64,000 nucleotides of DNA, taken from positions 2,272-66,271 of the forward strand of contig JAGCPJ010000074.1 of the NCBI GenBank assembly GCA_017965765.1. The letters are read 5' to 3'. The translations under genes and the position numbers were made by a program. Below are positions 1 through 64,000 of this stretch, in pieces. Each line of letters begins with the position of its first letter. The first letter of the stretch is position 1. The notes beneath the pieces are model-generated. The model was not told where the DNA came from. It did not search any database and saw only the letters and a program-made list of their open reading frames with translations. The stretch is from Bacteroidales bacterium. Lineage in GTDB: Bacteria; Bacteroidota; Bacteroidia; Bacteroidales; F082.

Positions 1-57
1 AGGTACCTTTTGCAGGTGCAAAGATACAGGTTTTTTCGTAACTGGCAATAGTTTTTG

Positions 58-1464
58 TTAAAATAATCCTCTGGCCGAGATTTTTAAGTAGTTCCAGCCT
101 ACGATGGCCATGAGTAGCAAGGCGCAATAGACATAGAAGAAGGGGAAGTCTTTTTTCCGGAACCTTTGCATGGCAAATGCCGCTAGCATCAAGATGCCGG
201 GCATGGCGGGCAACTGGTACCGCTCGCTCATCACGGCGAAAGAGAAGGCCATGAGCAGGATATAACCCAAGGTGAAGCTTCCTATCAGACTAAGGTTGCG
301 CCATTGGCGGTCCCTGAAGGCGACCACGATGCTCCACATCGCAAAGAAAGCCATGAAGTTCTTTATGAAATAGGCGCCGTTCATCATCTTTTGGGTGTCG
401 TTGGCGACTTCCACCAAGTTGCTTAATGGCAGGACAAAAGCGCCTGGAGCCAGCCATTTCCAGTTAGCAAATTCTGCATATTTCATCCCCAGTTGACGGT
501 ATTTCTCCACTAAATATCCGCTTTCCTTAACGTTGACTTTCAAAATGATGAGCATCTCACGCCCGATGGGTGTGAACAAAAATAGCAGGCCTAATGCGGC
601 TACCGCTCCCGTGACGATCCATCTGGTCTTGGTGTTCAGTTCTTCCTTCTTCTTGGCCCATACGGCCACTACGAAACTCAAAATGAGCAACATCCCGATG
701 ATGGTTCTGAAACCGAAAGCCATTGCCGTCAACAAGATGGGAAGGAAGATGTTCCAAAACGTAAATCTCTTGCTATGGAGCAAGTAGTCCATTCTTTCCA
801 AGGCAAAGGTGGCCACGAAAAGCATCTCGGTTTCCTTCAGATAGGTGCCGTTGTAATGGAGGAATTGGGGCAGGAATACCGCCATCACGGCAGCGAGCTT
901 TCCCGCTTTTTCTCCTAGGTTTCTTTGGGCGAGACGATAGATGAAAATGCAGGTAATGGCGCTCATGAGGGCCTTTAGCAATCGTGGAACGAGGATGTTC
1001 TTGTCCAGGGTGTAGAGGCCGGTCAGGTATAAGATATAGCCTTGATCGGAGAAACCCATCGTTTGGGCATTCAGTTCATGGAAGCCCTGTCGGAACTGTC
1101 CTTCTTTGAGGAGTGTTGAGAGGTAAGCCGCCCAACGGTGGTAACCCATACTGTCCGCAGCGTTGTATTCCAAACTGATGCCTGTTTGCCAATAATAGTA
1201 AAAAAGGATGGCGACCACATAGATCAATCTGATGGCGAATGCTGTCCAAAACACTTTTTTTGAAAATACCCTGCTGTTGTCGTGTTGCCAGCGTTGGTTG
1301 AAGACGTAGGTTAGCAAGAAGAAAAACAGCACGGCGCCAATACCCCAGGCCATCCATAGAGGCTTCAACGCTTGGTTTCTGAAGCAGAGGCTGACGATGA
1401 GCAACGACAGCAAGTAGATGCCGATGCCCATCCAGCAAAATAGTCGATGCAGTCGCCTTGGCAT
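58..1464 (-). CDS. polytopic membrane protein, GT-C (ArnT/PMT)-like glycosyltransferase fold (tentative)
   Basis: 468-aa uninterrupted ORF with about 12 hydrophobic helices and one larger loop. It is tightly packed against the next gene (1464/1467). Function is inferred from topology and size only. Confidence 0.5.
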   Translation of the reverse strand: MPRRLHRLFCWMGIGIYLLSLLIVSLCFRNQALKPLWMAWGIGAVLFFFLLTYVFNQRWQHDNSRVFSKKVFWTAFAIRLIYVVAILFYYYWQTGISLEYNAADSMGYHRWAAYLSTLLKEGQFRQGFHELNAQTMGFSDQGYILYLTGLYTLDKNILVPRLLKALMSAITCIFIYRLAQRNLGEKAGKLAAVMAVFLPQFLHYNGTYLKETEMLFVATFALERMDYLLHSKRFTFWNIFLPILLTAMAFGFRTIIGMLLILSFVVAVWAKKKEELNTKTRWIVTGAVAALGLLFLFTPIGREMLIILKVNVKESGYLVEKYRQLGMKYAEFANWKWLAPGAFVLPLSNLVEVANDTQKMMNGAYFIKNFMAFFAMWSIVVAFRDRQWRNLSLIGSFTLGYILLMAFSFAVMSERYQLPAMPGILMLAAFAMQRFRKKDFPFFYVYCALLLMAIVGWNYLKISARGLF

Positions 1465-1466
1465 GT

Positions 1467-2297
1467 TTAGTCGATGTCAATCAGAGGTCCTTTACCCGCC
1501 TTTTTGACCACTTTTTCGGGACGGATATTGAGTTTAGCCCTTTCGTTGCTTAAGTTGACCATATCGAGTCGCTCGAAACGATGCCAGAGGTACTCGTTGG
1601 TGAAGTTGAAATACTCGTTGTTGAGTTCATTGATAGTGGCGTGGTAGTCTTCCGTCAAGGTGTCTGAAACGGTTTCGAAACTGATAATGAGGCTGTCTCC
1701 AACAGGGAAATAGAGGTATTCAAACGGATGATAGATCGTATCTCGTTTGCCCTCCGTGTCTTTGGGATAGATGTGAACTTGGTAGCCTATGGTGTCGTCT
1801 GCGAAGTAGAGGTACCAATTGTGCATGTCTTCTTCGGTGTAGTAGTAGTACTCATGCCACGACTCGGGAATCACATGGTTGTAGTAGTCTTTGTCCCACC
1901 TTGTGTAATACCTTAAGAACCATAGTTTTTGTTCTATCAAGGAAATATCCACCCAGTTTTGGACTACAGGGATGTCTTTTTTGACTTTGCCGTCGGAGGA
2001 CTGCACGGTGAGCCGGGCTTCACGGTCGTGGCCGGAGGTGTTGCGCTCGGCGTTCACTTCGATGACCGTATTTCCTTTTTCGCCATTTTCCTGGCTTAAT
2101 GCAAACCACCCCGTCTCTCCGTTGTATTGGATGTTCCAACTGCAGTCGGCGTTGATGGAAAACACGTCGGTACCACCTAGGTAGTTGAAGGCGATTCTGT
2201 CTTTTTGGATTTCCAAATGGTGTTTTTTCCCGCAGGAGGTTGCCAAAACACTGAAGGCAAGGAGGATGATCACCATCCCAAGGGCTTGTTTTTTCAT
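1467..2297 (-). CDS. BACON-domain-like lipoprotein
   Basis: Start chosen at MKKQALGMVIILLAFSVLATSC (lipobox); the ORF track extends to 2327. The segment FNYLGGTDVFSINADCSWNI...GWFALSQENGEKGNTVIEVNAERNTSGHDREARLTVQS fits the BACON pattern. Confidence 0.6.
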   Translation of the reverse strand: MKKQALGMVIILLAFSVLATSCGKKHHLEIQKDRIAFNYLGGTDVFSINADCSWNIQYNGETGWFALSQENGEKGNTVIEVNAERNTSGHDREARLTVQSSDGKVKKDIPVVQNWVDISLIEQKLWFLRYYTRWDKDYYNHVIPESWHEYYYYTEEDMHNWYLYFADDTIGYQVHIYPKDTEGKRDTIYHPFEYLYFPVGDSLIISFETVSDTLTEDYHATINELNNEYFNFTNEYLWHRFERLDMVNLSNERAKLNIRPEKVVKKAGKGPLIDID

Positions 2298-2301
2298 GGG
2301 C

Positions 2302-2946
2302 TTATTGTTCTTCTTCGTCATACACATGGGCAGTCAGTTCCAGCGCTCCGAGGTATTCGCTGTTGCTGATGCGGTCTTCTTTTTTGTTGATGAATGCCAG
2401 ATAGGCGTGGAAGGTACCCGTAACGTTGTTGTCGAGCAGTTGCAGGCAGTATTTGTCTTTTCTGGTTTCTTTTTTGATTTCCCAGAAAGCGAGTTGCTGT
2501 TCGGGGCTATAGAGGAGCACAACGGCTTTGTCGTTTTCCTTGGCGCCAATGTCTGCGCTGTTGTCCTCCCACCGGAACACGGCCACATGGTCGCTGATGC
2601 TGGCGGTGGCTTTTTTGGCGGGCGAAAGGGTGCCTTCGGTGATCCTGACGTGGCTGAAGTCAAGCTCGTTTTCAACGAAGGCGGTGCGCATCAAACTGGA
2701 GGTGGCTGCCTGGTACGGGTTTTGGTTTTCCCTGCGTTCAACAAAGGCAATTCTCAGGAATTCTTTCAAGGGTTTCAGGAAGGCGTTGGCCTGTTGCATC
2801 TTGCCCCGTTGCTTGAGCTGACCCTCCGATTTCCGGTCGTTGGGGGTGGGTAAGGAACGGACATAGACACCGGTTTTTCCGTTGACGATGACCATCTTTC
2901 CGAGCTTGCCCGAGATCATCCCGTTGAAAATATTGACTTTGGCCAT
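2302..2946 (-). CDS. conserved hypothetical protein (DUF6266-like N-terminus, from memory)
   Basis: Start set at MAKVNIFNGMISGKLGKMVIVNGKTGVYVRSLP because a minus-strand TATCTTTG box lies about 20 nt upstream. The ORF track extends to 3003. Confidence 0.5.
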   Translation of the reverse strand: MAKVNIFNGMISGKLGKMVIVNGKTGVYVRSLPTPNDRKSEGQLKQRGKMQQANAFLKPLKEFLRIAFVERRENQNPYQAATSSLMRTAFVENELDFSHVRITEGTLSPAKKATASISDHVAVFRWEDNSADIGAKENDKAVVLLYSPEQQLAFWEIKKETRKDKYCLQLLDNNVTGTFHAYLAFINKKEDRISNSEYLGALELTAHVYDEEEQ

Positions 2947-2964
2947 GTTGTTTTTCTTTGACTG

Positions 2965-2972
2965 CAAAGATA
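2965..2972 (-). promoter_or_regulatory. Bacteroidota -7 box TAnnTTTG (TATCTTTG)
   Basis: The plus strand reads caaagata. It lies about 20 nt upstream of the ATG at 2946. Confidence 0.45.
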
Positions 2973-3142
2973 CATTTATTTTCATACAAAGCACTAAAAT
3001 CACCGGGGATTTCTCGTTTTTTCTCTTAAAATCTTAAAATTAAGCTTGTATTAAACTCAATACTACTTCGCTCTTTACCGAACGAGCTACGAAACAAAAC
3101 CGAAACAAATAAATTTTCATGAAAAGTATCAACAAAATCCAT

Positions 3143-3150
3143 TATCTTTG
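3143..3150 (+). promoter_or_regulatory. Bacteroidota -7 box TAnnTTTG (TATCTTTG)
   Basis: tatctttgcac lies 25 nt upstream of the ATG at 3175. Confidence 0.5.
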
Positions 3151-3174
3151 CACCTCATTTTTTAATTAAGGTGT

Positions 3175-6100
3175 ATGATTGAACGGATCGAGCGGTTTGT
3201 GAGGAAGTACTACTTCAACCGTCTGGTGCAAGGGGTGCTGATTGGCGCCGTGCTCTGGATGGTGTTCTTCCTCTTGGTGAACACCCTCGAGTATTTTTCC
3301 TGGTTCTCCTCCAACATCCGTTTGGTCCTCTTCATCCTCTTGCTCGCCGTCAGTGCCTTCGTGCTGGTGTTCTTCCTGGCGGTTCCCCTGGTCAACCTGA
3401 TCCGTTACCGAAAAAAGATGTCGGTGGAAACCGCCGCCCTGATGATCGGCCGGTTTTTCCCTGAGGTCCAGGACAAGTTGCTCAACACCATCCAGCTCTC
3501 TGAAGCTATGGCGAACGATGCTTCGAACGCCCTCCTCGCTGCCGCCATCGACCAAAGGACCCGTGAACTTAGTCCCATTCGTTTCACTGACGCCGTCAAC
3601 CTCAAGGAAAATCGTCGCTACTTTTGGGTCTTCCTACCCTTGGTACTGCTGTTGGTCTGCTTGGCCATCTTCCTTCCTCATTTTGCCGTGCAACCCACCC
3701 AACGGATCGTCAACTATGGGCAAACCTACCAGAAGCCCCTGCCCTTCCAGGTAAACTACGTTGCCGATACGTTGGAGACGAGCCAGGGCGTCGATCAGAC
3801 GTTTTCCATCCAGGTGGTCGGTGACCGTATTCCCGATGCCTTCTATGTCCAAAGCACCCTAGGCCGTCAGGTGTTCCAGAAACAGTCGGTCAACGATTTC
3901 AGCTATACCTTCAAGAATCCGAGGCACGACCTCTCTTTTCAGGTGGTCGGCGGTGAATACGTGAGTCCTCCCCTAGTCCTTAAGGTCCACCCTAATCCCG
4001 CACTCCTCTCCTATCAGTGCCAAGCCTCCTACCCTGCCTATATCCATCGTTCTCCGGAGGTCTTCGAGGGTAAGACGCGCTTGCTGGTCCCCCAGGGTTC
4101 CAAGTTGAAATTCTTGTTTGCCCTTCGCGATTGCGACTCGGCTTTCTTTGTGAAGGACTCTTTGACTACAGCCATGGCCGTCATGAAAGATGCGGCGGAC
4201 TACGACTTGGTCGCGGACCATTCCACCGACTTCGAATTCTTTGGTCACAATCGCTGGTCCCAACAGTTCGACCCCCTGCGTTTCACGGTCGAGGTTATTC
4301 CTGACGCCTATCCCGACATCCGGGTGGAATCCTACGACGAATCGCTTTCAACGGTGGTCTATTATTCGGGTTTGATCGCCGATGACTATGGGTTTACCAA
4401 GCTTACCTTCAACTGCCACATCAAACAACCGGTGGAAAAGAAGATCACCCTGCCGTTGGTGTTCGACCGTTCGCAAAACAGGACTTCGTTCTTCCATCAT
4501 TTCGATATGGATAGCCTGGGCATCCTTCCGGGACAGGACATGGAGGTGTATTTCGAAGTCTGGGACAACGACGGCTACCATGGTCCCAAGTCGAAACGCT
4601 CTCAGGTCTTTACCTACCACAAACCTTCTTCCGCAATGCTTGATTCGGTGGCTGACCAGTCGGAACAGGACATCCTCGATCGCATGTCGCAACGCGCCGA
4701 TGACGCCACCAAACTTCGCGATGATATCGAGAAGATGCTTCAAGAGCTGGCTTCCAAGAAGGAACTCGACTGGTCAGACAAAGAGAAGCTGAAGGAAATG
4801 CTTGAGAAGCAACAGCAAATTGAAGAGGAATGGAACCGGCTGCAAGAGGAGCAGGAGAAACTCAGCGACTTTTTGAAAGAACATGAACTCGCCAACGAAG
4901 AGCTGTTGCAGAAACAGGAAAAGATCAATGAGCTTTTTGAGGAGCTGATCCCGGAGGAGTTGAAGAAGATGATGGAGGAAATCGAGAAATTACTTGATGA
5001 GATGCCTCGTGACCAGATGCAGCAGATGCTTCAAAACCTAAAAAACAACAACCAGAAGATGCAGGATCTGCTTGATCGTAACCTTTCGCTTTTGGAACAG
5101 CTTCGGATGGAAAAGGAACTCAACGAGTTTATGGAGCAATTGAACCAACTCGGAGAGCAGCTGCAACAGGAAAATGAAGAGGAATCGATGTCTGCGGAAG
5201 AAGGCCAGCGCGAGTTTGATGCGCTGATGCAGCAATTTGACAGCCTTCAGCAGAAGAATGAACAGTTACAGGACCCGTTCGATCTTCAAAAAGACGAGCA
5301 GTTGGAGGAATCCATTGAGCAAGACCTTCAGGAGGCCATGGACATGGAACAGCAGCAAAACAATGCGGGTGGCCAACAGCCTCAAGGTGCCAAGCAGAAG
5401 AAAAAGAACGCTGGAAAGAAAATGCAGGAGATGGCTAATGCGATGATGATGCAGATGCAAATGGGCGGTATGGAACAGATGGCTGAGGACTCGCGACTGG
5501 TGAGGATCTTGCTGGAAAACGTGGTGCGCGCCTCTCACCAACAGGAGTCGCTGATGCATGATCTGGGTCGTATGAGGTCGGACGATCCTTCGCTGCGTCA
5601 GAAGATCGTCGAGCAGAAGGACCTCACGGATAATTTCACGATGATTCAGGACTCGTTGCGTGCCATGGCCTTAAGGCAGCCGGCCATTCAGAATTTCGTG
5701 TTTGATGAGTTGAAGGTGATCGATCGCCAAACGAGTGTCGCCCTGAAATACATGAATGACTTGCATCTCCCTGCTGCCGTGAGTAACCAACAGACGGCTT
5801 TGCGGTCCATGAACAACCTGGCATTGATGTTGGCTGAGTCGCTTGAGGACATGGAAAATGCGATGATGGCCATGGGTGGCGGTCAGAGTTGCAAGAAACC
5901 CCAAAGTGGCTCCACGGGTCAACAGATGAAGAACATGCAAGAACTGCAGCAGCAGCTTGGGGAACAGTTAAAACAACTCCAAGAAAAGATGCAGCAGCAA
6001 AATAGCGGGATGCCCTCTTCCCAACTTTCCGAGGAACTGGCTCGTATGGCTGCGGAGCAGGAGATGATCCGTCAGGGGATGCAGCAGATGCTCAAGGAGA

Positions 6101-6453
6101 TGAAAGAGAACGGTCAGCTCGGGGATGACGGTTTGAACCAGATCATCAAGGATATGGAGAAATTGGAAGAAGATCTCGTCAATAAAAGAGTTAACAAGAA
6201 AACCATTGAACGTAACCGGGAGATTTTGTCGCGGATGTTGGAGTCGGAAAAGGCCCAGCAAAAGCGCGACCAAGAGGAGAAGCGCAAATCCAATGAGTAC
6301 AAGGGCTCCCGTTTTGATCGTCATGTGGATGAATTGCTCTATCAGCAGCACTTGAAGAAGAACCAGGATTTCTTGGAACAAAACCCCATCCAATACTATC
6401 CTTACTACAAAGCGAAAATCAACGACTATTATTTAAAGAAAAACCTGAACTAG
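3175..6453 (+). CDS. large membrane-anchored coiled-coil protein, Q/E/M-rich (DUF4175-like, tentative)
   Basis: 1092-aa ORF with N-terminal TM helices (LIGAVLWMVFFLLV, LVLFILLLAVSAFVLVFFLAV, FWVFLPLVLLLVCLAIFL). Residues ~500-1050 are a long low-complexity E/Q/K/M coiled-coil region. The gene sits directly upstream of ybeY-mnmG. Confidence 0.7.
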   Translation: MIERIERFVRKYYFNRLVQGVLIGAVLWMVFFLLVNTLEYFSWFSSNIRLVLFILLLAVSAFVLVFFLAVPLVNLIRYRKKMSVETAALMIGRFFPEVQDKLLNTIQLSEAMANDASNALLAAAIDQRTRELSPIRFTDAVNLKENRRYFWVFLPLVLLLVCLAIFLPHFAVQPTQRIVNYGQTYQKPLPFQVNYVADTLETSQGVDQTFSIQVVGDRIPDAFYVQSTLGRQVFQKQSVNDFSYTFKNPRHDLSFQVVGGEYVSPPLVLKVHPNPALLSYQCQASYPAYIHRSPEVFEGKTRLLVPQGSKLKFLFALRDCDSAFFVKDSLTTAMAVMKDAADYDLVADHSTDFEFFGHNRWSQQFDPLRFTVEVIPDAYPDIRVESYDESLSTVVYYSGLIADDYGFTKLTFNCHIKQPVEKKITLPLVFDRSQNRTSFFHHFDMDSLGILPGQDMEVYFEVWDNDGYHGPKSKRSQVFTYHKPSSAMLDSVADQSEQDILDRMSQRADDATKLRDDIEKMLQELASKKELDWSDKEKLKEMLEKQQQIEEEWNRLQEEQEKLSDFLKEHELANEELLQKQEKINELFEELIPEELKKMMEEIEKLLDEMPRDQMQQMLQNLKNNNQKMQDLLDRNLSLLEQLRMEKELNEFMEQLNQLGEQLQQENEEESMSAEEGQREFDALMQQFDSLQQKNEQLQDPFDLQKDEQLEESIEQDLQEAMDMEQQQNNAGGQQPQGAKQKKKNAGKKMQEMANAMMMQMQMGGMEQMAEDSRLVRILLENVVRASHQQESLMHDLGRMRSDDPSLRQKIVEQKDLTDNFTMIQDSLRAMALRQPAIQNFVFDELKVIDRQTSVALKYMNDLHLPAAVSNQQTALRSMNNLALMLAESLEDMENAMMAMGGGQSCKKPQSGSTGQQMKNMQELQQQLGEQLKQLQEKMQQQNSGMPSSQLSEELARMAAEQEMIRQGMQQMLKEMKENGQLGDDGLNQIIKDMEKLEEDLVNKRVNKKTIERNREILSRMLESEKAQQKRDQEEKRKSNEYKGSRFDRHVDELLYQQHLKKNQDFLEQNPIQYYPYYKAKINDYYLKKNLN

Positions 6454-6454
6454 T

Positions 6455-6874
6455 ATGATTTGTTTTCATGTTCTCGATGTGGCTATGCCTGCCTTGGACT
6501 TTGACGAGGTACGTTCCTGGATCACGTCGGTGGTGACCGATGCAGGTTATCGTGTCGGTGAGTTGCATTATTATTTTTGCAGTGACGAGGCCTTGTTGGA
6601 GATCAATCGGCAACGCTTGGGTCATGATTTTTATACGGATATCGTGACTTTTCCTTTGGGGGACTGTGATGAGGTTATCTCCAGTGAATTCTGTTTGAGC
6701 TTGGATCGTATCCAAGAGAACGCTGAATCGTTTGGTCGTAGTTACGCGAGTGAATTGCATCGGGTGATCATTCATGGAGTGTTGCATTTGGTTGGGTTTG
6801 ACGATTTGACCGATGCTGAGGAGCAACAGATGCGTGAAAAAGAGGAAGAATGTTTGAAACATATATTTAAATAA
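6455..6874 (+). CDS. ybeY: rRNA maturation endoribonuclease YbeY
   Basis: 139 aa with the metal-binding motif HGVLHLVGFDD. Confidence 0.9.
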   Translation: MICFHVLDVAMPALDFDEVRSWITSVVTDAGYRVGELHYYFCSDEALLEINRQRLGHDFYTDIVTFPLGDCDEVISSEFCLSLDRIQENAESFGRSYASELHRVIIHGVLHLVGFDDLTDAEEQQMREKEEECLKHIFK

Positions 6875-6925
6875 TTAATAATCAACTAGATAGCTTTTTG
6901 TTTCACACGGAACACGAAATACACT

Positions 6926-8800
6926 ATGCTGTTTAAAGAATACGATATTATTGTTGTCGGTGCCGGTCATGCTGGTTGTGAAGCGGCTGCCGCTGCTGCG
7001 CATTTGGGAGATCGGGTCCTGTTGATCACGATGGATCTTCGCTTGTTTGCGTCTATGTCCTGTAATCCTGCTATGGGGGGTATTGCCAAGGGACAGATCG
7101 TTCGTGAGATCGACGCCTTGGGTGGCTTGGCTGGCGTGGTTTCTGATAAGACGATGATCCAATTCCGAATGTTGAACCGTTCTAAAGGTCCAGCGATGTG
7201 GAGTCCCCGATGCCAGAGCGACAAAATGATGTTTTCCGCTGAATGGCGTAGTCAATTGGAAAAGGTAGAGGGATTGGATTTTTGGCAAGATCATGTGGAC
7301 GGCTTGTTGTTTGAAGGTGACCGCATCTGTGGGGTTCATGCCTTTATGGGCGGCGACATCCATGCCAAGGCTGTGATCCTAACCAATGGCACCTTTTTGA
7401 ATGGATTGATTCATATTGGTGAGATGCACTTTTCTGGCGGTCGTATCGGGGAAGCTTCAAGTCACGGGATTTCAGAACAACTCAAGGAGAATGGTTTTGA
7501 AGTTAAACGTCTCAAAACCGGTACTCCGATGCGCATTTATGGTAGGACCATTGATTTTTCGAAATTAGTGGAGCAACCCGGCGATGATGAAGTTACGGGC
7601 TTTTCCTATTTGGATATCCCCAAAATCTCCCATCAAAGAAGTTGTTACATTGCTAGGACTTCGACTAAGGTTCATGATATCCTAAGAAAGGGTTTCCAAT
7701 ACTCACCCATGTTTACGGGTCGCATCCAAGGGGTGGGGCCCCGCTATTGTCCCAGCATCGAGGACAAGATCGAGCGGTTTGCCGACAAAGACTCCCATCA
7801 GCTGTTTGTGGAACCTGAGGGTTGGACCACACAAGAGTATTATCTGAATGGCTTTAGCTCTTCCTTGCCACAAGAAATCCAATATGAAGCGCTACAAGCT
7901 ATTGAGGGTTTTGAAAATGCAAAGATATTCCGTCCCGGGTATGCTATTGAATATGATTACTTCCCTCCGGAGCAACTGCATCATTCCTTGGAAACGCGTT
8001 TGATTCATGGATTGTTCTTTGCCGGACAGATCAATGGGACCACCGGTTACGAGGAAGCGGGCTGTCAAGGGCTGATGGCCGGTATCAATGCACACCTGAT
8101 GCTCCATGATGAAGCACCACTCGTGCTCTCTCGCTCTGAGGCGTATATCGGCGTATTGATTGACGATCTGATTACCAAAGGTGTGGACGAGCCCTATAGA
8201 ATGTTCACCAGCCGTGCAGAATACCGCATCCTCTTACGTCAGGACAATGCTGACACGCGACTGACCGAACGTTCCTATCGTCTTGGCCTGGCTACGGAAG
8301 AAAGATTCCAACGCTGTCTTTCCAAGAAAGCCAAAGTTGCTGAGATCGTTGACTATCTGAACAATACAAGCGTTACTCCTGAGGTTGTGAACGCCTTCTT
8401 GGCTGCCCATGACACCTCTCCCATTGCTCAAAAAGCCAAGCTGGGATACATCCTGCTGCGTCCACAATTGGGTTTGTTCGATATGATCCACGCCCTCCCC
8501 TTCCTTTCAGAACGTTATGATTTAAGCCAACCTTTCATGAGGGAATGTGTGCAGGAGGCGGAGATCTTGATTAAATATGATGGGTATATCACCAAAGAAT
8601 ATGATCTTGCGGAGAAGCTGAACCGTTTGGATTATGTTAAGTTGCCTGCTGATTTTGATTTCCATTCGTTGACTTCGCTCTCCTACGAGGCACGGGAAAA
8701 GTTGAATCGTTACCGTCCAACCACCCTTGGTCAAGCGAGTAGAATCAGTGGGATCTCCCCTGCTGATATTTCCGTATTAGCCATATTCTTAGGTAGATAG
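6926..8800 (+). CDS. mnmG: tRNA uridine 5-carboxymethylaminomethyl modification enzyme MnmG (GidA)
   Basis: 624 aa. N-terminal FAD fold YDIIVVGAGHAGCEAA. Conserved TGTPPR-like KTGTPMR and GPRYCPSIEDK motifs. Confidence 0.95.
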   Translation: MLFKEYDIIVVGAGHAGCEAAAAAAHLGDRVLLITMDLRLFASMSCNPAMGGIAKGQIVREIDALGGLAGVVSDKTMIQFRMLNRSKGPAMWSPRCQSDKMMFSAEWRSQLEKVEGLDFWQDHVDGLLFEGDRICGVHAFMGGDIHAKAVILTNGTFLNGLIHIGEMHFSGGRIGEASSHGISEQLKENGFEVKRLKTGTPMRIYGRTIDFSKLVEQPGDDEVTGFSYLDIPKISHQRSCYIARTSTKVHDILRKGFQYSPMFTGRIQGVGPRYCPSIEDKIERFADKDSHQLFVEPEGWTTQEYYLNGFSSSLPQEIQYEALQAIEGFENAKIFRPGYAIEYDYFPPEQLHHSLETRLIHGLFFAGQINGTTGYEEAGCQGLMAGINAHLMLHDEAPLVLSRSEAYIGVLIDDLITKGVDEPYRMFTSRAEYRILLRQDNADTRLTERSYRLGLATEERFQRCLSKKAKVAEIVDYLNNTSVTPEVVNAFLAAHDTSPIAQKAKLGYILLRPQLGLFDMIHALPFLSERYDLSQPFMRECVQEAEILIKYDGYITKEYDLAEKLNRLDYVKLPADFDFHSLTSLSYEAREKLNRYRPTTLGQASRISGISPADISVLAIFLGR

Positions 8801-8830
8801 CTCTTTGTTTCACGTGAAAAATGTTGTGTA

Positions 8831-9700
8831 ATGAATACTTGTCCTTGGTGCGGTACTCCTTCGAATAAGACCTACCTTTCGGTCAAAGACCATTTCCTTA
8901 GTCAAGAGTGTTTTGACGTTTTGGAGTGTGATCATTGTGGGTTGCTATTTACCGATCCACGACCTGATGCTTCGGTCATTGGTAAGTATTACAAGTCCGA
9001 GGAATACTACAGCCATCAGCAAAACAAATCTGGTTTTATCCCTCGGCTGTATGAACTGGTGAAAAAACCCAATTTGAATCGCAAAGTCAAGCTTGCTTTG
9101 GGCCAGCGTAGCGTTGGACGATTGTTGGATATTGGGTGTGGGGTTGGTGATTTCCTGGTCGCTGTGAAACAGCGTGGTTTCGACGTGGTCGGTGTGGAGC
9201 CCTCTCCTGATGCTCGTGCTATTGCGGCAACGAGACTTGGTTTCGCTCCTTTGGATCCCAGTGCGTTGTCCACCCTACCAGATGCCTCTTTCGATGTAAT
9301 CACGATGTGGCATGTGTTGGAACATGTGGATGACTTGAAAACAGAAATCGCTGAGCTGTCCAGGCTACTGGAACCCGATGGTTCATTGATTATTGCGCTT
9401 CCTAATTTCAAGTCGTTTGATGCCACTTATTACCAAGAAGCTTGGGCGGCTTGGGATGTCCCTCGGCATTTGAACCATTTTTCGCCTGCCTCCATCCGTA
9501 CCATCTTTGGTGAAACAGATCTTAAATTGCTTGATATTCAAAAACTTATATGGGATGCCTACTACATTTCCTATCTCAGTGAAAAGTATCTTGGGCACCG
9601 CCTTCCCCTAATCCGTGGTTTTGTTACCGGCCTTCGATCCAATGCTAAGGCTCGTCGGTCTGGTATGTATTCAAGTTTGGTTTATCGTTTTTGTAAATAA
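8831..9700 (+). CDS. class I SAM-dependent methyltransferase with N-terminal Cys4 zinc ribbon
   Basis: CPWCG...CDHCG ribbon, followed by SAM motif I LLDIGCGVGDF and an acidic loop. Confidence 0.8.
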   Translation: MNTCPWCGTPSNKTYLSVKDHFLSQECFDVLECDHCGLLFTDPRPDASVIGKYYKSEEYYSHQQNKSGFIPRLYELVKKPNLNRKVKLALGQRSVGRLLDIGCGVGDFLVAVKQRGFDVVGVEPSPDARAIAATRLGFAPLDPSALSTLPDASFDVITMWHVLEHVDDLKTEIAELSRLLEPDGSLIIALPNFKSFDATYYQEAWAAWDVPRHLNHFSPASIRTIFGETDLKLLDIQKLIWDAYYISYLSEKYLGHRLPLIRGFVTGLRSNAKARRSGMYSSLVYRFCK

Positions 9701-9827
9701 ATGCGTTTTGCCTAAATTTGCCCTTAATTTCGCTTCTATGCTATTTTCACCCTCGTTTTGAATCCACCTTCATTTTTTTCAAAATCGTTCAAATTTGGCC
9801 TTGTTTTTGTAAGTCAATAGAAATCAA

Positions 9828-12800
9828 ATGAATAAGCTTTTCAAGCATCTTAAAAAACCCATTCCGTTCATCCTTTGGTCGCTTTTGGTCCTCCTGAGCC
9901 TGATCATTGGTTTTCATTTTTTTTCTTTCTCCAATTTCTCCCACGATCTTTTTGCCAAACGTGTCCAGCGTACCATATACCAAATCGACGATCAATTACA
10001 AAAACGGGAAGTCGATTTCATTCACGCCATCCAGCAGCCTACCACCTCGGAGCCTTTACTTTTGAACGCTTTTGACAACGTTACTTCTGAAGGTCTTGTT
10101 GTCTTTCGAAACGATACCTTGGTCTATTGGAATAGCAACCTTGTTGAACCCCGGGTATTGCGAAAACGTGTCGCCTTGTCTTCCGATACCCTCATCAATG
10201 TCTCTTCAGGGGATTTCTTGGTTTCGTCCGGCGTTTCCGGCCAATATGTTTACTATCTCTTCAGCTTGATCAATACTACCTATCCCATCGAGAATGAGTT
10301 CTTTGTCAACGAATTCCAGCATGTCTTTGGTCGCCATAGAGTGGATTTTCAGCCAGAGGAGAAGTTCAACACCTACCCCATCTACACGAAAGAGGGTCAC
10401 CTCCTCTCCTATCTCTCCATCGATTTTCCTTCGTTTTGGGGTTCTTATAATCTTCCCCTGCTCTTGATCTGCCTGATGTTGATGGTGCTTTGCGCTACCC
10501 TGCTCATCACGCGGGGCCTTGTCGCCAAAACTACGGCTAAAACCTCGACTAAAAAGACGGCTGACCGCTTGCCCAACCACAAGCAATGGCTGCCTATTTG
10601 CGCATATCTTCTGCTGGTCGTTCTGGCGGTACCAGTCTTCCGTTGGCTCTTTTGGTATGGCTTTGAACATGGGTTCATCCTCCCCACCAACATGCGCATG
10701 GGCTTCGCTTGTTTCTACCTCTTCTTGGGTCTTCTGGCCGTGGCCCTCGGCGTCATCTTACTCAACCGCTGGTGGGGACGTCGCCTCTCGTTGGTGGCAA
10801 TGTTGGGACAACTCGTACTTTGGAGTCTGTTGCTGACACTGCTTTACGGGGCAACGTATAAAAACTTTGAGAATCGAAAAATCAGACAGTTGGCTCAGGA
10901 CCTGTCTGAAGAACGGGATCCCGAATTTGAGCGCTCTTATCGACAATTTCTGGTGATGGCCCAGCAGGATACCACTTTCTTCACCACGGTGCTTTCCGAC
11001 GACATCATGGACGAAGTTGCGGAGGATTATATGCGGAATTTCCTCTTCGATTCGGTGATGAACCAATACGACGTGGAACTTACCCTTTGTACCCCTGGTC
11101 AGGAACTCGATGTGCAACCCTACCACGTGGTTGCTGACTGCCAAGAATATTTCATTGAAAAGGTCGATGCCAATAACGGCATCGACCTGGGTGACGGACT
11201 TGCCTTCATGGACTATAACACACTCGATCCAAGCTACCTTTCCATCATCAACGTCGTGGAGACCGACACCATTCCCAACCGTTCCCTGTATTTTGAGTTC
11301 TCCAAGCCGATTGCACCCCAGGGATTCGGCCTTCCCAAGATCTTGCAAAACGTGGCCACCAAGTTGCCTTCGGACTATTCCGTGGCTTGCTATCAAGACA
11401 GCCTTTTGATCTATAAATACGGGTCCTACGTCTATCCCAACTATCTTTCCGACTACCGGCATAACAAGAACGATTTCAGCTATGGAAGGAAACTGAAGCA
11501 CTACAACTACCAAGCCTCCCCGTCCAAAGTCATCGCCATTAGCTTGCACCGCCGTGGATGGATGGAGACTACGGCGCCTTTCGTGGTGTTTTTCCTTGCC
11601 TTGTTGGTGTTGTTCCTGCTCCTCTATTTTGTCGGCGGCTTGAGTTCGGGCAAACCTACCCTGCGGACCCTGAGCTACAAGTTCCAAATCACCCTGCTGA
11701 TTACCCTGGGACTCTCCTTCCTGTTTGTGGGTCCTGTATCAGTGTTTTACCTCAGTAGATTGTACCAGCAGAAGGCCGAAGACTATCACTTTGAACGTAC
11801 CCGGACGCTGTTGCTTGACATTACGGGCGAGGTGGATTTCTCGTTCCTGAAACAACCGGGCTTCAAGAACATGCTCGACGACATCCTCAGGCACTATTCC
11901 GAGACTTTCTTCACGGATATCAACATCTATGGCCTTGATGGGAAAATGCTGGCCACCACCAGTCCGGAGATCTTCGATCTGCACCTGCTCTCCTCGCTGA
12001 TGAACGCAGAAGCCTACCATAGCATGCGTGACGACAAGATGTTGTATTTCCTTCACGATGAGCAATTGGGCAAAGCTGTCTATCAGTCGGCCTACATCGC
12101 CATCCAAGATAACGAGGGCAACACCCTTGCCTACCTTAACACGCCCTATTTTGCCGGCTCTTCAGAGTTGCGCTCCGAAATCCGCAACTATGTGCTGACT
12201 TATGTCAACATCATCCTGCTGATCATCTTCCTTTCCGTCCTCATCGTGCTTTGGATTACCCGTAACGTCACCAAGCCATTGACCACGCTACAAGAGAAAG
12301 TGAAGCAGCTCGATATCACCAAGCGTAACGAACAGCTCGAGTGGAACAGCAAGGATGAGATCGGGGCACTGATCACGGAATACAACAAAAAGGCGGTGGA
12401 ACTTCAAAAGAGCGCCGAGGAGTTGCGTCGCAACGCCATGGAATCCGCTTGGCGCGGTGTTGCCCGACAAGTGGCTCATGAGATCCATAACTCGTTGACC
12501 CCCATGCGACTCAGCGCACAGATGCTGGAACAGGCCGCCGACCGACATTCCGATGACTTGGAGGGCAAAATCAAACGCACCACGGGTACCTTGATCGAAC
12601 AAATCGACGCCTTGTCCGACATCGCCTCGTCCTTCTCCAACTATGCCAAACTACCCGAAAACAATCCACAGCCGCTCAACTTGGCTGAACTGGTCGGCAA
12701 CGTGGTCAACCTCTACAACAACGCCGACAACATCACCTTCGTTTACCGTTACGATCCCTCGAAAGACCATACCTTCAATGGTGACAAGACCCATCTGAAT

Positions 12801-13106
12801 AGCGCCGTAAGCAACCTCATCAAGAACGCCACGCAGGCCATCGGCAACAAGCCGGAGGGTAGGGTAGAGGTTACCTTGGAATCCTTGGACAGCACTTTTG
12901 TCATCCGAGTGAAGGACAACGGTAAAGGCATCAAGGAAGAAGACAAGAAGATGATTTTCTTGCCCAACTTCACTACCAAGTCGGGAGGTTCCGGCGTGGG
13001 TTTGTCGCTGACACACAACATCATCCAAGCTGCCGGAGGCATCATCTCCTTCGAAAGCCAGGAAGGGGAGGGGGCAGAGTTTATCATCGAATTGCCGAAA
13101 AATTGA
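9828..13106 (+). CDS. membrane sensor histidine kinase
   Basis: 1092 aa with multiple TM blocks. H-box VAHEIHNSLTPM, N-box NLIKNATQA, G-boxes VKDNGKGI and GGSGVGLSL. Confidence 0.85.
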   Translation: MNKLFKHLKKPIPFILWSLLVLLSLIIGFHFFSFSNFSHDLFAKRVQRTIYQIDDQLQKREVDFIHAIQQPTTSEPLLLNAFDNVTSEGLVVFRNDTLVYWNSNLVEPRVLRKRVALSSDTLINVSSGDFLVSSGVSGQYVYYLFSLINTTYPIENEFFVNEFQHVFGRHRVDFQPEEKFNTYPIYTKEGHLLSYLSIDFPSFWGSYNLPLLLICLMLMVLCATLLITRGLVAKTTAKTSTKKTADRLPNHKQWLPICAYLLLVVLAVPVFRWLFWYGFEHGFILPTNMRMGFACFYLFLGLLAVALGVILLNRWWGRRLSLVAMLGQLVLWSLLLTLLYGATYKNFENRKIRQLAQDLSEERDPEFERSYRQFLVMAQQDTTFFTTVLSDDIMDEVAEDYMRNFLFDSVMNQYDVELTLCTPGQELDVQPYHVVADCQEYFIEKVDANNGIDLGDGLAFMDYNTLDPSYLSIINVVETDTIPNRSLYFEFSKPIAPQGFGLPKILQNVATKLPSDYSVACYQDSLLIYKYGSYVYPNYLSDYRHNKNDFSYGRKLKHYNYQASPSKVIAISLHRRGWMETTAPFVVFFLALLVLFLLLYFVGGLSSGKPTLRTLSYKFQITLLITLGLSFLFVGPVSVFYLSRLYQQKAEDYHFERTRTLLLDITGEVDFSFLKQPGFKNMLDDILRHYSETFFTDINIYGLDGKMLATTSPEIFDLHLLSSLMNAEAYHSMRDDKMLYFLHDEQLGKAVYQSAYIAIQDNEGNTLAYLNTPYFAGSSELRSEIRNYVLTYVNIILLIIFLSVLIVLWITRNVTKPLTTLQEKVKQLDITKRNEQLEWNSKDEIGALITEYNKKAVELQKSAEELRRNAMESAWRGVARQVAHEIHNSLTPMRLSAQMLEQAADRHSDDLEGKIKRTTGTLIEQIDALSDIASSFSNYAKLPENNPQPLNLAELVGNVVNLYNNADNITFVYRYDPSKDHTFNGDKTHLNSAVSNLIKNATQAIGNKPEGRVEVTLESLDSTFVIRVKDNGKGIKEEDKKMIFLPNFTTKSGGSGVGLSLTHNIIQAAGGIISFESQEGEGAEFIIELPKN

Positions 13107-13126
13107 GGCCGACCCAATATAAATGC

Positions 13127-13134
13127 TAATTTTG
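13127..13134 (+). promoter_or_regulatory. -7 box TAnnTTTG (TAATTTTG)
   Basis: Lies 26 nt upstream of the ATG at 13160. Confidence 0.45.
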
Positions 13135-13159
13135 CGTTTGAAACAACGAATATAAAACA

Positions 13160-14653
13160 ATGGCTGAAAGCAGACTAGGCTCCTTAGCGAAACAAACCGC
13201 CATCTATGGTTTGAGCAGCATCATTGGCAGGTTTTTGAATTACCTGCTGGTGCCCCTTTATACCTACAAAATCGCCGCCGAATCCGGGGGCTATGGCATC
13301 GTTACCAACTTGTATGCCTATACCGCACTGCTCTTGGTCATCCTCACCTTCGGCATGGAAACCACCTTCTTCCGTTTCTCCAACAAAGAAGGTGTCGATC
13401 CCAACAAGGCTTTTTCCACTTCGGGATTGGCGGTGGGACTGGTTGCCTTGGTCTTCGTGGCTTTGGTCAGCCTCTTGCTGCATCCGATTTCCAACGCCCT
13501 GCATTATGCCGAACATCCAGAGTTTGTGGAGATTATGGCCATCATCGTGGCGCTGGATGCCTTCCAAGCCATCCTCTTCGCCCGTCTGCGCTACGAAAAC
13601 AAAGCCATCAAATTTGCCACGCTGAAGCTGCTGTTCATCTTCCTTAATATCGGGATGAACCTGTTTATCTTCCTGGTCGCTCCAGGGCTGAAAGAAAGCC
13701 ATCCCGCACTCATGGGATGGTACGAAAACAGCTATCAGGTCGGTTACATCTTCATCGTCAACCTCATCTGTACGGGCTTGATCACCTTGGGCTTCATCCC
13801 TGAGATCAAAAAGTTGCGCTTTGGCATCGACGGCAAGATGCTGAAAGCGATGCTGAAATACACTTGGCCTTTGCTGCTCTTGGGTCTGGCGGGCATCCTC
13901 AACCAGGTGGCGGACAAGATCTGCTACCGTTTCATTGTTCCCGGGGCAGAAGGCGATGTGCAATTGGGTATCTACGGCGCCTGTGTGAAGATAGCTATGA
14001 TCATGGCGATGATCACCCAGGCTTTCCGTTACGCCTACGAGCCTTTCGTCTTTGGTGGCAAGCGCGATACTGCTGACAAGGAAACCCAGGCCAAGGTGAT
14101 GAAATATTTCATCATCTTCACCCTGTTCGCCTTCCTTGCCGTGGTGATGTACATGCCCATCCTGAAGCACATCATCAAGAACGACTATTGGGAAGGTCTG
14201 CGCGTGGTGCCCATCGTGATGATGGCCGAGATCTTCATGGGCATCTATTTCAACCTCTCGTTCTGGTATAAGCTCATCGACCAGACTTGGTGGGGTGCCG
14301 TTTTTTCCGCCATTGGCTGTATCGTGCTGTTGGCCATCAACTTCATTTTTGTGCCCAAATACGGCTACATGGCTTGTGCCTGGGGCGGTTTCGCGGGCTA
14401 TGGCACCTGCATGGTGTTGTCGTTCCTCGTGGGCCAGAAAAAGGCTCCGATACCCTATAATTTGAAATCCGCTTTCCTCTATTTCGCCATTGCCATTGCC
14501 TTGTTCTTTGCCCAGAAATACATCCACATTGAAAGCACGATTTGGACCTTGGTGATCAACACGATGTTGCTGCTGGTTTTTGTGGCGGTTATTTGCGTGG
14601 TTGAGAAGGACCTGATAAAAGGGGTGATGGGGAAGCTGAGAGCTAAGAGCTGA
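13160..14653 (+). CDS. MOP-superfamily oligosaccharide/polysaccharide flippase (Wzx-like)
   Basis: 497 aa with about 14 TM helices. N-terminus LAKQTAIYGLSSIIGRFLNYLLVPLYT is typical of Wzx-like flippases. The last ~6 codons and the stop lie inside an AGCTRAG heptamer array. Confidence 0.75.
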   Translation: MAESRLGSLAKQTAIYGLSSIIGRFLNYLLVPLYTYKIAAESGGYGIVTNLYAYTALLLVILTFGMETTFFRFSNKEGVDPNKAFSTSGLAVGLVALVFVALVSLLLHPISNALHYAEHPEFVEIMAIIVALDAFQAILFARLRYENKAIKFATLKLLFIFLNIGMNLFIFLVAPGLKESHPALMGWYENSYQVGYIFIVNLICTGLITLGFIPEIKKLRFGIDGKMLKAMLKYTWPLLLLGLAGILNQVADKICYRFIVPGAEGDVQLGIYGACVKIAMIMAMITQAFRYAYEPFVFGGKRDTADKETQAKVMKYFIIFTLFAFLAVVMYMPILKHIIKNDYWEGLRVVPIVMMAEIFMGIYFNLSFWYKLIDQTWWGAVFSAIGCIVLLAINFIFVPKYGYMACAWGGFAGYGTCMVLSFLVGQKKAPIPYNLKSAFLYFAIAIALFFAQKYIHIESTIWTLVINTMLLLVFVAVICVVEKDLIKGVMGKLRAKS

Positions 14654-14663
14654 GAGCTGAAAG
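14634..14663 (+). repeat. heptamer array AGCTGAG/AGCTAAG x4.3
   Basis: agctgag agctaag agctgag agctgaa ag. It spans the flippase stop codon (14651-14653). Confidence 0.9.
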
Positions 14664-14685
14664 TTAAATCTAATTAAACGAATTT

Positions 14686-14715
14686 TTGAATCTTGAAATC
14701 TTTGAATCTTGAAAT
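14686..14715 (+). repeat. 7/8-nt array TTGAATC/TTGAAATC x4
   Basis: ttgaatc ttgaaatc tttgaatc ttgaaat. It ends exactly at the dut ATG (14716). Confidence 0.85.
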
Positions 14716-15153
14716 ATGAAATTAAAAATAGTCAATGAATCGAACAATCCACTGCCAGCGTATGAGACCCAAAACTCGGCTGGAATAGACTTGCGCGCCT
14801 ACCTGCCGGAAGGCCCGGTCACTTTGAACCCGATGCAGCGTTTTCTGGTGCCGACGGGTCTTTACATGGAGATCCCCGAAGGTTACGAGGGACAGGTGCG
14901 ACCCCGCAGCGGCCTGGCCATCAAGAGTGGTATCACCGTGTTGAACACCCCAGGTACCATCGATGCAGACTACCGGGGACAGGTGTGCGTGATTCTGATC
15001 AACCTGTCCAACCAGCCATTCGTGATCAACAGCGGCGACCGCATCGCCCAGCTGATCATCGCCCGTTGTGAACAAGTAGAACCTGTGCAGGTGGACATCT
15101 TGTCGGAAACGGAACGCGGTGCAGGAGGATTTGGACATACGGGAAAGCGATGA
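14716..15153 (+). CDS. dut: dUTP diphosphatase
   Basis: 145 aa with motifs [21 protein letters not shown] and GGFGHTG. Confidence 0.95.
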
Positions 15154-15197
15154 AACGGAAAACGGAGAACGGAAAACGGAAAACGGAGAACGGAAAA
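15152..15197 (+). repeat. GGARAAC heptamer array, single arm (6.5 units)
   Basis: gaaacgg aaaacgg agaacgg aaaacgg aaaacgg agaacgg aaaa. It fills the whole spacer between the dut stop (TGA 15151-15153) and the next ATG (15197). Confidence 0.95.
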
Positions 15198-16837
15198 TGG
15201 GTAAGAGAACGAGATTATTGGGATTGTTGGTAGTGTTGTTTTTCGCAACAGCCTTGGAGGGATTGGCGCAAGGAGACCTCCGGAAAAACGCCATGTATTT
15301 CTCCAAAGGCATCGAATTGAAATACAAGGACGACGTGGACGGCGCCATCGAGAATTTCGAGAAAGCCCTCCAAAGTATGCCCGACGATGCTGCCAGCATG
15401 TTCGAGTTGAGCGAGCAATATGTCAAGGCGGGTAGGGTAGAGGATGCCTTTGCGAGCATCAAGAAAGCCGTCGAGCTGGACCCCGATAACAAATGGTACC
15501 AGATGCGACTGGCACGCTTCTACCGCAACTTTGAGCAATATGCCGACTTCATCCAAGTGTATGAGTCGCTGACCGCCAAATACCCCGAAGACATCGATAT
15601 GCTCAGCGAACTGATCGAAGTCTATCTGATCGCCGGGGAATACGACTCGGCACTTAACAAACTGGATCTGCTGGAGACCCAAATTGGCCATAACCCGTTG
15701 ATCAGTGAACAACGGCTGGAGATCTACAAACGCCAAGGTAAAACCAAACAGGAGATCGCGGCGCTGCAAGAGATGATCGCCCAAAACCCGGAAAACACCC
15801 GATACTACCATATCCTTGCCAAGGTGTATATGGAAAACAAGAAAGAAAAAGAGGCGGCGAAGCTCTATGAACAGATCAAAAGCATCGACCCCTCCGACCC
15901 CTACATCAATATTTCGCTGTTGGAGTACTACGAAAAGAAAGGCGATTTGGACAAGGCCTTCGAAGAACTGATCGCCGCCATCAAAAACAAGAACTTGGAC
16001 TTCAACACTAAGGCGAACATCTACGAGTATTGGTTCAACAAGTTCCAGACGTCAAAGAATATCGACCAGCAGGCGCTCCAGGCGGGCAACGCCTTTTTGG
16101 AGACCTATCCCGACAACAAGATGGGGTATCTGATCCTAGGCTCCTACTACCTTAACCGCAAGGAATACGAGCCTTGCAGCGACATGGCTAGGCATGCTTT
16201 GACTCTCGACCCGGCCAACTACGCCGCATGGCAGAACCTGGTCTGGTGCGATGTCTCGATGAATGCCACGGACTCCTTGATGGTCCATGCCACGCAAGCT
16301 GTTCAGCTTTATCCCACCCAGCCCTATTTCTACTGGTTCGCCGGTTCCGCCTACGCCATGAAAGAGGAGGACCAAGAGGCAATATCCTATTTCGAACGTG
16401 GCCGTCGTTTCGTCACCGACAAGAGCATGTTGGTGGACTTCGATGGCATGCTCGGCGACCTCTATCACTCCTTGGGTGATGAGGAACAGGCCTTCCTGGC
16501 CTACGACAGGGTGCTGAGCAACGACCCCGACAAGACATTGGTGTTGAACAACTATGCCTATTACCTCGCTTTAGGCAAAAAGGAGCTGGATAAGGCTTTG
16601 GCAATGGCTTCCCATGCCGTGGAACTGGAGCCTGACAACGCCGTCTATCTGGATACCTACGCCTGGGTGCTTTACCAGCGTGGAGAATATGAAGCCGCAG
16701 AAGTCCAAATGAGCAAATCGATCAAGTTGTTGAAACAACCCGATAAGACCTATTACCATCATTATGCCGATATCCTCGAGAAACTGAACAAACAGGATAA
16801 GGCGAATGAATACCGTGACAAGGCAGCAGGGCTATGA
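15197..16837 (+). CDS. tetratricopeptide-repeat (TPR) protein, secreted
   Basis: Start set at MGKRTRLLGLLVVLFFATALEGLAQ (signal peptide). The ORF track start at 15119 would read through the repeat and overlap dut. Multiple TPR units are present (AxxxFxxAxxxxPdn patterns). Confidence 0.8.
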   Translation: MGKRTRLLGLLVVLFFATALEGLAQGDLRKNAMYFSKGIELKYKDDVDGAIENFEKALQSMPDDAASMFELSEQYVKAGRVEDAFASIKKAVELDPDNKWYQMRLARFYRNFEQYADFIQVYESLTAKYPEDIDMLSELIEVYLIAGEYDSALNKLDLLETQIGHNPLISEQRLEIYKRQGKTKQEIAALQEMIAQNPENTRYYHILAKVYMENKKEKEAAKLYEQIKSIDPSDPYINISLLEYYEKKGDLDKAFEELIAAIKNKNLDFNTKANIYEYWFNKFQTSKNIDQQALQAGNAFLETYPDNKMGYLILGSYYLNRKEYEPCSDMARHALTLDPANYAAWQNLVWCDVSMNATDSLMVHATQAVQLYPTQPYFYWFAGSAYAMKEEDQEAISYFERGRRFVTDKSMLVDFDGMLGDLYHSLGDEEQAFLAYDRVLSNDPDKTLVLNNYAYYLALGKKELDKALAMASHAVELEPDNAVYLDTYAWVLYQRGEYEAAEVQMSKSIKLLKQPDKTYYHHYADILEKLNKQDKANEYRDKAAGL

Positions 16838-17400
16838 AACGGAGAACGGAGAACGGAAAACGGAAAGTTGAGAACGGATTATTTTCCGTTCTCCGTTTTC
16901 CGTTTTCCGTTTTCTTGTTGTTGCTCTTGCTGACCGTCGCCTGTACCTCCAAGAAGAAAACCGTCTCGCCGATGGCGCATGCCAAGGACTATACCTGGAT
17001 GAGTGCTAAGGTAAACGGAGAACTGAGCACGGAAAACGGAGAAAATGTCCGTTTCACCGGGTTGCTCCGAATGCATCGCGACAGTACGGTGTGGCTTTCG
17101 GTCTCTGCATTCATGGGGGTGGAAAACGCCCGCATCTTGGTGACCAACGACTCCGTGACGATGCTCAACCGGGTCAACCAGACCTATCTGGCCGAACCCA
17201 TCTCGAGCCTAATGGAAACCCATCAGGTACCCTCTTTGCAAGAACTCCAGTCCCTGCTGCTTGGCAATGGCAGCAGCGACCATCTGGAACTTCACTGGGC
17301 CCCCTATACCGCCAAGATCCAATACGAAGACATCCATTGGGACGAGCCGACCACCTTCCCCATGAAAATCAACAAAAAGTACGAAAGGGTGAAATTATGA
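16834..17400 (+). CDS. DUF4292-like (LolB-fold) lipoprotein
   Basis: 188 aa with lipobox LLLLLTVAC. It holds the conserved position between the TPR gene and the M23 peptidase. Its first ~27 codons are encoded by a heptamer palindrome, and its ATG overlaps the upstream stop (ATGA). Confidence 0.6.
   Translation: MKRRTENGKRKVENGLFSVLRFPFSVFLLLLLLTVACTSKKKTVSPMAHAKDYTWMSAKVNGELSTENGENVRFTGLLRMHRDSTVWLSVSAFMGVENARILVTNDSVTMLNRVNQTYLAEPISSLMETHQVPSLQELQSLLLGNGSSDHLELHWAPYTAKIQYEDIHWDEPTTFPMKINKKYERVKL
16836..16914. repeat. GGARAAC heptamer palindromic element (both arms)
   Basis: The left arm is gaaacgg agaacgg agaacgg aaaacgg aaagttg agaacgg. The loop is attatt. The right arm is ttccgtt ctccgtt ttccgtt ttccgtt ttc. 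Confidence 0.95.
17013..17055 (+). repeat. degenerate GGARAAC-type array inside CDS
   Basis: aaacgg agaactg agcacgg aaaacgg agaaaat gtccgtttc encodes NGELSTENGENVRF. Confidence 0.5.
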
Positions 17401-18653
17401 GACATGGGATTATCATAGGACTATCATTATTCATGGTTTTGCTCTTCGCTCCGGGTGCGTATGCCCAAAAGAGCAAGGAATCGCTGGAAAAGCAGATCAA
17501 GACCCTTCAAAAGGATATCGAGACCGCCAACAAACTGTTGAAGGAAACCTCGAAAAACAAGGAGGTGACCTTGAACCAGGTGTCGTTGATGGACCAGAAG
17601 ATCAAAAAACGCCAGAAGCTCATCAACGCCTGCAACGAGCAGATCAAGGTGCTGGACCAGAACATCAACAAAGGGGAGAGCAACATCAAGAATCTCAATG
17701 GAGAGCTGAAGAAACTACAAGGAGAGTATGCCAAGATGGTGACGTTTGCCCACAAGAACCGGAGCCATTACGACATGCTGGAGTTCTTGTTCGCCTCTGA
17801 AGACTTCAACCAAGCCTACCGTAGAATGCGTTATATCCAGCAGTTTACGGAAGCCAGGAAGACCAAGATGGAACAGATCAGTGGCCTCCGCAAGCAGGTG
17901 ACCGACGAGGTGGAAGCCAACCGGAAAAACCGGGAAGAACAAACGCTGTTGTTGGAGGAAGAGCGCAGCCAGCAGGACGCGTTGATCAAGGAAAAGGCCG
18001 AACTGAACGACCAGGTAGCCAAGTTGAAGAAGCAGGAAGGTAACATCCAACAGAGCATCAAGGACAAGCAGGCACAGGCCAAGAAGTTCCAAAAGGAGAT
18101 CGACAAGATCATTGCGGAGGAAATCCGTAAGGCTAACGAACGCGCCGCAAAAGAAGCAGCCAAAAAGGCCAAGGATGCCAAAGCAGCGGCCAATGCCAAA
18201 CCCGACAAAATGGCGCTCACACCTTCAGAAAAGGTGCTCTCCACGACGTTTACGGCCAACAAGGGTAAGCTGCCTTGGCCTGTGGAGCGGGGGGTCATCT
18301 CCAGTTCCTACGGCAGGCATGCCTCAGCCGTCTCCAGTAAGGTGATGGTGACCAACAATGGCGTTGACATCGCCACCACGGAAAACGCCCGCGCACGTTG
18401 TGTTTTTGAAGGCGTGGTGGTGAGCGTGGTCAGGCCATCGGCCTCGAACATCGGCGTCATCATCCGTCATGGGGACTACTTTACGGTGTATTCGCAACTC
18501 GACGAGGTGTTTGTGAGCCGTGGCGACAAGGTAAAGACGAAGCAGGATATTGGAAAGATTCACACCGACAAAGCCGAGCGAAAGACCGAGCTGCATTTCG
18601 AGCTGCGGCAAGGCACAGAGACGTTGAACCCGGCGGCATGGCTGGCGAGATAA
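17397..18653 (+). CDS. M23 family metallopeptidase with N-terminal coiled coil (EnvC-like murein hydrolase activator)
   Basis: Start set at MRHGIIIGLSLFMVLLFAPGAYAQ (in frame with the track ORF 17091..18653; ATG overlaps the upstream stop). A long coiled coil is followed by a LytM-type C-terminus (GVDIAT..., IIRHGDYFTVYSQL, ELHFELRQG). Confidence 0.85.
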   Translation: MRHGIIIGLSLFMVLLFAPGAYAQKSKESLEKQIKTLQKDIETANKLLKETSKNKEVTLNQVSLMDQKIKKRQKLINACNEQIKVLDQNINKGESNIKNLNGELKKLQGEYAKMVTFAHKNRSHYDMLEFLFASEDFNQAYRRMRYIQQFTEARKTKMEQISGLRKQVTDEVEANRKNREEQTLLLEEERSQQDALIKEKAELNDQVAKLKKQEGNIQQSIKDKQAQAKKFQKEIDKIIAEEIRKANERAAKEAAKKAKDAKAAANAKPDKMALTPSEKVLSTTFTANKGKLPWPVERGVISSSYGRHASAVSSKVMVTNNGVDIATTENARARCVFEGVVVSVVRPSASNIGVIIRHGDYFTVYSQLDEVFVSRGDKVKTKQDIGKIHTDKAERKTELHFELRQGTETLNPAAWLAR

Positions 18654-18656
18654 AAA

Positions 18657-18673
18657 ATGCGGAATGCGGAATT
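18657..18673 (+). repeat. heptamer array ATGCGGA x2.4
   Basis: atgcgga atgcgga att. It begins 4 nt after the M23 stop codon. Confidence 0.7.
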
Positions 18674-18691
18674 AAATAGAGGCAACAACCA

Positions 18692-18823
18692 ATGAAATGG
18701 AAATTTATCATATTGGGTTTGATCACGGTAGTTATGATGCTATTGATGGCTGGATGCCGAACGGAACGTTTTGGGCAACGCAAGGCACCGCGCAACTGCC
18801 ATTCCTGTACCAAGTGGGGTTAA
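18692..18823 (+). CDS. small predicted lipoprotein (43 aa), absent from the ORF track
   Basis: The translation is MKWKFIILGLITVVMMLLMAGCRTERFGQRKAPRNCHSCTKWG. It has a classic n-h-c signal with lipobox LMAGC and a Cys-rich basic tail. It is intergenic and on the same strand as its neighbours. Confidence 0.4.
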   Translation: MKWKFIILGLITVVMMLLMAGCRTERFGQRKAPRNCHSCTKWG

Positions 18824-18857
18824 TTAACTATTTTTTGCCTTTCTCCTTAAATAGTTG

Positions 18858-18865
18858 TACCTTTG
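18858..18865 (+). promoter_or_regulatory. -7 box TAnnTTTG (TACCTTTG)
   Basis: tacctttgcac lies 66 nt upstream of the ATG at 18931. Confidence 0.45.
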
Positions 18866-18930
18866 CACCCGCTTTAGACATGGAAATCTAACTTAAATCA
18901 TTATAAACCAATTCATTAACAAAAACCCAA

Positions 18931-21900
18931 ATGAAAAAATCATTACTTTCATTGGTGCTCATTTGCTTCGCCCTCTTGGGCGTGGCCAAAGCACAGCAAA
19001 CGGTGACCATCGGTGATTTGGCAAGTGCTACCAACAACTCCAATTTCCCGATGAACTCACTTTACAACTATTCTTATTCGCAACAGATTTACACTGCTGA
19101 CGAAATCAACATGGCAGGTACCATCACTTCCATCACGATTTGGATGTATGGTAATGAGAACCTCTATGAAATGCCCTTCGACATTTACATGGTTGAAACA
19201 GACAAGGACGCTTTTTCGAGCAAAACTGATTGGGTTACCGTAACCTCCGACGACATTGTGTACTCTGGCTCGGTAACCGTTCACAACACCGAAGCTGAAG
19301 CCTACACCTTCGAACTCAGCACTTCTTTTAACTACACCGGCGTAGGCAACCTGCTGATTGCTTTCAACAACACCACCGGTCAATGGAAGAGTGGTCTGAA
19401 TGGTATGGTGTTCGGCGCTGCGGGTGATCCTGTAAGAGCCATCTATGCCATTCAGGACAGCGGTGCCTACGATCCCACAGCTCCGACCTTTACGGCCAAT
19501 GCCACCACTAATATAAAAAATGTCATTGAACTTGACATTACTCCTGCTGGCAGCCCAACCTGCGAGAAACCCTCAAACCTTATGGTTAGCGACATCACGG
19601 CTGACGAAGCTACCTGCACTTGGGAGAGCGAAGTGGGCAGCTATTATTTCGAATGGAAAAAGACTTCCGATGAAGCTTGGATTGGCAACCCGACCAACTA
19701 CAACGAATATACGTTGACAGAACTTGAATCCAACACCACCTACAATGTTAGAGTGAAAGCGGTGTGCGATACCGATTTGGAAAGCGGCTACAGAACCGCA
19801 AGTTTCACCACGGCTAATGCTTGCGCCGCTCCTACCGACTTGCAGATTACGGATGTCACTGAGTCTTCAGCAACATTGAGCTGGACTGCTGGTTATCAAG
19901 AGACCGAATGGACGGTGAAATACAAGAAGTCGACTGATACTGAGTATATGGAAGAAACCATTAACGGCACTCCCACCATCACGCTTAGCGGCCTTAACTC
20001 CTGCGCTTCCTACGACGTGCAGGTTTACAACTGCGAAAACTACATCTCGGGCAACTTCATCACAGCTGCCGGCATCCCGCTGGTTGAAGAATTCGGCACC
20101 ATCAACGTTCCTGCTGGTTGGGCGCGCTACAACACCTTGCTAACCGATGACGTCTTGAACGGTACCACCGCTTTGACCTCACAGAATGGCGGTTGGCACT
20201 GCAGCGCTAGCAATGGCGTGTTCGACAGCCATGCCCATGTCAATATCTATGGCAATTCCTGCAAGTACTGGTTGGTTACCCCGACCCTCCCGATGGAAGA
20301 CAACGTGCAACTCACCTTCGATATGGCTTTGACAAAATATTCAGGCAATATCCAACCCATTGATAACACCTTGGGAGAAGACGACCGGTTTGTCGTGCTG
20401 ATTACCACCGACGGCGGCACTACTTGGGAAATCCTGCGTGAGTGGAACAACACCGGATCCGAATATGTTTACAACGACATTGTTTGCAGCGCTATCGGTG
20501 AGCCTGTGGCCATCGACCTGAGCAGCTATGCCGGACAGACCATCGCCGTGGCATTCTACGGCGAATCCACCGTTTCCGAAAGCGGCAGCGACAACAACCT
20601 GCACATTGACAATGTGAGCATCGACTACATCCCCGCCTGTGCCAAACCTACCGGCCTGGCCGCTGCCGATGTGCTCCCCCACCAAGCTACCATCATTTGG
20701 ACTGCCGACGCTACCGCTTGGCAAGTTCAACTGAACGATGAAGACCCCATTGATGTGAACGAAGCCACCTACACTTTCGAAAACCTCGATCCTGAAACAA
20801 CCTACACCGTCAAGGTACGTGCCAACTGCAGCGGCACTTACAGCGATTGGACTAACGCCGTGAGCTTCACCACCACCATAGCCTGTCCAGTACCCGAGTA
20901 TTTGAGTGCGGTTGAAGATGGCTTGGACGCATACGTGTCATGGGGTATTGTTTTAGGTACCGATTGGGAAGTGGCTTTATCCACTGATCCTGATGCTGAC
21001 CCTGCTGAAAATATTGTTGCCACTTTGGAAGACCCTGACGAAACCGTTTATAGCGTATTTGACCTTGATCTTGGCGACTACTACTTCTGGGTTCGCGCCT
21101 ACTGCGGCCCCGAAGACGGCTACAGCCAATGGGAAGGTCCCGTCAGCGTGCATATCGGTTACTGCGAGCCTAGACCGACAAGCAGAGACGGCAAGGGTAT
21201 CACTAAAGTGCTCTTCGGTATGGGCGACGATATGGTGACTAATGTGGATGAGACCTACGGTCTTCCCGCCGCCTCACCTTTCTACGGCGACTACTCGTCC
21301 ATGGTTGGCGCCGTACAGGCCGGTGTGGAATCGGAGATCCTCATCACCTACGCCACTGGTTCCAGCAACGTTTACAGCTATGGTACCATCATCTGGGTGG
21401 ACTGGGACAACAGCTTGAGTTTCGAAGACAGCGAGATTGTCTATACCGGCATGAGCGATCAGGGTTCCGGCGGTGTCCCGGAAGTGCTTGAAGCCACCCT
21501 CACCGCACCCGCCGATCAACCTGTGGGCGACTACCGTATGCGTATCGCTGGTGCTGATAGCTATTTCGACAGCTATATTAATGGTTCCGCCACCGCAAAT
21601 CATAGTGCTTGCTTCACAAGCTCCTATGCAGTTTGCCACGACTATACCCTGCGTGTGCTTGAGGCTCCTTCCTGCCTGATTCCTACGGGCGTTACTTACA
21701 GCTCAAGTGGCACCGAAGCCACCATCAGCTGGACCAGCGATGCCGAGGCATGGAACATGCGCCTTAACGGCGTTGAGGTTGACGATGTCATCACCAATCC
21801 TTACATCTTGACCGGACTTGAACTGGGCACCCTTTACAGTGTGGAAGTGCAGGCCGACTGTGGCGATAACGGCACCAGCGAATGGACCAATGCCGTCAGC

Positions 21901-23367
21901 TTCACCACCGACCTCTGTTTGCCCGATGAAATGTGCGCAATCAACTACAGCTTCACCGACCAATACGATGACAGCTGGAACCAAGCATACATGAACATTG
22001 TGGATGCAACAACAGGAGAAGTGCTTTACGAACTGACCATGCCCGATGTCACTGGACCTTACGAAGGTTCCTTCAACGTTTGCGACGGTCGCGAGATCCA
22101 ATTCGTTTGGGTGAGCGGAAACTATCCTAGAGAATGTGGATACACCTTCACTCACAATGGCGAGGTCATCCTTGAAAAAGCTACCAATTCAGCAGCTCCC
22201 GAAGCAGGTGTTTGCTTCACCTACAATGTGGACTGCGGCTTCCCCACCATCTCTATGACCATCGAAGCTCACAACGGTGAGAAAGGTCACTACTACCTCA
22301 TTACCTCACCCATCGGTAACATTCTACCTTCTGCTGTGGAAGGCATGATTGCCGCCGATGAAGAAGATTACGACCTCTATATGTTCAGCCAGATTCCTGA
22401 CGCTGAAGGCAACGAATGGCTCAACTTCAAGGCTAATGAGTTCGCCGAACTCGAAGTCCACAAGGCTTACCTCTATGCCAGCAAGAACGGCACCACCCTC
22501 GTCTTCGACGCTTCCAACATCGACACTGAATTCTACGACTATCCGGATACGGATGTTGATCTGGAATATGTTGACGGCGCTGAATTTGCAGGCGTCAACC
22601 TCGTGGGTAACCCCTTCCCGGGAGGCGCTACTGTTGCCAGAGCTTTCTACACCCTTATGAATGACGAAGAATTTGTGCCTCAGGCCGCTTATAGCGAGAT
22701 TGCATGTGCGCAAGGCATCGCCGTCGTCGCAGAAGGCGCTGACGAAACAGTGCGTTTCATCTGGTCCGGTAACTTTGATTTTGACAAGAGCGCCAATGCC
22801 GCCCTCAACGTCACCCAGAACGGCAAACTCATCGACCGCGCCATCATGTCCTTCGGCGGCAACGATCTGCGCAAGGTCCAGCTCAACTCCAACCACACCA
22901 AGGTCTATATGCCCGTCAACGGCATGGACTGCGCTGTGGCCAGCGTGGAAAGCTTCGGCGAGATGCCTGTCAACTTCAAGGCTGAAAATGACGGCACCTA
23001 CACCCTCAACTTCACCAGCGAGGCTGTCAACTTCAGCTACCTGCACCTCATCGACAATATGACCGGTGCCGAGGTTGACCTCCTTGCCAACCCGACTTAC
23101 AGCTTCGAGGCTAAGAGCAGCGACTACGCTTCACGCTTCAAACTGGTGTTCGCCACGGGCAACAACAGCGAGAGCAGCGAGTTCGCTTTCGTGAGCAACG
23201 GCAACATCATCGTCAACGGCGAGGGCACCCTCCGCGTCATCGACATGACCGGCCGCGTCATTGCCGCTGAGCAAATCAACGGTGTCAGCAACATCAAACT
23301 GAATGCCGCCGCCGGCGTGTATGTGCTCCAACTCAACGACAAGACTCAGAAGATCGTCATTAAATAA
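18931..23367 (+). CDS. very large T9SS-secreted surface protein (Fn3 repeats, choice-of-anchor-J-like and GEVED-like modules, T9SS C-terminal domain)
   Basis: 1478 aa with signal peptide MKKSLLSLVLICFALLGVAKAQ. It has repeated CxxPxxLxxxxxTxxxAxxxW...YxxxVxAxC Fn3-like units. The C-terminal beta-sandwich ends GVYVLQLNDKTQKIVIK. Confidence 0.85.
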   Translation: MKKSLLSLVLICFALLGVAKAQQTVTIGDLASATNNSNFPMNSLYNYSYSQQIYTADEINMAGTITSITIWMYGNENLYEMPFDIYMVETDKDAFSSKTDWVTVTSDDIVYSGSVTVHNTEAEAYTFELSTSFNYTGVGNLLIAFNNTTGQWKSGLNGMVFGAAGDPVRAIYAIQDSGAYDPTAPTFTANATTNIKNVIELDITPAGSPTCEKPSNLMVSDITADEATCTWESEVGSYYFEWKKTSDEAWIGNPTNYNEYTLTELESNTTYNVRVKAVCDTDLESGYRTASFTTANACAAPTDLQITDVTESSATLSWTAGYQETEWTVKYKKSTDTEYMEETINGTPTITLSGLNSCASYDVQVYNCENYISGNFITAAGIPLVEEFGTINVPAGWARYNTLLTDDVLNGTTALTSQNGGWHCSASNGVFDSHAHVNIYGNSCKYWLVTPTLPMEDNVQLTFDMALTKYSGNIQPIDNTLGEDDRFVVLITTDGGTTWEILREWNNTGSEYVYNDIVCSAIGEPVAIDLSSYAGQTIAVAFYGESTVSESGSDNNLHIDNVSIDYIPACAKPTGLAAADVLPHQATIIWTADATAWQVQLNDEDPIDVNEATYTFENLDPETTYTVKVRANCSGTYSDWTNAVSFTTTIACPVPEYLSAVEDGLDAYVSWGIVLGTDWEVALSTDPDADPAENIVATLEDPDETVYSVFDLDLGDYYFWVRAYCGPEDGYSQWEGPVSVHIGYCEPRPTSRDGKGITKVLFGMGDDMVTNVDETYGLPAASPFYGDYSSMVGAVQAGVESEILITYATGSSNVYSYGTIIWVDWDNSLSFEDSEIVYTGMSDQGSGGVPEVLEATLTAPADQPVGDYRMRIAGADSYFDSYINGSATANHSACFTSSYAVCHDYTLRVLEAPSCLIPTGVTYSSSGTEATISWTSDAEAWNMRLNGVEVDDVITNPYILTGLELGTLYSVEVQADCGDNGTSEWTNAVSFTTDLCLPDEMCAINYSFTDQYDDSWNQAYMNIVDATTGEVLYELTMPDVTGPYEGSFNVCDGREIQFVWVSGNYPRECGYTFTHNGEVILEKATNSAAPEAGVCFTYNVDCGFPTISMTIEAHNGEKGHYYLITSPIGNILPSAVEGMIAADEEDYDLYMFSQIPDAEGNEWLNFKANEFAELEVHKAYLYASKNGTTLVFDASNIDTEFYDYPDTDVDLEYVDGAEFAGVNLVGNPFPGGATVARAFYTLMNDEEFVPQAAYSEIACAQGIAVVAEGADETVRFIWSGNFDFDKSANAALNVTQNGKLIDRAIMSFGGNDLRKVQLNSNHTKVYMPVNGMDCAVASVESFGEMPVNFKAENDGTYTLNFTSEAVNFSYLHLIDNMTGAEVDLLANPTYSFEAKSSDYASRFKLVFATGNNSESSEFAFVSNGNIIVNGEGTLRVIDMTGRVIAAEQINGVSNIKLNAAAGVYVLQLNDKTQKIVIK

Positions 23368-23409
23368 ACGGAAAACGGAGAACGGAAAACGGAAAATTTT
23401 CCGTTCTCC
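23368..23409. repeat. GGARAAC heptamer element, asymmetric hairpin
   Basis: aacgg aaaacgg agaacgg aaaacgg aaaa|ttttccgttctcc. It starts at the base after the TAA stop. Confidence 0.9.
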
Positions 23410-23448
23410 ATCCTATTAGAGAGTTCAACATAAAAACCAATCAATACT

Positions 23449-23676
23449 ATGAAAAAAGTTGTTTTGACTATCGCTATCGTTCTCGGTCTGGGTATGGCTT
23501 CATTCGCTCAGAACGGTTTGTTCGGCAAGGGCGGTGAAGAAGGCGCCAAGGACATCGACATGCCCACCCTCCCCGGCCACGGCCTAACCACCAACCAGAA
23601 CGCTCCCCTGGGCAGCGGCGCTTTGCTGCTCCTCGGCTTCGGCGCTGCTTACGCCATGAGCAAGAAGAGAAAGTAA
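23449..23676 (+). CDS. small secreted protein with C-terminal motif-TM-basic tail
   Basis: 75 aa with signal peptide MKKVVLTIAIVLGLGMASFAQ. The C-terminus is LPGHGLTTNQNAPLGSG-ALLLLGFGAAYAM-SKKRK. Confidence 0.55.
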   Translation: MKKVVLTIAIVLGLGMASFAQNGLFGKGGEEGAKDIDMPTLPGHGLTTNQNAPLGSGALLLLGFGAAYAMSKKRK

Positions 23677-23681
23677 TTCTC

Positions 23682-25331
23682 TCAAAACCCTTCCAGCTGC
23701 ATCGTCACCGTGGGGATGAGCAATAATGCCCCGACGATGATCAGCACCAAGATGAACTTCCAGATGAAACGCACCCATTTTTCCCATGGGATGCGGGCCA
23801 CACCCAAGGTGGCAATGAGCACCCCAGAGGTTGGGGTGATCATGTTCGTGAAACCATCACCGAACTGGAAGGCCATGACCGTGGTCTGACGTGAGATATC
23901 AATCAAGTCGCTGAAGGGCGCCATGATCGGCATGGTGATGGCCGCCTTGGCCGAACCCGACGGAATCACGATATTGATCAAGGTCTGGATGCCGTACATG
24001 ATTTCCGTGGAAGCAATGGCTCCCAGGTTGTTCATCGATTTCGACAAACCATAGAGAATGGTGTCGATGACCCCACCGTCCTGTAACACGATGACGATGC
24101 CGGCCGCCAGTCCCACGACCACCGCCGCCGAAAGGATATCCCCCATGCCTTCGATGAACAACTTCGCGATCTCACTCGCGCTTTTGTTGATGCTGAGACC
24201 GCTACACACGCCCATGAACAGGAAAAGCGTGGCAATTTCCATGATGTACCAGTCGTACCCCAACACGCCGATGATCAGGTAATAAACCGTGCCGAACAGC
24301 ATCGTCAGGACGAAATACGGCACCGCCTTCCGTAAGGCAAAGAAGCCAATCAAGGCAAACAATCCCGCACCGATGGGCAACAAGGGTAGGGTAGTGGCAC
24401 TGTTCCCAACCTTCAACGTAGTCATGGGATAGCGAATCGCGCAAAAGAGCAGTAGGGCGGTGATGGCGGCGTAAACCCACCAGGAAACGGAAAACGGAGA
24501 ACGGAAAACGGATAATTCTTCGTTCTCCGTTCTCCGTTCTCCGTTTTCCGTTCTCCTCCAGTACTCATCATCCTCATAAACAATCGACGCCGTCGGGTTC
24601 TTCTTCACCTTGTTGGCATACCATAGGACGAAGGCGATGCCGATGATGGTCAGGATCACCCAACAGACCGCCCGGTAGCCGATGCCCGAAAACAACGGGA
24701 TCTCCGCGATCCCTTGCGCAATGCCAATAGTAAAGGGGTTGAGCATGGCCCCGGAGAAACCAATATGCGCCGCCACATACACCATGCAGACACCCACGAT
24801 GGAGTCGTAACCCATGGAGATGGCCAAAGGAATGATGATCAACGTAAAAGCAATGGTTTCCTCGCTCATCCCAAACACCGAACCAAACAAGCTGAAGAGA
24901 ATCATCACCAAGGTAATGATGATGTTGTTCACACCGATCTTGCGAATCAGCTTGTTGTGTTCCAATCGCTTGGTAATTCGTAAAAACGCCATGATGCCCG
25001 TGTCGATGGCCTTGCTTTTGTTCATGATCCAAAAAGCACCGCCGATGATCAAGATGAACACGATGATGCTGCTTTGCTTCACGAAACCCTTGAACAAGGC
25101 CGAGAACACCTGCCAGGTCTGCGGTTCAGCATGGAAGTCTGCCGCATACGCCTCAGGTAGCTGGTCTTGGTAGTAAAACGTCATCACCGTTTCTCCTCCA
25201 ACCTGCTCGGAGACATATTTCCCGGGCTTGATGAACCACGTCATCATGGCGGCGATGAGGATGCAACAAAAAACAATGACAAAAGTATGGGGTACCTTGC
25301 GTTTTTTCATGGCGGTATTTATGATTTGCAA
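23682..25331 (-). CDS. YfcC / C4-dicarboxylate anaerobic carrier family transporter
   Basis: 549 aa, polytopic. The N-terminus KVPHTFVIVFCCILIAAMMTWFI is typical of the YfcC family. It carries an in-frame heptamer palindrome ([25 protein letters not shown]). Confidence 0.75.
   Translation of the reverse strand: MQIINTAMKKRKVPHTFVIVFCCILIAAMMTWFIKPGKYVSEQVGGETVMTFYYQDQLPEAYAADFHAEPQTWQVFSALFKGFVKQSSIIVFILIIGGAFWIMNKSKAIDTGIMAFLRITKRLEHNKLIRKIGVNNIIITLVMILFSLFGSVFGMSEETIAFTLIIIPLAISMGYDSIVGVCMVYVAAHIGFSGAMLNPFTIGIAQGIAEIPLFSGIGYRAVCWVILTIIGIAFVLWYANKVKKNPTASIVYEDDEYWRRTENGERRTENEELSVFRSPFSVSWWVYAAITALLLFCAIRYPMTTLKVGNSATTLPLLPIGAGLFALIGFFALRKAVPYFVLTMLFGTVYYLIIGVLGYDWYIMEIATLFLFMGVCSGLSINKSASEIAKLFIEGMGDILSAAVVVGLAAGIVIVLQDGGVIDTILYGLSKSMNNLGAIASTEIMYGIQTLINIVIPSGSAKAAITMPIMAPFSDLIDISRQTTVMAFQFGDGFTNMITPTSGVLIATLGVARIPWEKWVRFIWKFILVLIIVGALLLIPTVTMQLEGF
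24484..24556. repeat. GGARAAC heptamer palindromic element inside CDS
   Basis: The left arm is gaaacgg aaaacgg agaacgg aaaacgg. The loop is ataattcttc. The right arm is gttctcc gttctcc gttctcc gttttcc gttctcc. Confidence 0.95.
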
Positions 25332-25348
25332 TAATACGAAAAAATGAC

Positions 25349-25356
25349 TATTTTTG
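25349..25356 (+). promoter_or_regulatory. -7 box TAnnTTTG (TATTTTTG)
   Basis: Lies 41 nt upstream of the ATG at 25397. Confidence 0.4.
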
Positions 25357-25396
25357 TCCGCTTGAAAAGTGAAATCGTTACACTTAATATAAAAAC

Positions 25397-27034
25397 ATGA
25401 AAATCAAACATTTAACCATTGTTGCAGTGCTAGCTTTGATGGCAGTCTCCTGCACACAGAAACCAACACAACCCGTGGAACAACCCCAACCCAAGCTGAT
25501 AGACAAATATGCGGAATACACCCTGACTTCCGACATCAGCCATCTGAGCGAGAACGAAAAGGAGATGCTCCCCCTGCTCTTCGAAGCCGCCGACATTATG
25601 GAAAGCCTCTTCTGGAGAGAGAACTACGGCGACAAGGACGAACTGCTGTCACGCATCAGCGATCCTGATGTGCGTCAATTCGCCTGCATCACTTACGGCC
25701 CTTGGGACGGCCTCAACGACAACAAACCCTTTGTGGAAGGCTTCGGCGAAAAACCTGCCGGCGCCCAGTTCTATCCTCAGGACATGACCGAGGAAGAATG
25801 GAATGCCTTCGACGACCCCAACAAGAACAGCCAATACACCATGATCGTCCGCGACGAGAACGGTGCCTTGAAATGCGTGTGGTACCATGACTATTTTGAT
25901 CAGGAGATCAAAAAGGCCGCTTCCCTGCTTGACGACGCCTCAGAACTCGCTGGCGACGAAGAGTTTGCCGACTACCTGAGACTCCGCGCCAAAGCCCTCC
26001 GTACCGATGACTACTTTGAAAGCGACATGCGCTGGATGGATGTCCGCAACAACAATATCGACATGGTCATCGGACCCATCGAGAACTACACGGACGCCCG
26101 CTATGGCATCAAGGCTTCCCACGAGGCCTTCATCCTGATCAAGGACCAGGAATGGACCAAGCAGCTGGCCCGCTACGCCGCCTTCGTGCCGGAACTCCAA
26201 AAACAACTTCCCGTGCCCGAAGAGTACAAGAAAGAAGTCCCAGGCTCTGATGTCGATCTCGCCGCTTATGACGCCGTGTATTACGCCGGCGACTGCAACG
26301 CCAACAGTAAGACCATCGCCATCAACCTGCCTAACGATGAACGCGTACAACTCGAGAGAGGCACCCGCAAACTTCAACTGAAGAACGCCATGGCCGCCAA
26401 GTTCGAAAACATCCTCGTGCCCATCGCCCATACCTTGATGACCCCCGAATCCATGGACCATATCAAGTTTGACGCCTTCTTTGCCAACGTGATGTTCCAT
26501 GAGACCGCCCACGGCATGGGTATCAAGAACACCATCACCGGCAAAGGTACCGTCCACAGCGCCCTCGGCAATACCTACAACGCCATAGAGGAAGCCAAAG
26601 CCGATGTGCTGGGCCTCTATCTGGTGACCAAACTCGCCGAGATGGGTGAATACACCACCACCGAACTCGTGGACAACTACACCACTTTCCTCGCCGGTAT
26701 CTTCCGCTCCGTGCGTTTCGGCGCCGCCAGCGCCCACGGCAAAGCCAACATGCTTGAATTCAACTATATGCAGAACGAAGGTGCTTTCACCCGCAACGAA
26801 CAAGGCCAATATGCCATCGACTTCGAAAAGATGAAAGCCGCCGTGGAAAAACTCGCCGGTGCCATCCTCATCTGCCAGGGCAACGGTGACTATGAAGCCA
26901 CCAAAAACTGGTTGGGCGACATGAGCGTCATCAAACCTGCACTCCAAGCCGACCTTGACCGTGTCAACGAAGCCGGCATCCCCGTGGATATCTTCTATCA
27001 CATGGGACCGGAAGTGCTTTTAGGTGATAAATGA
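25397..27034 (+). CDS. M49 (dipeptidyl-peptidase III)-like zinc peptidase lipoprotein
   Basis: 545 aa with lipobox LMAVSC. Zinc motif HETAHGMG and a second motif EEAKADVLG match the DPP III-type arrangement. Confidence 0.7.
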   Translation: MKIKHLTIVAVLALMAVSCTQKPTQPVEQPQPKLIDKYAEYTLTSDISHLSENEKEMLPLLFEAADIMESLFWRENYGDKDELLSRISDPDVRQFACITYGPWDGLNDNKPFVEGFGEKPAGAQFYPQDMTEEEWNAFDDPNKNSQYTMIVRDENGALKCVWYHDYFDQEIKKAASLLDDASELAGDEEFADYLRLRAKALRTDDYFESDMRWMDVRNNNIDMVIGPIENYTDARYGIKASHEAFILIKDQEWTKQLARYAAFVPELQKQLPVPEEYKKEVPGSDVDLAAYDAVYYAGDCNANSKTIAINLPNDERVQLERGTRKLQLKNAMAAKFENILVPIAHTLMTPESMDHIKFDAFFANVMFHETAHGMGIKNTITGKGTVHSALGNTYNAIEEAKADVLGLYLVTKLAEMGEYTTTELVDNYTTFLAGIFRSVRFGAASAHGKANMLEFNYMQNEGAFTRNEQGQYAIDFEKMKAAVEKLAGAILICQGNGDYEATKNWLGDMSVIKPALQADLDRVNEAGIPVDIFYHMGPEVLLGDK

Positions 27035-27035
27035 A

Positions 27036-27062
27036 AATTCGTTTAATTCGTATAATTCGCCG
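27036..27062 (+). repeat. 9-nt array AATTCGNNN x3
   Basis: aattcgttt aattcgtat aattcgccg. It begins 2 nt after the stop codon. Confidence 0.7.
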
Positions 27063-27084
27063 TTAATATTAAATCCAAGTATAA

Positions 27085-29295
27085 ATGAAAAAATTACTCG
27101 TATTTGCGCTCGCCATCATGGCTATGATGGGCAGCGTGCGTGCCGACGAAGGCATGTGGCTCCCGATGTTTGTGGGACGCCTCAACTATGTTGACATGCA
27201 GAAGATGGGTCTGCAGCTGACCCCCGAAGAGCTGTACAGCATCAACCATAACAGTCTGAAGGACGCCATCGTGGGTCTCGGCAGCGACGCCAAACCCCGC
27301 GGCTTCTTCTGCACCGGCGAGATCGTCTCCGAGCACGGTCTCCTCTTCACCAACCACCACTGCGGCTACAGCGCCGTCCAGAAACTCAGCTCCATGGAGC
27401 ATGACTATCTGCACGATGGCTTCTGGGCCAGAAACTATTCTGAAGAGATCCCCGCTCCCGATATGAGCGCCTCCTTCCTCGTCCGTATGGAAGACGTTAC
27501 CCAAGAGGTCCTCGCCGTGGTTACCTCCGACATGGACTGGCAGACCCGCACCAAGACCATCAACGCCAAAATCAAAGACCTGGAAGCCCAAGCCTCCGAA
27601 GACGGCAAGTACAACCCCGTCATCAAAGGTTTCTTTGAGGGCAACGAGTACTACATGTTTGTGTATAAAGTCTATACCGATGTCCGTCTCGTGGGCGTGG
27701 CCAACGAGTCCATCGGTAAGTTTGGCGGCGACACCGACAACTGGATGTGGCCCCGTCACACTGGCGACTTCTCCATCTTCCGCGTGTATGCCGACAAGGA
27801 TGGTAACCCTGCCGAATATAGCGCCGATAATGTGCCGCTGACTCCCAAGCACTACCTCCCTATCAGCATCGATGGCGTGAAGCAAGATGACTTCACCATG
27901 ATCTGGGGTTTCCCGGGCACCACTGAACGCTACATGTCAAGCTACGGCATCGACTACAACGTGGATACCTTCTATCCCATCATCATCGACGTCTTCGGTA
28001 AGGAACTCGAAGTGATGGATGAGTTCATGCAAAAGGACGACGCCATCAACCTGATGTATGCCGACAACCACGCTGGCCTGGCCAACACCTGGAAGAACTT
28101 CATCGGACAATGCACCATGCTCCGCAAGAACAAAGTCAGCGAAGCCAAGGTGAAACTCGAAAACAACTTCATGCTGTGGGTGGGCCGCAACGAAAAACAT
28201 GAATATGAAAACGCCCTCCCGAACCTGAAAGAGAGCTACAGCCAACTCGGTCAGGTGGCCAAACACCTCTTCTACCCCAACTTCACCGCTCAGATGGGCC
28301 CCGTGGGTGCCGCCATGGCTTTCACTGGCTATTACATGGCCTCCGAAAGCGATGACAAAGAGGCAAGAGAAGCCGCTGCTATGGAACTCCAAGGCATGGA
28401 CGTGGATGCCATGTTCGAAGGCACCGATCCTCAAGTGGAGCACAAGATGTTCGCCGAGATGCTGAAAGTCTATCGCAAAGCCTTCGACGAAGCCGACCTT
28501 CCGGAATTCTATAGCAAACTCGTTGACAAGAAGTTCAAGGGCAACATCGACGCTTTCGCCGACTACGTCTATGAGAACTCCATCTTCGCTACCCCCGAAA
28601 CCATTAAGGCTTTCATCGCCAAACCCAGCACCAAGAAGCTGAAGAAAGACGTCGCCTTCCAAATGAGCCAGCAGCTGACCGAAAAGATCATGCAAGCTGC
28701 CCCCGCCTACCGTATGGCCCAAACCGCCATCCAGGAGAACGACCACATCTTCGTGAAGGGTCTGCGTGAATACTATGCCACCATGTATCCCGACAAGTTC
28801 CTCTATCCCGATGCCAACTCCACCATGCGTATGAGCTATGGCTCGGTGCAGGACTACATGCCTGCCGACGCTGTGCATTACGACTATGTGTGCACCGCCA
28901 ATGGTATCCTCGAGAAATATGTGCCCGGCGACTATGAGTTCGACGCTCCCAAGCGCCTCCTCGAACTCATCGAACGCAAAGACTATGGTGCCTACGCTGA
29001 CGAGAACGGCGAACTCATCGTGTGCTTCCTCTCCACCAACGACATCACTGGCGGTAACTCCGGTAGCCCCATCATGAACGCCAAGGGCGAACTCATCGGT
29101 CTGGCCTTCGACGGCAACTGGGAAGCCATGAGCGGTGACGTCAACTTCGAGCCCAAACTCCAACGCACCATCAACGTCGATATCCGCTACGTGCTCTTCA
29201 TCATCGACAAGTACGCTGGTGCCACCAACCTCATCAACGAACTCGATATCCGCAAGTCAGAGCCGGAACCGGTTCGCGAGGAAGAGGAAATTTAA
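27085..29295 (+). CDS. S46 family dipeptidyl-peptidase (DPP7/DPP11-type)
   Basis: 736 aa. After the signal peptide comes the hallmark N-terminus DEGMWLP. Catalytic His is in TNHHCG and catalytic Ser in GGNSGSP. Confidence 0.9.
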   Translation: MKKLLVFALAIMAMMGSVRADEGMWLPMFVGRLNYVDMQKMGLQLTPEELYSINHNSLKDAIVGLGSDAKPRGFFCTGEIVSEHGLLFTNHHCGYSAVQKLSSMEHDYLHDGFWARNYSEEIPAPDMSASFLVRMEDVTQEVLAVVTSDMDWQTRTKTINAKIKDLEAQASEDGKYNPVIKGFFEGNEYYMFVYKVYTDVRLVGVANESIGKFGGDTDNWMWPRHTGDFSIFRVYADKDGNPAEYSADNVPLTPKHYLPISIDGVKQDDFTMIWGFPGTTERYMSSYGIDYNVDTFYPIIIDVFGKELEVMDEFMQKDDAINLMYADNHAGLANTWKNFIGQCTMLRKNKVSEAKVKLENNFMLWVGRNEKHEYENALPNLKESYSQLGQVAKHLFYPNFTAQMGPVGAAMAFTGYYMASESDDKEAREAAAMELQGMDVDAMFEGTDPQVEHKMFAEMLKVYRKAFDEADLPEFYSKLVDKKFKGNIDAFADYVYENSIFATPETIKAFIAKPSTKKLKKDVAFQMSQQLTEKIMQAAPAYRMAQTAIQENDHIFVKGLREYYATMYPDKFLYPDANSTMRMSYGSVQDYMPADAVHYDYVCTANGILEKYVPGDYEFDAPKRLLELIERKDYGAYADENGELIVCFLSTNDITGGNSGSPIMNAKGELIGLAFDGNWEAMSGDVNFEPKLQRTINVDIRYVLFIIDKYAGATNLINELDIRKSEPEPVREEEEI

Positions 29296-29327
29296 GAAAC
29301 GGAAAACGGAGAACGGAAAACGGAAAA
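29296..29327 (+). repeat. GGARAAC heptamer array, single arm (4.5 units)
   Basis: gaaacgg aaaacgg agaacgg aaaacgg aaaa. It begins at the base after the TAA stop (29293-29295). Confidence 0.95.
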
Positions 29328-29333
29328 TGAAAG

Positions 29334-31160
29334 GTGAACCGATGGATGCTCATACAACTTTTGTTGCTTGTGCCGTTTTTTGGCATAGGGCAGCCTGCTG
29401 AGAAGGCTTGCTTCTCGGCGCCAGGAGGCTTCTATGAGGATCAATTCACCCTTGAAATCTCCCCGTTTTATCCGCAACACCATATCCGTTTTACGACCAA
29501 CGGCAACCGTCCAACAGCACAGTCCAGGCTTTACACCGGACCGCTGCTGCTGGACGGTTGTCTTTATTCCACTTCCGATAACTACACCATCCAGATCTCT
29601 CCCGACGACCTTGTGTATGTTCCCCAAACAGTGCCGCATGGTATCGTGATTCGGGCCGCCGTGTTCGACGAAAACGAGGAATGTATCAGCGAGGTGACGA
29701 CGCAGAGCTATTTCATCCGCGCTTTGGGATGCGACACCCATGGCCTTCCCGTTATGTCACTCTGTGCTGACTCGCTCGACCTCTTCGACCAGGAGTACGG
29801 AATCTTCGTCCCAGGGGTGCACTTCGACCCCTCGAATCCCAACTGGACGGGGAACTATTATATGACTGGCGAGGCTTGGGAACGCACCATCAATGTCGAG
29901 TTCTATGAACAAAACAACGAAGGCATCAACCAACGTGCTGGCTTGCGTACCCATGGCGGCAACGGACGACGCTTCCCACAAAAATGCATGAAACTTTATG
30001 CCCGCGAAGCGTATGGCAAGAAACGCTTTGAACACCGTTTCTTTGACAACCTCCCCCTGAACAGTTTCAAACACCTGGTACTGAAGCCCTTCGCTGCCTC
30101 TTGGAACGATACAGGGGTGAACGACCATATCAGTAACCAGATCGCTGCCCAGTTGAATGTGGAATCGCTGGCCTCCCGTCCGGTAGTCCTGTATCTCAAT
30201 GGGGAATATTGGGGTATTTATTACATCCATGAACGTCCCGATGAGCGTTATCTCGAAGACCATTTCGACGTCGATATCACCAAGGTAAACCTTCTCTCAG
30301 GCTGGAATCCAAATGTTGACTGTGGCGTTCCCGACCATTTCAACGCTCTGTTTAAATGGCTGGAGACCGTTGACTTATCTGATCCACAAGCTTATGGGAG
30401 CCTCCAACAGGAGATTGATCTGGATAATTTCATCGATTGGCAAATCCTGGAGTTGTTCCTCGAAAACAAGGACTGGCCCTCCAATAACATGCGTTGTTGG
30501 CAACAGGACGATGGCCCGTGGCGCTGGATCTTCTTTGACGGCGATGCCTGCATGGTTAGGAATACTACCCAGGCTTTTGACAATGCCATCTATGTGGGTG
30601 ACGGTGTGTGGCCCTCAAGTACCAAAGCCACGTTGCTTTTCAGGAAACTGCTGGAAAACGACCAGTTCAAAAACGAGTTCAAGTCTCGTTTCTATGTCTT
30701 GCTGAGCAACGTCTTCAGGTATGCCAATACCGGTCCGATGTTTAACGAGATCAGACAACAACTGGAACCTGAAATCCCTCTCCAGTCAGATCGATTTGCC
30801 ATTCCAGAAAGTGTCAGCGATTGGAATGACAATATGCAGAACGTCCACTGGTTTCTGATGAAACGTGGCGAAACCATCTTGCCGCTGCTGGATGACTATG
30901 TTCAAGATACCGCGGAGTACCACTTGCTGGTGTCGTGTCTTTACCCCAATCCTAGCCAGGGAGAAGTAAAGGCAAAGATAACTTCCGATGCGGTGAAAAT
31001 CGAAACCTGTATCTTGTATGACTTGCAAGGCCGTCAGGTGAGTTGCTGGAATGCCTTCCTCGATACGGGAACCAATATCATCGATTTTGACTTGCCCGCT
31101 ACTCCAGGGGTCTATTTCCTTAGGATAGGATCCATCATCAACAAAATTGTGAGACAATGA
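29334..31160 (+). CDS. CotH kinase-family protein with T9SS C-terminal sorting domain
   Basis: 608 aa. CotH-like blocks: GLRTHGGNGRRFPQKCMKLYAREAYGKKRFEHRFF, LNGEYWGIYYIHERPDERYLEDHF, DWPSNNMRCWQ. The C-terminus LYPNPSQGEVKAKI...GVYFLRIGSIINKIVRQ is a T9SS CTD. The start is GTG 29334 or ATG 29346. Confidence 0.7.
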   Translation: MNRWMLIQLLLLVPFFGIGQPAEKACFSAPGGFYEDQFTLEISPFYPQHHIRFTTNGNRPTAQSRLYTGPLLLDGCLYSTSDNYTIQISPDDLVYVPQTVPHGIVIRAAVFDENEECISEVTTQSYFIRALGCDTHGLPVMSLCADSLDLFDQEYGIFVPGVHFDPSNPNWTGNYYMTGEAWERTINVEFYEQNNEGINQRAGLRTHGGNGRRFPQKCMKLYAREAYGKKRFEHRFFDNLPLNSFKHLVLKPFAASWNDTGVNDHISNQIAAQLNVESLASRPVVLYLNGEYWGIYYIHERPDERYLEDHFDVDITKVNLLSGWNPNVDCGVPDHFNALFKWLETVDLSDPQAYGSLQQEIDLDNFIDWQILELFLENKDWPSNNMRCWQQDDGPWRWIFFDGDACMVRNTTQAFDNAIYVGDGVWPSSTKATLLFRKLLENDQFKNEFKSRFYVLLSNVFRYANTGPMFNEIRQQLEPEIPLQSDRFAIPESVSDWNDNMQNVHWFLMKRGETILPLLDDYVQDTAEYHLLVSCLYPNPSQGEVKAKITSDAVKIETCILYDLQGRQVSCWNAFLDTGTNIIDFDLPATPGVYFLRIGSIINKIVRQ

Positions 31161-33094
31161 ACAAACGCAAGAAACACATCATAATACTTTGCGTGTTATC
31201 AGTGGTACTGATAATTGTATTTTACGTTTTCCGTTTTCCGTTTTCCGTTTTCCGCCCGCTGTCCAATTTCGGTCCAGGTCGGACGATTTGCCTCGATATG
31301 GATCTGGACAACGCCGTGCTGGAGGGCATCACCCTTCCTTCGGCCAAGCAAACGGCATCGGGTTCGGGCTTGTTTGAGTTCCGTTTTCTCACTTTATCGA
31401 AGAAATACAACTATTACAAGATCTACTACCAGAACGAAAGCTATAAGTTTCCGGATACCTCGGCCTTGGCGAACGAGAATTTCTACGGCAGTTGGGAAGA
31501 TGTGAGCGTCGGCTTCAAACCCATTGAGCATCGCCGTACCAAAGATGCCTTCCGTATCGTAGGCAATCCCCGCGACGAAAGAAACTATTATGGTGCAGAC
31601 CTTTCAGAGAACAGTTTCAATGCTGCGCATATACAATCGGTCATCAACGACATCCACAACGTGCCTGAATGGTACAACTCCGTGGTGGAGAAAGCCGAAA
31701 AGAACGGTCGCAGCGTCGATGAGCAACTCCAGCAAGACGCCCTTTGGGTCATCAACGACCGTAAGAACCAAGGGGATTGCAACCATCGCTGGAAACGCAA
31801 CCCACGGGTGGGCGAATATAGTTTCATGCTGGTGCTCTGTAACGAGGCGGGGTTGAAGGAAATCCCGGACCCTGTGCAACATATTGGCACAACCGATGAA
31901 AATGGCCAATACGTGAATCCCTACGGCTGGTTCGATACGCATCCATCGAAAAACTATAAAGTCATCAAGTCGAGGCGGCGACTGAAGACCCGTGCTGTTA
32001 TCGCGGTGGACAAAGGCGTATTTTGCGATAACACCGACGACACGCTGTACAAAAACGCCCTCTACGAACAGTTTTTCAGCTCCATCAGCCAGCAATATAC
32101 CCTGCGAAACATCCCCGTCATCCAGGATGTGGTGGGCGACAACCCTTATTCTCGTGCCGATTATGAAGCCAACAAGACGAAGTATGACTCCGCGCAGCTG
32201 CATTGGGATTACCCCGTGGTCTCTTCCACGCCCTGCCAAACGGTGCGCCTCTCTGACGATCGACAGTATATCCGTCTCATCAATCCGGGCAACGACGACC
32301 CTGAGCATCTGAAAAAAGAATCGACGGGCATCCGCACCCGTGTGGGCTTCACCTACGGCAAGTTCCGTGGCAAGATCAAGTTCCCGGTGATGCTCAACGA
32401 TGAAAATGTTTGGAACGGTCTGACCTACGCTTTCTGGTTGATTTACAGCGATAACCATGCTTGGAACAACCGTCGTCACGATGCGGCGGAAGGTGGCTAT
32501 GTGGACAAGAGCGACGACTCGGACAACCCCGTGCGACATCCGGACTACTATTACTCCGAAATTGATATCGAGATCGTGAAGGCTTCGCGTTTTTGGCCGA
32601 AAGACTATTATGGCAGGCGTGCCGACAGCGTCTGCGTCGTACAAGACGAGACCCTGAACGACGATGTGATGTACTGCTGCACCAACTGGGACCTCGCCGT
32701 GCCGTCACCCAAATATTTCTCTTGGGGCATCGACACCATCCCTTACGGCAAGGACCGCAGATTCGAAACCTTGCGTTGGTACAAGCTCTATAAAGCCCTG
32801 ACAGAGCGTTCCCCGATGAGCAATCAAGCCTTCAAGTCGCCTTGGTATTGTTATGAAATTGAATGGCGTCCCACCGAAATCATCTGGCGTCTCGGTCCCG
32901 ATCCTGAGCATTTGAAGGTGATGGGCTATATGAATGACAAGTTCACCAGCATCCCTAACAACCAGATGCGTTGTGTCGTCACCCAGGAATACCACTATTC
33001 CGAGTGGTGGCCCCCCATTGTGTGGGAACAGGGCTTGATTCCCTATAACAAAAGCGACATCGAGGGAAAAGTATATGAGATCGTCGTGGAGTAA
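31157..33094 (+). CDS. GH16-like (concanavalin-fold) glycoside hydrolase family protein, membrane anchored
   Basis: 645 aa. The catalytic-type motif SEIDIEIV matches E-[ILV]-D-[IVAF]-E, and GLTYAFWLIY lies upstream. The ATG overlaps the CotH stop (ATGA). The N-terminal anchor runs into a heptamer arm (VFRFPFSVFR). Confidence 0.6.
   Translation: MNKRKKHIIILCVLSVVLIIVFYVFRFPFSVFRPLSNFGPGRTICLDMDLDNAVLEGITLPSAKQTASGSGLFEFRFLTLSKKYNYYKIYYQNESYKFPDTSALANENFYGSWEDVSVGFKPIEHRRTKDAFRIVGNPRDERNYYGADLSENSFNAAHIQSVINDIHNVPEWYNSVVEKAEKNGRSVDEQLQQDALWVINDRKNQGDCNHRWKRNPRVGEYSFMLVLCNEAGLKEIPDPVQHIGTTDENGQYVNPYGWFDTHPSKNYKVIKSRRRLKTRAVIAVDKGVFCDNTDDTLYKNALYEQFFSSISQQYTLRNIPVIQDVVGDNPYSRADYEANKTKYDSAQLHWDYPVVSSTPCQTVRLSDDRQYIRLINPGNDDPEHLKKESTGIRTRVGFTYGKFRGKIKFPVMLNDENVWNGLTYAFWLIYSDNHAWNNRRHDAAEGGYVDKSDDSDNPVRHPDYYYSEIDIEIVKASRFWPKDYYGRRADSVCVVQDETLNDDVMYCCTNWDLAVPSPKYFSWGIDTIPYGKDRRFETLRWYKLYKALTERSPMSNQAFKSPWYCYEIEWRPTEIIWRLGPDPEHLKVMGYMNDKFTSIPNNQMRCVVTQEYHYSEWWPPIVWEQGLIPYNKSDIEGKVYEIVVE
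31225..31254 (-). repeat. GGARAAC heptamer array, single arm, reverse orientation (4 units), inside CDS
   Basis: cgttttc cgttttc cgttttc cgttttc cg. Confidence 0.9.
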
Positions 33095-33113
33095 GAACCC
33101 ACGAAATCCGTGA

Positions 33114-34463
33114 TTATCTTACAAATCCGTTGGGTTCCATATCCACGCGATAACTGTATTCGGCATTGTCCCAAAGCGATTGCTCCAAAGAAATGCCTTT
33201 TTCCTTGGCTTGACGTTGCACGCTCTCCAGCCATTCGGGTGATTCCTTGATGCGCTGGATGTTCTTCTCGATCTCGGCATTGCGGAACGCAAGGTAGAGG
33301 CTGTCGGCCGCGTCGTATTGTTCCGAGGGTTTGTAACGGAAAACATTGTCGTAGCCGCTCAGATAACGCTCAATGAAACCGTATGGCCAAAGATGGTTGG
33401 TGGCCTCTGTGCAAAGAAGTAGTACAAAATCCTGATTTTCAATTTCTTGCTTGTAATCAACGGCTTCCACGTTTTGGATGGGCGAACGCTCGGGATAGAT
33501 GGTTTTGTTGTAGAACCAGAAGCCGCCATCGGAAAACAAGTGCTGAGGGAGCGCGATATTCCACGCATAGACGGTCCACCAATAAGAGTCGGAAATGGCC
33601 AACACCTTGGGTTTGTAGCCTTCCGTAAAGTGGAACACGGGCTGGTCAATGGTGTTGCGGGGTAACGGCAGCAGCAGGTTCATCATCTTGTATAAGTCGT
33701 CGTCCTGGTTCATCAGGAAAGTGGTGTCGAAGGCATCGATGACGGCATGGGCTTGGACCTGTCCCGTAATGCTTTCCATATAACGCACCAGCGAATCTAC
33801 AGCCAAGGAAGCCGTATAGGCCGTCCAGTGTGCACTCAGATTGCAATAGAACGGGTGGAGCTCGCGGTTTTTAAATGATATGAAGTATTGGTTGAAATCT
33901 ATCATCTCAACGTTTTGTGCTTCAAACGCTTTCAGGTATTCTTTATAATTATTGGTCTCCCGACCGTTTTTATAGTATTTTTCAGGAATCAGTTCGGGAT
34001 AATAGGAGGCCTTGCCTAGGGTGAAGACGGGCAGCAGGGTGATGCCTTTGGTGTGGAGCATCTCCTGGATGAGCTTGAGTTTTCGGGTGTTGTCTTGAAT
34101 GGCCTTGTCGCCGATATAGGTCTCGCCCGTATAGCTGATGATATACGACTCCTCGATAAAGGTAAAGTCGTCCTTGCCTTTCACGGGACCGATGGCAGAG
34201 ACCTTGCCAAAGGCAGAATATAGCAGCTGGTTGTTCAGGCGGATCATGGTGTTCCTAAACCCGGAGTGCTCTGTACACCAGGTCATCAGCGAGTCTTGCA
34301 CGGTCTCTTTCATCAGGGTCTTCAGGGTGATCTTGGGTAGGGGTGTCTCCACAAAAGCACCGTCCAAGGGCTTCTCCTTCACAACATGGAAGATGCCTTG
34401 CAGCATGGGCAGGAAGAGCACCAGCAGCAGCAACAGAAACCATATTTTCTTGAACGTTTTCAT
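33114..34463 (-). CDS. AlgJ/AlgX-like permuted-SGNH O-acyltransferase-family protein (type B)
   Basis: 449 aa with signal anchor MKTFKKIWFLLLLLVLFLP. A His block SAHW is followed ~85 aa later by ISDSYWW. The C-terminal module is PEWLESVQRQAKEKGISLEQSLWDNAEY. The ATG overlaps the upstream MBOAT stop (TGATG). Confidence 0.65.
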   Translation of the reverse strand: MKTFKKIWFLLLLLVLFLPMLQGIFHVVKEKPLDGAFVETPLPKITLKTLMKETVQDSLMTWCTEHSGFRNTMIRLNNQLLYSAFGKVSAIGPVKGKDDFTFIEESYIISYTGETYIGDKAIQDNTRKLKLIQEMLHTKGITLLPVFTLGKASYYPELIPEKYYKNGRETNNYKEYLKAFEAQNVEMIDFNQYFISFKNRELHPFYCNLSAHWTAYTASLAVDSLVRYMESITGQVQAHAVIDAFDTTFLMNQDDDLYKMMNLLLPLPRNTIDQPVFHFTEGYKPKVLAISDSYWWTVYAWNIALPQHLFSDGGFWFYNKTIYPERSPIQNVEAVDYKQEIENQDFVLLLCTEATNHLWPYGFIERYLSGYDNVFRYKPSEQYDAADSLYLAFRNAEIEKNIQRIKESPEWLESVQRQAKEKGISLEQSLWDNAEYSYRVDMEPNGFVR

Positions 34464-35953
34464 CAGAACCTGAAGTATATGAAGGGGTTGAAACTACCTT
34501 TAAGGATGAACGAAGCGGAGAGCAAGAGGAGGACAAGCATCAGCAAGCCGAGGAGAAGGCAACGGGGAGTGGAAAGTTTAAAGTTTAAAGTGGAAAGTTT
34601 ATCTAATTTCGACCGCAGGGTGGCACTGGGAACCAAACCGATGAAGGAGAAGATGGCGGCGATGATCAGGGTGAAGACAAATTGGCTGTTGACAAAAAGG
34701 GCCGGTGTGCTCCCATTGGCGCCAAACATGGCCCCTACGTAATGCACGGCGTAGCCGATGGTGTCGGAGCGGAACAGCACCCAGCCGATCATCACAATCA
34801 CGAACGTGAGGGGAACGGAAAACGGAGAACGGAAAGTGGAAAATTTTCCACTTTCCGTTCTCCGTTTTCCGTTTAATAGCTTATCCAAACAAATGAACAA
34901 CCCATGGTACGCGCCCCAAGCCACGAAAGTCCAGGCTGCGCCGTGCCAGAGACCGGAGAGGAAGAACACAATCCAAAGGTTGAGATAGGTCCTGCGAATC
35001 CCTTTTCTGTTGCCTCCCAAGGGGATATAGAGGTAGTCCATCATCCAGCGACCCAAAGTGATGTGCCAGCGTTTCCAAAACTCGGTGACGCTCCGACTGA
35101 TGTAGGGGTTATTGAAGTTCTCGGGGAACTTGAATCCAATCATCCTTCCAATGCCGATGGCCATGTCGCTGTAACCGGCGAAGTCGAAATAGATCTGGAA
35201 GGTGTAGGCGAGGATCCCCAGCCAGGCCGTGCTGGTGCCGATCTGCTGGGCGGGTAACGCAAACACTTGATCGGCATATTCCGCCAAGATATTGGCTATC
35301 AGCATCTTCTTTGATAAACCCAGGACAAAGCGGTAGAATCCCAAAATCCTGTTGTCCGTGGTCTCGTTGGCACTGCGGTCGGTGATCTGGTCGGCAATCT
35401 CGTTGTAACGCACGATGGGACCTGCAATCAACTGCGGGAAAAGCATGATGTACAACGCATAATCGGCGATGTTGTTCAGGGGTTTCGCCGTCCCACGATA
35501 GACATCGATGCTATAGCTCATCTTCTGGAAGGTGAAGAAGGAGATCCCAATGGGAAGGACAACCTTGGTCCAATGGATGGAATGGGCCCCAAAGACCCCA
35601 AGTAGCGCATTGAAGTTCTCAATGAAGAAGTTAGCGTATTTGAAATAGGCGAGGAGTCCAATATTCAATAGAATGGATAGCACCAAAAACGTTTTCCGTT
35701 CTCCGTTTTCCGTTTTACCTCCCATTCGGTCGGTGAGCCCTTCGGGGTTCCGTTTCCCCACTTCCCTCACCAAGAAGTAGTCGATGAGGATGGAAAGCAG
35801 CAGGATCAACAGGAACCTGGGCGAGCCGAAGCCATAGAACAGCAGGCTGAAGAACAACGCTACCGCGTTTTTGAGGCGGCGTCCTACGAGAAGATAGACC
35901 GCCAGGAACACAGGCAGGAAGTAGAAGAGGAATATGCTGCTGCTGAATACCAT
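34463..35953 (-). CDS. MBOAT-family membrane O-acyltransferase (AlgI/DltB-like), paralog 1
   Basis: Start set at MVFSSSIFLFYFLP, as in the three paralogs (the track extends to 35998). Motifs present are FWKRWHITLG and the catalytic-His block LSGLWHGAAW. It carries three in-frame repeat insertions. Confidence 0.85.
   Translation of the reverse strand: MVFSSSIFLFYFLPVFLAVYLLVGRRLKNAVALFFSLLFYGFGSPRFLLILLLSILIDYFLVREVGKRNPEGLTDRMGGKTENGERKTFLVLSILLNIGLLAYFKYANFFIENFNALLGVFGAHSIHWTKVVLPIGISFFTFQKMSYSIDVYRGTAKPLNNIADYALYIMLFPQLIAGPIVRYNEIADQITDRSANETTDNRILGFYRFVLGLSKKMLIANILAEYADQVFALPAQQIGTSTAWLGILAYTFQIYFDFAGYSDMAIGIGRMIGFKFPENFNNPYISRSVTEFWKRWHITLGRWMMDYLYIPLGGNRKGIRRTYLNLWIVFFLSGLWHGAAWTFVAWGAYHGLFICLDKLLNGKRRTESGKFSTFRSPFSVPLTFVIVMIGWVLFRSDTIGYAVHYVGAMFGANGSTPALFVNSQFVFTLIIAAIFSFIGLVPSATLRSKLDKLSTLNFKLSTPRCLLLGLLMLVLLLLSASFILKGSFNPFIYFRF
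34569..34603 (+). repeat. heptamer array GTGGAAA/GTTTAAA x5 inside CDS
   Basis: gtggaaa gtttaaa gtttaaa gtggaaa gtttatc. It encodes DKLSTLNFKLST in MBOAT-1. Confidence 0.85.
34814..34873. repeat. GGARAAC heptamer element, perfect 30+30 nt palindrome inside CDS
   Basis: aacggaaaacggagaacggaaagtggaaaa|ttttccactttccgttctccgttttccgtt. All 30 positions pair. It is 60 nt (20 codons) and encodes NGKRRTESGKFSTFRSPFSV. Confidence 0.97.
35690..35755 (-). repeat. composite element: reverse heptamer arm + 40-nt module B (truncated form) inside CDS
   Basis: cgttttccgttctccgttttccgtttt-acctcccattcggtcggtgagcccttcggggtt-ccgttt. It encodes KRNPEGLTDRMGGKTENGERKT on the minus strand. Confidence 0.95.
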
Positions 35954-35958
35954 CGGTC

Positions 35959-37974
35959 TTAAGGATTGTCGTGTTGTTGTCTGTTGTTCTTGATCCATTC
36001 CACGTCATGGGCAATCGTCACCAAGAAGGGCTTTTTGTTGCTCAGGGCTTTTTCCTTGATGCTTTTCAGGGACTTCTGGCTGATCCAAAAACCATGTTCA
36101 ATGAGGTAGTTCTCATACAGGGTCTTGAGTCTTTCGGGAGTGCACGACGCTTCGTTTTCCCTGTTTTGATACACCCAGAGTACATCGTCACGGAAGGCTT
36201 TGTCCAGGCTGACTTGCTTGTCGCGGGCTTTCTTCCGCAAGGTCTCAAGCGCGCTTTCGGTACCCATGCGTTGCATGATGTCGCTGAAGATGCAAGCCCG
36301 TTGCATCAGCGTGTCGTTCTCAAAGGCGTTGTGGCTGATGAGGCTGTCGATGATGGCCAGCGCCAAAGGTCTCAGCTCTTTTCGGCTCCCTTGGCTTTCG
36401 GGCCTCCTCCGCAAGCTGTCGAGGGTCATTTCCACCCAATGGTCGATATAGTCGTAAGGGGTGAAGAGCACGTTATTCTGGATGAGGGGTCTGCCGTTGA
36501 TGAGGTTTCCACTCTCGATCTCGAAGACCTTGTCGAGGTTGAGCGAGTCGTGCTTGGCCTTGCATTCCATCAGGAACGACCAGTCCTTGTTGTTCCGGAT
36601 TGCCCGTTCTGCAAGCAGCTGTCTCAGCTTGGGATTGCGACAGGTGGGCACCTCGGTCCCTCGCAACTCCTCGAAGAGTTCAGGGTTGCGTATCAACTTG
36701 ACGTCCGCATAGTTCAGGTAGTTTTTTCGCTCCCATCCGTCCACAGGATGGTAAAGGGCCAGGCTGTCGGCCACCTCTTGTCTTTTCTCTTGAAAGCGCT
36801 CATCGCTGATGCACAGCCCGATCAAGGTCTTGCCAAAGAACTGGAAACCGTCGTTGTACAGCTGTGGTGCGTTCTTGAAATAGATGACATAGTCGTGGCA
36901 CAGCACTTCCCTCAGGTAGTTGATCTGGTTCAGGTCGAGGATGGTCTGTTCTTCGTTGGTGTAGTATTGGGCGTCATAGAAGATGAGATCGCGGCGGCTG
37001 AATACCTTTTCGAAGGGCACCCGCGGGGTCATGTACCAGAAGTAGGAGGTGCCGATGAACAATGCGGAGGGATACACGGTGTTACTGTCGGCCTCGATGG
37101 TGACAGGGATCTCCCATAAAGGCATGTGTTGCTTGGGTATCTTGACGATGTTCAGCAGTTCTGCCAGATCCCGGTCTTTGCTGTTGACATCTTTCTCGGC
37201 CACTTCGTACGGGGTTCCCATGACGATGTCGGCCAGCTGGTCGCCTTTCAAAGTCTCCATGAACCGGAACAGCGAATCGGTTGCCAGCACCGCTCCAGAG
37301 GCCCAGTGACTGCCTTTTTCGTAGAACAGGGTGAAGGGGTAGTCGTGACGGAGGGTCTGGAACCATGGGGTCATGTTGATATGCGGGAAGCCGGCCTTGG
37401 TGAGTTGTTCGTTGTAATACACGTCAGCGTGGAAGGTGGTGTCGATAAACCGTTGGGGTCGCAGGTGTTCGGGATAGATGTAGCTCTTCACGGGCAAGGT
37501 GAAGGTCATCAGCTCCACGCCGTATTCTTTGAGGATCGCCCGGATCTTCACCAGCGACCGGGTCTCGATGGCGAGGTTTTGCTCAAACTCCTCGTTGCTG
37601 AGGTTGTGCCGTTGGTTCATCCTGCCGAAGTACTGCACGGTTCCGTCTTTTTGGTACAACCACCCGTCCTTGCCCACGGTAATCTCGCCGCTGAAGGTCT
37701 TGTGATAAAAGTCATAGACATACTGGTTGTACATGCGGATGACGGGGATCCTGAACCCGAAGTTCTCGCTGATGTAGGTCTCGGTCTGTCGCTGCCACTG
37801 GCCGTTTTTATAGTTTTCGAAGCTGAGCTCGGGTTTTGGAGCTTTGTGATACACACCGCTTAGCCTTTGGAATTTGAACAACTTGAAGTGCTCTTCCATC
37901 ATCGGGAGGAAGAGGAAGAGCATCAGGATGCCGAACAGGATAGGATAGAGCAGCGTGCGTTTCTTCATGGCCAA
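35959..37974 (-). CDS. AlgJ/AlgX-like permuted-SGNH protein, long form with triplicated C-terminal module (type B)
   Basis: 671 aa with signal anchor. The AlgJ-like N-region is ENFGFRIPVIRMYNQYVYDF...VGKDGWLYQKD. The His block is KGSHW. The Ser block is IGTSYFW (GTS rather than GDS). Three C-terminal helical modules are present. Confidence 0.65.
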   Translation of the reverse strand: MAMKKRTLLYPILFGILMLFLFLPMMEEHFKLFKFQRLSGVYHKAPKPELSFENYKNGQWQRQTETYISENFGFRIPVIRMYNQYVYDFYHKTFSGEITVGKDGWLYQKDGTVQYFGRMNQRHNLSNEEFEQNLAIETRSLVKIRAILKEYGVELMTFTLPVKSYIYPEHLRPQRFIDTTFHADVYYNEQLTKAGFPHINMTPWFQTLRHDYPFTLFYEKGSHWASGAVLATDSLFRFMETLKGDQLADIVMGTPYEVAEKDVNSKDRDLAELLNIVKIPKQHMPLWEIPVTIEADSNTVYPSALFIGTSYFWYMTPRVPFEKVFSRRDLIFYDAQYYTNEEQTILDLNQINYLREVLCHDYVIYFKNAPQLYNDGFQFFGKTLIGLCISDERFQEKRQEVADSLALYHPVDGWERKNYLNYADVKLIRNPELFEELRGTEVPTCRNPKLRQLLAERAIRNNKDWSFLMECKAKHDSLNLDKVFEIESGNLINGRPLIQNNVLFTPYDYIDHWVEMTLDSLRRRPESQGSRKELRPLALAIIDSLISHNAFENDTLMQRACIFSDIMQRMGTESALETLRKKARDKQVSLDKAFRDDVLWVYQNRENEASCTPERLKTLYENYLIEHGFWISQKSLKSIKEKALSNKKPFLVTIAHDVEWIKNNRQQHDNP

Positions 37975-39309
37975 TCAGTTGTTTGCTTTCTTTTTTCTTT
38001 CGGTGATTACATACATGGCATTGCGGCGCAGGTTTTCTTCTGTGCTCAAACCTCGTTCCTTGGCCTGGCGTTCAACGGCTTGCATCCATCCAGGATTGTC
38101 TGAGATTTCTTGCATCACCAGTCGAAGTGTTGTCTCTAGGTCGTCAGGATCTCTGGCGTACAGTTCCATGGCGCTTTCGGGGAATCCGTACATGTATTGG
38201 TAAAAACAAGGCGCCGTGAAGACGGCCATGACGATGTCGGCTTCTTTGAGGACCTTGGGTGCTTCAATCAGGTATTTCACCTCTCTGCCGTTGTAGGCTT
38301 GGTTGGAAGAGGCGATGTCGCGGTTGTATTTCCAGTAATCCCACTGGTGGAAGGCCTCGACGAAACAGGAGTTTCGCAGTTGGATGAAATAACTGTCGCC
38401 GATGACGAGCAGGTTGGGATGGTCCTTGCCAACCGTATCGGTCAAAGCGAAAACAGGTCGTGGCAGGGCGGGTTTCTCTATCGGGAAGAGCAGGTTCAAC
38501 TGGCCTTCTAACTCGCCGTCTTGGACGGAGTAGTCGGAGGTGGGGTTGGGGTCAAGGTATTCGATGGACGGCAGCTGGTAGCCTGTCAAGTCCTCCAGTG
38601 TTCGCAACAGGGTGTCGGCGACCATGGGGATGCAGGCCTCGGACCAATGGGTGCCCGTCCGGGTATAGAGCGGGTAGGGGAAGTGGTCCTTGAGGGACTT
38701 GAAGTAGTTGAGGAAGTCGATGTGCGGGATGCCGTTTTCCTTGAAGAGTTGGATATAATATTCTTCCAGCGAGAAGTCGGCGATTTGCCGCTGGTAGGTG
38801 GTGGGCATGAATTCGGGATAGACCGCGGTCTTGGAGGGGGCGAAGACGAAGAGGAACTCGGTGCCGTGCCGATGCAGGGTGTCGATGAGCCGCAAGGTGG
38901 CTTCCACGTTGCTCCGGGCTTCGGCTTTGGCGGCCTCCACATCGGGATAAAACACCAAGAGGCGCTCTCCGGTGATCTCTTCCAGATACATCTTCAGGTA
39001 GAGTTCCTTGTTCTTGCCGCACACCACGTTGTCGTTGGTGATCTTGTTGAAGCAGGTGTAGGCGATCTGGTTATAGTTCCGGATCAGGAATTCCCGAAAT
39101 CCGGTGTTTTCCTTGGCATAGTCGGTGAGATAGTCTTGGAAGGTGCCGTCGTAGTAGGTGCTGAAACGCAGCGGCACGGTGTCGAGTTCATCGGTATAGC
39201 CGTGGAGTGGCTTGGTGTTCACGGCATGGGTGAGACCTTGCAGCAGCACGGCCAGCAGCATCGCAAGGATGCAGGCAAATTGTATCGTGTAGCAGACAGG
39301 TCTTTTCAT
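37975..39309 (-). CDS. AlgJ/AlgX-like permuted-SGNH protein (type A)
   Basis: 444 aa with signal anchor. Blocks DYAKENTGFREFLIRNYNQ, TGTHW and VIGDSYF are present. The C-terminal module is NPGWMQAVERQAKERGLSTEENLRRNAMYV. Confidence 0.65.
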   Translation of the reverse strand: MKRPVCYTIQFACILAMLLAVLLQGLTHAVNTKPLHGYTDELDTVPLRFSTYYDGTFQDYLTDYAKENTGFREFLIRNYNQIAYTCFNKITNDNVVCGKNKELYLKMYLEEITGERLLVFYPDVEAAKAEARSNVEATLRLIDTLHRHGTEFLFVFAPSKTAVYPEFMPTTYQRQIADFSLEEYYIQLFKENGIPHIDFLNYFKSLKDHFPYPLYTRTGTHWSEACIPMVADTLLRTLEDLTGYQLPSIEYLDPNPTSDYSVQDGELEGQLNLLFPIEKPALPRPVFALTDTVGKDHPNLLVIGDSYFIQLRNSCFVEAFHQWDYWKYNRDIASSNQAYNGREVKYLIEAPKVLKEADIVMAVFTAPCFYQYMYGFPESAMELYARDPDDLETTLRLVMQEISDNPGWMQAVERQAKERGLSTEENLRRNAMYVITERKKKANN

Positions 39310-39321
39310 GGTTGTCGTGGG

Positions 39322-40827
39322 TTAGAATCGGAAGTAGATGAAGGGATTGAAGTTGGAGACACACAAGGAGCCGGCAGAAAGGATGAGGAGCACTAGTGTG
39401 ATGGCAAACATAATCCAGGAGCGTCTTGGGGTGTAATGGTCGGCGAAGACGAGTTCCTGAAGTCGCAGGCCGCCTTTGGTCAGGGTAAGGAAGGAGAAGA
39501 CCAGTGCCAGGGCAAGGACAAACCAATATTGCGAGTCGGCACGCACAAAGTCTCCACTTCTAAAACTGAACATGGCTTGGTAGAAGTCTCCGATAGGGGC
39601 GATACCTTCCACACGGAACAACACCCAGCCGATCAGTACGATGAGGAAAGTGAAGGGAACGGAAAGCGGAGAACGGAGAACGGAGAATTTTCCGTTTTCC
39701 GTTTTACCTCCCATTCGGTCGGTGAGCCCTTTGGGGTTCCGTTTTCCGTTCAATAGCTTGTCCAAGCAAATGAACAACCCATGGTAGGCGCCCCATAGGA
39801 CAAAATTCCAGCTGGCGCCGTGCCACAATCCCGAAAGCAGGAAGCAGAGCCACAGGTTGAAATACATCCTGCCTTTGCCCTTGCGGTTGCCGCCCAAGGG
39901 GATATACAAATAGTTCATGATGAAGTTACCCAAAGTGATATGCCATCGTTTCCAGAACTCAGTGATGTTGTGACTGGTATAGGGGTTGTTAAAGTTCTCG
40001 GGAAAACGGAAGCCCATCATCTTACCGAGACCGATGGCCATGTCGCTGTACCCTGAGAAGTCGAAATAGATCTGCATGGTGTAGGAAAGGGCTGCCAGCC
40101 AGGCGGTTCCCGATGATAAGTCACCATAGTTCATGGCAAAGACCTGGTCGGCGTAAACGGCCAAGGTGTTGGCGATAAGCACTTTCTTTGCCAAGCCGAT
40201 CACAAAACGGTAAAAGCCCAACACACGGTCTTCCATGGTGCTGTCCCGTTCCACCAGTTGGGCTGCCACACTGTTGTAGTTGACGATGGGGCCTGCGATA
40301 AGCTGGGGAAACATCATGATATACAGTACATAGTCGGTCAGCTTTTGGCTGGGAGGAGTCACGCCGCGATAGACGTCAAGGGTATAGGTGATGGATTGGA
40401 AGGTGAAGAACGAGATGCCTATGGGCAAGGCAACTTTCATCCAAGATACAGGCTCATGATGGAACCAACCCAAGATTCCATTGAGATTTTCCATCATGAA
40501 ATTGGCGTACTTGAAATAGAGCAGCAACCCCAGCGAAAGGATGATGGAGATGGCACAAAGAATAGTTTTCCACTTTCCGTTTTCCGTTTTACCTCCCATT
40601 CGGTCGGTGAGCCCTTCGGGGTTCCGTTTCGCCATCGCCCTCACCACATAGTAGTTGACGATGCACTCTCCGACCAAAAGGAAGACAAAGTCGGGTGCGC
40701 CGTAAGCGTAAAACACGATGGAAAACAAAAGCAGGGTATAGTTCCTGAACTTCCGTGGTGTGAGGAAATAGGCCACCAGGAAGATGGGCAGGAAGAAGAA
40801 GAGGAAGATGTTGCTGCTGAATACCAT
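39322..40827 (-). CDS. MBOAT-family membrane O-acyltransferase, paralog 2
   Basis: 501 aa. N-terminus MVFSSNIFLFFFLP, with FWKRWHITLG and LSGLWHGASW. It has two in-frame composite repeat insertions. Confidence 0.85.
   Translation of the reverse strand: MVFSSNIFLFFFLPIFLVAYFLTPRKFRNYTLLLFSIVFYAYGAPDFVFLLVGECIVNYYVVRAMAKRNPEGLTDRMGGKTENGKWKTILCAISIILSLGLLLYFKYANFMMENLNGILGWFHHEPVSWMKVALPIGISFFTFQSITYTLDVYRGVTPPSQKLTDYVLYIMMFPQLIAGPIVNYNSVAAQLVERDSTMEDRVLGFYRFVIGLAKKVLIANTLAVYADQVFAMNYGDLSSGTAWLAALSYTMQIYFDFSGYSDMAIGLGKMMGFRFPENFNNPYTSHNITEFWKRWHITLGNFIMNYLYIPLGGNRKGKGRMYFNLWLCFLLSGLWHGASWNFVLWGAYHGLFICLDKLLNGKRNPKGLTDRMGGKTENGKFSVLRSPLSVPFTFLIVLIGWVLFRVEGIAPIGDFYQAMFSFRSGDFVRADSQYWFVLALALVFSFLTLTKGGLRLQELVFADHYTPRRSWIMFAITLVLLILSAGSLCVSNFNPFIYFRF
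39656..39750 (-). repeat. full composite element (~95 nt): forward arm + reverse arm + module B + reverse arm, inside CDS
   Basis: The forward arm is ggaacggaaagcggagaacggagaacggagaa. The reverse arm is ttttccgttttccgtttt. Module B is acctcccattcggtcggtgagccctttggggtt. The terminal reverse arm is ccgttttccgtt. Together they encode NGKRNPKGLTDRMGGKTENGKFSVLRSPLSVP. Confidence 0.95.
40566..40629 (-). repeat. composite element (truncated): reverse arm + module B, inside CDS
   Basis: ttttccactttccgttttccgtttt-acctcccattcggtcggtgagcccttcggggtt-ccgttt. It encodes KRNPEGLTDRMGGKTENGKWKT. Confidence 0.95.
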
Positions 40828-40837
40828 GTTTGTTGTA

Positions 40838-42544
40838 TTAGAATAATTCTCCGTTGATAAGTTTTTCTTGGATGACCCACCGTGCGTCTTCTTGCATGAC
40901 GGTTTCGTAATCCTTGCCTTTATCCTTGGCTTTGCGTTCTAGGAAAAGGGTTTGCTTGGGGTCGTTTCGCCACAGGTTGATGAGTTTCTCAACCTCATAT
41001 TGTATGATGGTAGCCGTATCGGCTTGGATTTCATCCTTAAGCAACGGCCGTCCGAACAAGACATTCTCGGCCTCTTTGTCCAAGAGTTCGGCAAAAGACC
41101 GTTCGGTTTTTGAGGCAGCCATTTCCAAGGTCGTTTTCCACAGTTTGTCATTGGCAATGGTGTTGGCTTGCTGGGCCAGGGCAATGGCTTTGGTGTTGCG
41201 GATGGTCGGCATGGCTTCGCCACGTAATCCAGGGATCAGTTCTGGATTGCTTTTTAAGAGATTAATGGCATATTGGCGCAAGGAATCAGGTGATATCTCG
41301 CAATAATGTTGTGCGTAATACTTCGCTTTGAAAGCACTATCGTTGCCCAAGCTATCCATCACCCAGGGGATCTGTGCGTCAAAAAGGCTGTCGGTGACAC
41401 AAAGCTGGATCAAGGCATCTTCCACAAAGTCGTATGAAGCCCTACTCCACTGATAACCAGATGAATACCAAACAACATAATCGGCATTCAAAAGGGAACG
41501 CAACCGATTGATTTCGGTGACAGGATGCCGTTCTTTGTCGAAACCGACAAAAGCCGCTTTGTTATAGAACCAGATTTCAACATCGGCAAGGATTTCTTTC
41601 CAAGGCATGTAGGTCTCTAGGTCCCAAATGAAGGAATCACCAACGAAAAGCACTTTGGGTTTGTGACAACCTTCATCGCAGTCAATGGTGATGTCGGCGC
41701 GATATTTCGGGGAATCGTTACCTATTGGGAAGAGGAGATTGAGCGTTTGTTCGTCGTTTTCGAGATATTCCGTGTCTAGTGCTATCAACTGATTGACATG
41801 GATGTCGGGGATGCCAAAGCCGTTGAGGCTGTCCATGTAGCTGAACAGGCTGTCGAAGCCATAGACGGCAGCATAGCGCCAATGCGTGTCGCGTTTTGGG
41901 AACAAGGGAAACGAAGCCGTGTCTTTCATGGCCAAATACCACTTGGTCATCTCCACATGTGGGAAACCAATCGCCGTCATCAGCGAATCGTAATAGGCCG
42001 CTGTATGGATGACATTGCCTTTGGGTGGTTCGTGGTAGGGTAGGTATTCGGAATAGATTTCCGCTTTGTCGGGTGCCATAAAACATAGGAACTCAACGCC
42101 ATAGTCTTTCAAAACATAACGTAGTTTGTTCATCATCCTGACATTCTTTTGCGCCCAGATTCTGGCATTGTCGTAGGTTTTGTAGAAATGGAGCGGCTCA
42201 ATGCCATAATACTCCCGAAAAGCTTCTGAATAAAACAGATAGCCGTCTTTTCCCGGGGTGATAAAGTGGCAATGGGTTTTGTTGAAACAGCTGTAGGAAA
42301 CCTGGTTGTAAAGCCGGATGGCCCATTCTCGGAACCCAGTGTTTTCCTTGGCATAGTCGGTGAGATAGTCCTGGAACGTGCCGTCGTAATAGGTGCTGAA
42401 GTTCAGCGGTACGGTGTCGAGTTCATCGGTGTAGCCGGCAAGCGGCTTGGTGTTCACGGCATGGGTGAGACCTTGCAGCAGCACGGCGAGCAGCACCACT
42501 AGGATGCTGGCAAATTGTATCGTGTAGCGGACAGGTCTTTTCAT
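40838..42544 (-). CDS. AlgJ/AlgX-like permuted-SGNH protein (type B body with type A N-terminus)
   Basis: 568 aa. It is the only paralog with the canonical His block RDTHW. The Ser block is FVGDSFIW. It has two C-terminal helical modules. The first ~70 aa are nearly identical to those of the 37975..39309 product. Confidence 0.65.
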   Translation of the reverse strand: MKRPVRYTIQFASILVVLLAVLLQGLTHAVNTKPLAGYTDELDTVPLNFSTYYDGTFQDYLTDYAKENTGFREWAIRLYNQVSYSCFNKTHCHFITPGKDGYLFYSEAFREYYGIEPLHFYKTYDNARIWAQKNVRMMNKLRYVLKDYGVEFLCFMAPDKAEIYSEYLPYHEPPKGNVIHTAAYYDSLMTAIGFPHVEMTKWYLAMKDTASFPLFPKRDTHWRYAAVYGFDSLFSYMDSLNGFGIPDIHVNQLIALDTEYLENDEQTLNLLFPIGNDSPKYRADITIDCDEGCHKPKVLFVGDSFIWDLETYMPWKEILADVEIWFYNKAAFVGFDKERHPVTEINRLRSLLNADYVVWYSSGYQWSRASYDFVEDALIQLCVTDSLFDAQIPWVMDSLGNDSAFKAKYYAQHYCEISPDSLRQYAINLLKSNPELIPGLRGEAMPTIRNTKAIALAQQANTIANDKLWKTTLEMAASKTERSFAELLDKEAENVLFGRPLLKDEIQADTATIIQYEVEKLINLWRNDPKQTLFLERKAKDKGKDYETVMQEDARWVIQEKLINGELF

Positions 42545-42556
42545 GGTCGTTGTAGG

Positions 42557-44110
42557 TTAGAATCGGAAGTAGATGAAGGGACTGAAGCCCGTGGCGTTGA
42601 GGGCGCCCAAGCAGAAGACGAAGGCGCAGAGGCTGACCACGAAGGCTAAGATATGCTGTCTTTTGTTGTATTCGGTGAAATAGACCTTGTCCTGGACTTT
42701 GAGACCGAACTTCGAGAGGGTGAAGAAGGAGAAGAAGGCGGCGATGAGCATGGTCACATAGAGATGGGGGTTCTCGCCGAAGTGGAAGGGGACGAAGTCA
42801 AAGGCAAAGAGCCGCTTGATGAAGAGCCAGGAGAGGTCGATGCGCTCTATGCGGAAGAAGCAACGGGTGAGCACGATGAGGCAGAAGGTGAAGAAGACGG
42901 ACGGGATGCGGCCCATCCGCTCATTGAACTTCTTAAGGAAGAGCTTGTCGGCACAGATGAAGATGCCTTGCAACGCGCCATACACCACGAAGTTCCACGC
43001 GGCACCATGCCAGAGACCGGAGACGAGGAAACAGAACCATAGGTTGAAGTACTTTCGGGCCTCGGTCTTGACGCGGCTGCCTCCCAAGGGGAAGTATAGG
43101 TAATTCGTGATGAATACGCAGAAGGTCTGGTGCCAGCGACGCCAGAACTCGGAGATGGTCGTGGAGACATAAGGGTTGTCGAAGTTTTCGGGGAAACGGA
43201 AACCCATCATGCGGCCCAAGCCGATGGCCATGTCGCTGTAACCCGCAAAGTCGAAATAGATCTGGAAGGTGAAGGCCAGGATGGTGATCCAGGCCGTGGT
43301 GGAGTCGATGGCGGCGATCTTGTTGGCGATGTCGGCCAACTGGGCGGAGGTCAACACATCGTAGTTCGAGGGACCCAATACCTGGTCCACCTGGAAACCA
43401 ATGACATCGGCGATGAGCACCTTCTTGCACAAACCTAACACAAAACGGTAAAAACCGTGCAGCCGGTCGGTGTAAAGCGACTCTCGGTTGCGGATCTGGT
43501 CGGCGATATCGCAATAGCGGACGATGGGACCGGCGATGAGCTGCGGAAACATCACGATGTAAAGCATGTAGTCGCTCAACCGCTCCATCGGCTTGTTGAC
43601 GCCTCGGTAGGTGTCCAAGGTGTAGGTCACGCTCTGGAAAGAGAAGAACGAAATGCCAATGGGCAACAAGATCTTGGTCCAAGAGAGGCTCTTGAAGCCC
43701 GCCCAACCGAGGATGGTGTTCAGGTTCTGCATCGTAAAGTTGCCGTATTTGAAGTAAAACAGCAACCCAATGCTGATGGCAATGGAGAGGCCGCAAAGCA
43801 ACTTTGATAACGGAAAACGGAACCCCGAAGGGCTCACCGACCGAATGGGAGGTAAAACGGAAAACGGAAAATTTTCCGTTCTCAGTTTTCCGTTTTCCTT
43901 TTCTTTTGCCTTCATCATCCAACGCACTAGATAAAAGTTGGCGATGGTGGAAAGGATCAAGTGGATGATGAACTCCGGGGCGCCGTAGGCGTAAAACAAC
44001 AAGGAGGCGAACAGCAACACGTAATTCCGGATCTTTCGCGGCGTCAGGAAATAGACCGCAAAGAAAATCGGCATGAAGTACAATAGAAATACGTTGCTGC
44101 TGAATACCAT
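42557..44110 (-). CDS. MBOAT-family membrane O-acyltransferase, paralog 3
   Basis: 517 aa. N-terminus MVFSSNVFLLYFMP, with FWRRWHQTF and VSGLWHGAAW. It has one composite insertion, in the opposite orientation to paralogs 1 and 2. Confidence 0.85.
   Translation of the reverse strand: MVFSSNVFLLYFMPIFFAVYFLTPRKIRNYVLLFASLLFYAYGAPEFIIHLILSTIANFYLVRWMMKAKEKENGKLRTENFPFSVLPPIRSVSPSGFRFPLSKLLCGLSIAISIGLLFYFKYGNFTMQNLNTILGWAGFKSLSWTKILLPIGISFFSFQSVTYTLDTYRGVNKPMERLSDYMLYIVMFPQLIAGPIVRYCDIADQIRNRESLYTDRLHGFYRFVLGLCKKVLIADVIGFQVDQVLGPSNYDVLTSAQLADIANKIAAIDSTTAWITILAFTFQIYFDFAGYSDMAIGLGRMMGFRFPENFDNPYVSTTISEFWRRWHQTFCVFITNYLYFPLGGSRVKTEARKYFNLWFCFLVSGLWHGAAWNFVVYGALQGIFICADKLFLKKFNERMGRIPSVFFTFCLIVLTRCFFRIERIDLSWLFIKRLFAFDFVPFHFGENPHLYVTMLIAAFFSFFTLSKFGLKVQDKVYFTEYNKRQHILAFVVSLCAFVFCLGALNATGFSPFIYFRF
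43809..43898 (+). repeat. full composite element (~90 nt), forward orientation, inside CDS
   Basis: The leading forward arm is aacggaaaacgg. Module B is aaccccgaagggctcaccgaccgaatgggaggt. A second forward arm is aaaacggaaaacggaaaa. The reverse arm is ttttccgttctcagttttccgttttcc. This is the reverse complement of the architecture at 39656-39750. It encodes KENGKLRTENFPFSVLPPIRSVSPSGFRFP on the minus strand. Confidence 0.95.
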
Positions 44111-44130
44111 GTCGGTGATTAATTAATCTG

Positions 44131-44138
44131 CAAAAATA
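44131..44138 (-). promoter_or_regulatory. -7 box TAnnTTTG (TATTTTTG), internal to the array
   Basis: The plus strand reads caaaaata. It lies in the only sizeable gap (40 nt) of the array, ~20 nt upstream of the MBOAT-3 ATG. Confidence 0.4.
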
Positions 44139-44150
44139 ACAATTCTATCG

Positions 44151-45509
44151 TTATGGTTGTTGACTCTCGTAGGCTTCCTGTTTTTTCTTGTCTGCATCAA
44201 GCACATAGATGGCATTGTTGCGAAGGTTTTCCTCTACGCTGACGTTCCGCTCGGAAGCCTGTTCCACGATACGCTCATACCACTGTGGATTATTCTTTAT
44301 CTCATTGATTTTCAGTTGAATAGTTTCTTCTTCGCTTAAAGATCCTTTGGCAAATAGCCGGAAGGCGGTCTGCTCAAAGCCCCAGAGGTATTCGTAGATG
44401 TAGGCGGAGGTGACGATGGCGACCACGATGTCGGTTTCTTCCAGCATCTCGTAGGCCTTGGCATAATAGGGCACTTTCTTCCAGTTGAGGTATTCTCTGC
44501 TGGAGAGGATGTTGTCGTTGTATTGCCAGAAATCCCAGCGGTTGAAGGCGTCGGCGAAACAGGAGTTGACCAGCTGGATGCTGTAGCTGTCTCCGACAAT
44601 CAGCAGGTTAGGCTTGTCCTTCCCGAGGGTGTCCGTCAAAGTGAAACTGGGTCTCGACACGGCGGGTTTCTTCACGGGGAAATACAGGTTCATCAAGGCC
44701 TCGAGCTCGCCGTCCTGTTCCGAATAGTCGGTGCTGTAGTTCTCGTCCAGAACCTGGATGTCGGGGAATCGGTAGGGTGTCATGGCTTCCAGTTTTCTCA
44801 AGAGGGTGTCGGCCACAAGGGGAATGGTGGCTTCGGACCAATGGGAACCGTACCGGGTGTAAAGCGGGTAGGGGAAGGTGTCCCGCAATGTCTTGAAGTA
44901 GTGGGTGAAGTCGATATGGTTGATGCCGTGTGCCTTGAACTGTTCGATATAGTATTGGGAGAGCAGGAAGTCGCAGTGTTCCAAGCTGTCGCGATAGGCG
45001 TCGGGCAGATTCTCGGGATAGGTGAGCACCTTGGAAGGGGCGAAGACGAAGAGAAATTGTGTGCCGTGACGCTGTAGGGTGTCGATGAGCCGCAGGGTCT
45101 CCTGGACGTGCTCTCGGGCTACCGCTTTGGCGCTGTCTGCGGTCTTGAAGTATTCTTTGACGCGTTTTCCGGTGACGTCGTCGAGGTACATCTTCATGTA
45201 CAGCTCGTTGTTTTTGCCGCATACCACGTTGTCATTGGTGATCTTGTTGAAGCAGAGATAGCAGCATTGGTTGTAGTTTCGGATGAAAAACTCCCGGAAG
45301 CCTGTATGCACACGGGCATAGTCGGTGAGGTAATCCTGATAGCTGCCGTCGAGCCAAGTGTCCACCTTCAGCTTCACGGGCCTTTTGGCGTCATAGAAAC
45401 CCACCAAAGGCTTTGCGGGCACCCAATGCGTCAGTCCTTGGACGAAGATGGCCACCAAGAACCCCATGAGGCAAAGGAAGGGAATCGTAAAATGGGGGCG
45501 GTTTTTCAT
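44151..45509 (-). CDS. AlgJ/AlgX-like permuted-SGNH protein (type A)
   Basis: 452 aa and a close paralog of 37975..39309. Blocks DYARVHTGFREFFIRNYNQ, YGSHW and IVGDSYS are present. The C-terminal module is NPQWYERIVEQASERNVSVEENLRNNAIYV. Confidence 0.65.
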   Translation of the reverse strand: MKNRPHFTIPFLCLMGFLVAIFVQGLTHWVPAKPLVGFYDAKRPVKLKVDTWLDGSYQDYLTDYARVHTGFREFFIRNYNQCCYLCFNKITNDNVVCGKNNELYMKMYLDDVTGKRVKEYFKTADSAKAVAREHVQETLRLIDTLQRHGTQFLFVFAPSKVLTYPENLPDAYRDSLEHCDFLLSQYYIEQFKAHGINHIDFTHYFKTLRDTFPYPLYTRYGSHWSEATIPLVADTLLRKLEAMTPYRFPDIQVLDENYSTDYSEQDGELEALMNLYFPVKKPAVSRPSFTLTDTLGKDKPNLLIVGDSYSIQLVNSCFADAFNRWDFWQYNDNILSSREYLNWKKVPYYAKAYEMLEETDIVVAIVTSAYIYEYLWGFEQTAFRLFAKGSLSEEETIQLKINEIKNNPQWYERIVEQASERNVSVEENLRNNAIYVLDADKKKQEAYESQQP

Positions 45510-45518
45510 GGCGTCGGC

Positions 45519-47048
45519 TTAGAATCTGAAATAGATGAAGGGGCTGAAACGGGAAGCATTCAAGGCGGCGATGCAGAAGAGGAAGGCTGCCACGCTGAGG
45601 ATCCAAACAAAGATGTGCTGCCTGTCGGTGAATGCGTGGTTATACACCCAGTCCTGCAGTTTCCTGCCTGCTTTGGTGAGGGTGATGAAAGAAAATATGG
45701 CGGCCAAGAGCAGGGTGACGTAGAACCTGGGATTGAGGCTGAAAGGTAACGGCGCAAACTGGAAGGCAAACATCCTGCCGATGAAAGTCCAAGCCAAGTC
45801 GAGCTTCTCTATACGGAAGACCATCCACGTCACCGTGACGAAGAGAAAGGTGAGGAGAACGGAAAACGGAGAACGGAGAACGGAGAGTTTTCCGTTTTCC
45901 GTTCTCCGTTTTCCGTTGAATACCTTGTCCAAGCAGATGAAAAGCCCGTGCAAGGCGCCCCAAACCACGAAATTCCAGCTGGCACCATGCCAGAGGCCAG
46001 AGAGCAGGAAGCAGATCCAGAGGTTGAGGTAGGTGCGTGCCTTGCCTTTGCGGTTGCCGCCTAAGGGGAGGTAGAGGTAGTTCTTGATGAAGGCGCCCAA
46101 AGTGATGTGCCAGCGGCGCCAGAACTCCGTGATCGACTTGGAGACGTACGGGTTGTTGAAGTTCTCCGGGAATTTGAACCCCATAATACGGCCCAAGCCG
46201 ATGGCCATGTCGGAATAGCCCGCGAAATCGAAGTAGATCTGGAAGGTATAGGCCAGTGCCACCATCCAGGCGGTGGTGGAGTCAAGCATGGCAATGCGTT
46301 CCGTGAGGGTTGCCAGACGCTCTGCGCTGATCGCCGATAGGTTAGCGGGACCCAAGATGGCATCGACTTCCATCCCGATGACATCGGCGATGAGGATCTT
46401 CTTGCAAAGGCCGATGACAAAACGGTAGAACCCTTGCAGACGGTCTGCGTACCCTGACTCGCGATGGCGGATCTGGTCGGCTACGTCGCAATAGCGGACG
46501 ATGGGACCCGCGATGAGCTGGGGAAACATCGTGATGTAGAGCATGTAGTCGCTGAGCTTTTTCATGGGCTGGTTCACCCCCCTGTAAGTGTCCAAGGTGT
46601 AGGTGACACTTTGGAACGAGAAGAACGAAATGCCAATGGGAAGGAGAATCTTGGAGAACGGAGAACGGAGAACGGAAAACTGAGAATAACCGAGACGGCC
46701 TAAAAGCCAAAATAGGTTTTCCGTGAAGAAGTTCGCGTACTTGTAGAAGACCAACAATCCGATGGGAATGGCAATGGACAGCCCACAAAGGATCTTGGAG
46801 AATGGGGAGTTTTCCGTTTTCCGTATTCCGTTTTCCGTTTCCTTTGCTGCTACCATGGCTTTCACCAAGTAGAAATTGGCAATGGTGGAGACAACAAGCT
46901 GGATCAGGAAATCGGGCGCACCCCAGGCGTAGAACAGCAAGGAAGCGAAGAGCAAGGCGTAGTTTCTGGCCTTCCTGGGCAACAGAAAGTACAACAGGAA
47001 GAATCCTGGCATGAAGTACAGTAGAAATACATTGCTGCTAAATACCAT
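45519..47048 (-). CDS. MBOAT-family membrane O-acyltransferase, paralog 4
   Basis: 509 aa. N-terminus MVFSSNVFLLYFMP, with FWRRWHITLG and LSGLWHGASW. It has three in-frame heptamer insertions. Confidence 0.85.
   Translation of the reverse strand: MVFSSNVFLLYFMPGFFLLYFLLPRKARNYALLFASLLFYAWGAPDFLIQLVVSTIANFYLVKAMVAAKETENGIRKTENSPFSKILCGLSIAIPIGLLVFYKYANFFTENLFWLLGRLGYSQFSVLRSPFSKILLPIGISFFSFQSVTYTLDTYRGVNQPMKKLSDYMLYITMFPQLIAGPIVRYCDVADQIRHRESGYADRLQGFYRFVIGLCKKILIADVIGMEVDAILGPANLSAISAERLATLTERIAMLDSTTAWMVALAYTFQIYFDFAGYSDMAIGLGRIMGFKFPENFNNPYVSKSITEFWRRWHITLGAFIKNYLYLPLGGNRKGKARTYLNLWICFLLSGLWHGASWNFVVWGALHGLFICLDKVFNGKRRTENGKLSVLRSPFSVLLTFLFVTVTWMVFRIEKLDLAWTFIGRMFAFQFAPLPFSLNPRFYVTLLLAAIFSFITLTKAGRKLQDWVYNHAFTDRQHIFVWILSVAAFLFCIAALNASRFSPFIYFRF
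45855..45917. repeat. GGARAAC heptamer palindromic element inside CDS (27/30 arm matches)
   Basis: gagaacggaaaacggagaacggagaacggagag|ttttccgttttccgttctccgttttccgtt. It encodes NGKRRTENGKLSVLRSPFSV. Confidence 0.95.
46653..46687 (+). repeat. GGARAAC heptamer array, forward single arm, inside CDS
   Basis: ggagaac ggagaac ggagaac ggaaaac tgagaat. It encodes SQFSVLRSPFS on the minus strand. Confidence 0.9.
46810..46842 (-). repeat. GGARAAC heptamer array, reverse single arm, inside CDS
   Basis: ttttccgttttccgtattccgttttccgtttcc. It encodes KETENGIRKTENSP on the minus strand. Confidence 0.9.
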
Positions 47049-47050
47049 GG

Positions 47051-48457
47051 CTATTCTTTTTGTTGTTCTTTGAGGTATTGCATCACTGCGCTGGACCTGC
47101 GGGTGGGAATGCTGTCTTTCAAGGCGGGAAGGAAGATGTGGGGCGAATGGGTCACCACATACTCAGCTTCGTGGACCACCGTGGTGTCAAGGGGAATCTG
47201 ATACTCTTCCGCACGCCGTTGCAAGGCCGCTAACCACGCCTTGTTTTGCTTGATGTTTTCAACCAGATCTGTTTTGATTTGCCGTAGTTCCTCATCGTCG
47301 TAACACAGTCTCGGCAACAGTCGGGTGGAGAAGCCGTTGCTCATCTTGTAGAGTTGCGTCGTGCTGTAGGCGAGCATCACAAAGTCGGCATCCAGCACTT
47401 CTTTGACGAGGTCGAGTTCGGAGGTGTTGTGGTAGGGCTCTTCAAAATAGACGGTGCTGTTGTAGTACCAGTAGGGTGTTGCGCCGAAGATTTCCTTGAA
47501 CGGGGTGTGGTTGAGGATGTTCCAGTAGAAGGAGTCGCCAATGGTGATGAGGACGGGACGCTTGGCCGTGGGGTCTTCAATCACCTCGGTCTTGGCAAAA
47601 TAGTTCGGTGCGGTCTTCAAAGGCCGGATGAGGTTCATCAGTTGCTCCAAGTCGTTGTCGGGATCCACCGTCTGGACATATTTCTCTCCGATGCTGAAAT
47701 TCAACAGGTTGACATGGCCCAATGCCTCCATGTAGCGTACCAGGCTGTCGGCGACATACATGGCGGCCAGGTTGCTCCAGTGGGTTCCGGTCTGGGGAAA
47801 GAGCGGGAAGTCAGCGGTGTCTTTCATCTGGAGGAACCACTGTCCTACATCGATGTAGTTGACGCCCATTTCGGAGAACTTCTTGCCGTAGTAGTCGTAT
47901 GCGGTGATCTCTTTTTCACGGAAGTATTTCGTGTTTTCAGGCAGGTGTTCCGGATAGATGGCTTCCTTCCCGGGCAGCAGCAGCACAAAGAGATGGGTGC
48001 CGTAGGCTTCCAGGATATGTTGGATCTGGTAAAGCATGAGCGCTTCGGTGTCGAACTGTTTGGCCATGTCGATTGCATCTTTCGAATAGCGATGGGCATT
48101 GCCTTGGTAATATTCTTCCACACTCATCGCCTCGTAGTACCATTGGTCGTCGCTGATGTAGATGCCTTTGTTTTTCAGGTTCGAGTAGTGGAACAGGTCC
48201 CATTGGGTCTGATTGTATAGCCTGGTCAGCGGTTCCCGGAAACCGTAATGGTTCTGGAGATGGCGCTCCACGCCTTGCTGAAAACGTTGGTTTTTCCAAT
48301 GCTCGTACGTCAATGTCGGGATAGGCTGCTCAGCGACGACACCTTTCAAGCTGCGAAACTTGATGATGTGGAGTTGCTGCAAGGGCAAGGCGATCACCAC
48401 CACGGCGGTGAGGATGAATAATATGCGTTTGGTACGTGTATTCATGCGCTTTATCAT
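47051..48457 (-). CDS. AlgJ/AlgX-like permuted-SGNH protein (type B), first gene of the array
   Basis: 468 aa. The AlgJ-like N-region is LQNHYGFREPLTRLYNQTQW, with TGTHW and TIGDSFYW. The C-terminal module is NKAWLAALQRRAEEYQIPLDTTVVHEAEYV. An alternative start at 48445 (MNTRTKRILF) is suggested by the promoter box at 48459-48466. Confidence 0.65.
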   Translation of the reverse strand: MIKRMNTRTKRILFILTAVVVIALPLQQLHIIKFRSLKGVVAEQPIPTLTYEHWKNQRFQQGVERHLQNHYGFREPLTRLYNQTQWDLFHYSNLKNKGIYISDDQWYYEAMSVEEYYQGNAHRYSKDAIDMAKQFDTEALMLYQIQHILEAYGTHLFVLLLPGKEAIYPEHLPENTKYFREKEITAYDYYGKKFSEMGVNYIDVGQWFLQMKDTADFPLFPQTGTHWSNLAAMYVADSLVRYMEALGHVNLLNFSIGEKYVQTVDPDNDLEQLMNLIRPLKTAPNYFAKTEVIEDPTAKRPVLITIGDSFYWNILNHTPFKEIFGATPYWYYNSTVYFEEPYHNTSELDLVKEVLDADFVMLAYSTTQLYKMSNGFSTRLLPRLCYDDEELRQIKTDLVENIKQNKAWLAALQRRAEEYQIPLDTTVVHEAEYVVTHSPHIFLPALKDSIPTRRSSAVMQYLKEQQKE

Positions 48458-48458
48458 G

Positions 48459-48466
48459 CAAAAATA
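48459..48466 (-). promoter_or_regulatory. -7 box TAnnTTTG (TATTTTTG) for the MBOAT/AlgJ array
   Basis: The plus strand reads caaaaata, in the divergent 52-nt spacer shared with the U32 peptidase gene. Confidence 0.45.
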
Positions 48467-48497
48467 GAAAATAATCTTACGAAACGTTTAAAAACCG

Positions 48498-48505
48498 TAC
48501 CTTTG
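48498..48505 (+). promoter_or_regulatory. -7 box TAnnTTTG (TACCTTTG)
   Basis: It lies immediately upstream of the ATG at 48510/48516, implying a very short leader or leaderless transcript. Confidence 0.4.
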
Positions 48506-48509
48506 CTTC

Positions 48510-50264
48510 ATGAAAATGACTCAGATAGAACTACTTTCCCCGGCCAAGAACCTTGAAGTGGGTCTGGCTGCCATTGACCATGGTGCCGATGCGGTGTATA
48601 TCGGGGGTCCCGCCTTCGGCGCTCGCGAAAAGGCGGGAAACAGCATCGAGGATATCGAAAAGCTTTGCCAGCACGCACATTTGTTCAATGCCAAGGTCTA
48701 TGTCACCTTGAACACGTTGTTGTATGAGCGAGAGTATGAGCCTGCCCGTCAGCTGGCATGGGATTGCTGGAATGCGGGCGTGGATGCCCTCATCGTCCAG
48801 GACTTGAATCTGCTGAATCTCGACCTGCCGCCCATCCCTCTTCATGCCAGCACCCAATGCGACAACCTCACCGTGGAACGGGTAAAGGAGTTGGAACAGC
48901 TTGGTTTTGAGCAAGTTGTTCTTGGCCGCGAACTGACCATCGATCAGATACGGGAGATCCGAAACCAGACCACGGTACCGCTGGAGTTCTTCGTCCACGG
49001 TTCCTTGTGTGTCAGCCATAGCGGCCAGTGTTACCTGAGTGAGTACATTGGCAACCGCTCCGCCAACCGTGGGGCTTGTGCCCAGCCTTGTCGCCTTCCT
49101 TGGGACCTGCTTGGAGTTAGGAGTGAGGAGTTAGGAGTGAGGAGTAAGGACAATTGGATAACAATAATCAAAGGCAAGCACCTGCTTTGCTTGAAAGACC
49201 TGAACAACAGTGCGCATCTGGAAGAGCTGCTGGATGCGGGGATCACCAGTTTCAAGATCGAAGGTCGGCTGAAGGAAGCCGACTATGTGAAGAATATCAC
49301 TGCCTATTACCGCCAGCAGCTGGATGCCATCTTTGCGCGCAGGCCTGAATATGGACAGGCCTCGTGGGGGCATTGTACTTATGACTTTGAAGTCAATCCC
49401 GAGAAGTCTTTCAACCGTGGGTTCACGGATTATTTCATCCATGGGAGACAGCCCAACATTGGGTCGCCCGATACTCCCAAATCGATGGGCGAGTACCTCG
49501 GGGAGGTGAAATGGTGCAACTCGGTTCAGATGGAAATCCCCACCGATAAAGTGATGCATAATGGTGATGGGCTTTGTTTCCTGAAGGATGGGGAGCTGAT
49601 CGGTATTCGTGCCGATGTGGTCAATGGCCACAAGGTGTCGTGCAACCGTCCTCATGGCGCCTACCGTGGTGCGAGAATCTATCGCAACTACGACATTGAA
49701 TGGCAACGTCAGGTCGAGGCTTCCAAGGGCAATCGCAAGATCGACTTGGAGTTGGCGTTGGAAGAAACCGAGGAAGGGTTCGAGTTGAACGGAAAACGGA
49801 GAACGGATAACGGAGAATTTTCCGTTTTCCGTGTTCCGTTTTCAGTTTCCAAGATTCCCGCAACTAATCCTGAAAAGGCTACCGAGAACATCCGTAAGAA
49901 GTTGATGCAGTGGGGCGACACGATCTATCAGCCTGTCAGCTTGGAGCTTCGCTTCTCCCAGCCTTACCTGATTCCGGCTTCTGTGTTGGGTGAGATGAAA
50001 CGTGGGCTGGTGGAGAAACTCAAGGGGGAGTGGAAAACGGAAAACGGAGAACGGAAAACTAGCCATGGACAGGAACCATTTTCCGTTCTCCGTGCTCCAC
50101 TTTCCGTTCTCATGACTTGTCACCATTGCATCCGTTATGCCAACGGGATGTGCTTGAAAACGCACCCTGCCTACACGGGACCATTGTTCATCCGCAACGG
50201 CGAGAACACCTTCCGTCTGGAGTTTGATTGCAAGCAATGTATCATGAAAATATATTCGGAATAA
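48510..50264 (+). CDS. peptidase U32 family protein
   Basis: 584 aa. EFFVHGSLCVSHSGQCYLS matches the U32 signature E-x-F-x2-G-[SA]-[LIVM]-C-x4-G-x-C-x-[LIVM]-S. It carries three in-frame heptamer-repeat insertions. Confidence 0.8.
   Translation: MKMTQIELLSPAKNLEVGLAAIDHGADAVYIGGPAFGAREKAGNSIEDIEKLCQHAHLFNAKVYVTLNTLLYEREYEPARQLAWDCWNAGVDALIVQDLNLLNLDLPPIPLHASTQCDNLTVERVKELEQLGFEQVVLGRELTIDQIREIRNQTTVPLEFFVHGSLCVSHSGQCYLSEYIGNRSANRGACAQPCRLPWDLLGVRSEELGVRSKDNWITIIKGKHLLCLKDLNNSAHLEELLDAGITSFKIEGRLKEADYVKNITAYYRQQLDAIFARRPEYGQASWGHCTYDFEVNPEKSFNRGFTDYFIHGRQPNIGSPDTPKSMGEYLGEVKWCNSVQMEIPTDKVMHNGDGLCFLKDGELIGIRADVVNGHKVSCNRPHGAYRGARIYRNYDIEWQRQVEASKGNRKIDLELALEETEEGFELNGKRRTDNGEFSVFRVPFSVSKIPATNPEKATENIRKKLMQWGDTIYQPVSLELRFSQPYLIPASVLGEMKRGLVEKLKGEWKTENGERKTSHGQEPFSVLRAPLSVLMTCHHCIRYANGMCLKTHPAYTGPLFIRNGENTFRLEFDCKQCIMKIYSE
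49113..49149 (+). repeat. heptamer array GGAGTTA/GGAGTGA x5.3 inside CDS
   Basis: ggagtta ggagtga ggagtta ggagtga ggagtaa gg. It encodes GVRSEELGVRSKD. Confidence 0.9.
49787..49850. repeat. GGARAAC heptamer palindromic element inside CDS
   Basis: gaacggaaaacggagaacggataacggagaa|ttttccgttttccgtgttccgttttcagtttcc. It encodes NGKRRTDNGEFSVFRVPFSVS. Confidence 0.95.
50030..50111. repeat. GGARAAC heptamer palindromic element with 20-nt loop, inside CDS
   Basis: The left arm is gtggaaaacggaaaacggagaacggaaaa. The loop is ctagccatggacaggaacca. The right arm is ttttccgttctccgtgctccactttccgttctc. It encodes WKTENGERKTSHGQEPFSVLRAPLSVL. Confidence 0.95.
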
Positions 50265-50332
50265 ATAGGGTATTTATTCGGTATTTACCGAACGAGCTGC
50301 GAACAAATTACGAAATAAATCTATAAAATACT

Positions 50333-52129
50333 ATGAATCTCTGGCAACTTTTTAGGAACGTAAAGCCTTTTGTCAAACCGTACAAATGGTTGGTGTTCGT
50401 TACTTTGGTCCTGACGTTGATCGGCTCCCTCATGGCCCAGGTCAACGCCATTGTGTTGGACTGGACCGTCGATCAGGTGAACGGCTTGGTTACCAACGGT
50501 GTGGATTGGGGTGCCCAGGCCATACGCATCATCACCATCATCTCCATTGTCCTCTTGGGAAAAGAAATCCTTTCGGCAGGCATCACTTTCGCACAGAACT
50601 ATTTCGGTGAACGGATGCGTATCTTTGTCAGCCGCGACCTCGCCCAAAGTGTCATCGAGAAGGTGCTTACCTTCAAGATGGCGTTTTTCAATTCAGGAGA
50701 CAATGCCACGGGCAAACTTCAGGCGCGTATCGACCAGGGCGTGAGTAGCCTCTCGCGCACAGTGCAGAACTTCTTCATCGACCTCTTGCCGCTGTTTACC
50801 AGCGCCTTGTTGGCTCTGATCCTGATGTTTATCGCCAACGTCTATGTGGGACTGGTGGCTTTGGGTATCGTGCCGATCTATTTTTGGATCACCTACCGCC
50901 AGGCACGTCGCCTCAAAGGTTGGCGCCGCGAGATGCGTTCCCATCTGGAGACCAAAAGCCAGGGCATCAAGAATATCATAGATTCCATCAACGTCATCAA
51001 GAGCTTCAACCGTGAGCAAATCGAGGGACAGAAACAGCTCGACATCCAGAACCAAGTCACGGAAAACCAGATGAAGACCCGTAAGGTGGCCTTTTATTAC
51101 AACGGCATCAAGAGCTTCGTGAAGCAGGTGGGTACGGTCCTGGTGATCATCCTCACCGCCTATTTGGTCTTGAAAGGCTATCCCGGCATGACCATCGGCA
51201 AGATCATGTACCACGTGATGCTGTTCAGCAATGTCATCGCCCCCATCACCCAGCTGCAACGCATCTTCGACGATGTCAACGATGCCCTGATCTACGCCGA
51301 GGGCTTCTTCGGCATCCTCGATTCGGAAAAGGATATCGAGCCTTCAGGGAGCTATAAACCCGAGAAGATCCATGGTCGCTTCGAGATGAAGCATGTGGAT
51401 TTCACCTACCCCAATGGCAACCAGGCTTTGTTCGACGTCAGCATGACCATCGAGCCAAACAAGATCACCGCCTTGGTGGGTCTGTCGGGCGCTGGCAAGA
51501 GTACCATTGTCAACCTGCTCGACAAGTTCTATGAACCCCAGGTGGGCACCATCACCCTTGATGGCATTGATTTGCGGGAGTACGACACCAAGTTCCTACG
51601 AGAGAACATCGGACTGGTGTTGCAGAAGAACCACATTTTCGACGGCACCATCGAGGAGAACATCCTTTATGGCAAACCCAACGCCACGCATGAGGAGGTG
51701 GTGGAAGCCGCCAAGAAGTCGTACATCTATGATCAGATCATGCAGCTGCCCAAGCAGTTCGAAAACAAGGCCTCCGACCTCTCGGGGGGACAGCAGCAGC
51801 GCATCGCCATTGCCCGTATGTTCCTCAAGAACCCGCCCATCATCTTCTTGGATGAGCCTACCGCCAGCCTCGATGCCATCGCCACGGAGCAGATCAAGAA
51901 CAGCTTGGACGCCATCAAAAAGGACCGTACGGTCATCATCATATCGCACAGCATCTCTCAGATCATCGATGCCGATCTCATCTACGCACTCCAGACCGGT
52001 CGCGTGGAAGAATCCGGCGACCCCGACGAGATCTACAAGAAAGGCGGCATCTACAAGGACATTATCGATGCCTCGGCCCGCAGCTTGAATATTGAGAAGA
52101 TCGCCCGGACGATTGGGGATGAGGGTTAA
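50333..52129 (+). CDS. ABC transporter, fused permease/ATP-binding exporter (MsbA-like)
   Basis: 598 aa with six N-terminal TM helices. Walker A GLSGAGKST, signature LSGGQQQR, Walker B IIFLDEPTASLD. Confidence 0.9.
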   Translation: MNLWQLFRNVKPFVKPYKWLVFVTLVLTLIGSLMAQVNAIVLDWTVDQVNGLVTNGVDWGAQAIRIITIISIVLLGKEILSAGITFAQNYFGERMRIFVSRDLAQSVIEKVLTFKMAFFNSGDNATGKLQARIDQGVSSLSRTVQNFFIDLLPLFTSALLALILMFIANVYVGLVALGIVPIYFWITYRQARRLKGWRREMRSHLETKSQGIKNIIDSINVIKSFNREQIEGQKQLDIQNQVTENQMKTRKVAFYYNGIKSFVKQVGTVLVIILTAYLVLKGYPGMTIGKIMYHVMLFSNVIAPITQLQRIFDDVNDALIYAEGFFGILDSEKDIEPSGSYKPEKIHGRFEMKHVDFTYPNGNQALFDVSMTIEPNKITALVGLSGAGKSTIVNLLDKFYEPQVGTITLDGIDLREYDTKFLRENIGLVLQKNHIFDGTIEENILYGKPNATHEEVVEAAKKSYIYDQIMQLPKQFENKASDLSGGQQQRIAIARMFLKNPPIIFLDEPTASLDAIATEQIKNSLDAIKKDRTVIIISHSISQIIDADLIYALQTGRVEESGDPDEIYKKGGIYKDIIDASARSLNIEKIARTIGDEG

Positions 52130-52548
52130 GGATGAATAAGCTTCAGCATCGTGTCGCACCGGTTGATGATGTCGTTGGCGAGGCGGATGCCGTCCATACA
52201 GGTAGCTTTGCTTAGGTTTCCATCGTAACCCATGGTGATATGGGCGGTGTTATATTCGGCGCTTACCATGGTTAGTAGTTTTTTATCGCGTTTCGCAATT
52301 TCAGCATAATAGATCTTGATGTCAGGGTGAAGTTGTCCTTGGCTTTTCACTTCAAACACAGCGTCTAGGATGAGCAGTACTGCGCTCCACAGGTAATGTC
52401 CGGCGGCTTTTACGTATTTTGAATCGCCATAGCAGCCTGTTTCGGGATCGAACCTGCCTTTTTCGGACAAGATCGTTTTGGCATTTTCCACGTAGCGGCG
52501 GGCTTCGTTAACAGGATCCACTACGATTTCAATAACGGGGTCTTTCAT
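52126..52548 (-). CDS. small helical protein, DUF5618-like (from memory), paralog 1
   Basis: 140 aa. The N-terminus MKDPVIEIVVDPVNEARRYVENAKTIL is shared with the ORF at 52733..53146. Confidence 0.55.
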   Translation of the reverse strand: MKDPVIEIVVDPVNEARRYVENAKTILSEKGRFDPETGCYGDSKYVKAAGHYLWSAVLLILDAVFEVKSQGQLHPDIKIYYAEIAKRDKKLLTMVSAEYNTAHITMGYDGNLSKATCMDGIRLANDIINRCDTMLKLIHP

Positions 52549-52573
52549 GACGGGTTGGTTTTATGTTTACTAG

Positions 52574-52646
52574 CAGGAGCAGAAGGGTTCGAACCTCCGA
52601 CCTTCGGTTTTGGAGACCGACATTCTACCAACTGAACTATGCTCCA
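52574..52646 (-). tRNA. tRNA-Trp (anticodon CCA)
   Basis: The cloverleaf was folded by hand. The D arm is GTTC/GAAT with loop AGTTGGTA. The anticodon arm is TCGGT-CTCCAAA-ACCGA. The T arm is GGAGG-TTCGAAC-CCTTC. The discriminator is G and no CCA is encoded. Positions 1 and 72 are both U. Confidence 0.85.
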
Positions 52647-52654
52647 ATAAGTTG

Positions 52655-52727
52655 TGGAACCTCGTGGATTCGAACCACGTTCTCAGGATTTTCAGTCCTG
52701 CGCATACACCAAGTCTGCCAAGGTTCC
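52655..52727 (-). tRNA. tRNA-Phe (anticodon GAA)
   Basis: The acceptor stem GGAACCT/AGGTTCC is perfect. The anticodon arm is CAGGA-CTGAAAA-TCCTG. The T arm is CGTGG-TTCGAAT-CCACG. The discriminator is A and no CCA is encoded. Confidence 0.88.
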
Positions 52728-52732
52728 AAGTG

Positions 52733-53146
52733 TTATTTCAACATTCTTGAGCACCGATCAATGATGTCGTTGGCGAGGCGCAACCCCGCTCCACTGACGG
52801 TTTTTTCCTGGTTTCCGTCATATCCCATATAAACATGGATGGTTTCGTAGGCCGTATTGAACAAGGCGAGTAGCTTTTTGTCGCGTTTCGCCACCTCATC
52901 CCGATAGTCGATGACATCGGGATGTAGCCGTCCGACGCTTTTCACATGGAACACGGCGTCAAGGATGAGCAGCACCCCGTTCCAAAGGGTGTTGCCAGCC
53001 ATCCGTACGTATTTGCGGTCCTGATAGAGTTGTGTCTCATAGTCGAGATTTCCATGTTCTTTCAAGATGGTTTGGGCGTTCTCCACGTAGCGGCGGGCTT
53101 CGTTAACAGGATCCACTACGATTTCAATGACTGGGTCTTTCATCAC
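52733..53146 (-). CDS. small helical protein, DUF5618-like, paralog 2
   Basis: 137 aa and a paralog of 52126..52548. Its stop codon is 5 nt from the tRNA-Phe 5' end. Confidence 0.55.
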   Translation of the reverse strand: MMKDPVIEIVVDPVNEARRYVENAQTILKEHGNLDYETQLYQDRKYVRMAGNTLWNGVLLILDAVFHVKSVGRLHPDVIDYRDEVAKRDKKLLALFNTAYETIHVYMGYDGNQEKTVSGAGLRLANDIIDRCSRMLK

Positions 53147-53190
53147 GGGTTTGTATTAATCTATTAATTCATTACGTTATAAATCTGCTG

Positions 53191-53198
53191 CAAAAATA
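53191..53198 (-). promoter_or_regulatory. -7 box TAnnTTTG (TATTTTTG)
   Basis: The plus strand reads caaaaata. It lies 45 nt upstream of the ATG at 53146 and sits in the loop of the inverted repeat aaatctgct/agcagattt. Confidence 0.4.
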
Positions 53199-53291
53199 AG
53201 CAGATTTTTTCATTTGTCAAGTATTTTGACAAAAAAATTCTATGATGTTGTGGTTGTTGATAAAGTTGTATAAACCGACAGGATTATTGAA

Positions 53292-53326
53292 GAATTCTTA
53301 CTTCTTACTTCTGTCTCCTGTCTTCT
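53292..53326 (-). repeat. heptamer array (minus-strand AGAAGAC AGGAGAC AGAAGTA AGAAGTA AGAATTC)
   Basis: The plus strand reads gaattct tacttct tacttct gtctcct gtcttct. It begins 9 nt downstream of the carboxyltransferase stop. Confidence 0.8.
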
Positions 53327-53334
53327 ACAAAAAC

Positions 53335-54942
53335 TTACATCCTGAACACCCCGAACTGCTGCTGCGGGAAGGGCTGGTTCAAGGAAGCGGCAATGCCTAA
53401 CGCCAAGATCTTGCGGGTGTCAACAGGATCGATGATGCCGTCGTCCCACAAACGGGCGGTGCTGTAGAAAGCAGAGCCTTCGTAGTCGTACTTCGCCAAG
53501 ATCTCTTTCTTCAGCTGGGCGATCTCATCTTTTGGGACTTCCAAGCCTTTGTATTTGTACTGGTCCTCCTTCACGGTGGCCAACACACTGGCAGCCTGCT
53601 CGCCGCCCATGACGGAGATCTTCGCGTTGGGCCACATGAACAACAAGCGAGGACTGTAGGCACGACCGGCCATGCCATAGTTACCGGCGCCAAAGGAACC
53701 TCCAAAGATGACCGTGAACTTGGGCACATTGGCATTGCTCACGGCATGTACCATCTTGGCACCGTCCTTGGCGATACCACCTTGCTCGTACTGCTTGCCG
53801 ACCATGAAACCGGTGATGTTCTGCAAGAACACCAAGGGGATGTTGCGTTGACAGCACAACTCGATGAAGTGGGTGGCCTTCAAGGCGGATTCGGAGAACA
53901 ACACGCCGTAGTTGGCAAGGATACCCACGGGGAAGCCCATCAGGTGGGCGAAGCCGCAGACCAGGGTGGTGGCATAGCGCGACTTGAACTCTTGAAAACG
54001 GCTGCCATCCACAATGCGGGCGATGATTTCCCGAGGGTCGGTCAGCTTGTGGAAATCGATGGGAGCCAGGCCATAGAGTTCTCGAGGATCATAAAGGGGT
54101 GCCTCCACGGGCAAGATGTCGAGTTTCTGGCGATGGCTCTTCTCCAAAGTCTTGAAGATGTTGCGGCAGATCTGCAAGGCGTGCTGGTCGTTCTCAGCCA
54201 AGTGGTCGGCCACACCCGAAATGGAAGTGTGCATCTCGCCGCCGCCGAGTTCTTCTGCCGTGACCACCTCGCCAGTAGCCGCTTTCACCAACGGCGGGCC
54301 GCCGAGATAAATCGTGCCTTGGTTGCGCACGATGATGGTCTCGTCGCTCATGGCGGGCACGTAGGCGCCACCCGCAGTACACATGCCCATCACGATGGCG
54401 ATCTGAGGGATGCCCATGGCCGACATGCGAGCCTGGTTGTAGAAGAAACGCCCGAAATGGTCGCGGTCAGGAAATACCGTGTCCTGCTCGGGAAGGAAAG
54501 CACCACCGCTATCGACCATATAGACGCAGGGGAGGTGGTTCTCCATGGCAATCTCTTGGGCACGAAGATGCTTCTTTACCGTGTATTGCATGTAGGTGCC
54601 GCCCTTCACTGTGGCGTCGTTGGCCACGATGACGGCCTCACGACCCTTGATCACACCGATGCCTGTGACGATGCCTGCCGACGGGAAGTCGTTGTTGTAG
54701 GTGCCGTAGGCGGCCATCGGAGAGAGCTCCAAAAAGGGCGTGTTCGGGTCGATGAGTAAATCGATCCGCTCGCGAGCCAGTAGCTTGTTGCGTTTCTTGT
54801 GCTTGGCCACGGCACTCTCGCCGCCACCCTGCATGGAGGCAGCCATTGCTTCACGGTACTGAGCCATCAGCTCCAAAAAGTTTTTCTCGTTCTGCTTGAA
54901 CTCAGGCGAGTCGGTCTTTATGCTCGATTTCAGGACTTGCAT
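53335..54942 (-). CDS. acyl-CoA carboxylase carboxyltransferase (beta) subunit, methylcrotonoyl/propionyl-CoA type
   Basis: 535 aa with the two-domain carboxyltransferase pattern. Blocks include [62 protein letters not shown] and [15 protein letters not shown]. Confidence 0.85.
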
Positions 54943-54986
54943 AGCGCATTGTTTCTAAGAAATCACAAAAATAAGAAAAAAAAGCA

Positions 54987-54994
54987 TATTTTTG
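54987..54994 (+). promoter_or_regulatory. -7 box TAnnTTTG (TATTTTTG)
   Basis: tatttttgcac lies 20 nt upstream of the ATG at 55014. Confidence 0.5.
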
Positions 54995-55013
54995 CACTTT
55001 CAAAACAGAATTC

Positions 55014-55892
55014 ATGTCCGAAAGAAGTTCTAGCAAACGTCGGGTAGCCGGATCGTACGCCGTGTCGCTGGTGAGCATCATGCTGGTGCTCTTTCTGTTG
55101 GGTGTGTTCGCCATCCTGATGATGCACGCCCGCAAGCTCTCCAACCACATCAAGGAGAACATCGGCTTCGAGATCGTCATGAACAGCGACGTCAAAGAGG
55201 CCAATATCCTGCGTCTGCAGAAGGAGCTCGATGCCATGCCGGCCGTGAAATCCACGGAATACATCACCAAAGAGGAGGCCATCACACGGCTGAGCGAAGA
55301 CCTCGGCGAGGACTTCCTCGACTGGCTGGGCAACGAGGCCAACCCGCTGCTGCCTTCCATCGACGTGCGCTTCCATGCGGATTACGCCAACAACGACAGC
55401 CTCTCTGTGCTGGAATCGCAACTGCTCGAAAACACAGATGTGAAAGAGGTCTATTACCAGAAATCGCTGGTAGATCTCATCAACAACAATATCCGTAAGA
55501 TCGCTACCGCGTTGATGATCATCAGCCTCATCCTTCTTGTAATCGCCATCGCATTGATACGCAACACGATACGTTTGTCCATCTACTCAAAGCGCTTCAC
55601 CGTGCGCTCCATGCAGCTGGTAGGAGCCACCGAGAGCTTCATCCGTCGCCCCTTCCTCCGCTCGGGCGTGCTGCAAGGTTTCCTCGGAGGACTGCTCGCC
55701 GACCTGCTGCTGGTTGTCATGCTGTATGGCATCTCCAAACGCATCCCTGACCTGACACTCATCCAGGATATCAAGGTGCTGGGAGCGATCTTTGTAGGTA
55801 TCATCGTGCTTGGCGTGGTCCTGGCCTGGTTCTCCACAAGGTCGGCACTGAACAAATTCCTGAAAGCAGACCTGGACAAACTGTATAACTGA
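55014..55892 (+). CDS. ftsX: cell-division FtsX-like permease
   Basis: 292 aa. It has one N-terminal TM, a periplasmic domain and three C-terminal TMs in the FtsX arrangement. Confidence 0.8.
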   Translation: MSERSSSKRRVAGSYAVSLVSIMLVLFLLGVFAILMMHARKLSNHIKENIGFEIVMNSDVKEANILRLQKELDAMPAVKSTEYITKEEAITRLSEDLGEDFLDWLGNEANPLLPSIDVRFHADYANNDSLSVLESQLLENTDVKEVYYQKSLVDLINNNIRKIATALMIISLILLVIAIALIRNTIRLSIYSKRFTVRSMQLVGATESFIRRPFLRSGVLQGFLGGLLADLLLVVMLYGISKRIPDLTLIQDIKVLGAIFVGIIVLGVVLAWFSTRSALNKFLKADLDKLYN

Positions 55893-55916
55893 AAACGGAA
55901 AACGGAAAACGGAAAA
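55891..55916 (+). repeat. GGARAAC heptamer array, single arm (3.5 units)
   Basis: gaaaacgg aaaacgg aaaacgg aaaa. It overlaps the ftsX stop codon (TGA 55890-55892). Confidence 0.9.
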
Positions 55917-55929
55917 TAATAATCAGACT

Positions 55930-56193
55930 ATGGCAAAACAAAAAAATATCGCTCCCGAAGCGGTTGAAGAGAAAAAAACAATGCCCTTCACCAAGATGAA
56001 CTATATCCTGGTGCTGGCGGGTATCGCCCTCATCGCCCTCGGCATGATCCTGATGATCGGCGGCGGCTCTTCCGACCCCGATGTATTCAACGAAAAGATG
56101 TTCAACTTCCAACGACTCACCCTTTCACCCATTCTGATCCTTTTGGGTTTTGCAGTTGAGATCGTTGCCATTTTCTGGAGGAAAAAGAAATGA
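55930..56193 (+). CDS. small two-TM protein (DUF3098-like)
   Basis: 87 aa with two hydrophobic helices. It holds the conserved position between ftsX and uppP and overlaps the uppP start (ATGA). Confidence 0.6.
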
Positions 56194-56990
56194 GTTGGAT
56201 TCAAGCATTGATCTTGGGCATCATCCAAGGCCTTACGGAATACCTTCCCGTCAGCAGTAGTGGCCATCTGGCCATCGGACAAGCACTCTTTGGCCTTGCC
56301 GACGGCGAGTCGAACCTCACCTTCACCGTGGTCCTTCACGTGGCTACCGTGTTGAGCACCGTGGTCATCCTCTGGAGCGAGATCGTCTGGATCTTCCGAG
56401 ACCTGTTCAAATGGAAATGGAACGAAGGCACCCGCTATATCGTCAACATCCTCATCTCCATGATCCCCGTAGCCATCGTGGGCTTCTTCTTCAAGGACAA
56501 GATCGAAGCAGTTTTCGGCTCGGGACTCCTCATCGTGGGCATCATGCTGCTGGTGACGGCCGCTTTGCTGACGTTCTCCTATTTCGCCAAACCCCGACAA
56601 AAAGAGCGTATCACGGGCTTCCACGCCTTCATCATCGGTATCGCTCAGGCTTGCGCCGTCATGCCTGGCCTGTCGCGCTCGGGTTCCACCATCGCTACGG
56701 GCTTGCTGCTGGGTGACAAAAAAGAAAAACTCGCCCAGTTCTCCTTCCTGATGGTCATCCCTCCCGTACTCGGAGAGGCCTTGCTCGACGTCAAAGACAT
56801 GTTCGAAGTGGGCGTTTCCGAGGCCATGGGCGGCATCTCCCCCCTGGCGCTCATCGTCGGCTTCCTCGCCGCCTTCATCACAGGCTGCTTCGCATGCAAG
56901 TGGATGATTAACTTGGTGAAGAAAGGCAAACTCGTGTGGTTTGCCGTGTATTGCGCCCTTGTCGGTATCCTCGCCATCGTCTTTGCTTGA
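56190..56990 (+). CDS. uppP: undecaprenyl-diphosphate phosphatase
   Basis: 266 aa with [15 protein letters not shown] and [10 protein letters not shown] motifs. Confidence 0.92.
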
Positions 56991-57724
56991 TGTTCTACGT
57001 AGAAGAAGGTACGGTGTTTCTCATCGACAAGCCCATCGACTGGACTTCGTTCGATACGGTGAACTTCATCCGTTCCCTGTTCATGCGCTTTTATGGCATC
57101 CGTAAACTCAAAGTGGGTCATGCAGGAACACTGGATCCACTGGCTACCGGACTGCTCATCCTCTGCGCAGGTCCCATGACCAAACAGATCGAAGACTTCC
57201 AAGCTCAAGTCAAGACCTATACAGGCACGATGATCCTCGGACAGACCACCCCGACCTTCGACCTGGAAAGCGACCCCGACAACTTCTATCCTACCGAAGG
57301 CATCACCGCCGAACAGATCGATCAAGCACGCCAACAGTTCATTGGCGACATCAAACAATATCCTCCCAAATACTCCGCCATCAAAATCAAAGGGAAACGC
57401 GCCTTCGACTATGCACGCTCCGACGAAGAAATAGAACTCAAGGCGCGCGACATCCATATCGACGATTTCAAAGTCAACATGGATCGCTTTCCGGAATTGG
57501 ACTTCGAAGTGACCTGCAGCAAAGGGACGTATATACGAAGCCTCGCCAACGACTTCGGAAAAGCCCTGAACAACGGCGCCTGCCTGAAAACCCTCCGTCG
57601 CACCCGTATCGGCGAATTCCATGTGGAAGATGCTTGGCAGCTCGAAGACCTCAAACAAGCCATCATTGACTCTGGAGAGGAGTATAGGGAATGGAAAAAA
57701 CAGAACGAAATAAGTAAAACTTGA
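56990..57724 (+). CDS. truB: tRNA pseudouridine(55) synthase
   Basis: Start set at [15 protein letters not shown] (in frame with the track ORF from 56936; it overlaps the uppP stop as TGATG). The catalytic block is KVGHAGTLDPLATGLL. Confidence 0.9.
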   Translation: MFYVEEGTVFLIDKPIDWTSFDTVNFIRSLFMRFYGIRKLKVGHAGTLDPLATGLLILCAGPMTKQIEDFQAQVKTYTGTMILGQTTPTFDLESDPDNFYPTEGITAEQIDQARQQFIGDIKQYPPKYSAIKIKGKRAFDYARSDEEIELKARDIHIDDFKVNMDRFPELDFEVTCSKGTYIRSLANDFGKALNNGACLKTLRRTRIGEFHVEDAWQLEDLKQAIIDSGEEYREWKKQNEISKT

Positions 57725-57743
57725 CAAAACTTGTTTCGCGTAT

Positions 57744-57751
57744 TATCTTTG
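57744..57751 (+). promoter_or_regulatory. -7 box TAnnTTTG (TATCTTTG)
   Basis: tatctttgcag lies 22 nt upstream of the ATG at 57773. Confidence 0.5.
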
Positions 57752-57772
57752 CAGCGTTAAAACCTTGTTGAG

Positions 57773-58837
57773 ATGAAATTATCACAATTCAAGTTCAATC
57801 TGCCACAAGAGCTGATTGCATCTTATCCTGCCAAAAACCGTGACGAAGCCCGCCTGATGGTGCTGAACCGCAGAGCCCAAACCATTGAGCACCGCGTGTT
57901 TAAGGACTTGGTGGATTATGTTAAGGACGGCGACGTCTTCGTGCTGAACAATACCAAGGTGTTTCCCGCCCGCCTCTATGGCGAAAAGGAAAAGACAGGC
58001 GCCAAGATCGAGGTGCTGCTGCTGCGCGAACTGAACCACGAGAGCCGCCTGTGGGACGTCCTCGTCGATCCCGCCCGTAAGATCCGTATCGGTAACAAAC
58101 TTTACTTCGGCGAAGGCGAAGAACTGGTGGCCGAAGTCATCGACAATACCACGACCCGTGGCCGTACCCTGCGCTTCCTCTTCGATGGCACCTACGAGGA
58201 ATTCAAGAAGACCATCTTCTCCCTGGGACACACCCCACTGCCCAAAGAGATCCTCGACCGTAGAGAGGACAAAAACGTGGTTCCCGAAGACGCCGAGGAC
58301 TTCCAAACCATCTATGCCAAGGTGGAAGGCGCCGTTTCCGCTCCTACCGCAGGCATGCACTTCAGCAAGATCCTCATGAAACGCCTTGAACTCATCGGAG
58401 CCTCCTTCGCAGAACTGACACTGCATCCTGGCATGGGCAACTTCCGTGATATCGAAGTGGAAGACCTGACCAAACATAAATGCGACTCGGAAGAGATGGT
58501 CGTGGATCAAACCTGCTGCGATATCGTCAACGAAGCCAACAAACGCCATAACAACGTCTTCGCCGTGGGTACCACCACCATGAAAGCCCTGGAAACTGCC
58601 CAGACCATCGAAGGGAAGATCAAGCCATTCAACGGCTGGACCAACAAGTTCATCTTCCCGCCTTATACATTTTCCGTGGCCAATTGCATGATCACCAACT
58701 TCCACCTGCCCAAGTCACCCATGATGATGGAAGTGGCTGCCTTCGCAGGCTATGACTTCCTCATGAAAGCCTACAAAGAAGCCGTCAACGAGAAATACCG
58801 CTTCTTTACTTACGGAGACGCGATGCTGATTATATGA
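57773..58837 (+). CDS. queA: S-adenosylmethionine:tRNA ribosyltransferase-isomerase
   Basis: 354 aa. The N-terminus is [26 protein letters not shown], and the blocks AGMHFS and [10 protein letters not shown] are present. Confidence 0.95.
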
Positions 58838-58859
58838 TTCGGAATTCGGAATTCGGAAT
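58837..58859 (+). repeat. heptamer array ATTCGGA x3.3
   Basis: attcgga attcgga attcgga at. It starts on the last base of the queA stop codon. Confidence 0.85.
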
Positions 58860-58949
58860 ACCACACTTCAGGTCATTGCGAGGAGGAACGACGAAGCAAT
58901 CCACAATAACCCCAACAGTGAAATCATTGAATTAAAAACAACCTAAATA

Positions 58950-60473
58950 ATGAATCAAGAAGATTTTTTCAAGAAGATAACCGCTCACGCGAAAGAATAC
59001 GGTTTTATTTTCCCCTCAAGCGAGATCTATGACGGCCTCTCCGCCGTCTATGACTACGGCCAAAACGGCGTGGAGCTGAAGAAAAACATCCGCGAATACT
59101 GGTGGAAAGCCATGGTGCAGCTGCACGAGAACATCGTCGGCATCGACGCCGCCATCTTCATGCACCCCACCACCTGGAAGGCCTCCGGCCACGTCGATGC
59201 CTTCAACGACCCGCTCATCGACAACCGCGACAGCAAGAAACGTTACCGCGCCGATGTGCTCGTCGAGGACTACATGGCCAAGATCGAAGAAAAGATTAAT
59301 AAAGAGGTGGAGAAAGCCCGTAAGCGCTTCGGCGATGCCTTCAACGAGGAGCAGTTCGTGACTACCAACCCGCGCGTCCTTGAGCACAAGGCCAAAATCG
59401 AGGAGATCAGCCACCGCCTCTATGGTGCCATGGAACGTAACGACCTCGATGCCATCAAGCAACTCATCCTCGACTTGGAGATCGTCTGCCCCATCAGCGG
59501 CACCCGCAACTGGACCGACGTGCGTCAGTTCAACCTGATGTTCGCCACCAAGATGGGTAGCGTAGCCGACGGCTCCGACACGATTTACCTGCGTCCCGAG
59601 ACGGCACAGGGCATCTTCGTCAACTACCTCAACGTGCAGAAGACCGGCCGCATGAAGATCCCGTTTGGCATCGCCCAGACCGGCAAGGCCTTCCGTAACG
59701 AGATCGTGGCCCGTCAGTTCATCTTCCGTATGCGCGAGTTCGAGCAGATGGAGATGCAGTTCTTCGTCCGTCCCGGCACGGAACTCGAATGGTTCCAACA
59801 CTGGAAGCAGGAACGCCTCAACTGGCACCTCTCACTGGGTCTGCCTGCTGAGAAATACCGTTTCCACGACCACGAGAAACTGGCCCACTATGCCAACGCC
59901 GCCACCGACATCGAGTTCGACTTCCCCTTCGGCTTCAAGGAGCTGGAAGGCATCCACAGCCGCACCGACTTCGACCTCTCGGCCCATGCCAAATACTCGG
60001 GCAAGAAACTCCAATACTTCGACCCCGACACCAACGAGAGCTACACGCCTTACGTCATCGAGACCTCCATCGGCCTCGACCGCATGTTCCTCGCCATGTT
60101 CAGCAACGCCTACACCGAGGAGAAGCTGGAAGACGGCTCGGAGCGCGTGGTGCTGAAGCTGCCGGCCATCCTGGCACCTTACAAGGTCGCCGTGCTGCCG
60201 TTGGTCAAGAAAGACGGTCTGCCGGAGAAGGCCCGTGAGATCATCGACAGCCTGAAGTTCGACTTCATGTGCCAGTACGAGGAGAAAGACTCCATCGGCA
60301 AGCGCTACAGAAGACAAGATGCCATCGGCACCCCGATGTGTGTCACGGTGGATAACGACACCTTGGTGGACAACACCGTCACCGTCCGCGACCGCGACAC
60401 GATGGCTCAGGTCCGCGTCCCGATCGACAACCTGCGCAGTATGATTTTCGACGAATTGAAGCCGAAAAAGTAA
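58950..60473 (+). CDS. glyQS: glycine--tRNA ligase (dimeric class II, GlyQS type)
   Basis: 507 aa. Blocks include YGFIFPSSEIYDGLSAVYDYGQNG, RPETAQGIF, FRNEI and GLDR. Confidence 0.95.
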   Translation: MNQEDFFKKITAHAKEYGFIFPSSEIYDGLSAVYDYGQNGVELKKNIREYWWKAMVQLHENIVGIDAAIFMHPTTWKASGHVDAFNDPLIDNRDSKKRYRADVLVEDYMAKIEEKINKEVEKARKRFGDAFNEEQFVTTNPRVLEHKAKIEEISHRLYGAMERNDLDAIKQLILDLEIVCPISGTRNWTDVRQFNLMFATKMGSVADGSDTIYLRPETAQGIFVNYLNVQKTGRMKIPFGIAQTGKAFRNEIVARQFIFRMREFEQMEMQFFVRPGTELEWFQHWKQERLNWHLSLGLPAEKYRFHDHEKLAHYANAATDIEFDFPFGFKELEGIHSRTDFDLSAHAKYSGKKLQYFDPDTNESYTPYVIETSIGLDRMFLAMFSNAYTEEKLEDGSERVVLKLPAILAPYKVAVLPLVKKDGLPEKAREIIDSLKFDFMCQYEEKDSIGKRYRRQDAIGTPMCVTVDNDTLVDNTVTVRDRDTMAQVRVPIDNLRSMIFDELKPKK

Positions 60474-60500
60474 TAACAACACTTACAAATCAATCCAACT

Positions 60501-61220
60501 ATGAAAAAAGCCATCTATTTGTTGTTCTTTGTAACATCATTGATTTGCGTAGCCTGTGGAGGTTCCGCCAACAAAAACACTGCACAAAATAGCGATGAAA
60601 CCACTGCCTCACAGGTTGAAGCAACAACAACTGCCGTAGAAATCAACGAAATAGACCCTGTCGGTGTCTATGAAATAATGACCGCTCAAGAACTCGGCAA
60701 AGCCTACGATGGCGAAGACGACGAGGAAGATGAAGACGGCTACGACAGTCCACAGGACTGCTATCCCACCTCAAACATCTATGCCACAAGCCGCCTTGCC
60801 GCGCAGGGTAATGTCAACTACGACGAGAAAAACCTCTACGATGAAGACTACCAGACATCGTGGGCGGAAGGCGTCGACGGCTATGGCATTGGCGAGAAGA
60901 TCACTTTTGCTTTCAATGATGTAAACGCCGGATTCACGGGCATCGAAATCGCCAACGGTGATTACGCCAGCGAGGACTCTTGGAAGAACTATTCAAGAGT
61001 AAAGAAGATGAAACTCAGTTTCAACGGCGAGCCGATGTTTATCCTCAATCTCAAGGACGAAATGGGCAACCAAGTGTTTAGTTGGGACAAGGAACTCAAT
61101 GTAAAAGACGAAGAGTTACTCAGAGAATTCACCGTAACACTTGAAATCATGGATGTTTACAAGGGCGACCTGTACGACAACACGGTTATTTCGGAAGTGC
61201 TCCCCTCAGGTTGCTACTAA
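60501..61220 (+). CDS. lipoprotein with discoidin-like (NADase-type glycan-binding) domain
   Basis: 239 aa with lipobox LICVAC. The segment YDEKNLYDEDYQTSWAEGVDGYGIGEKITFAF resembles the glycan-binding-domain signature (from memory). Confidence 0.55.
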   Translation: MKKAIYLLFFVTSLICVACGGSANKNTAQNSDETTASQVEATTTAVEINEIDPVGVYEIMTAQELGKAYDGEDDEEDEDGYDSPQDCYPTSNIYATSRLAAQGNVNYDEKNLYDEDYQTSWAEGVDGYGIGEKITFAFNDVNAGFTGIEIANGDYASEDSWKNYSRVKKMKLSFNGEPMFILNLKDEMGNQVFSWDKELNVKDEELLREFTVTLEIMDVYKGDLYDNTVISEVLPSGCY

Positions 61221-61296
61221 AACTGAACCAAGACAGCCGTAGATCATCCCTGTAGAAACGGTGCAGCACCGTCTCTACATAGACAACACCATAGAC

Positions 61297-61340
61297 AACG
61301 GTTGGATTTCGATTTTGCAACAAATTGAAATCCAACCGTT
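61297..61340 (+). terminator. strong hairpin, candidate intrinsic terminator
   Basis: aacggttggatttc-(16 nt loop)-gaaatccaaccgtt forms a perfect 14-bp stem followed by TTTAATTTATT. It lies 77 nt downstream of the stop at 61220. Confidence 0.5.
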
Positions 61341-61420
61341 TAATTTATTGTATCTTTGCGACATGATAGACAAGCCCCCGAAAGGGCTTGACAAGTTGTT
61401 TTTCGTTTGGAGAATTGCTA

Positions 61421-61428
61421 TACTTTTG
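61421..61428 (+). promoter_or_regulatory. -7 box TAnnTTTG (TACTTTTG); a second box TATCTTTG lies at 61351-61358
   Basis: tacttttgcat lies 49 nt upstream of the ATG at 61477. Confidence 0.4.
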
Positions 61429-61476
61429 CATTGCAAACCTCAATAACGAGACAATAACAATTAAAAACCTAATACC

Positions 61477-63357
61477 ATGAAAAAGTTATTCGCAATTGCA
61501 TTAATGATGGCCTTGGCCAACATTGGTTTCTCGCAAGAATATATCCAACAACCGACAGCCATAAACACATGGACCTATGTATGGGAATACGGTGTTGAAT
61601 TTCCCTATAACAAGAACATCTCGCTTCAATATGATGAAAGAGGGAACCTGTCCTATTATTATCATGTCATCAATTACCCCGGTTCTCCCTATACCAATAC
61701 TATGTGGTTTACGCATGATGCCTTGAATCGTCTGACGTTTAAGGAAACATCTTACCAAGAATATAATCAATTCGGTACGTACAGATATTACTACACCTAC
61801 GATGAGTTGTCAAATCTTACGGAATGTCTCGTCATGAAAAGAGATAGAGAGTCCATGTATAATACCGATGAGTTCATCATCGACTCCAAAGATGTTTACC
61901 AATACGAGAACGGGAAAAAGACTCGTTTGGATCATTTTAAGGATAGTACATTGGTCCTACAGTATTACTTCCTATACGAATACTCCGACAACGACGATTG
62001 GTTTTCTGAAACAAAATACGATGCAAACGATCAGCCTCTTACAAGAACAGAATACGCTTATTCAGGCACCCATGACCCGCTTTCGAAAACCGTCTTCAAC
62101 TGGTCAGCCGAAACACAATCGTGGCTTGTTGCATCCCAAACGGAATTCTTTTACGAAGACGGCCATCTCATAGAGAAACGAATTACCGACAGTCAACAGA
62201 AAAAACAACTTTACAACTATGATGAAAACGGGAACTGCACACGAATCTTGTTCCAAACCTTGGTGGACGGTGTTTATGTTGACCAAAATAGGGCTAATTA
62301 CCTTTATGACGAGAACAATCTCTGCACCAACGCCAACGCCGAACGATGGAACGACACCACATGGGTTTTGGGTGGCTTCCCATCAGGAACTTTCCTGTTT
62401 TTTGACGAGCTCTATGCTGATGCCAATGATGCTATAGGCACCCTCAGTAATTGCACTCGCGCGGAAGTGACGGAATATATCACCACGCCCAATCCAAAAT
62501 ACCTACAGACGATGCCCAACCTCGAAGGCGAATGGTACTACGAAATCCTCAACGACGACGGCGCCATCACCTACCAACATTTGGAATATGCTGCAGACAC
62601 CACTATTGGCTCCGAACGCCCTAAAATCATCGTCCGCACAAACACCATCTATGACCGCGACAAAATCACCACCGAGGTGACACTCGAATATGTGTACGAG
62701 GAGAATGGAAAGATATACTGGTGGAACAGTGATTTGCAGGAATATACAGTGCTTTATGACCTTACCGCCGAGACAGGAGACGAATGGGAAATCAAGGTGG
62801 GGACGGAAAGCCTTACAATGCATGTGGATATGGTGGAATACTACGAACTCAACGGACTTAATATCAGGAAGCTGCGCATAAGTGACGAAAACGACCTCTT
62901 CAGCGGCGACATCTTGTGCAGTTTCGGCCACATGACCAGTTTCTTCCCCGAACGACTGATGAACCGAAGCAGCAGCTTCGAGGTTACCGGATTGCGTTGT
63001 TTCTGGATCGAAGACGCCCTGCTTTACCATAACAGCGACGAGGACTGCGATGCCATCTATAGCGAGATTCATGGTGTTGATGAAGACGTCCCTTCGACAG
63101 ACTCGGGGATCTTTGCGGTCTATCCCAATCCTGCCAAAGACGTTCTCACCATCCATCATTCCGCATTCCGAATTAACTCGTTTCACTTCGTTGAGGGCTT
63201 CGCCGTTCCGAATTCCGCATTCCACATCACCAACCTCTTGGGTCAAACCGTGATGGCTGGAACCCTGACCGACACCACCATCGACATCTCGTCATTGCCT
63301 GACGGACTCTATTTCTTCACCATAGACAACCATACCGTCAAATTGATGAAACAGTGA
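61477..63357 (+). CDS. T9SS-sorted protein with YD-repeat-like N-terminal half
   Basis: 626 aa with signal peptide MKKLFAIALMMALANIGFSQ. It has recurring YDERGNL / YDELSNL / YENGKK / YEDGHL / YDENGN units. The C-terminus VYPNPAKDVLTI...ITNLLGQTVM...LPDGLYFFTI is a T9SS CTD interrupted by ATTCCGM heptamers. Confidence 0.7.
   Translation: MKKLFAIALMMALANIGFSQEYIQQPTAINTWTYVWEYGVEFPYNKNISLQYDERGNLSYYYHVINYPGSPYTNTMWFTHDALNRLTFKETSYQEYNQFGTYRYYYTYDELSNLTECLVMKRDRESMYNTDEFIIDSKDVYQYENGKKTRLDHFKDSTLVLQYYFLYEYSDNDDWFSETKYDANDQPLTRTEYAYSGTHDPLSKTVFNWSAETQSWLVASQTEFFYEDGHLIEKRITDSQQKKQLYNYDENGNCTRILFQTLVDGVYVDQNRANYLYDENNLCTNANAERWNDTTWVLGGFPSGTFLFFDELYADANDAIGTLSNCTRAEVTEYITTPNPKYLQTMPNLEGEWYYEILNDDGAITYQHLEYAADTTIGSERPKIIVRTNTIYDRDKITTEVTLEYVYEENGKIYWWNSDLQEYTVLYDLTAETGDEWEIKVGTESLTMHVDMVEYYELNGLNIRKLRISDENDLFSGDILCSFGHMTSFFPERLMNRSSSFEVTGLRCFWIEDALLYHNSDEDCDAIYSEIHGVDEDVPSTDSGIFAVYPNPAKDVLTIHHSAFRINSFHFVEGFAVPNSAFHITNLLGQTVMAGTLTDTTIDISSLPDGLYFFTIDNHTVKLMKQ
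63157..63223 (-). repeat. two ATTCCGM heptamer arrays bracketing 30 nt, inside the T9SS CTD
   Basis: cattccg cattccg aatt ...30 nt... gttccg aattccg cattcc. These units are the reverse complement of the KCGGAAT units found after the M23 and queA stops. Confidence 0.8.
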
Positions 63358-64000
63358 GTCTCCGTCGGCTACAAATAGTAACCTTATTGGTCTTATTGGC
63401 AGGTCTCGTCGCCTGCCAACAGGACAAGCGTCATTTCCAGGAAGCCGGCACCTTATTGCAACAAGGACTGGAGCAAAGTGCCGCCAAGAACACCATAGCT
63501 GCCGCCGAATGCTTTAGCCAGGCACTCGTCGCCCTCAACCAGTGCGATGGCGACAACCCTGAAATACAACGGATGAAAGCTCAAGTGGAGGACAATCTTG
63601 GCGCCATGTATTGGAAACACGGGCTGAGCGATGATGCCCTCCAGCTACACCTCAACGCCGTTACCCATCTTCGTCAACTCGATGAACCGACACTGCTGAT
63701 GAAAGCCTTGCGTAATTGTGGACGGGTGACGGCTTCCCTGCAACAGATCGAAGAAGCCCAATACTATTACGAAGAAGCCTGTGGAATCGCAACAAGGCTC
63801 AACGACACTGTGTTCTCCAACGAACTGCTGATGGAAACCAGTCACGACCTTTATTTGGAGAGAGGCAACTACCCAAAAGCCATTGAAAACGCCTCAAAAG
63901 CTTTGGCGCACGGTGCCGATCCGGGTTTTTGTAACCTTGTCATTGGCTTGTCACATTATTATCTCTATGAAAATGTCGAGGCTTTGGCTTTTCTTGAAGA
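63354..64000 (+). CDS. TPR-like lipoprotein, 5' partial (runs off the window end)
   Basis: The frame is open from GTG 63354 (overlapping the upstream stop) to the window end. The N-terminus is SLRRLQIVTLLVLLAGLVACQQ (lipobox), followed by helical repeat-like sequence. It is not in the ORF track because it has no stop. Confidence 0.5.
   Translation, partial: MSLRRLQIVTLLVLLAGLVACQQDKRHFQEAGTLLQQGLEQSAAKNTIAAAECFSQALVALNQCDGDNPEIQRMKAQVEDNLGAMYWKHGLSDDALQLHLNAVTHLRQLDEPTLLMKALRNCGRVTASLQQIEEAQYYYEEACGIATRLNDTVFSNELLMETSHDLYLERGNYPKAIENASKALAHGADPGFCNLVIGLSHYYLYENVEALAFLE

Follow-up and report, generated by a model that had tools for sequence, protein, structure and literature searches.

The window, a stretch of 64,000 nt from a Bacteroidales MAG, carries short tandem arrays at gene ends. 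Ten had been listed by a sequence-only reading; all ten were found where that reading placed them, and gene identity was confirmed by Pfam for nine, the 497-aa 'flippase' ORF being without a match in the Pfam search. At the end of this ORF an AGCTRAG array (3.9 copies; 14634–14660, + strand) overlaps the stop codon (TGA 14651–14653) and holds a TGA or TAA within every unit. Between dut and a TPR gene, a single (AACGGAR)6.4 arm (15153–15197, +; unstructured, −4.6 kcal/mol) occupies the entire spacer from the last base of the stop (TGA 15151–15153) to the next ATG (15197). Directly after the TPR stop (TGA 16835–16837), (AACGGAR)n followed by (TTYTCCG)n forms a palindrome (16838–16914, +; hairpin −48.1 kcal/mol, z = −8.0) that also lies within the called 5′ end of a DUF4292 lipoprotein ORF (ATG 16834). 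A weak AATGCGG array (2.4 copies; 18656–18672, +) begins 2 nt past the M23 peptidase stop (TAA 18651–18653) and is polymorphic in copy number, with 7 or 17 additional nt in other strains (at 18653–18660). The gene for a 1478-aa T9SS-type protein ends in (AAACGGA)4.4 and a short inverted arm (23366–23409, +; hairpin −19.7 kcal/mol) overlapping TAA 23365–23367. An ATTCGTWTA array (2.7 copies; 27036–27059, +) lies 2 nt past the M49 peptidase stop (TGA 27032–27034), and a single (AAACGGA)4.4 arm (29297–29327, +; unstructured, −2.7 kcal/mol), containing the 'AGAA' core of the master sequence described below, lies 1 nt past the S46 peptidase stop (TAA 29293–29295). On the minus strand, an array that is purine-rich in sense (units AGAAGAC, AGGAGAC, AGAAGTA and AGAAGTA; 53295–53325) lies 9 nt past the carboxyltransferase stop (reverse complement of TAA, 53335–53337). 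An unstructured single (GAAAACG)3.7 arm (55891–55916, +) overlaps the ftsX stop (TGA 55890–55892), and (ATTCGGA)3.3 (58837–58859, +) starts on the final base of the queA stop (TGA 58835–58837). The ten had been described as unrelated in sequence and alike in a 7-nt period. Several families do exist, but five of the ten belong to one (GGARAAC) and two more have its CGGAA core; all are heptameric except the M49 array, which has a weak 9-nt period.

About half of the window's arrays lie away from stops, in frame within genes, a feature that the sequence-only reading did not include. A GGARAAC palindrome in the DcuC transporter gene (24485–24556, −; hairpin −50.5 kcal/mol) lies in frame in a variable loop, where relatives have other heptamer units. 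(TTTTCCG)5 (31220–31254, +) lies in an ORF starting at ATG 31157, probably in the region coding for an N-terminal signal anchor, and is not stop-adjacent. Twelve or more additional arrays from these families are in frame in four MBOAT genes and a U32 peptidase gene between 34814 and 50059 (including 34814–34874, 35690–35716, 39657–39705, 40565–40590, 43854–43903, 45854–45917, 46653–46686, 46809–46840, 49113–49150, 49788–49848 and 50032–50059), at differing positions in paralogous genes.

The genome is a 78-contig MAG, 76% complete, in which tandem arrays of at least 3 copies numbered 173 for period 7 and 0–15 for each other period (15, 5, 3, 10, 4, 0, 0 and 3 for periods 4, 5, 6, 8, 9, 10, 11 and 12). 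Stops were taken from our own ORF-based gene caller and matched those called independently on an ENA scaffold from a separate assembly. Logan unitigs end at arrays. Counted from the base after the predicted stop, 67 of 278 merged elements begin at −3 to 0 and 37 at +1 to +4; the mode overlaps the last two bases of the stop. In all, 124 of the 278 begin between −3 and +10; taken over all 1,460 spacer ends flanked by a stop, these 14 positions cover no more than 10.9% of the 187 kb of intergenic DNA. Some 8% of genes have an array. Array density was 2.07/kb in convergent, approximately 1.0/kb in co-directional and 0.19/kb in divergent spacers, tracking the number of flanking stops per spacer. 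In co-directional spacers, 76 of 119 arrays lay within 3 nt of a stop, against 24.1 ± 3.4 expected under uniform placement (2000 trials, maximum 36), and 13 of 119 within 3 nt of a start codon. These counts, with the period-7 excess, bear out the earlier judgement that chance is unlikely. Even where at least 150 nt of spacer was free, 10 of 19 arrays were flush to the stop (0.4 expected).

Orientation follows the gene: the sense strand was purine-rich in 64 arrays and pyrimidine-rich in 6, and the stop-flush arrays of co-directional spacers were nearly always purine-rich in sense. TAA, TGA and TAG were used beside arrays in genomic proportion (62/31/8% against 57/33/10% genome-wide). Sister species have heptamer arrays of different units at the same gene ends; the dut stop carries one in 8 of 9 further relatives (coding DNA approximately 75% identical between species), and the rnfA and ferritin gene ends recur likewise. 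Lengths and units vary between species at shared loci, many orthologous sites are empty, and many of the relatives' arrays contain stop triplets that reach all frames within 21 nt. Stop-codon usage, gene-following orientation and the different units in relatives together argue that the arrays are linked to the functional stop and not to a DNA word, in agreement with the earlier proposal of something tied to gene 3′ ends. Octamer arrays of the same genome were stop-adjacent in 2 of 22 cases and sit instead upstream of starts.

Two forms occur: single arms without structure, located between cistrons, and inverted pairs that fold into hairpins of about −20 to −50 kcal/mol. Units include GGARAAC, GGAATKC, GGAGTKA and AGAAGAC; over 80% of units in this genome include GGA, and arrays most often have 4 units. 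They take up the untranslated spacer from the stop onward. A single purine-rich arm of about four units bridges the gap from the stop to the following cistron or terminator, abutting both the stop and a terminator stem or A-tract, and a downstream ATG lay within 20 nt in 23 of the 37 single arms with an identifiable ATG. Convergent spacers are often one hairpin, stop to stop. Spacer length minus the array equals the length of array-free spacers. The earlier suggestion of transcript 3′-end structure fits the paired arms, which are the window's best terminator-like sites and account for the clear hairpins among stop-adjacent elements (38 of 122), but not for the 62 unstructured single arms.

The dominant GGARAAC family is species-specific and copied from a master sequence. 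Its 27-nt core occurs in 63 copies with at most 1 mismatch, and a 21-mer of the family in 74 copies here and in none of 150 other genomes of the taxonomic family. An 'AGAA' variant order recurs in 16 of 29 four-unit arrays (approximately 3 expected), and about 20 arrays enclose a 31-nt module, always at the same point. Absent from the 150 sampled relatives, the dominant family looks young, which makes a slow deletion ratchet an unlikely source of the flush boundaries. Local origins are also visible: the heptamer containing the stop is unit-like in 20.6% of cases (7.3% in the null), and units made from the gene's own end were found in G230 and G145 (AGA TAA giving [R]AGATAA), G047 (AAGCTGA), G011 (TTGAAAR) and the 'flippase' array of the window.

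The genome's only PF05635 gene, of the 23S-IVS type and four-helix-bundle class (S23p/IVP, also TIGR02436, the family of the ORF-bearing intervening sequences of 23S rRNA), sits between two GGARAAC-family arms, the right one being the master core bounded by two stops. Because the master flanks this gene, the most fitting view of the dispersed arrays is that they are arms of the cassette without its gene; the association is observed, and causality we infer. Across the genus, a heptamer array lies no further than 250 nt from 16 of the 27 PF05635 loci, and array density is 1.63/kb near these genes and 0.015/kb further out (approximately 100-fold, p = 1.5e-16). At four loci both arms are inverted copies of one unit family, and in G010 and G031 the arm family is that of the same genome's stop-adjacent ferritin array. 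PF05635 copy number correlated weakly with array density over 21 genomes, uncorrected for phylogeny (Spearman 0.46, p = 0.035; 0.40, p = 0.076 when cassette-adjacent arrays were left out). G012 has five PF05635 genes and no array in 80 kb, and the present genome (G000, 76% complete) has one PF05635 gene but at least four unit families.

Our preferred reading, a tentative one (probability roughly 0.45), is a heptanucleotide array population produced by slippage and master copying, with the dispersed arrays of the dominant family as gene-less arms of the PF05635 cassette and a tolerance filter acting at stops. Slippage by 7 nt would start arrays, some of them as a duplicated heptamer holding the gene's last codon and stop, and a few species-specific masters would then be copied among the loci of a genome; this origin is partly borne out by the data above. 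The stop would be the upstream limit of tolerated sequence: further upstream a 7-nt unit would shift the reading frame or have to be tolerated in frame, and downstream the short spacer would be taken up by a terminator, ribosome-binding region or promoter. The opposite orientation would give U/C-rich, Rho-loading or hairpin-forming RNA in operons and, where translated, a hydrophobic peptide, which may account for the purine-rich sense strand. A filter that leaves only one free site does not predict the flush arrays of long spacers and accounts for flush placement only in part; some step directed to the stop, or a function there, may still have to be added. Octamers before starts and heptamers at stops make position family-specific, which argues for function or targeting and not for neutral accumulation, and no mechanism links the PF05635 protein to the arrays. 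The earlier interpretation is on the whole partly supported.

It is possible, though we doubt it, that the arrays are functional RNA modules that need to start at the stop. They might form a single-stranded platform, a GGA-type word every 7 nt and typically four of them, to which an oligomeric RNA-binding protein would bind when the ribosome departs (candidates: a pentameric four-helix-bundle protein, a cold-shock or S1-type OB-fold protein, or a HutP/TRAP-like ring); one CspB is bound per heptamer according to a passage in PMC4679880. Alternatively, a hairpin foot at the stop might set mRNA 3′-end stability, termination or ribosome release, as with E. coli REPs within 15 nt of stops; the terminator-like paired arms fit this version. 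Base-precise adjacency regardless of stop type and spacer length, the strict strand rule, family-specific placement, recurrence at the same gene ends across species, the GGA content and the four-unit mode all favour a function. Such a function has to be set against the small share of genes with an array, the empty orthologous sites, opposite structural states at the same position, in-frame copies of the same sequences within coding regions, and units so different between species at one site that any reader must co-evolve. No regulatory effect was seen for the Xanthomonas heptamers (Rehm et al., PMC4692102). A search of this genome (76% complete) for a CsrA or HutP homologue found none.

Somewhat unlikely is a reading of the arrays as non-autonomous copies of a mobile cassette, comparable to REPINs and RAYTs, in which PF05635 with inverted arms would be the autonomous form and insertion would be directed to the first bases past the stop or to a feature coinciding with it. 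The near-identical cores, the 21-mer present here and in none of the 150 related genomes, the master flanking the single PF05635 gene, the genus-wide enrichment, in-frame copies at different positions in paralogues and the 31-nt module at its fixed point are all as expected of it, and by arithmetic from the counts above, the excess at stops could come from selection alone only if over 98% of intergenic positions were lethal. However, elements have no fixed end (the first CGG lies 0 to 4 nt past the stop, in many registers), some arrays in relatives are plainly duplicated local sequence, and there is no known DNA-level feature that marks all three stop codons in frame. Four-helix-bundle proteins are not known to have nuclease or recombinase activity. 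The genome's three RAYT-type Y1 transposase genes are flanked by their own, different REPs (..CCCCATCGGGGT..ATCGGTAG..), not by heptamer arrays. Of the insertion-site preference proposed earlier, copying from a master stands; defined ends, target-site duplications or a transposase were not found.

A readthrough or tailing buffer had also been proposed. Such a buffer, or a three-frame stop device, that would make stop failure or frameshift harmless is very improbable, and was rejected for this genome. The main units do translate in sense to a hydrophilic peptide (KTENGKR), and minor families (AGCTGAG, GGAGTGA, GGAGTTA), like many of the relatives' arrays, contain stop triplets that would hit all frames within 21 nt. 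But the dominant families lack stops on either strand, the 30 nt past the stop are free of further stops in every frame for 57% of genes with an array (21% of others), there is no in-frame bias with respect to the next ATG (6/26), and 45 ORFs run into arrays as it is. Chance low complexity, or an artefact of MAG assembly or gene calling as 78 contigs, unitigs breaking at arrays and home-made stop calls might suggest, has a negligible probability given an excess specific to period 7, placement far beyond any shuffle, Pfam-confirmed genes, and junctions and gene order that recur in the independent ENA scaffold and nine relatives.

Several known systems resemble parts of this pattern. Intervening sequences of 23S rRNA carry an ORF of about 120 aa for a four-helix bundle in the loop between inverted-repeat arms able to form a long stem. 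The PF05635 cassette shares this layout but has a protein-coding gene on either side instead of lying in helix 25 or 45 of 23S rRNA, and its arms are heptamer arrays of which some 100 other copies lack the gene. Rickettsia palindromic elements reportedly occur in frame inside protein genes and between genes (Ogata et al., 2000); they too are palindromes tolerated in frame, but have a defined 100–150-nt consensus, are not tandem 7-mers and lack a stop-codon association. About half of E. coli REP-associated genes are said to have a REP within 15 nt of the stop, stalling ribosomes (Liang, Rudd and Deutscher, 2015). REP/BIME and REPIN-RAYT systems (PMC3116915) are, like the paired arrays, short extragenic palindromes at gene 3′ ends, and REPIN-RAYT likewise has a single-copy gene with, on its flanks, the repeat family whose spread is attributed to it. 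Unlike these, the arms here consist of 7-mers in tandem that vary in number, and half of the stop-adjacent copies are hairpin-less single arms.

Heptanucleotide repeats (STRR) of heterocystous cyanobacteria were reportedly described by Mazel et al. in 1990. These are, as here, several unrelated 7-nt units dispersed in tandem in one genome's non-coding DNA. Passages in PMC4679880 and PMC4692102 on STRRs and on the 'heptanucleotide LSSR' excess of Mrazek et al. (2007) give 7 as the favoured period, ascribe the excess to polymerase slippage, concern another phylum and report neither a base-level link to stops nor a flanked gene. TAACTGA direct repeats of marine Beggiatoaceae, cyanobacteria and five Bacteroidetes (MacGregor 2015, PMC4679880) are likewise 2–6-unit arrays in co-directional spacers, with strict gene-relative orientation, some overlap with the upstream stop, and canonical ribosome-binding sites absent. 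They cluster just 5′ of starts and place stops in all three frames, whereas the arrays here hug stops and are mostly stop-free; start-proximal placement is shown here by the separate octamer family.

Closest are the heptamers of Xanthomonas, (GGGAATC)n, and Nostoc, (GGGGAYT)n (Rehm et al., 2015; PMC4692102), whose stop-proximal, sense-strand placement had been published at coarser resolution, a precedent that the sequence-only reading did not include. There as here, tandem heptamers far outnumber other long simple repeats, lie between genes of all functions and are scarcer between divergent ORFs, form tandemly inverted pairs with a four-unit mode, and differ in length and sequence between related species at shared intergenic sites; a function has been found for neither. 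The arrays here differ in having several families in one genome, base-level adjacency, many in-frame genic copies and a dominant family tied to a PF05635 gene, in a rumen Bacteroidales lineage. Their units contain no G run longer than GG, which removes the G-quadruplex rationale for having four of them. On the basis of the period-7 excess, four-unit mode, depletion in divergent spacers, sense and stop bias, inverted pairs and variation between species, they are assigned to this known but unexplained class of bacterial repeat (heptameric SSR/STRR), of which they are a sharp new example. What they add to it is adjacency to the stop at single-base resolution and a copied, species-specific dominant family whose master flanks the genome's sole PF05635 gene, within a genus-wide enrichment of arrays around such genes.

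The genome under study (G000), whose contig C74 holds the window at 2272–66271, comprises 2.0 Mb in 78 contigs at 51% G+C and is 76% complete. Judged by DcuC orthologues, it belongs with uncultured Bacteroidales MAGs from rumen and hindgut, some of them labelled 'Candidatus Limimorpha' or F082, and the nearest species representatives share only 74–79% DNA identity over the 5.5-kb stretch compared. Ten tandem arrays at gene stops had been listed for the window in the sequence-only reading; their coordinates were recovered by Tandem Repeats Finder, and all ten junctions were read in the sequence. Pfam matches were obtained for dUTPase, TPR, a giant fn3/GEVED protein, S46, FtsX, M23, QueA, carboxyltransferase and M49, and the ORF listed as a flippase was without a Pfam match. 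The boundaries of dut and of the TPR, DUF4292 and M23 genes are identical in an independent gene call (ENA scaffold). Eight of the ten are heptamer arrays that begin -2 to +2 bases from the stop end or overlap the stop; the carboxyltransferase array begins 9 nt downstream of its stop, and the M49 array is weak and has a 9-nt period. The placement stood, but the description of the arrays as unrelated in sequence was too strong, as five of the ten consist of GGARAAC, the dominant heptamer family, and two more (GGAATGC, GGAATTC) share its CGGAA core.

Arrays of at least three copies numbered 173 genome-wide at period 7, and 15, 5, 3, 10, 4, 0, 0 and 3 at periods 4, 5, 6, 8, 9, 10, 11 and 12, respectively. 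A looser threshold gave 291 arrays in a few families (AAAACGG, 113; AATGCGG, 45; AATTCCG, 23; AACGGAG, 22; ACTCCTC, 18; AACTCCT, 10; and others). Gene stops were taken from a caller of our own based on ORFs and hexamers, which gave 1,538 genes (90% coding). Of the merged elements (n = 278), 112 were intergenic, 86 overlapped a gene end and 80 lay inside genes. Array starts were measured against the base after the nearest stop and formed a sharp peak (39 at -2, 16 at -1, 10 at 0 and 18 at +1); positions -3 to +10, which make up at most 10.9% of intergenic DNA, held 124 of the 278 elements. The mode at -2 was rejected as a targeting signal, being largely the expected overlap of purine-rich units with the RA of stops. 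Array density was 2.07/kb in convergent spacers, 1.03 and 0.94/kb in co-directional spacers and 0.19/kb in divergent spacers, and thus follows the number of flanking stops.

In co-directional spacers, 76 of 119 arrays lay within 3 nt of a stop, against 24.1 ± 3.4 expected (maximum 36) under uniform placement in the same spacer over 2000 trials, and merely 13 lay within 3 nt of a start. Arrays were also flush with the stop where the spacer left ample room: 7 of 12 with 80–150 nt free (0.6 expected) and 10 of 19 with more than 150 nt free (0.4 expected). The proposal that heptamer arrays are placed at stops beyond chance was borne out by this genome-wide test, and the excess is particular to period 7. 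Stop adjacency is likewise heptamer-specific, octamer arrays of the AAATCTTK family (n = 22) being intergenic and stop-adjacent in merely 2 of 22 cases. These 22 octamer arrays (AAATCTTK/AATCTTGA) lie 8–25 nt 5' of start codons in sense orientation, for example at window positions 14681–14715, before the dut ATG at 14716, and may be a promoter or leader element.

Among stop-adjacent heptamer arrays the purine-rich strand was the sense strand in 64 of 70 clear cases (the other six were pyrimidine-rich). TAA, TGA and TAG were used beside arrays as they are genome-wide, so the array goes with a functional stop rather than with a particular DNA word; targeting by stop type or by microhomology was rejected on the same grounds.

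Modal array length was four units (~28 nt), with a mode of 4 in each of the GGAAAAC, GGAATGC and GGAATTC families. The 120 nt after each stop were folded for 122 arrays and gave 38 hairpins, 22 partial structures and 62 single arms, that is, one purine-rich array each. Single arms were essentially unstructured (-0.8 to -4.6 kcal/mol), and paired arms, inverted arrays that fold to a hairpin, reached -20 to -50 kcal/mol (z -6 to -13). Compared with intrinsic (Rho-independent) terminators, paired arms were the top terminator-like matches, yet several stop-adjacent arrays are then followed by a separate classical terminator, and about half of those folded (62/122) are single arms. Single arms were mostly intercistronic, with an ATG-initiated ORF within 20 nt downstream in 23 of 37; the dut-TPR spacer is array entirely, and some stop-adjacent arrays occupy the gap from the stop to a classical terminator. 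Many of the array-bearing convergent spacers (n = 38) read stop, purine arm, loop, pyrimidine arm, stop; both ends are flush in eight of the 38 and a single end in 24. Spacer length minus the array had a median of 46–52 nt, against 41–46 nt in array-free spacers, so arrays look like additions at the stop-proximal end. Rfam returned nothing at the arrays, two tRNAs being its sole matches in the window. Public DNA and 'RNA' runs, searched as Logan unitigs, break at every array and yielded only indels at the M23 array and flat depth.

In four-unit GGARAAC arrays the R variants follow the order A-G-A-A in 16 of 29 cases, against ~3 expected. A 27-nt core (CGGAAAACGGAGAACGGAAAACGGAAA) was found 63 times with at most 1 mismatch, each time after ..AA and in variable register to the stop, and the 21-mer GGAAAACGGARAACGGAAAAC is present in 74 copies in G000 and in none of 150 other genomes of the family (28 from the same genus). 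The GGARAAC family itself was found at single sites in a few other species (G050, G226). Strain variants of the M23 array (+7 and +17 nt) reflect local slippage; beyond such slippage, copies of the dominant family have also passed from locus to locus. Newborn duplications of random sequence at stops were rejected, as two-copy heptamers beside stops belong to the same families, and so was a transposon-derived MITE, the left junction being variable in register and no target-site duplication being seen.

GGAAAAC arrays harbour a 31-nt module (CCCCGAAGGGCTCACCGACCGAAYGGGAGGT) at a single constant point, between ..ACGGAA and AAAACGG..; copies lie at window positions 35710–35749, 39699–39738, 40584–40623 and 43821–43860, with ~20 further ones genome-wide. 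The module also occurs within a different repeat beginning GTCATTGCGAG and was without an Rfam match.

The same gene ends carry different units in other species. The spacer from the rnfA stop to its terminator holds ACGGAWA (G000, G050), ACTGATA, AGTGAGG, GGTGAAA, ATTCATA or degenerate AGTTAAK, depending on the species; all of these arrays begin 0–4 nt past the stop and extend to the terminator stem, and the remaining species have 8–33 nt of unique spacer. The ferritin stop shows the same pattern. At the dut stop, a flush heptamer array was found in 8 of 9 further relatives, from at least six unit families. Three of the dut families have a unit that contains the gene's own last codon and stop (AGA-TAA to RAGATAA in G230/G145, AAGCTGA in G047 and TTGAAAR in G011), which indicates that local sequence was duplicated in situ; the flippase array of the window is of the same type, with a unit from the gene's own end. 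Genome-wide in G000, 20.6% of the heptamers that hold a stop resembled the unit at four or more of 6 positions; the null gave 7.3%. In 21 other genomes of the genus (1.58 Mb sampled), 32 of 103 arrays lay within -3 to +10 of a stop when ORFs of 120 aa or more were considered, so the placement rule is genus-wide; array density in these samples was about half that of G000.

Coding sequence is not free of arrays. Forty-five start 4–75 nt ahead of a stop, so that the ORF reads into the array, and several stops arise within an array through CGG-to-CTG variants. About 35 lie in frame in the interior of real genes: those for DcuC and a U32 peptidase, and four MBOAT genes. In DcuC the array takes the place of a variable loop, at which close relatives carry AGAAGAC, GGAGTTA, AACGGAA or TCACCTC arrays and distant relatives are non-repetitive. 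The loop (window 24485–24556; L001–L012, ~3770–3830) holds unrelated peptide inserts among species, between conserved YEDDEYWR and WWVYG motifs. At window positions 33114–48466, ten same-strand genes alternate MBOAT acyltransferases with AlgX/AlgJ-like SGNH proteins, and in-frame heptamer arrays are present in all four MBOAT genes. Two ORFs (16834–17400 and 31157–31300) open at an ATG that shares bases with the preceding stop (ATGA). Both continue through heptamer arms, from which the basic, hydrophobic N-terminal part of a signal peptide or anchor is translated; the start at 16834, that of a 188-aa DUF4292 protein, is also in the output of the independent gene caller. Contigs from two other metagenomes (X6, X7) join position 18819 to 23676 with 10 other letters between, and related strains therefore lack the 4.9-kb gene of the 1478-aa fn3/GEVED T9SS-type protein. 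Because stop-free arrays extend or fuse ORFs, gene callers should be used with caution here.

A single PF05635 match was found in G000, a 123-aa ORF of the 23S-IVS-type four-helix-bundle family (contig C52, 8907–9218; TIGR02436, 1e-29), which also matches PDB 2RLD (an uncharacterised protein, five chains deposited). The gene lies between inverted GGARAAC arms, each stop-bounded (C52, 8749–9291; L207, 1328–1888), and the combination of a PF05635/TIGR02436 ORF with flanking inverted-repeat arms resembles an IVS-type cassette. A 23S rRNA location does not apply, the cassette being placed instead between two convergent protein-coding genes. The left arm (GGGAAAC GGAAAAC TGAAAAC GGAAAAC TGAAAAC) includes the TGA of the upstream gene and is followed by an AT-rich, promoter-like stretch and then the ORF. 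The right arm (TTTTCCG TTTTCCG TTCTCCG TTTTCCG TTTT) runs from the base after the ORF's TAA to the stop of the convergent gene, and, read in reverse complement, is identical to the A-G-A-A master core, the sequence copied through the genome. The repeat is of the heptameric SSR/STRR type and is best read as dispersed in part from a master flanking an IVS-type gene.

PF05635 genes were present in 57 of 61 genomes of the genus, at 1–12 copies in those 57. A heptamer array lay within 250 nt of the match in 16 of 27 complete loci, and these flanks (13.5 kb in all) held 22 arrays, whereas a single one was found in the 67.5 kb beyond them (~100-fold; binomial p = 1.5e-16). Inverted arms of a single unit family were found on both sides at four loci, and in both G010 and G031 TCTTTAG serves as the arm family and also follows the ferritin stop. 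PF05635 genes per Mb correlated weakly with array density across 21 genomes, kinship ignored and with clear exceptions (Spearman 0.46, p = 0.035), and once cassette-adjacent arrays were removed the value was 0.40 (p = 0.076; same 21 genomes, kinship ignored). The association of PF05635 genes with arrays is solid. No paper linking PF05635 proteins with heptamer repeats was found in the literature searched, although one may exist.

The most likely cause of the placement, at a probability of roughly 0.45, is tolerance with strand-specific selection. The stop would be the first base at which a 7-nt unit is harmless, the short spacer that remains would be occupied, and selection on the strand would be added on top. 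Three observations leave room for other readings: arrays lie flush even in long spacers, placement differs between families, and the family is young. One such reading is a function of the arrays linked to the stop, which is possible but doubtful, and another is a copying step targeted to stops, which we consider unlikely. A readthrough buffer, proposed earlier, was contradicted by the absence of in-frame bias and the depletion of stops in arrays, and readthrough fusion and a three-frame stop device fall on the same two observations. Phase-variation (contingency) repeats were rejected because arrays placed after a stop cannot shift the upstream frame when copy number changes. A G-quadruplex basis was rejected as units have GG at most and the AGAAGAC, ACTGATA and ATTCATA families (here and in relatives) are without a G tract.

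Candidate factors encoded elsewhere were also considered. Three RAYT-like Y1 transposase genes (contigs C29, 45955–46299; C37, 4567–4911; C26, 21671–22015) are flanked by REP hairpins of their own (e.g., CCGCACCCCATCGGGGTGCCATGTCGGTAG) and have no heptamer array within 1.5 kb, and a REPIN-RAYT origin was rejected. The C26 gene is followed by five tandem REP copies, and Y1 REPs elsewhere in the genome often adjoin heptamer arrays. The sole reverse transcriptase is a stand-alone, defence-associated DRT-type RT of group UG26 (C67, 31309–32511; PADLOC E = 6e-161), which was found in 21 of 101 genus genomes and does not track arrays; arrays in complete RT-negative genomes (G010, G017) argue against any link. 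CsrA and HutP, candidate readers of GGA or of 7-nt-spaced triplets, were not found in the genome (76% complete).

Heptanucleotide repeats have been known since 1990 (STRR); surveys in 2007 and 2015 gave them neither a mechanism nor a function. Xanthomonas GGGAATC and Nostoc GGGGAYT repeats show heptamer excess, a modal four units and inverted pairs, are depleted between divergent ORFs, lie close to stops with a sense-strand bias and vary among species at conserved sites, with no function found (Rehm et al., 2015; PMC4692102). The G000 arrays share the heptamer excess, the stop-proximal sense-strand bias, the depletion between divergent genes, the inverted pairs, the four-unit preference and the same sites with varying length and sequence in related species (here the dut, rnfA and ferritin stops and the DcuC loop), and thus belong to a known kind of repeat. 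They differ in that G3-4 tracts able to form G-quadruplexes are absent and in having several families, base-exact adjacency, frequent in-frame copies and the PF05635 cassette link. Mrazek et al. (2007), as cited in PMC4679880, observed that heptanucleotides outnumber all other long simple repeats, for which they suggested polymerase slippage. TAACTGA arrays (MacGregor, 2015; PMC4679880) lie beside starts, unlike the G000 heptamers.

In many bacteria no long simple repeat is commoner than the heptanucleotide type, and the rule is shown very cleanly here: an array from the first untranslated base, purine-rich in sense, of about four units, filling the gap to the next cistron or mirrored into a hairpin. 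Two testable handles are provided, a copied, species-specific master sequence and its role as the arms flanking one small gene, the homologues of which are ~100-fold arm-enriched genus-wide. We put forward, as a possible but doubtful reading, that PF05635 proteins and heptamer arrays may form one self-propagating system in which each protein lineage recognises its own 7-nt word and, as a pentamer, promotes writing, copying or retention directly behind stops. Such a system would explain the heptanucleotide excess in bacterial intergenic DNA, Xanthomonas and cyanobacteria included. A causal gene-repeat link would identify the factor responsible for a widespread genome feature; should the link not be causal, the arrays still serve to mark where selective constraint on a gene comes to an end.

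Follow-up and report, generated by a model that had tools for sequence, protein, structure and literature searches.

Heptanucleotide GGARAAC repeats lie in frame within genes of a Bacteroidales genome

Introduction

Among the long simple-sequence repeats (LSSRs) of bacteria, tandem heptanucleotides are the most common type (Mrazek 2007, as cited in PMC4679880 and PMC4692102). Heptamer families that are specific to particular genomes are also known, such as the STRR repeats of cyanobacteria, GGGGAYT in Nostoc, GGGAATC in Xanthomonas, where inverted pairs also occur, and TAACTGA in Beggiatoaceae, Bacteroidetes and cyanobacteria. The GGARAAC arrays described here resemble these families in several ways: one or a few tandem 7-nt units are amplified per genome, period 7 strongly exceeds other periods, the arrays adjoin stop and start codons, their length varies among close relatives, and inverted pairs occur occasionally. 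However, the known families are mainly intergenic, whereas 13 of the 18 copies here lie within genes and are apparently translated. In addition, zero-spacer palindromes are the norm here instead of being exceptional, and the arrays are accompanied by a unique 33-nt core.

The Rickettsia palindromic elements (RPEs) form defined sequence families, about 100-150 bp long, in that genus. Like RPEs, the GGARAAC elements are palindromic, sit in frame in intact coding genes, are absent from orthologues, add a tolerated peptide and have no target duplications. By description they are set apart from RPEs through their 7-nt unit, their variable length of 28 to ~100 nt, their unit-step changes between strains and their Bacteroidales host. 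A likeness to RPEs proposed in a preliminary description of this DNA therefore holds for the tolerated, in-frame palindromic insertions but not for their form. Because they possess neither terminal inverted repeats, target duplications nor a fixed length, the elements are not MITE- or RPE-type transposons in form; they are RPE-like in behaviour and stand outside the RPE family.

Two further classes of small repeats invite comparison. REP, BIME and REPIN sequences are likewise short, abundant and hairpin-forming, mosaic combinations of repeats occur here as well (locus L076), the core is REP-sized, and GC-rich REP-like hairpins occupy the same protein sites in relatives. REPs are extragenic and carry a conserved GTAG or CGTC head (PMC3733652), whereas the present elements have tandem-heptamer arms, no such head and no RAYT gene in view. 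In-gene MITEs, including the Coxiella QMITEs, enterobacterial RU/ERIC and Neisseria Correia elements, are also small non-coding repeats that can be read through in open reading frames (ORFs) of the host (PMC5896051 and PMC2759123); they differ in that they end in inverted repeats, are bounded by target-site duplications and have a set length inherited from an insertion sequence.

Results

The window, by which we mean the whole 64,000-nt stretch of DNA analysed, contains about 18 loci with tandem GGARAAC arrays between 15.1 and 55.9 kb. Matches to two consecutive units with at most one mismatch number 69, compared with 0.11 expected from shuffled sequences. All 17 loci listed earlier were recovered within a few bases of their coordinates, and one degenerate copy had been missed (17010-17044). 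The hairpins belong to the genome of an uncultured Bacteroidales bacterium from gut or rumen. Related DNA (0.87 Mb) contains 98 arrays of period 7, whereas periods 5, 6, 8, 9 and 10 each account for fewer than 10.

One strand of the unit lacks T and the other lacks A, and the arrays are devoid of stop codons in all six frames. Each strand encodes a single cyclic peptide, (K/R)TENGE(R/K) or FSV(F/L)R(S/F)P, and in host genes the units fall into each of the three codon phases (11/11/15 for purine units and 10/9/9 for pyrimidine units); on these points the preliminary description was correct. It had overstated the regularity of the architecture. Only 9 of the ~18 loci are two-armed palindromes, the remainder being one-armed, and the supposedly usual centre, AAAATTTT, is exact at just three loci (23370, 34810 and 43859). 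The other centres consist of GAATTTT, GAGTTTT, a handful of irregular bases or, at 50059-50077, a 19-nt spacer. The arms of many hairpins are near-perfect, with unit variants repeated in mirror order, and the predicted folds of two-armed loci range from -19 to -48 kcal/mol (z -4 to -10.6). A unique core of 33-38 nt in four window loci had also not been separated from the heptamer arrays. The elements show no terminal inverted repeats, target duplications, fixed ends or fixed length. Searches of Rfam, plasmids, phages and the literature matched no named family; to this extent the design is distinct, although heptamer repeats are a known class.

Five loci are intergenic and occupy stop-to-start spacers, as in these cases:

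15157..15198, + strand: one-armed array of 6 GGARAAC units, from the dUTPase stop codon (15151-15153) to the TPR-protein ATG (15197)
23370..23409, unstranded: intergenic palindrome with GGAAAATTTTCC centre, right after the stop codon of a 1478-aa fn3/GEVED gene
29301..29328, + strand: one-armed array of 4 units, between the S46 peptidase stop codon (29295) and the CotH start (ATG 29346)
55890..55917, + strand: one-armed array whose first unit, TGAAAAC, is the source of the FtsX stop codon

The array at the dUTPase/TPR junction is one unit shorter in relative L119 (-7 nt) and is replaced by AAGAGAT repeats in relative L120, and intergenic indels between strains or relatives amount to -7 and +16 nt. 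The palindrome at 23370..23409 (predicted fold -19.7 kcal/mol, z -5.9) has the same sequence in independent assemblies L247 and L248. The last array ends 13 nt upstream of the ATG (55930) of an 87-aa membrane-protein ORF.

The other 13 loci lie in frame within intact ORFs that carry Pfam domains, as previously proposed: two each in MBOAT1, MBOAT2 and the U32 peptidase, one in MBOAT3, three in MBOAT4, and one each in YfcC, orf31157 and DUF4292. Translation of these elements is probable, judging from frame conservation. Outside the MBOAT genes, the features are as follows, together with one array of a second heptamer family:

16841..16915, unstranded: imperfect palindrome of 5-6 purine and 5 pyrimidine units, beginning at the TPR stop codon
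17010..17044, + strand: degenerate purine array in DUF4292, KVNGELSTENGEN
24489..24556, unstranded: palindrome in frame in a YfcC/DcuC-family transporter (gene on the - strand)
31226..31253, - strand: one-armed array (GTTTTCC x4 on the + strand) in orf31157, directly after the signal-anchor
49113..49150, + strand: array of the second heptamer family GGAGTKA, GVRSEELGVRSK, U32 site 1
49791..49844, unstranded: palindrome, NGKRRTDNGEFSVFRVPFSV, U32 peptidase site 2
50032..50112, unstranded: two arms with a 19-nt spacer, U32 peptidase site 3

The first of these is read as the N-terminus of the DUF4292 lipoprotein (37 residues), has a predicted RNA fold of -48.1 kcal/mol (z -8.8), and is represented in L119 by a counterpart of equal length with rearranged units. 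The YfcC palindrome (predicted fold -44.2 kcal/mol, z -10.6) encodes 25 residues, with YW on one side and WWVY on the other. It is identical in four independent assemblies and longer by 21 nt in a fifth, and in L119 the site holds a REP-like hairpin instead. The array in orf31157 is read as FRFPFSVFR, and L119 has 3 additional nucleotides there with the frame kept; no Pfam or PDB match was obtained for this protein, and its earlier designation as GH16-like was not confirmed. Within U32, site 2 (predicted fold -33 kcal/mol, z -6.5) has GGAAAAC/GTTTTCC arms in the window versus a GGAAAGT/ACTTTCC palindrome in orthologue L121, such that both arms have changed together. Site 3 has a predicted fold of -38.3 kcal/mol (z -6.2). 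A +42-nt indel distinguishes L179 from L198, and the reading frame is intact in 80/80 U32 orthologues.

Four MBOAT genes of one surface-polysaccharide-type cluster hold 8 of the 13 in-gene copies:

34810..34870, unstranded: perfect palindrome with a 27-bp stem, MBOAT1 site C
35691..35751, - strand: one-armed array plus 33-38-nt core (35712-35751), MBOAT1 site A, encoding KRNPEGLTDRMGGKTENGERKT
39661..39747, unstranded: composite, a palindrome with the core (39701-39740) within one arm, MBOAT2 site C
40565..40625, - strand: one-armed array plus core (40586-40625), MBOAT2 site A
43812..43898, unstranded: composite with core at 43819-43858, MBOAT3 site A
45854..45914, unstranded: palindrome with a 27-bp stem, MBOAT4 site C
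46653..46680, + strand: one-armed array read as FSVLRSPFS, MBOAT4 site B
46809..46836, - strand: one-armed array read as ETENGIRKTEN, MBOAT4 site A

The mirrored order of variants is evident at 34810..34870, where GGAAAAC GGAGAAC GGAAAGT GGAAAA is followed by TTTTCC ACTTTCC GTTCTCC GTTTTCC. Predicted folds are -48.5 kcal/mol (z -10.3) for this palindrome, -47.4 kcal/mol (z -10.0) for MBOAT4 site C and, for the MBOAT2 composite, -55.1 kcal/mol (z -5.9) and -43.5 kcal/mol (z -4.5) on the + and - strands, respectively. In an AlphaFold model of MBOAT4, all three sites fall between helices or at their boundaries (10-residue-block pLDDT of 56, 56 and 49 for A, B and C), and site C is a low-confidence loop.

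Alignment with orthologues reveals that the inserted state is derived, because most orthologues have empty sites, and that the elements occupy loops between helices, or N-terminal regions, in proteins that are intact and conserved. Among 120 family representatives, 115 have MBOAT site A empty, 93 site B and 105 site C; MBOAT3 site A is empty in orthologues at 90% identity, and U32 site 1 is empty in ~70/76 orthologues. Identity among the MBOAT paralogues is just 49-59%, while the orthologues of each (75-90% identical) are empty, and thus the hits in the paralogues are independent. Not every copy is a simple insertion: in the YfcC loop, and at MBOAT site C in relative L184, a linker of similar length was overwritten. 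In relatives, the equivalent protein sites hold heptamers of other families or hairpins of REP-like type. Of 65 empty site-A loops, 26 contain a unit-like heptamer; these loops are related, non-independent sequences. The share in control windows is 9%, and such heptamers may be expected because lysine-rich loops are A-rich anyway. Array lengths differ among strains by entire units, in steps of 21, 33 or 42 nt within genes and 7 or 16 nt between genes, and the in-gene indels (+21 in YfcC, +21 and +33 in MBOAT4, +42 in U32) all preserve the frame. MBOAT4 site C exists in a short form, with 21 additional nucleotides or with the 33-nt core.

The core is 97-100% identical at the four window sites and in four other genomes, in both orientations; in MBOAT3 site A it is read as PPIRSVSPSGF. 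Its gain or loss is precise and occurs inside single units between 97%-identical strains, where it is one of just two indels in 17.5 kb; in a sister strain it is inserted exactly at 46824 in MBOAT4 site A. Strain L252 shows the composite architecture of MBOAT2 site C at its own site C, and MBOAT3 site A has it reversed with respect to the host gene. Because core composites appear at unrelated sites in both orientations, sequence must have been copied between loci. Moreover, the core matches at 38/38 positions in genomes with a U32 protein identity of 65-80%, where the flanking unit is GGAAAGT. Identity across such distances calls for selection on the core or horizontal spread, and cannot be accounted for by gene conversion within a genome.

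Discussion

We consider it somewhat better than an even bet that the loci constitute one genome-specific GGARAAC heptanucleotide repeat family of the LSSR/STRR class, produced by slippage, template switching and copying between loci. An array would nucleate where a gene already holds one unit-like heptamer, such as AGGAAAACG or ACGGAGAAAC in empty sites, and would grow by replication slippage, with quasipalindrome template switching maintaining the symmetry of the arms. Arrays, with or without the core, could be templated from other arrays by short-homology repair or gene conversion, rather than by a cut-and-paste transposase, and such copying could overwrite a local linker. Selection would purge copies that contain a stop codon, break the frame or fall in structured parts of a protein. 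A unit without T on one strand and A on the other would be the type able to survive in genes, because the element is frame-neutral, and the charged-then-hydrophobic peptides may be tolerated passengers. Between genes, the purine strand might serve as an A/G-rich leader to the start codon and the palindromes as 3' hairpins. In-gene placement would make this family an unusual variant among known bacterial heptanucleotide repeats. Several points count against this reading: the homology arms available for gene conversion would span just ~14-30 nt, a purine array has no self-complementarity and the first inverted arm is not accounted for, and no enzyme or pathway is attached to the copying.

A mobile origin would supply such an enzyme, and we regard it as rather unlikely. 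The loci would then be non-autonomous elements (of the RPE, REPIN or MITE kind, broadly) with a core and heptamer arms, moved into GGAAAAC-like targets by an HUH single-strand transposase or reverse transcriptase encoded elsewhere, and plain arrays would be decayed or slipped remnants. The precise mobility of the core between strains, the recurrence of the composite at three sites, the identity of the core amid a different unit in diverged genomes, and the striking of one loop in four paralogues argue for it. IS200/IS605-type chemistry is compatible with the lack of target duplications, which therefore fits as well. However, there are no terminal inverted repeats or fixed ends, most copies lack the core, and no transposase-like gene is present among the 20 scanned window ORFs that host or flank elements. 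In addition, the predicted fold of the core alone is no more stable than that of shuffled controls (z 0.0 and -0.8), the core was not found in viral contigs, plasmids or phages, and no family in Rfam matches.

Could the repeats instead have arisen by slippage in place and been retained for a function of their own, with in-gene copies as by-products? This seems improbable. Intergenic arrays do run exactly from stop codon to start region, where they might act as an unstructured A/G-rich leader, a 3' hairpin or terminator, or an array bound by a single-strand RNA- or DNA-binding protein whose footprint is 7 nt. Relative L120 carries AAGAGAT, AAGAAGC and AATCTTAA heptamers at the same junctions, single unit-like heptamers already exist in empty sites, and similar proposals have been made for TAACTGA repeats (PMC4679880). 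Yet slippage in place explains neither a dispersed, unique core nor mirrored variants in both arms, and no RNA-level role is evident for the copies in genes. Nor does it explain the dominance of one unit at 18 loci, given that heptamers with its bases permuted form tandem arrays just as often in public viral data (14 and 16 matches, versus 16 for GGARAAC).

It is very improbable that the arrays are contingency loci in which gain or loss of a 7-nt unit shifts the frame and switches surface-modifying genes, the MBOAT/AlgX O-acetyltransferase pairs, on and off. Their unit is not a multiple of three and varies in number by slippage, they are concentrated in the MBOAT cluster, and 7-bp repeats upstream of hmw1A and hmw2A govern HMW adhesin expression in Haemophilus (PMC8262952). 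In contrast to such switches, every allele observed here keeps the frame, with differences of 7 or 11 residues among the MBOAT4 alleles of strains, as befits length-variable linkers. U32 is uniformly intact, the single truncated MBOAT4 allele results from a TAT-to-TAG point change rather than a slip, and housekeeping-type genes (YfcC and U32) also carry arrays.

There is hardly any prospect that the segments are ancestral protein sequence or an assembly or adapter artefact, a reading that is largely refuted. At the corresponding position, distant YfcC-subfamily homologues (44-56% identity) do contain a linker of similar length (18-21 aa) that is not repetitive, but it is unrelated in sequence. 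Most MBOAT and U32 site 1 orthologues lack the segments, and different lineages hold unrelated repeat families at the same site. The identity of the sequence in four independent assemblies, with frames preserved, shows that the elements are no artefact.

Heptamer arrays and palindromes lie mostly within genes

Pairs of head-to-tail GGARAAC units, with at most one mismatch, occur 69 times in the window, compared with 0.11 times expected from dinucleotide-preserving shuffles. These matches group into about 18 clusters, with which all 17 loci listed in the preliminary description coincide, and a further degenerate copy beyond that list lies at 17010-17044. Tandem Repeats Finder reports a period of 7 at every locus in the window, and the arrays contain at least three head-to-tail 7-nt copies, far above chance, as in the LSSR/STRR class of repeats. 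Individual elements span 28 to ~100 nt. As proposed from inspection, all six frames are open in idealized arrays and in a model palindrome, the arrays encode the cyclic peptides (K/R)TENGE(R/K) and FSV(F/L)R(S/F)P, and units inside host genes use all three codon phases. The palindromic build ascribed to the elements holds for nine two-armed loci, in which an array is paired with its inverted copy, whereas the others are one-armed. Moreover, the supposedly usual centre, AAAATTTT, is present in exact form at three loci only, and an additional unique core sequence occupies four loci.

Pfam scans and translations of the window ORFs place 13 of the 18 loci inside ORFs, the same number as first counted.

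Positions of the heptamer elements in the window
15157-15198, one-armed array filling the spacer from the dUTPase stop to the start region of the TPR-protein gene
16841-16915, palindrome beginning at the TPR stop and encoding the N-terminus of the DUF4292 lipoprotein
23370-23409, intergenic palindrome after the stop of the 1478-aa fn3/GEVED gene
29301-29328, one-armed array filling the spacer from the S46 peptidase stop to the CotH start region
55890-55917, one-armed array filling the spacer from the FtsX stop to the start region of an 87-aa ORF
YfcC/DcuC-type transporter, one intragenic locus
U32 peptidase, two intragenic loci and an array of a second unit, GGAGTKA
four MBOAT acyltransferases, eight intragenic loci in total
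orf31157, one intragenic locus directly after the signal-anchor

Thirteen elements thus reside in eight genes, and the overall density is ~1 per 3.5 kb. The three spacer arrays (15157, 29301 and 55890) are oriented with their purine strand as the sense strand for the gene downstream. The 'GH16-like' label given earlier to orf31157 finds no support in the Pfam scan or in a search for homologous solved structures. Sorting of loci into intragenic and intergenic classes by spanning ORFs proved too crude and underlies no conclusion here, given interference from antisense ORFs and a bias of the locus set towards U32.

RNAs of the palindromes are predicted to fold with energies of -19 to -48 kcal/mol (z of -4 to -10.6), and two perfect 27-bp stems lie inside ORFs. 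Unit variants are mirrored between the arms. For example, the element at 34810 reads A-type, G-type, GT-type on one arm and GT-type, G-type, A-type on the other. Similarly, at an orthologous U32 site both arms have changed jointly, such that GGAAAAC/GTTTTCC in one genome corresponds to GGAAAGT/ACTTTCC in another. Mirrored variants and joint change indicate active maintenance of the symmetry between arms, whether through selection or through the process that makes them.

Length variation within genes preserves the reading frame

The concern that the repeats might be assembly artefacts is not borne out, in that the YfcC element is identical base for base in four independent metagenome assemblies; in a fifth sample it is longer by 21 nt, or three extra units. 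The counterpart of the window is a 177,196-bp scaffold (XIEF21-1_SAMN15830179 scaffold_40). Close relatives differ in copy number by whole units (-7, +21 and +42 nt), as is characteristic of LSSR/STRR repeats. Every strain difference in the length of an intragenic array is a multiple of three, including +42 nt in U32 between two relatives' loci (L179 versus L198). MBOAT4 alleles sharing at least 90% identity vary in steps of 7 and 11 residues, giving proteins of 491, 495, 502, 509, 513 and 520 aa, and all 80 of 80 U32 orthologues from rumen and gut metagenomes are intact across the repeat-bearing sites. In contrast, when the window is compared with a relative of 95-97% identity, the intergenic arrays show length changes of -7 and +16 nt. 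This difference between intragenic and intergenic indels is the best available evidence that the copies within genes are likely to be translated and subject to selection on the protein.

Phase variation by the in-gene arrays, as at a contingency locus, is unlikely because no frameshift or off-switching non-triplet alleles are seen, and because the single truncated MBOAT4 allele results from a point nonsense change rather than from repeat slippage. That allele (P0407, near position 1117 of L255) has a TAT-to-TAG change just upstream of site B, one of three repeat-bearing sites (A, B and C) in the MBOATs, and this change splits the gene; it represents a pseudogene allele or else a sequencing error.

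Insertions are derived and recur in the same protein loops

Alignment of orthologues, a check suggested at the outset, reveals empty alleles for the MBOATs and for the first repeat-bearing site of U32, indicating that the filled state is derived. Empty sites predominate among 120 MBOAT4-family representatives (115 at site A, 93 at B and 105 at C), and site 1 of U32 is empty in ~70 of 76 orthologues. Empty-site orthologues at 75-90% identity exist for each of MBOAT2, 3 and 4, and the closest orthologue of MBOAT1 is no nearer than 57%. Given these close empty relatives, and given that the four window paralogues share only 49-59% identity with one another, we conclude that the same loops were hit independently across the paralogues. 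Target-site duplications are absent from every filled/empty comparison.

U32 site 2 and the YfcC site are filled in almost every relative, with differing contents. These include GGAAAAC palindromes, a perfect GGAAAGT/ACTTTCC palindrome, arrays of CTTTCAC, TCAACTA or AACTGCA, and GC-rich REP-like hairpins, which encode peptides such as RDAINRVS and HCEERSNP...LAMT. A relative whose YfcC flanks are 96-97% identical carries a REP-like hairpin in place of the heptamer palindrome, a swap that is nearly length-neutral (89 versus 86 nt). In more distant YfcC-subfamily proteins, the site holds a linker of comparable length that is neither repetitive nor related in sequence, and in one MBOAT orthologue the ancestral loop has given way to a short palindrome with no change in length. 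Therefore, at some sites the repeats overwrite existing sequence rather than merely adding to it.

GC-rich REP-like hairpins occupy the protein sites of heptamer elements in several relatives (YfcC in L119; U32 sites 1 and 2 in L124, L127, L149, L154, L176 and others). One type, GTCATTGCGAGGAGCG...GCGACGTGGCAATC, encodes the peptides HCEERS...LAMT and SLRGA..., and another, AGAGACGCGATTAATCGCGTCTCT, encodes RDAINRVS. Their presence at identical sites means that several unrelated hairpin families use common landing sites.

In the AlphaFold model of MBOAT4 (mean pLDDT 75), sites A and C are in loops between helices and site B is at a low-confidence helix edge; the corresponding 10-residue blocks have pLDDT values of 56, 56 and 49 (A, B and C). 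The alignment to DltB ends at the edge of site C. Homology to solved structures provides no placement of the inserts in U32 or orf31157.

A unique core has been copied between loci

The core, GGAACCCCGAAGGGCTCACCGACCGAATGGGAGGTAAA, measures 33-38 nt, lies within single heptamer units and is 97-100% identical at four sites in the window and in four other genomes.

Copies of the core
35712-35751, 39701-39740 and 40586-40625, window, - strand
43819-43858, window, + strand (opposite orientation)
6128-6167, L091
7545-7582, L122
7560-7597, L123
7356-7392 and 7402-7439, L131

In L091, L122/L123 and L131 the core may be flanked by GGAAAGT units rather than GGAAAAC units; L122/L123 and L131 have U32 proteins that share only 65-80% identity with that of the window. 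Over 17.5 kb, the window and a 97% identical strain differ by 516 substitutions and two indels only, one of which is exactly the 33-nt core, located inside one heptamer unit at MBOAT4 site A. In other strains the core is in site C of MBOAT4, not site A. Excision of the 33 nt leaves a plain unit (GGAA^AAC or GGAA^AGT). Copies at unrelated sites share the composite AAC-GGAAAAC-GGAA[core]AAC-GGAAAAC-GGAAAA followed by a pyrimidine arm. Because slippage cannot repeatedly generate a unique sequence, these copies reflect the copying of sequence between loci.

Host genes read the core in three frames, two of them forward (NPEGLTDRMGGK and GTPKGSPTEWEVK) and one reverse (PPIRSVSPSGF). When folded alone it is no more stable than its shuffles. 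It contains GGGAGG, and its reverse strand can form the hairpin GAGCCC-UUCG-GGGUUC. The core is absent from the viral contigs, plasmids and phages searched, and it matches no Rfam family. Rfam was searched with gathering scores across the window and by E-value from 39.6 to 40.7 kb: the former scan returns two tRNAs only, with no family reaching its gathering score at the elements, which attract only sub-threshold hits to generic hairpins (miRNA precursors). The two tRNA genes are adjacent on the - strand (52574-52646 and 52655-52727).

Heptamer arrays in other genomes

Across 0.87 Mb comprising the window and related loci, there are 98 tandem arrays of period 7, compared with 9, 4, 3, 0 and 0 arrays of periods 5, 6, 8, 9 and 10, a lineage-wide excess over neighbouring periods that again is typical of LSSR/STRR repeats. 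The favoured units differ from genome to genome, and at corresponding gene junctions relatives carry other short repeats. The window itself has seven additional tandem repeats, mostly at gene ends or starts: AGCTGAG (14634-14660), AATCTTGA (14681-14715), AATGCGG (18656-18672), AATTCGTAT (27036-27059), AAAGTTT (34573-34601), TTCTTAC (53295-53312) and ATTCGGA (58837-58859). The AATGCGG array is 16 nt longer in L119 than in the window.

Among the matches listed in a contig scan, GGARAAC arrays occur in Kiritimatiellota, Acidobacteriota, Gemmatimonadota and Bacteroidales. We reject a single cross-phylum GGARAAC family, since permuted heptamers of identical composition are equally common (16 four-unit arrays in viral contigs versus 14 and 16 for the permutations); the matches therefore point to a general bacterial tendency to form heptamer arrays, with amplification specific to each genome. 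Many intergenic GGAGAAC/AGAGAAC arrays are present in contigs of the Kiritimatiellota MAG BRZ_EK__bin27 (L001, L004 and others) and in the Gemmatimonadales MAG Co_metawrap_2377 (L009, L014, L027, L079, L112 and L115). Both genomes are of high GC content (64-66%), and at the loci viewed the Kiritimatiellota arrays have GC-rich hairpins at both sides. These arrays are independent, genome-specific amplifications of the same heptamer found in the window.

In a Rikenellaceae MAG (L076), inverted mosaics of the form (TTTAAGGAG)n - (GTTTTCC)n - (CTACTCA)n lie on each side of guaB-guaA (3771-3995 and 7217-7406). A transposon flanked by arrays is rejected for this locus, as the segment between the inverted copies is guaB-guaA and holds no transposase.

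Relationship to known repeat families

Among long simple-sequence repeats, heptanucleotides are the most abundant, and their proposed cause is polymerase slippage (Mrazek 2007, as summarized in PMC4679880 and PMC4692102). [quoted passage not shown] The TAACTGA repeats of Beggiatoaceae and Bacteroidetes lie mostly just upstream of start codons (PMC4679880). In kind, the elements of the window are a heptanucleotide-repeat family, but these known families are mainly intergenic, and the presence of 13 of 18 arrays in ORFs is the main departure from them.

In behaviour, the elements resemble Rickettsia palindromic elements and other read-through small repeats: they are inserted in frame, the host genes are intact, and orthologues lack them. 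The likeness noted in the preliminary description thus extends to behaviour but not to kind, and membership of the Rickettsia sequence families is implausible because the host belongs to the Bacteroidales and the build is heptameric. The same description could match the 7-nt design to no named element. Indeed, neither Rfam nor our literature searches for the GGARAAC unit or for in-frame heptamer palindromes yielded a description, although heptanucleotide repeats as such were already known. As far as these searches show, what is new is the scale of in-frame occupancy, palindromes with zero spacer, the exchange of repeat families at fixed protein sites, and the hopping 33-nt core.

The elements are not MITEs, as they vary from 28 to ~100 nt, end in partial units, and have neither IS-type terminal inverted repeats nor duplicated target sites in filled/empty comparisons. 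Nor are they REP/REPIN sequences, given that they lack a GTAG or CGTC head and that most copies are intragenic rather than extragenic; no RAYT (TnpA_REP) gene is found among 20 scanned window ORFs.

How the arrays may arise and spread

We consider a combination of slippage, template switching, copying between loci and selection to be the most likely origin. Nucleation would occur where a gene already holds a single heptamer resembling the unit. At empty sites the sequence is AGGAAAACG, ACGGAGAAAC or GGTGGAAAAACC, and 26 of 65 empty site-A loops contain a unit-like heptamer, compared with 9% of control windows. Arrays may then grow by slippage, and quasipalindrome template switching, a mutational process already known, could uphold the symmetry of their arms. 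Arrays, with or without the core, would also be copied from other arrays through short-homology templated repair or gene conversion, which can overwrite the local linker. Finally, selection would retain only copies that are stop-free, a multiple of three in length and located in permissive loops, and for this reason a unit lacking T on one strand and A on the other would be of the sort able to build up within genes.

The main alternative invokes a dedicated enzyme mobilizing an element composed of the core and its arms. Such an enzyme would account for the precise 33-nt indel, the identity of the core across species and the repeated hits on one loop, but the hallmarks of transposons are lacking, and the 20 scanned window ORFs include no candidate gene. 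On the most novel account, the core and its heptamer arms would be an active, self-propagating element, written into single GGAAAAC-like heptamers by a dedicated enzyme or by RNA-templated copying, stop-free in the frames used, divisible by three in length, spreading between species and leaving slipping arrays behind. We regard this as a rather improbable reading. If true, it would describe a mobile element selected for invisibility to translation that continually rewrites protein linkers.

If these findings are confirmed, then bacterial heptanucleotide repeats can colonize coding sequence on a large scale, rewriting loops of membrane proteins and enzymes with polymorphism at the strain level. 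The pairs of filled and empty alleles, together with the 33-nt marker, would make it possible to test how arrays spread between loci (by slippage only, gene conversion or an enzyme), which is a long-open question. The affected sites would amount to a list of loops that tolerate insertions in MBOAT, U32 and YfcC proteins. On the practical side, stop-free arrays would lengthen and fuse ORF calls, very stable hairpins within ORFs (up to 27 bp) may affect assembly, annotation and expression, and repeat-encoded peptides would pollute protein-family alignments from rumen and gut Bacteroidales.

Other features of the window

From 33114 to 48457, the - strand carries an unusually large array of O-acetyltransferase genes, in which MBOAT genes (four, AlgI/DltB-like) alternate with AlgX-type SGNH genes (six); it is probably a surface-glycan acylation cluster. 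A separate 4.86-kb segment (18820-23675) includes the palindrome at 23370 together with the 1478-aa fn3/GEVED gene and a 75-aa ORF for an exported protein. It is a strain-specific insertion or deletion, missing from L119, where the genes for the M23 peptidase and YfcC are ~10 nt from adjacent.

Follow-up and report, generated by a model that had tools for sequence, protein, structure and literature searches.

The locus considered here raises the question of why a bacterium would assemble four MBOAT acyltransferases and six AlgJ/AlgX-like proteins in a single gene array. The window, i.e., the whole stretch of DNA that was analysed, is 64 kb long and comes from an uncultured rumen or gut Bacteroidales bacterium near Candidatus Limimorpha. 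Ten intact ORFs occupy positions 33114-48457 on its minus strand, and in a Pfam search all ten products exceed the gathering thresholds. Four of them (M1-M4) match the MBOAT family (PF03062, E 6e-23 to 6e-37) and six (J1-J6) the ALGX family (PF16822, 36-54 bits, the gathering score being 26.5), in agreement with the original prediction. The latter had taken a failure of the J proteins to match ALGX models as a point against itself, and all six match.

The transcription order is J1-M1-J2-M2-J3-M3-J4-J5-M4-J6. J1 (47051-48457, 468 aa, PF16822 E 3.7e-14), which has an N-terminal signal anchor, opens the array, and its start lies at 48457 rather than at the 48466 given earlier. It is followed by M1 (45519-47048, 509 aa, PF03062 E 4.5e-30), J2 (44151-45509, 452 aa, PF16822 E 7e-13), M2 (42557-44110, 517 aa, PF03062 E 6.4e-23), J3 (40838-42544, 568 aa, PF16822 E 7e-9), M3 (39322-40827, 501 aa, PF03062 E 1.2e-31), J4 (37975-39309, 444 aa, PF16822 E 2e-12), J5 (35959-37968, 669 aa from the ATG, PF16822 E 3.6e-13), and M4 (34463-35953, 496 aa from the Met of MVFSS, PF03062 E 5.8e-37), while J6 (33114-34463, 449 aa, PF16822 E 2.3e-11) closes the array. 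J3 and J5 both have a long helical C-terminal extension. A TTG-start ORF for J5 begins at 37974, and in L016, a locus of the same species, the ortholog is predicted with 669 aa; the ATG at 37968 is probably the start. Read along the plus strand (J6-M4-J5-J4-M3-J3-M2-J2-M1-J1), the J-J pair lies between M4 and M3 and not between M2 and M1, one J gene having been misplaced in the original gene order.

The gaps from J1 to J6 are 2, 9, 40, 12, 10, 12, 0, −40, and −1 nt. The value of −40 nt between J5 and M4 applies to the longest M4 ORF, from 35998, and becomes about +5 nt if M4 begins at the MVFSS Met (35953), as it also does in L016. The corrected range is thus −1 to 12 nt, plus the single 40-nt gap between J2 and M2. 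The predicted spacing of 0-12 nt with one gap of 40 nt therefore holds in the main, except that the M4 stop and the J6 start overlap by 1 nt. The surroundings are housekeeping genes, including those of an M23 peptidase, FtsX, and BacA. As predicted, AlgF, a carrier protein, and an obvious polymer synthase are all absent from the 64-kb window, and neither the window nor the flanks of the arrays in close relatives contain a polymer synthase or export gene.

Motifs of the MBOAT and ALGX-family proteins

Direct reading of the sequences recovers the predicted motifs and signal anchors. MVFSS(N/S), GLWHGA, and FW(K/R)RWH are common to all four M proteins, which are 47-64% identical to each other; in M1, FWRRWH is at 309, GLWHGA at 351, and FIYFRF at the C-terminus. 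Neither the catalytic His nor the terminal FIYFRF varies among the four proteins and five orthologs. By sequence, FIYFRF matches the FXYXXF motif of acyl-CoA-dependent MBOATs, which serves as the acyl-tyrosine shuttle in PatA (PMC12148441). The PatA of Neisseria and Campylobacter shares both the catalytic His and this motif with the array MBOATs (FIYANF in N. gonorrhoeae), and both probably work by the same transfer mechanism. The partner is different, however, PatB being an SGNH protein of canonical order outside the ALGX family, and the PatA-PatB system has one pair only, an Ape esterase, and peptidoglycan as acceptor. The sole NCBIfam match of the M proteins is DltB (TIGR04091), at 143-173 bits compared to a cutoff of 375 bits. 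They share the MBOAT core with the DltB-DltD system of teichoic acid D-alanylation and extend beyond it by two additional C-terminal hydrophobic segments. In contrast to that system, where the shuttle motif is carried on DltX, it is here fused to the MBOAT, genes for DltA, DltC, and DltX are missing, and the host is Gram-negative.

Every J protein has one N-terminal hydrophobic anchor, a GFR...(Y/N)NQ region, an xxHW block, and a (G/S)(D/T)S block downstream of it, which bears out the predicted His-before-Ser order of a permuted SGNH protein. The alignment of J1-J6 shows no variation at the His, the Trp, the Ser, and the PxK Lys, PxK and HW being signature motifs defined previously (PMC4148444). 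The residues around them vary: the HW block reads GTHW in J1, GSHW in J2, DTHW in J3, and SAHW in J6, and the Ser block GDS in J1 and J2, GTS in J5, and SDS in J6. The triad Asp of the AlgJ DxH motif is kept by J3 only, its position being occupied by Gly in J1, J2, J4, and J5 and by Ser in J6. GTHW, including the Gly at the triad-Asp position, and GDS are conserved without exception among 31 orthologs of J1. Since the D193A variant of P. aeruginosa AlgJ abolishes alginate acetylation (PMC4148444), the chemistry of the five Asp-less proteins (J1, J2, J4-J6) may differ, or some of them may only relay or bind.

The AF2 model of J1, the one J protein modelled, has a pLDDT of 86.5, and its structural matches are AlgJ (4o8v, E 7e-12, the best), AlgX (4knc), and Bacillus PatB1 (5v8d, also significant), with no other proteins among them. 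An AlgX-like carbohydrate-binding module was found by Pfam in none of the six. The division into two subtypes, A and B, has to be replaced by one into five types. J2 and J4 are of one type (56% identity) and J3 is J4-like in its first ~100 residues (its 5′ ~309 nt are about 89-92% identical in a cross-comparison with L016), while the remaining pairs are all at 24-30%.

Related arrays and the GH16-like neighbour

Twelve related MAGs, and L013 as well, have an array at this genomic position, with variable content; the relatives compared are all uncultured MAGs. In rumen and gut Bacteroidales relatives the gene order is shuffled and the numbers are 2-4 for M and 4-7 for J, and multi-MBOAT arrays are the rule in the clade, with 2-4 MBOATs in every relative for which enough sequence is available. 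The original prediction considered that such arrays might be common in the clade and already characterised; they are common, but we know of none that has been characterised. Of 80 metagenome loci that are more distant, 72 have a single MBOAT, in line with the earlier statement that one per locus is usual. Of the MBOATs in the clade, M2 is conserved best, at 82-88% identity with the orthologs of relatives and 76% with the one MBOAT that L014 has. In the relatives, M4 is always followed by J6 (L002, L005-7, L009, L020, L036, and L037), and orthologs of J3 (67-73% identity) are found in nearly every array, at its end. The J-J neighbours are J4-J5 here and J6-J3 in most relatives. When clustered at 50% identity across the clade, 45 M proteins form one cluster and 88 J proteins form 18.

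The six genes tested (J3-J6, M3, and M4) are under purifying selection, with dN/dS of 0.06-0.20 (M3 0.07 against L016, J4 0.14, J5 0.09, J6 0.06), and the strain-level indels in the array are all in frame. By sequence divergence, the array is an old set of diverged paralogs reshuffled between species, and not a recent or simple amplification; a fourfold tandem amplification had initially been envisaged.

Convergent with the array lies the gene for N645 (31157-33094, plus strand), a protein of 645 aa with a membrane anchor. A GH16-like β-jelly roll with an invariant EIDIE motif makes up its C-terminal half, and YSEIDIEIVKA is invariant among 30 homologs. The match to GH16 (PF00722) is 20.5 bits, just under the gathering score of 22, and the top 50 PDB matches of the AF2 model, which is of medium quality (pLDDT 71), are all GH16. 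A helical motif of ~35 aa is common to N645 and every J protein (28 bits, E 2e-8). In the distant loci L040, L042, and L021, an N645-type gene, an MBOAT gene, and a J gene are contiguous and form an operon (N-M-J). N645 is thus genetically coupled to M-J pairs, a new link that calls for revising the earlier view that nothing adjacent hints at the substrate, and it is proposed to be the glycan-processing partner of the array. The preceding gene (29334-31160, plus strand) encodes a CotH-domain protein (PF08757, E 1.5e-41) with a T9SS sorting tail (Por_Secre_tail); the stop of this gene and the start of N645 share 4 nt. The two are neighbours in L001-L012, L016-18, and L020, and no CotH relative adjoins the N-M-J genes of L042. 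The CotH-domain protein is a possible accessory, its link being weaker than that of N645.

Proposed function and alternatives

The reading we favor, and consider reasonably probable, is that the array is an operon-like, expanded, species-variable O-acylation kit for a cell-envelope glycan. Its MBOATs would be four acyl translocases dependent on acyl-CoA, and its J proteins six O-acyltransferases of the AlgJ/AlgX family, anchored in the inner membrane and facing the periplasm. By homology to PatA/PatB and AlgI/AlgJ/AlgX, cytoplasmic acyl-CoA would supply the MBOAT with an acyl group, most likely acetyl, which the catalytic His would load onto the Tyr of the C-terminal FIYFRF on the outer side of the membrane. 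The Ser of a J protein, which the His of the upstream HW block would activate, would then receive the acyl group and the J protein esterify a hydroxyl of an extracytoplasmic glycan. N645 probably cuts or transglycosylates the same polymer, by analogy with other exopolysaccharide systems and their glycanases and lyases, and we infer that this polymer is a β-linked envelope glycan. The array would have arisen by lineage-specific expansion of an ancestral module of three genes (GH16-like membrane protein, MBOAT, and J), in which the donor-side MBOATs would have stayed similar while acceptor-side J types were gained, lost, and shuffled between species. Because the MBOATs are alike and the J proteins diversified, the extra J copies most likely supply different acceptor specificities, whether for positions, sugars, or polymers. 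If so, species-specific acylation patterns would result on a β-linked envelope or secreted glycan. The multi-specificity or combinatorial O-acylation suggested originally is a reasonable idea in this light, and the 18 J clusters against a single M cluster lend it indirect support.

The cellulose acetylation loci WssFGHI (P. fluorescens) and CcsH/CcsI (Clostridioides) are, as an analogy, the nearest to the N645-M-J module, having an MBOAT and an AlgJ-like transferase beside a glycoside hydrolase. Unlike the array, they have a single MBOAT and include the cellulose synthase, and their hydrolase is of the GH8/GH5 type, not GH16-like. This hydrolase, BcsZ or CcsZ, is reported to act on the same β-glucan (PMC10302187, PMC7710045). 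The AlgI-AlgJ-AlgF-AlgX system of Pseudomonas likewise combines an MBOAT bearing a C-terminal shuttle motif with membrane-anchored permuted SGNH-like proteins, more than one per MBOAT, and its PxK and HW motifs recur in the array. It has one MBOAT and two ALGX-family proteins, however, compared to four and six here, and the array lacks genes for alginate synthesis, export, and lyase, its coupled glycan-active enzyme being GH16-like instead. More than one MBOAT/ALGX-like pair per genome also occurs in Bacillus cereus and B. anthracis (PatA1-PatB1 and PatA2-PatB2), where in B. anthracis two pairs serve one secondary cell wall polysaccharide (PMC7759979). These are Gram-positive, with two pairs, no contiguous ten-gene array, and no GH16-like partner, whereas the present proteins belong to the inner membrane of a Gram-negative Bacteroidota.

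The strongest competitor, which we nevertheless regard as unlikely, sees in the J proteins not six specificities but the non-redundant subunits that make up one or two machines, the Asp-less ones acting in hand-off or as scaffolds and only some, such as J3 with its DTHW, acylating the glycan. The excess of J over M genes beyond 1:1, the J-J neighbours, the retention of the triad Asp in J3 alone, and the near-universal presence of J3 would fit such a division of labour, as would the separate roles in alginate acetylation, where the membrane-anchored AlgJ hands the acetyl on to AlgX, the only one of the two to bind and acetylate the polymer (PMC4148444). On the other hand, all six share the His and the Ser without exception, the four J genes tested are under purifying selection, and none of the proteins has the module of AlgX; a J content that varies between species over 18 types is also ill-suited to a fixed multi-subunit machine. 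That the array merely consists of redundant or decaying duplicates, or is an assembly artefact of a repeated pair, is the least probable of all and largely refuted. Tandem paralogs in metagenome-derived sequence and repeat elements in the MBOAT ORFs might raise this suspicion, but the ORFs are intact with their catalytic motifs kept, the low dN/dS values speak against decay, the order J3-M3-J4-J5-M4-J6 recurs in three independent assemblies at 97% identity, and paralogs at 24-64% identity are too diverged for assembler collapse or duplication.

Two further readings concern the substrate, and both are very improbable, the second slightly more so. O-Acetylation of peptidoglycan in the manner of PatA/PatB, with MurNAc acetylated for autolysin control or lysozyme resistance, would agree with the PatA-type C-terminus of the MBOATs and with the housekeeping surroundings. 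The J proteins, however, belong to the ALGX family, whose characterised members act on alginate and secondary wall polysaccharide, an Ape-type esterase was not found, and one invariant acceptor needs neither four MBOATs nor up to 18 J types nor a GH16-like enzyme. GH16 enzymes are also not known to cleave peptidoglycan. Alternatively, the J proteins could be esterases acting on imported acetylated plant oligosaccharides, with N645 cleaving dietary β-glucans and the MBOATs working in the salvage direction or in another role. The rumen or hindgut habitat, the acetylesterase activity of AlgJ-type proteins in vitro (PMC4148444), the frequency of dietary β-glucan degradation among GH16 enzymes, and a J diversity that could mirror the variety of acetylated plant glycans are in its favor. 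Against it, SusC/SusD genes and other PUL features were not found near the array. Thermodynamically, moreover, the transfer of acetyl from sugar ester to thioester runs uphill. All characterised bacterial MBOAT-SGNH pairs run in the biosynthetic direction (PMC12148441), as we propose for the O-acylation kit.

Palindromic inserts in the MBOAT genes

The MBOAT ORFs contain strong hairpin elements built of palindromic heptad repeats, none of which is present in the orthologous MBOATs of other species. One example, at 34814-34873, is a perfect 30+30 nt hairpin that lies in frame within M4. Similar inserts are found in M4 (35693-35713), M3 (39673-39702 and 40574-40587), M2 (43857-43870), and M1, where they are in frame as well (45859-45916, 46658-46678, and 46811-46824).

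The MBOAT and ALGX-family proteins of the array

Ten intact ORFs fill 33114-48457 of the minus strand, and in the order of transcription they are J1 (48457-47051, 468 aa), M1 (47048-45519, 509 aa), J2 (45509-44151, 452 aa), M2 (44110-42557, 517 aa), J3 (42544-40838, 568 aa), M3 (40827-39322, 501 aa), J4 (39309-37975, 444 aa), J5 (37968-35959, 669 aa), M4 (35953-34463, 496 aa), and J6 (34463-33114, 449 aa), where M stands for the MBOAT genes and J for the ALGX-family (AlgJ/AlgX-like) genes. The gaps between them, in the same order, are 2, 9, 40, 12, 10, 12, ~0-6, ~5, and -1 nt, the last three figures following correction of the start codons after the same-species locus L016. The J-J pair, which the original prediction had placed between M1 and M2, lies between M3 and M4. 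The family assignment made there agrees with the Pfam searches, in which PF03062 is found in all four M proteins (82-128 bits, gathering score 27) and PF16822 in all six J proteins (36-54 bits, gathering score 26.5), and every sequence motif quoted for the two sets is present in the M and J proteins.

The pairwise comparisons do not bear out the two J subtypes (A and B) or a simple version of the fourfold tandem amplification that had also been proposed. J2 and J4 are 56% identical and J3 is J4-like over its first ~100 residues, while the remaining J pairs share 24-30% identity and the M proteins 47-64%. Such low identities indicate that the array is an old, diverged set of paralogs rather than a recent amplification. 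At the nucleotide level, the first ~309 nt of J3 (42279-42587) and J4 (39044-39352) are near-identical, with about 89-92% identity in cross-comparison with L016; the first ~80 residues of the two window proteins are almost the same, and over the remainder of the chains the identity drops to ~30%. The pattern resembles gene conversion, or a swap, of the membrane anchor and the membrane-proximal module within the array.

In M1-M4, the catalytic His of GLWHGA is present (invariant as H368 in a nine-sequence alignment), FW(K/R)RWH is retained, and the C-terminus carries an exact FIYFRF, as it does in five orthologs. Acyl-CoA-dependent bacterial MBOATs have been described in a 2025 study to carry a C-terminal FXYXXF motif, the Tyr of which is auto-acetylated and then acetylates the Ser of the SGNH partner, the motif of the Dlt system being located on a separate microprotein, DltX (PMC12148441). 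In M1, the match to the DltB model stops near residue 411, and hydrophobic 19-mers follow at 442-460 and 478-496, with equivalents in M2-M4. Judged by hydropathy only, the ~100 residues past the DltB-like core, with these two hydrophobic segments, would hold two additional predicted transmembrane helices that are absent from DltB.

We have also considered the M proteins as DltB itself, the sole NCBIfam model matched in the array (TIGR04091). The assignment was rejected because the scores of 143-173 bits are far under the cutoff of 375 and because none of the partners DltA, DltC, DltX, and DltD was found in the 64-kb window. The FIYFRF end, the sub-cutoff DltB scores, and the two extra hydrophobic segments together place the M proteins, as far as their sequences tell, in the AlgI/PatA/WssH class of acyl-CoA-dependent MBOATs with a fused acyl-shuttle, and not in the DltB class. 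An exact-protein look-up of M1 returned no record.

Each J protein has one N-terminal hydrophobic anchor, and no NCBIfam family was found for the set. J1 was modelled with AlphaFold from 31 orthologs (pLDDT 86.5), and a Foldseek comparison of the model with the PDB gave AlgJ as the best match (4o8v, E 7e-12, TM 0.61 on target), followed by AlgX (4knc and 7ula, E about 1e-7 to 2e-7) and PatB1 of B. cereus (5v8d, E 5e-6), with the next match at E 0.09. J1 is thus predicted to have an SGNH-like fold with a cap domain resembling that of AlgJ/AlgX. Searches of the PDB sequences with J1 and its profile gave marginal AlgJ/AlgX matches at the His block only (E 0.014-0.1), so that the Ser of J1 is not alignable to AlgJ by sequence.

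All six J proteins keep H226 and S309 (J1 numbering), the former aligning with the His of the AlgJ DTHW. The permuted, His-before-Ser order expected of the family is therefore present throughout the array. The ALGX signature motifs 1 and 2, the latter including (R/K)TDTHW, have been defined previously (PMC4148444). Motif 1, (hydrophobic)3-P-x-K, reads LLLPGK, VFAPSK, FMAPDK, VFAPSK, and FTLPVK in J1-J5 and VFTLGK in J6, the Pro being substituted in the last and the Lys invariant across the six. In motif 2, the HW is invariant, while the triad Asp is found only in J3 (KRDTHW), its position being occupied by Gly in J1, J2, J4, and J5 and by Ser in J6; the Gly is invariant in the 31 J1 orthologs. 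In P. aeruginosa, the D193A substitution of the equivalent DxH Asp abolishes alginate acetylation (PMC4148444). Since the His-Ser pair and the family fold are kept and the triad Asp is mostly lost, the Asp-less J proteins constitute a divergent ALGX subgroup, predicted to use a His-Ser dyad or another acid. Other invariant Asp residues, D237, D267, or D358, are candidates for such an acid.

The GH16-like protein N645 and its linkage to the array

Convergent with the array is a gene at 31157-33094 on the plus strand encoding N645, a 645-aa protein with an N-terminal anchor, for which no Pfam family passes its threshold. With the C-terminal half, PF00722 (GH16) comes to 20.5 bits (E 3.6e-4), its gathering score being 22. 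The residues E468-I-D470-I-E472, inside YSEIDIEIVKA, do not vary among 30 homologs, the most distant at 58% identity, and we take them to be the GH16 catalytic consensus E-x-D-x-(x)-E. By sequence, N645 has no match in the PDB. The top 50 PDB matches of its structural model (mean pLDDT 71) are all GH16, with a best E of 1.3e-7 and TM on target of 0.28-0.58, and comprise laminarinases, lichenases, porphyranases, carrageenases, XETs, and Crh transglycosylases. A GH16 beta-jelly-roll fold is accordingly what the model predicts for N645.

At their C-termini, the J proteins carry a helix-turn-helix motif of ~35 aa, xPxW...AxExGxSxE...DAxW/YV. When the profile of this motif was run against all window ORFs, it matched residues ~168-202 of N645 (28 bits, E 2e-8) and no further non-J ORF. 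The key residues of the motif are invariant in the N645 family.

N645 adjoins the array in all close relatives. Among the other related loci, L019 has it at a distance of 5.7 kb from a J-J-M cluster, and L020 has it in a CotH-N645-MBOAT operon headed by CotH-N645; contiguous same-strand operons of an N645-like gene, an MBOAT, and a J gene (N-M-J) occur in L021 and in the distant L040 and L042, whose M proteins are 41-42% identical. This synteny, including contiguous N-M-J far out, makes it probable from gene order that N-M-J is the ancestral module.

The CotH gene (29334-31160, plus strand) shares 4 nt with the start of N645, and the two are probably co-translated; its product has a CotH-kinase domain, chitobiase-C/Fn3-associated domains, and a T9SS sorting tail. 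The CotH-N645 pair is kept across the close clade, some relatives having two CotH paralogs, and the linkage of CotH to the module is confined to that clade. CotH was rejected as a universal member, the 672-aa gene upstream of the L042 N-M-J being unrelated to it. PADLOC gave no defence-system match for M1, J1, N645, or CotH.

Downstream of N-M-J in L042 (12779-21407 of a 1.04-Mb metagenome contig) are a GT2 protein (244 aa), a STELLO-like glycosyltransferase, and a 644-aa membrane protein, which was considered as an N645 relative and proved unrelated by comparison; a PMT_2 (GT-C) protein of 686 aa and a 689-aa ORF, putatively a second PMT_2 protein, lie on the opposite strand. This context is suggestive, and no more, of periplasmic glycan assembly from polyprenyl-linked sugars. 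In the window, a PMT_2 protein is encoded at 58-1464, 33 kb from the array. No linked polymer synthase was found in the window or in close relatives, glycosyltransferases being nearby only in L042. AlgF and alginate synthesis or export genes are likewise absent from the window, and the array gaps are too small for a hidden ORF, in line with the expectation that neither AlgF nor a synthase stands beside the array.

Relatives, selection, and the proposed pathway

The array is flanked by Bacteroidota housekeeping genes, and T9SS sorting tails are present on several window proteins. For J3, relatives (67-73% identical) were found only in uncultured rumen/gut Bacteroidales MAGs, one of them Candidatus Limimorpha sp. 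An M/J array is found at the same site in each relative, between the U32 peptidase gene and the convergent N645-CotH-S46 block, with differing composition and order: M1-Jx4-M2-Jx3-M4-J6-J3 in L005-L007, Jx4-M2-J4-M3-J4-Jx3-J6-J3 in L004, and J1-M1-Jx4-Jx8-M2-J4-Jx3-J6-J3 in L023, Jx3, Jx4, and Jx8 being J types of the relatives. The only fixed pairing is M4-J6. At 50% identity, the 45 MBOATs of 21 related loci fall into one cluster, whereas the 88 J proteins form 18, five of which are represented in the window.

The original prediction took a single MBOAT as usual, and a survey of 80 metagenome loci with MBOAT relatives (34-86% identical) agrees: 72 have one, usually with one J. Two are present in each of L023, L035, and L037, and three or more in only two close relatives, L022 and L036. 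With arrays in all relatives, the expansion is typical of the clade and rare outside. As to whether such arrays are common and already characterised, they are common in the clade, and no published account was found; our literature searches also returned nothing on MBOAT/AlgX in Bacteroidales, MBOAT with GH16, or Limimorpha envelope chemistry.

By homology, the acyl group would pass from acyl-CoA to the MBOAT His, to the Tyr of FIYFRF, to the His-activated Ser of a J protein, and finally to a glycan hydroxyl. Synteny and fold suggest that N645 may cut or transglycosylate the same glycan, which would then probably be beta-linked. The contrast between 18 J clusters and a single M cluster suggests that the extra J proteins supply additional acceptor specificities. 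Taken jointly, and as a tentative possibility, N-M-J would be a previously unrecognised three-component Bacteroidales pathway that remodels and O-acylates an undescribed beta-linked glycan, periplasmic or on the surface. In the Limimorpha-like rumen lineage, the J enzymes would have diversified to at least 18 types that are reshuffled from species to species, giving combinatorial, species-specific acyl "barcodes" on the surface, for example for evasion of phages or host antibodies, and the 35-aa helical motif, common to N645 and all J proteins, would serve as the docking module that brings them together on the MBOATs.

It is unlikely that the J proteins act instead in a relay or a complex, in the style of AlgJ to AlgX. 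Peptidoglycan O-acetylation is a very improbable function, and a catabolic esterase role an even fainter prospect. Decay or an assembly artefact is extremely improbable and is largely refuted for the six genes J3, M3, J4, J5, M4, and J6. Three independent rumen assemblies (L016-L018) have them in the same order and at 97% identity in nucleotide sequence, which rules out an artefact for that segment, and their dN/dS relative to L016 is 0.06-0.20, the neighbouring S46 peptidase having 0.03. The strain-level indels among four sequences (3, 15, and 33 nt) are all in frame, and together with the dN/dS values they show that selection maintains these six; J1, M1, J2, and M2 fall outside the coverage of L016-L018.

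MBOAT-SGNH pairs are the general bacterial route to acylated envelope polymers, with effects on immune evasion, on the adsorption of phages, and on biofilm properties. To our knowledge, the characterised cases all have one or two pairs and are tied to a known polymer. Unlike these, the array has its donor enzyme multiplied and its acceptor enzymes radiated. The systems closest to it are AlgIJFX, WssHI/CcsHI, and Bacillus PatA1B1/PatA2B2, the last offering an earlier case of two pairs that serve one polymer (PMC7759979). The alginate operon AlgI-J-F-X includes AlgF and alginate synthesis/export genes, which the window does not have. From all three systems the array differs in combining four MBOATs and six J genes, in the turnover of J types between species, in the loss of the canonical triad Asp from most J proteins, in the coupled GH16-like protein with a J-shared motif, and in having no linked synthase. 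What is new is the scale, the evolutionary pattern, and the GH16 link, the biochemistry being as expected.

The content of the array turns over between species much like that of O-antigen or capsule loci, and the conserved GH16-like partner suggests a glycan that has yet to be described for Bacteroidales. The at least 18 related transferases are a natural panel for acceptor choice in the ALGX family, and they include a J set predicted to work without the canonical triad Asp. The locus is also a starting point towards the envelope glycan of an abundant uncultured rumen lineage.

Palindromic inserts and other features of the window

Tandem heptads ACGGA(A/G)A and inverted copies of them, up to 30+30 nt perfectly complementary, build a palindromic element that forms 25 runs in the 64 kb and none in shuffles. 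Sites of the element are 15155-15196, 16839-16910, 17029-17042, 23368-23395, 24487-24551, 29299-29326, 31228-31248, 34815-34872, 35693-35713, 39673-39702, 40574-40587, 43857-43870, 45859-45916, 46658-46678, 46811-46824, 49789-49832, 50037-50093, and 55895-55915. None of the six frames of the heptad tract contains a stop, and 19 of the 25 runs lie in frame within intact ORFs (the four MBOATs, DcuC, the U32 peptidase, a TPR protein, and N645), 11 of these 19 in the MBOATs and none in J genes. They encode peptides such as NGKRRTENGKLSVLRSPFSV, inserted at loop positions where orthologs are shorter. The remaining six runs fall between genes, and four of these follow immediately on a stop codon and look like terminator hairpins. 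The element is species-specific, occurring in L016-L018 but in none of 17 further related loci. Its behaviour resembles that of the Rickettsia palindromic elements, and our literature search found no report of comparable in-frame palindromes in Bacteroidota/Bacteroidales. Phase variation of the MBOATs through heptad slippage was considered and found no support in the four strain-level sequences compared, in which the heptad number is constant and the indels are in frame.

Rfam matched only two tRNAs in the window and has no family for the hairpin elements, and a terminator scan mainly recovered the palindromic inserts again. A sigma-70 promoter scan gave fewer matches than shuffles and, as Bacteroidota promoters are not covered by its model, is uninformative.

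Nested in a heptad element of M4 (35715-35747) is a 33-nt in-frame insert that encodes NPEGLTDRMGG and contains a GAGCCC-UUCG-GGGUUC hairpin with a UUCG loop. Similar copies are found in M3 (near 40590-40625 and 39705-39740) and M2 (near 43815-43850). The M4 insert is polymorphic between strains, and its absence from the same-species L016-L018 indicates a recent or mobile insertion.

A 4.9-kb segment of the window (18820-23675) is absent from L016, where the flanks align at 95-97% identity, and is a strain-specific insertion or deletion. It contains a gene (18931-23367) for a 1478-aa secreted protein with fn3 repeats and a GEVED domain, followed by a heptad hairpin. At 60501-61220, a small protein with an NADase-translocation F5/8 type C domain (PF25302) is encoded, and its gene is adjoined by that of a 626-aa T9SS-tailed protein (61477-63357).
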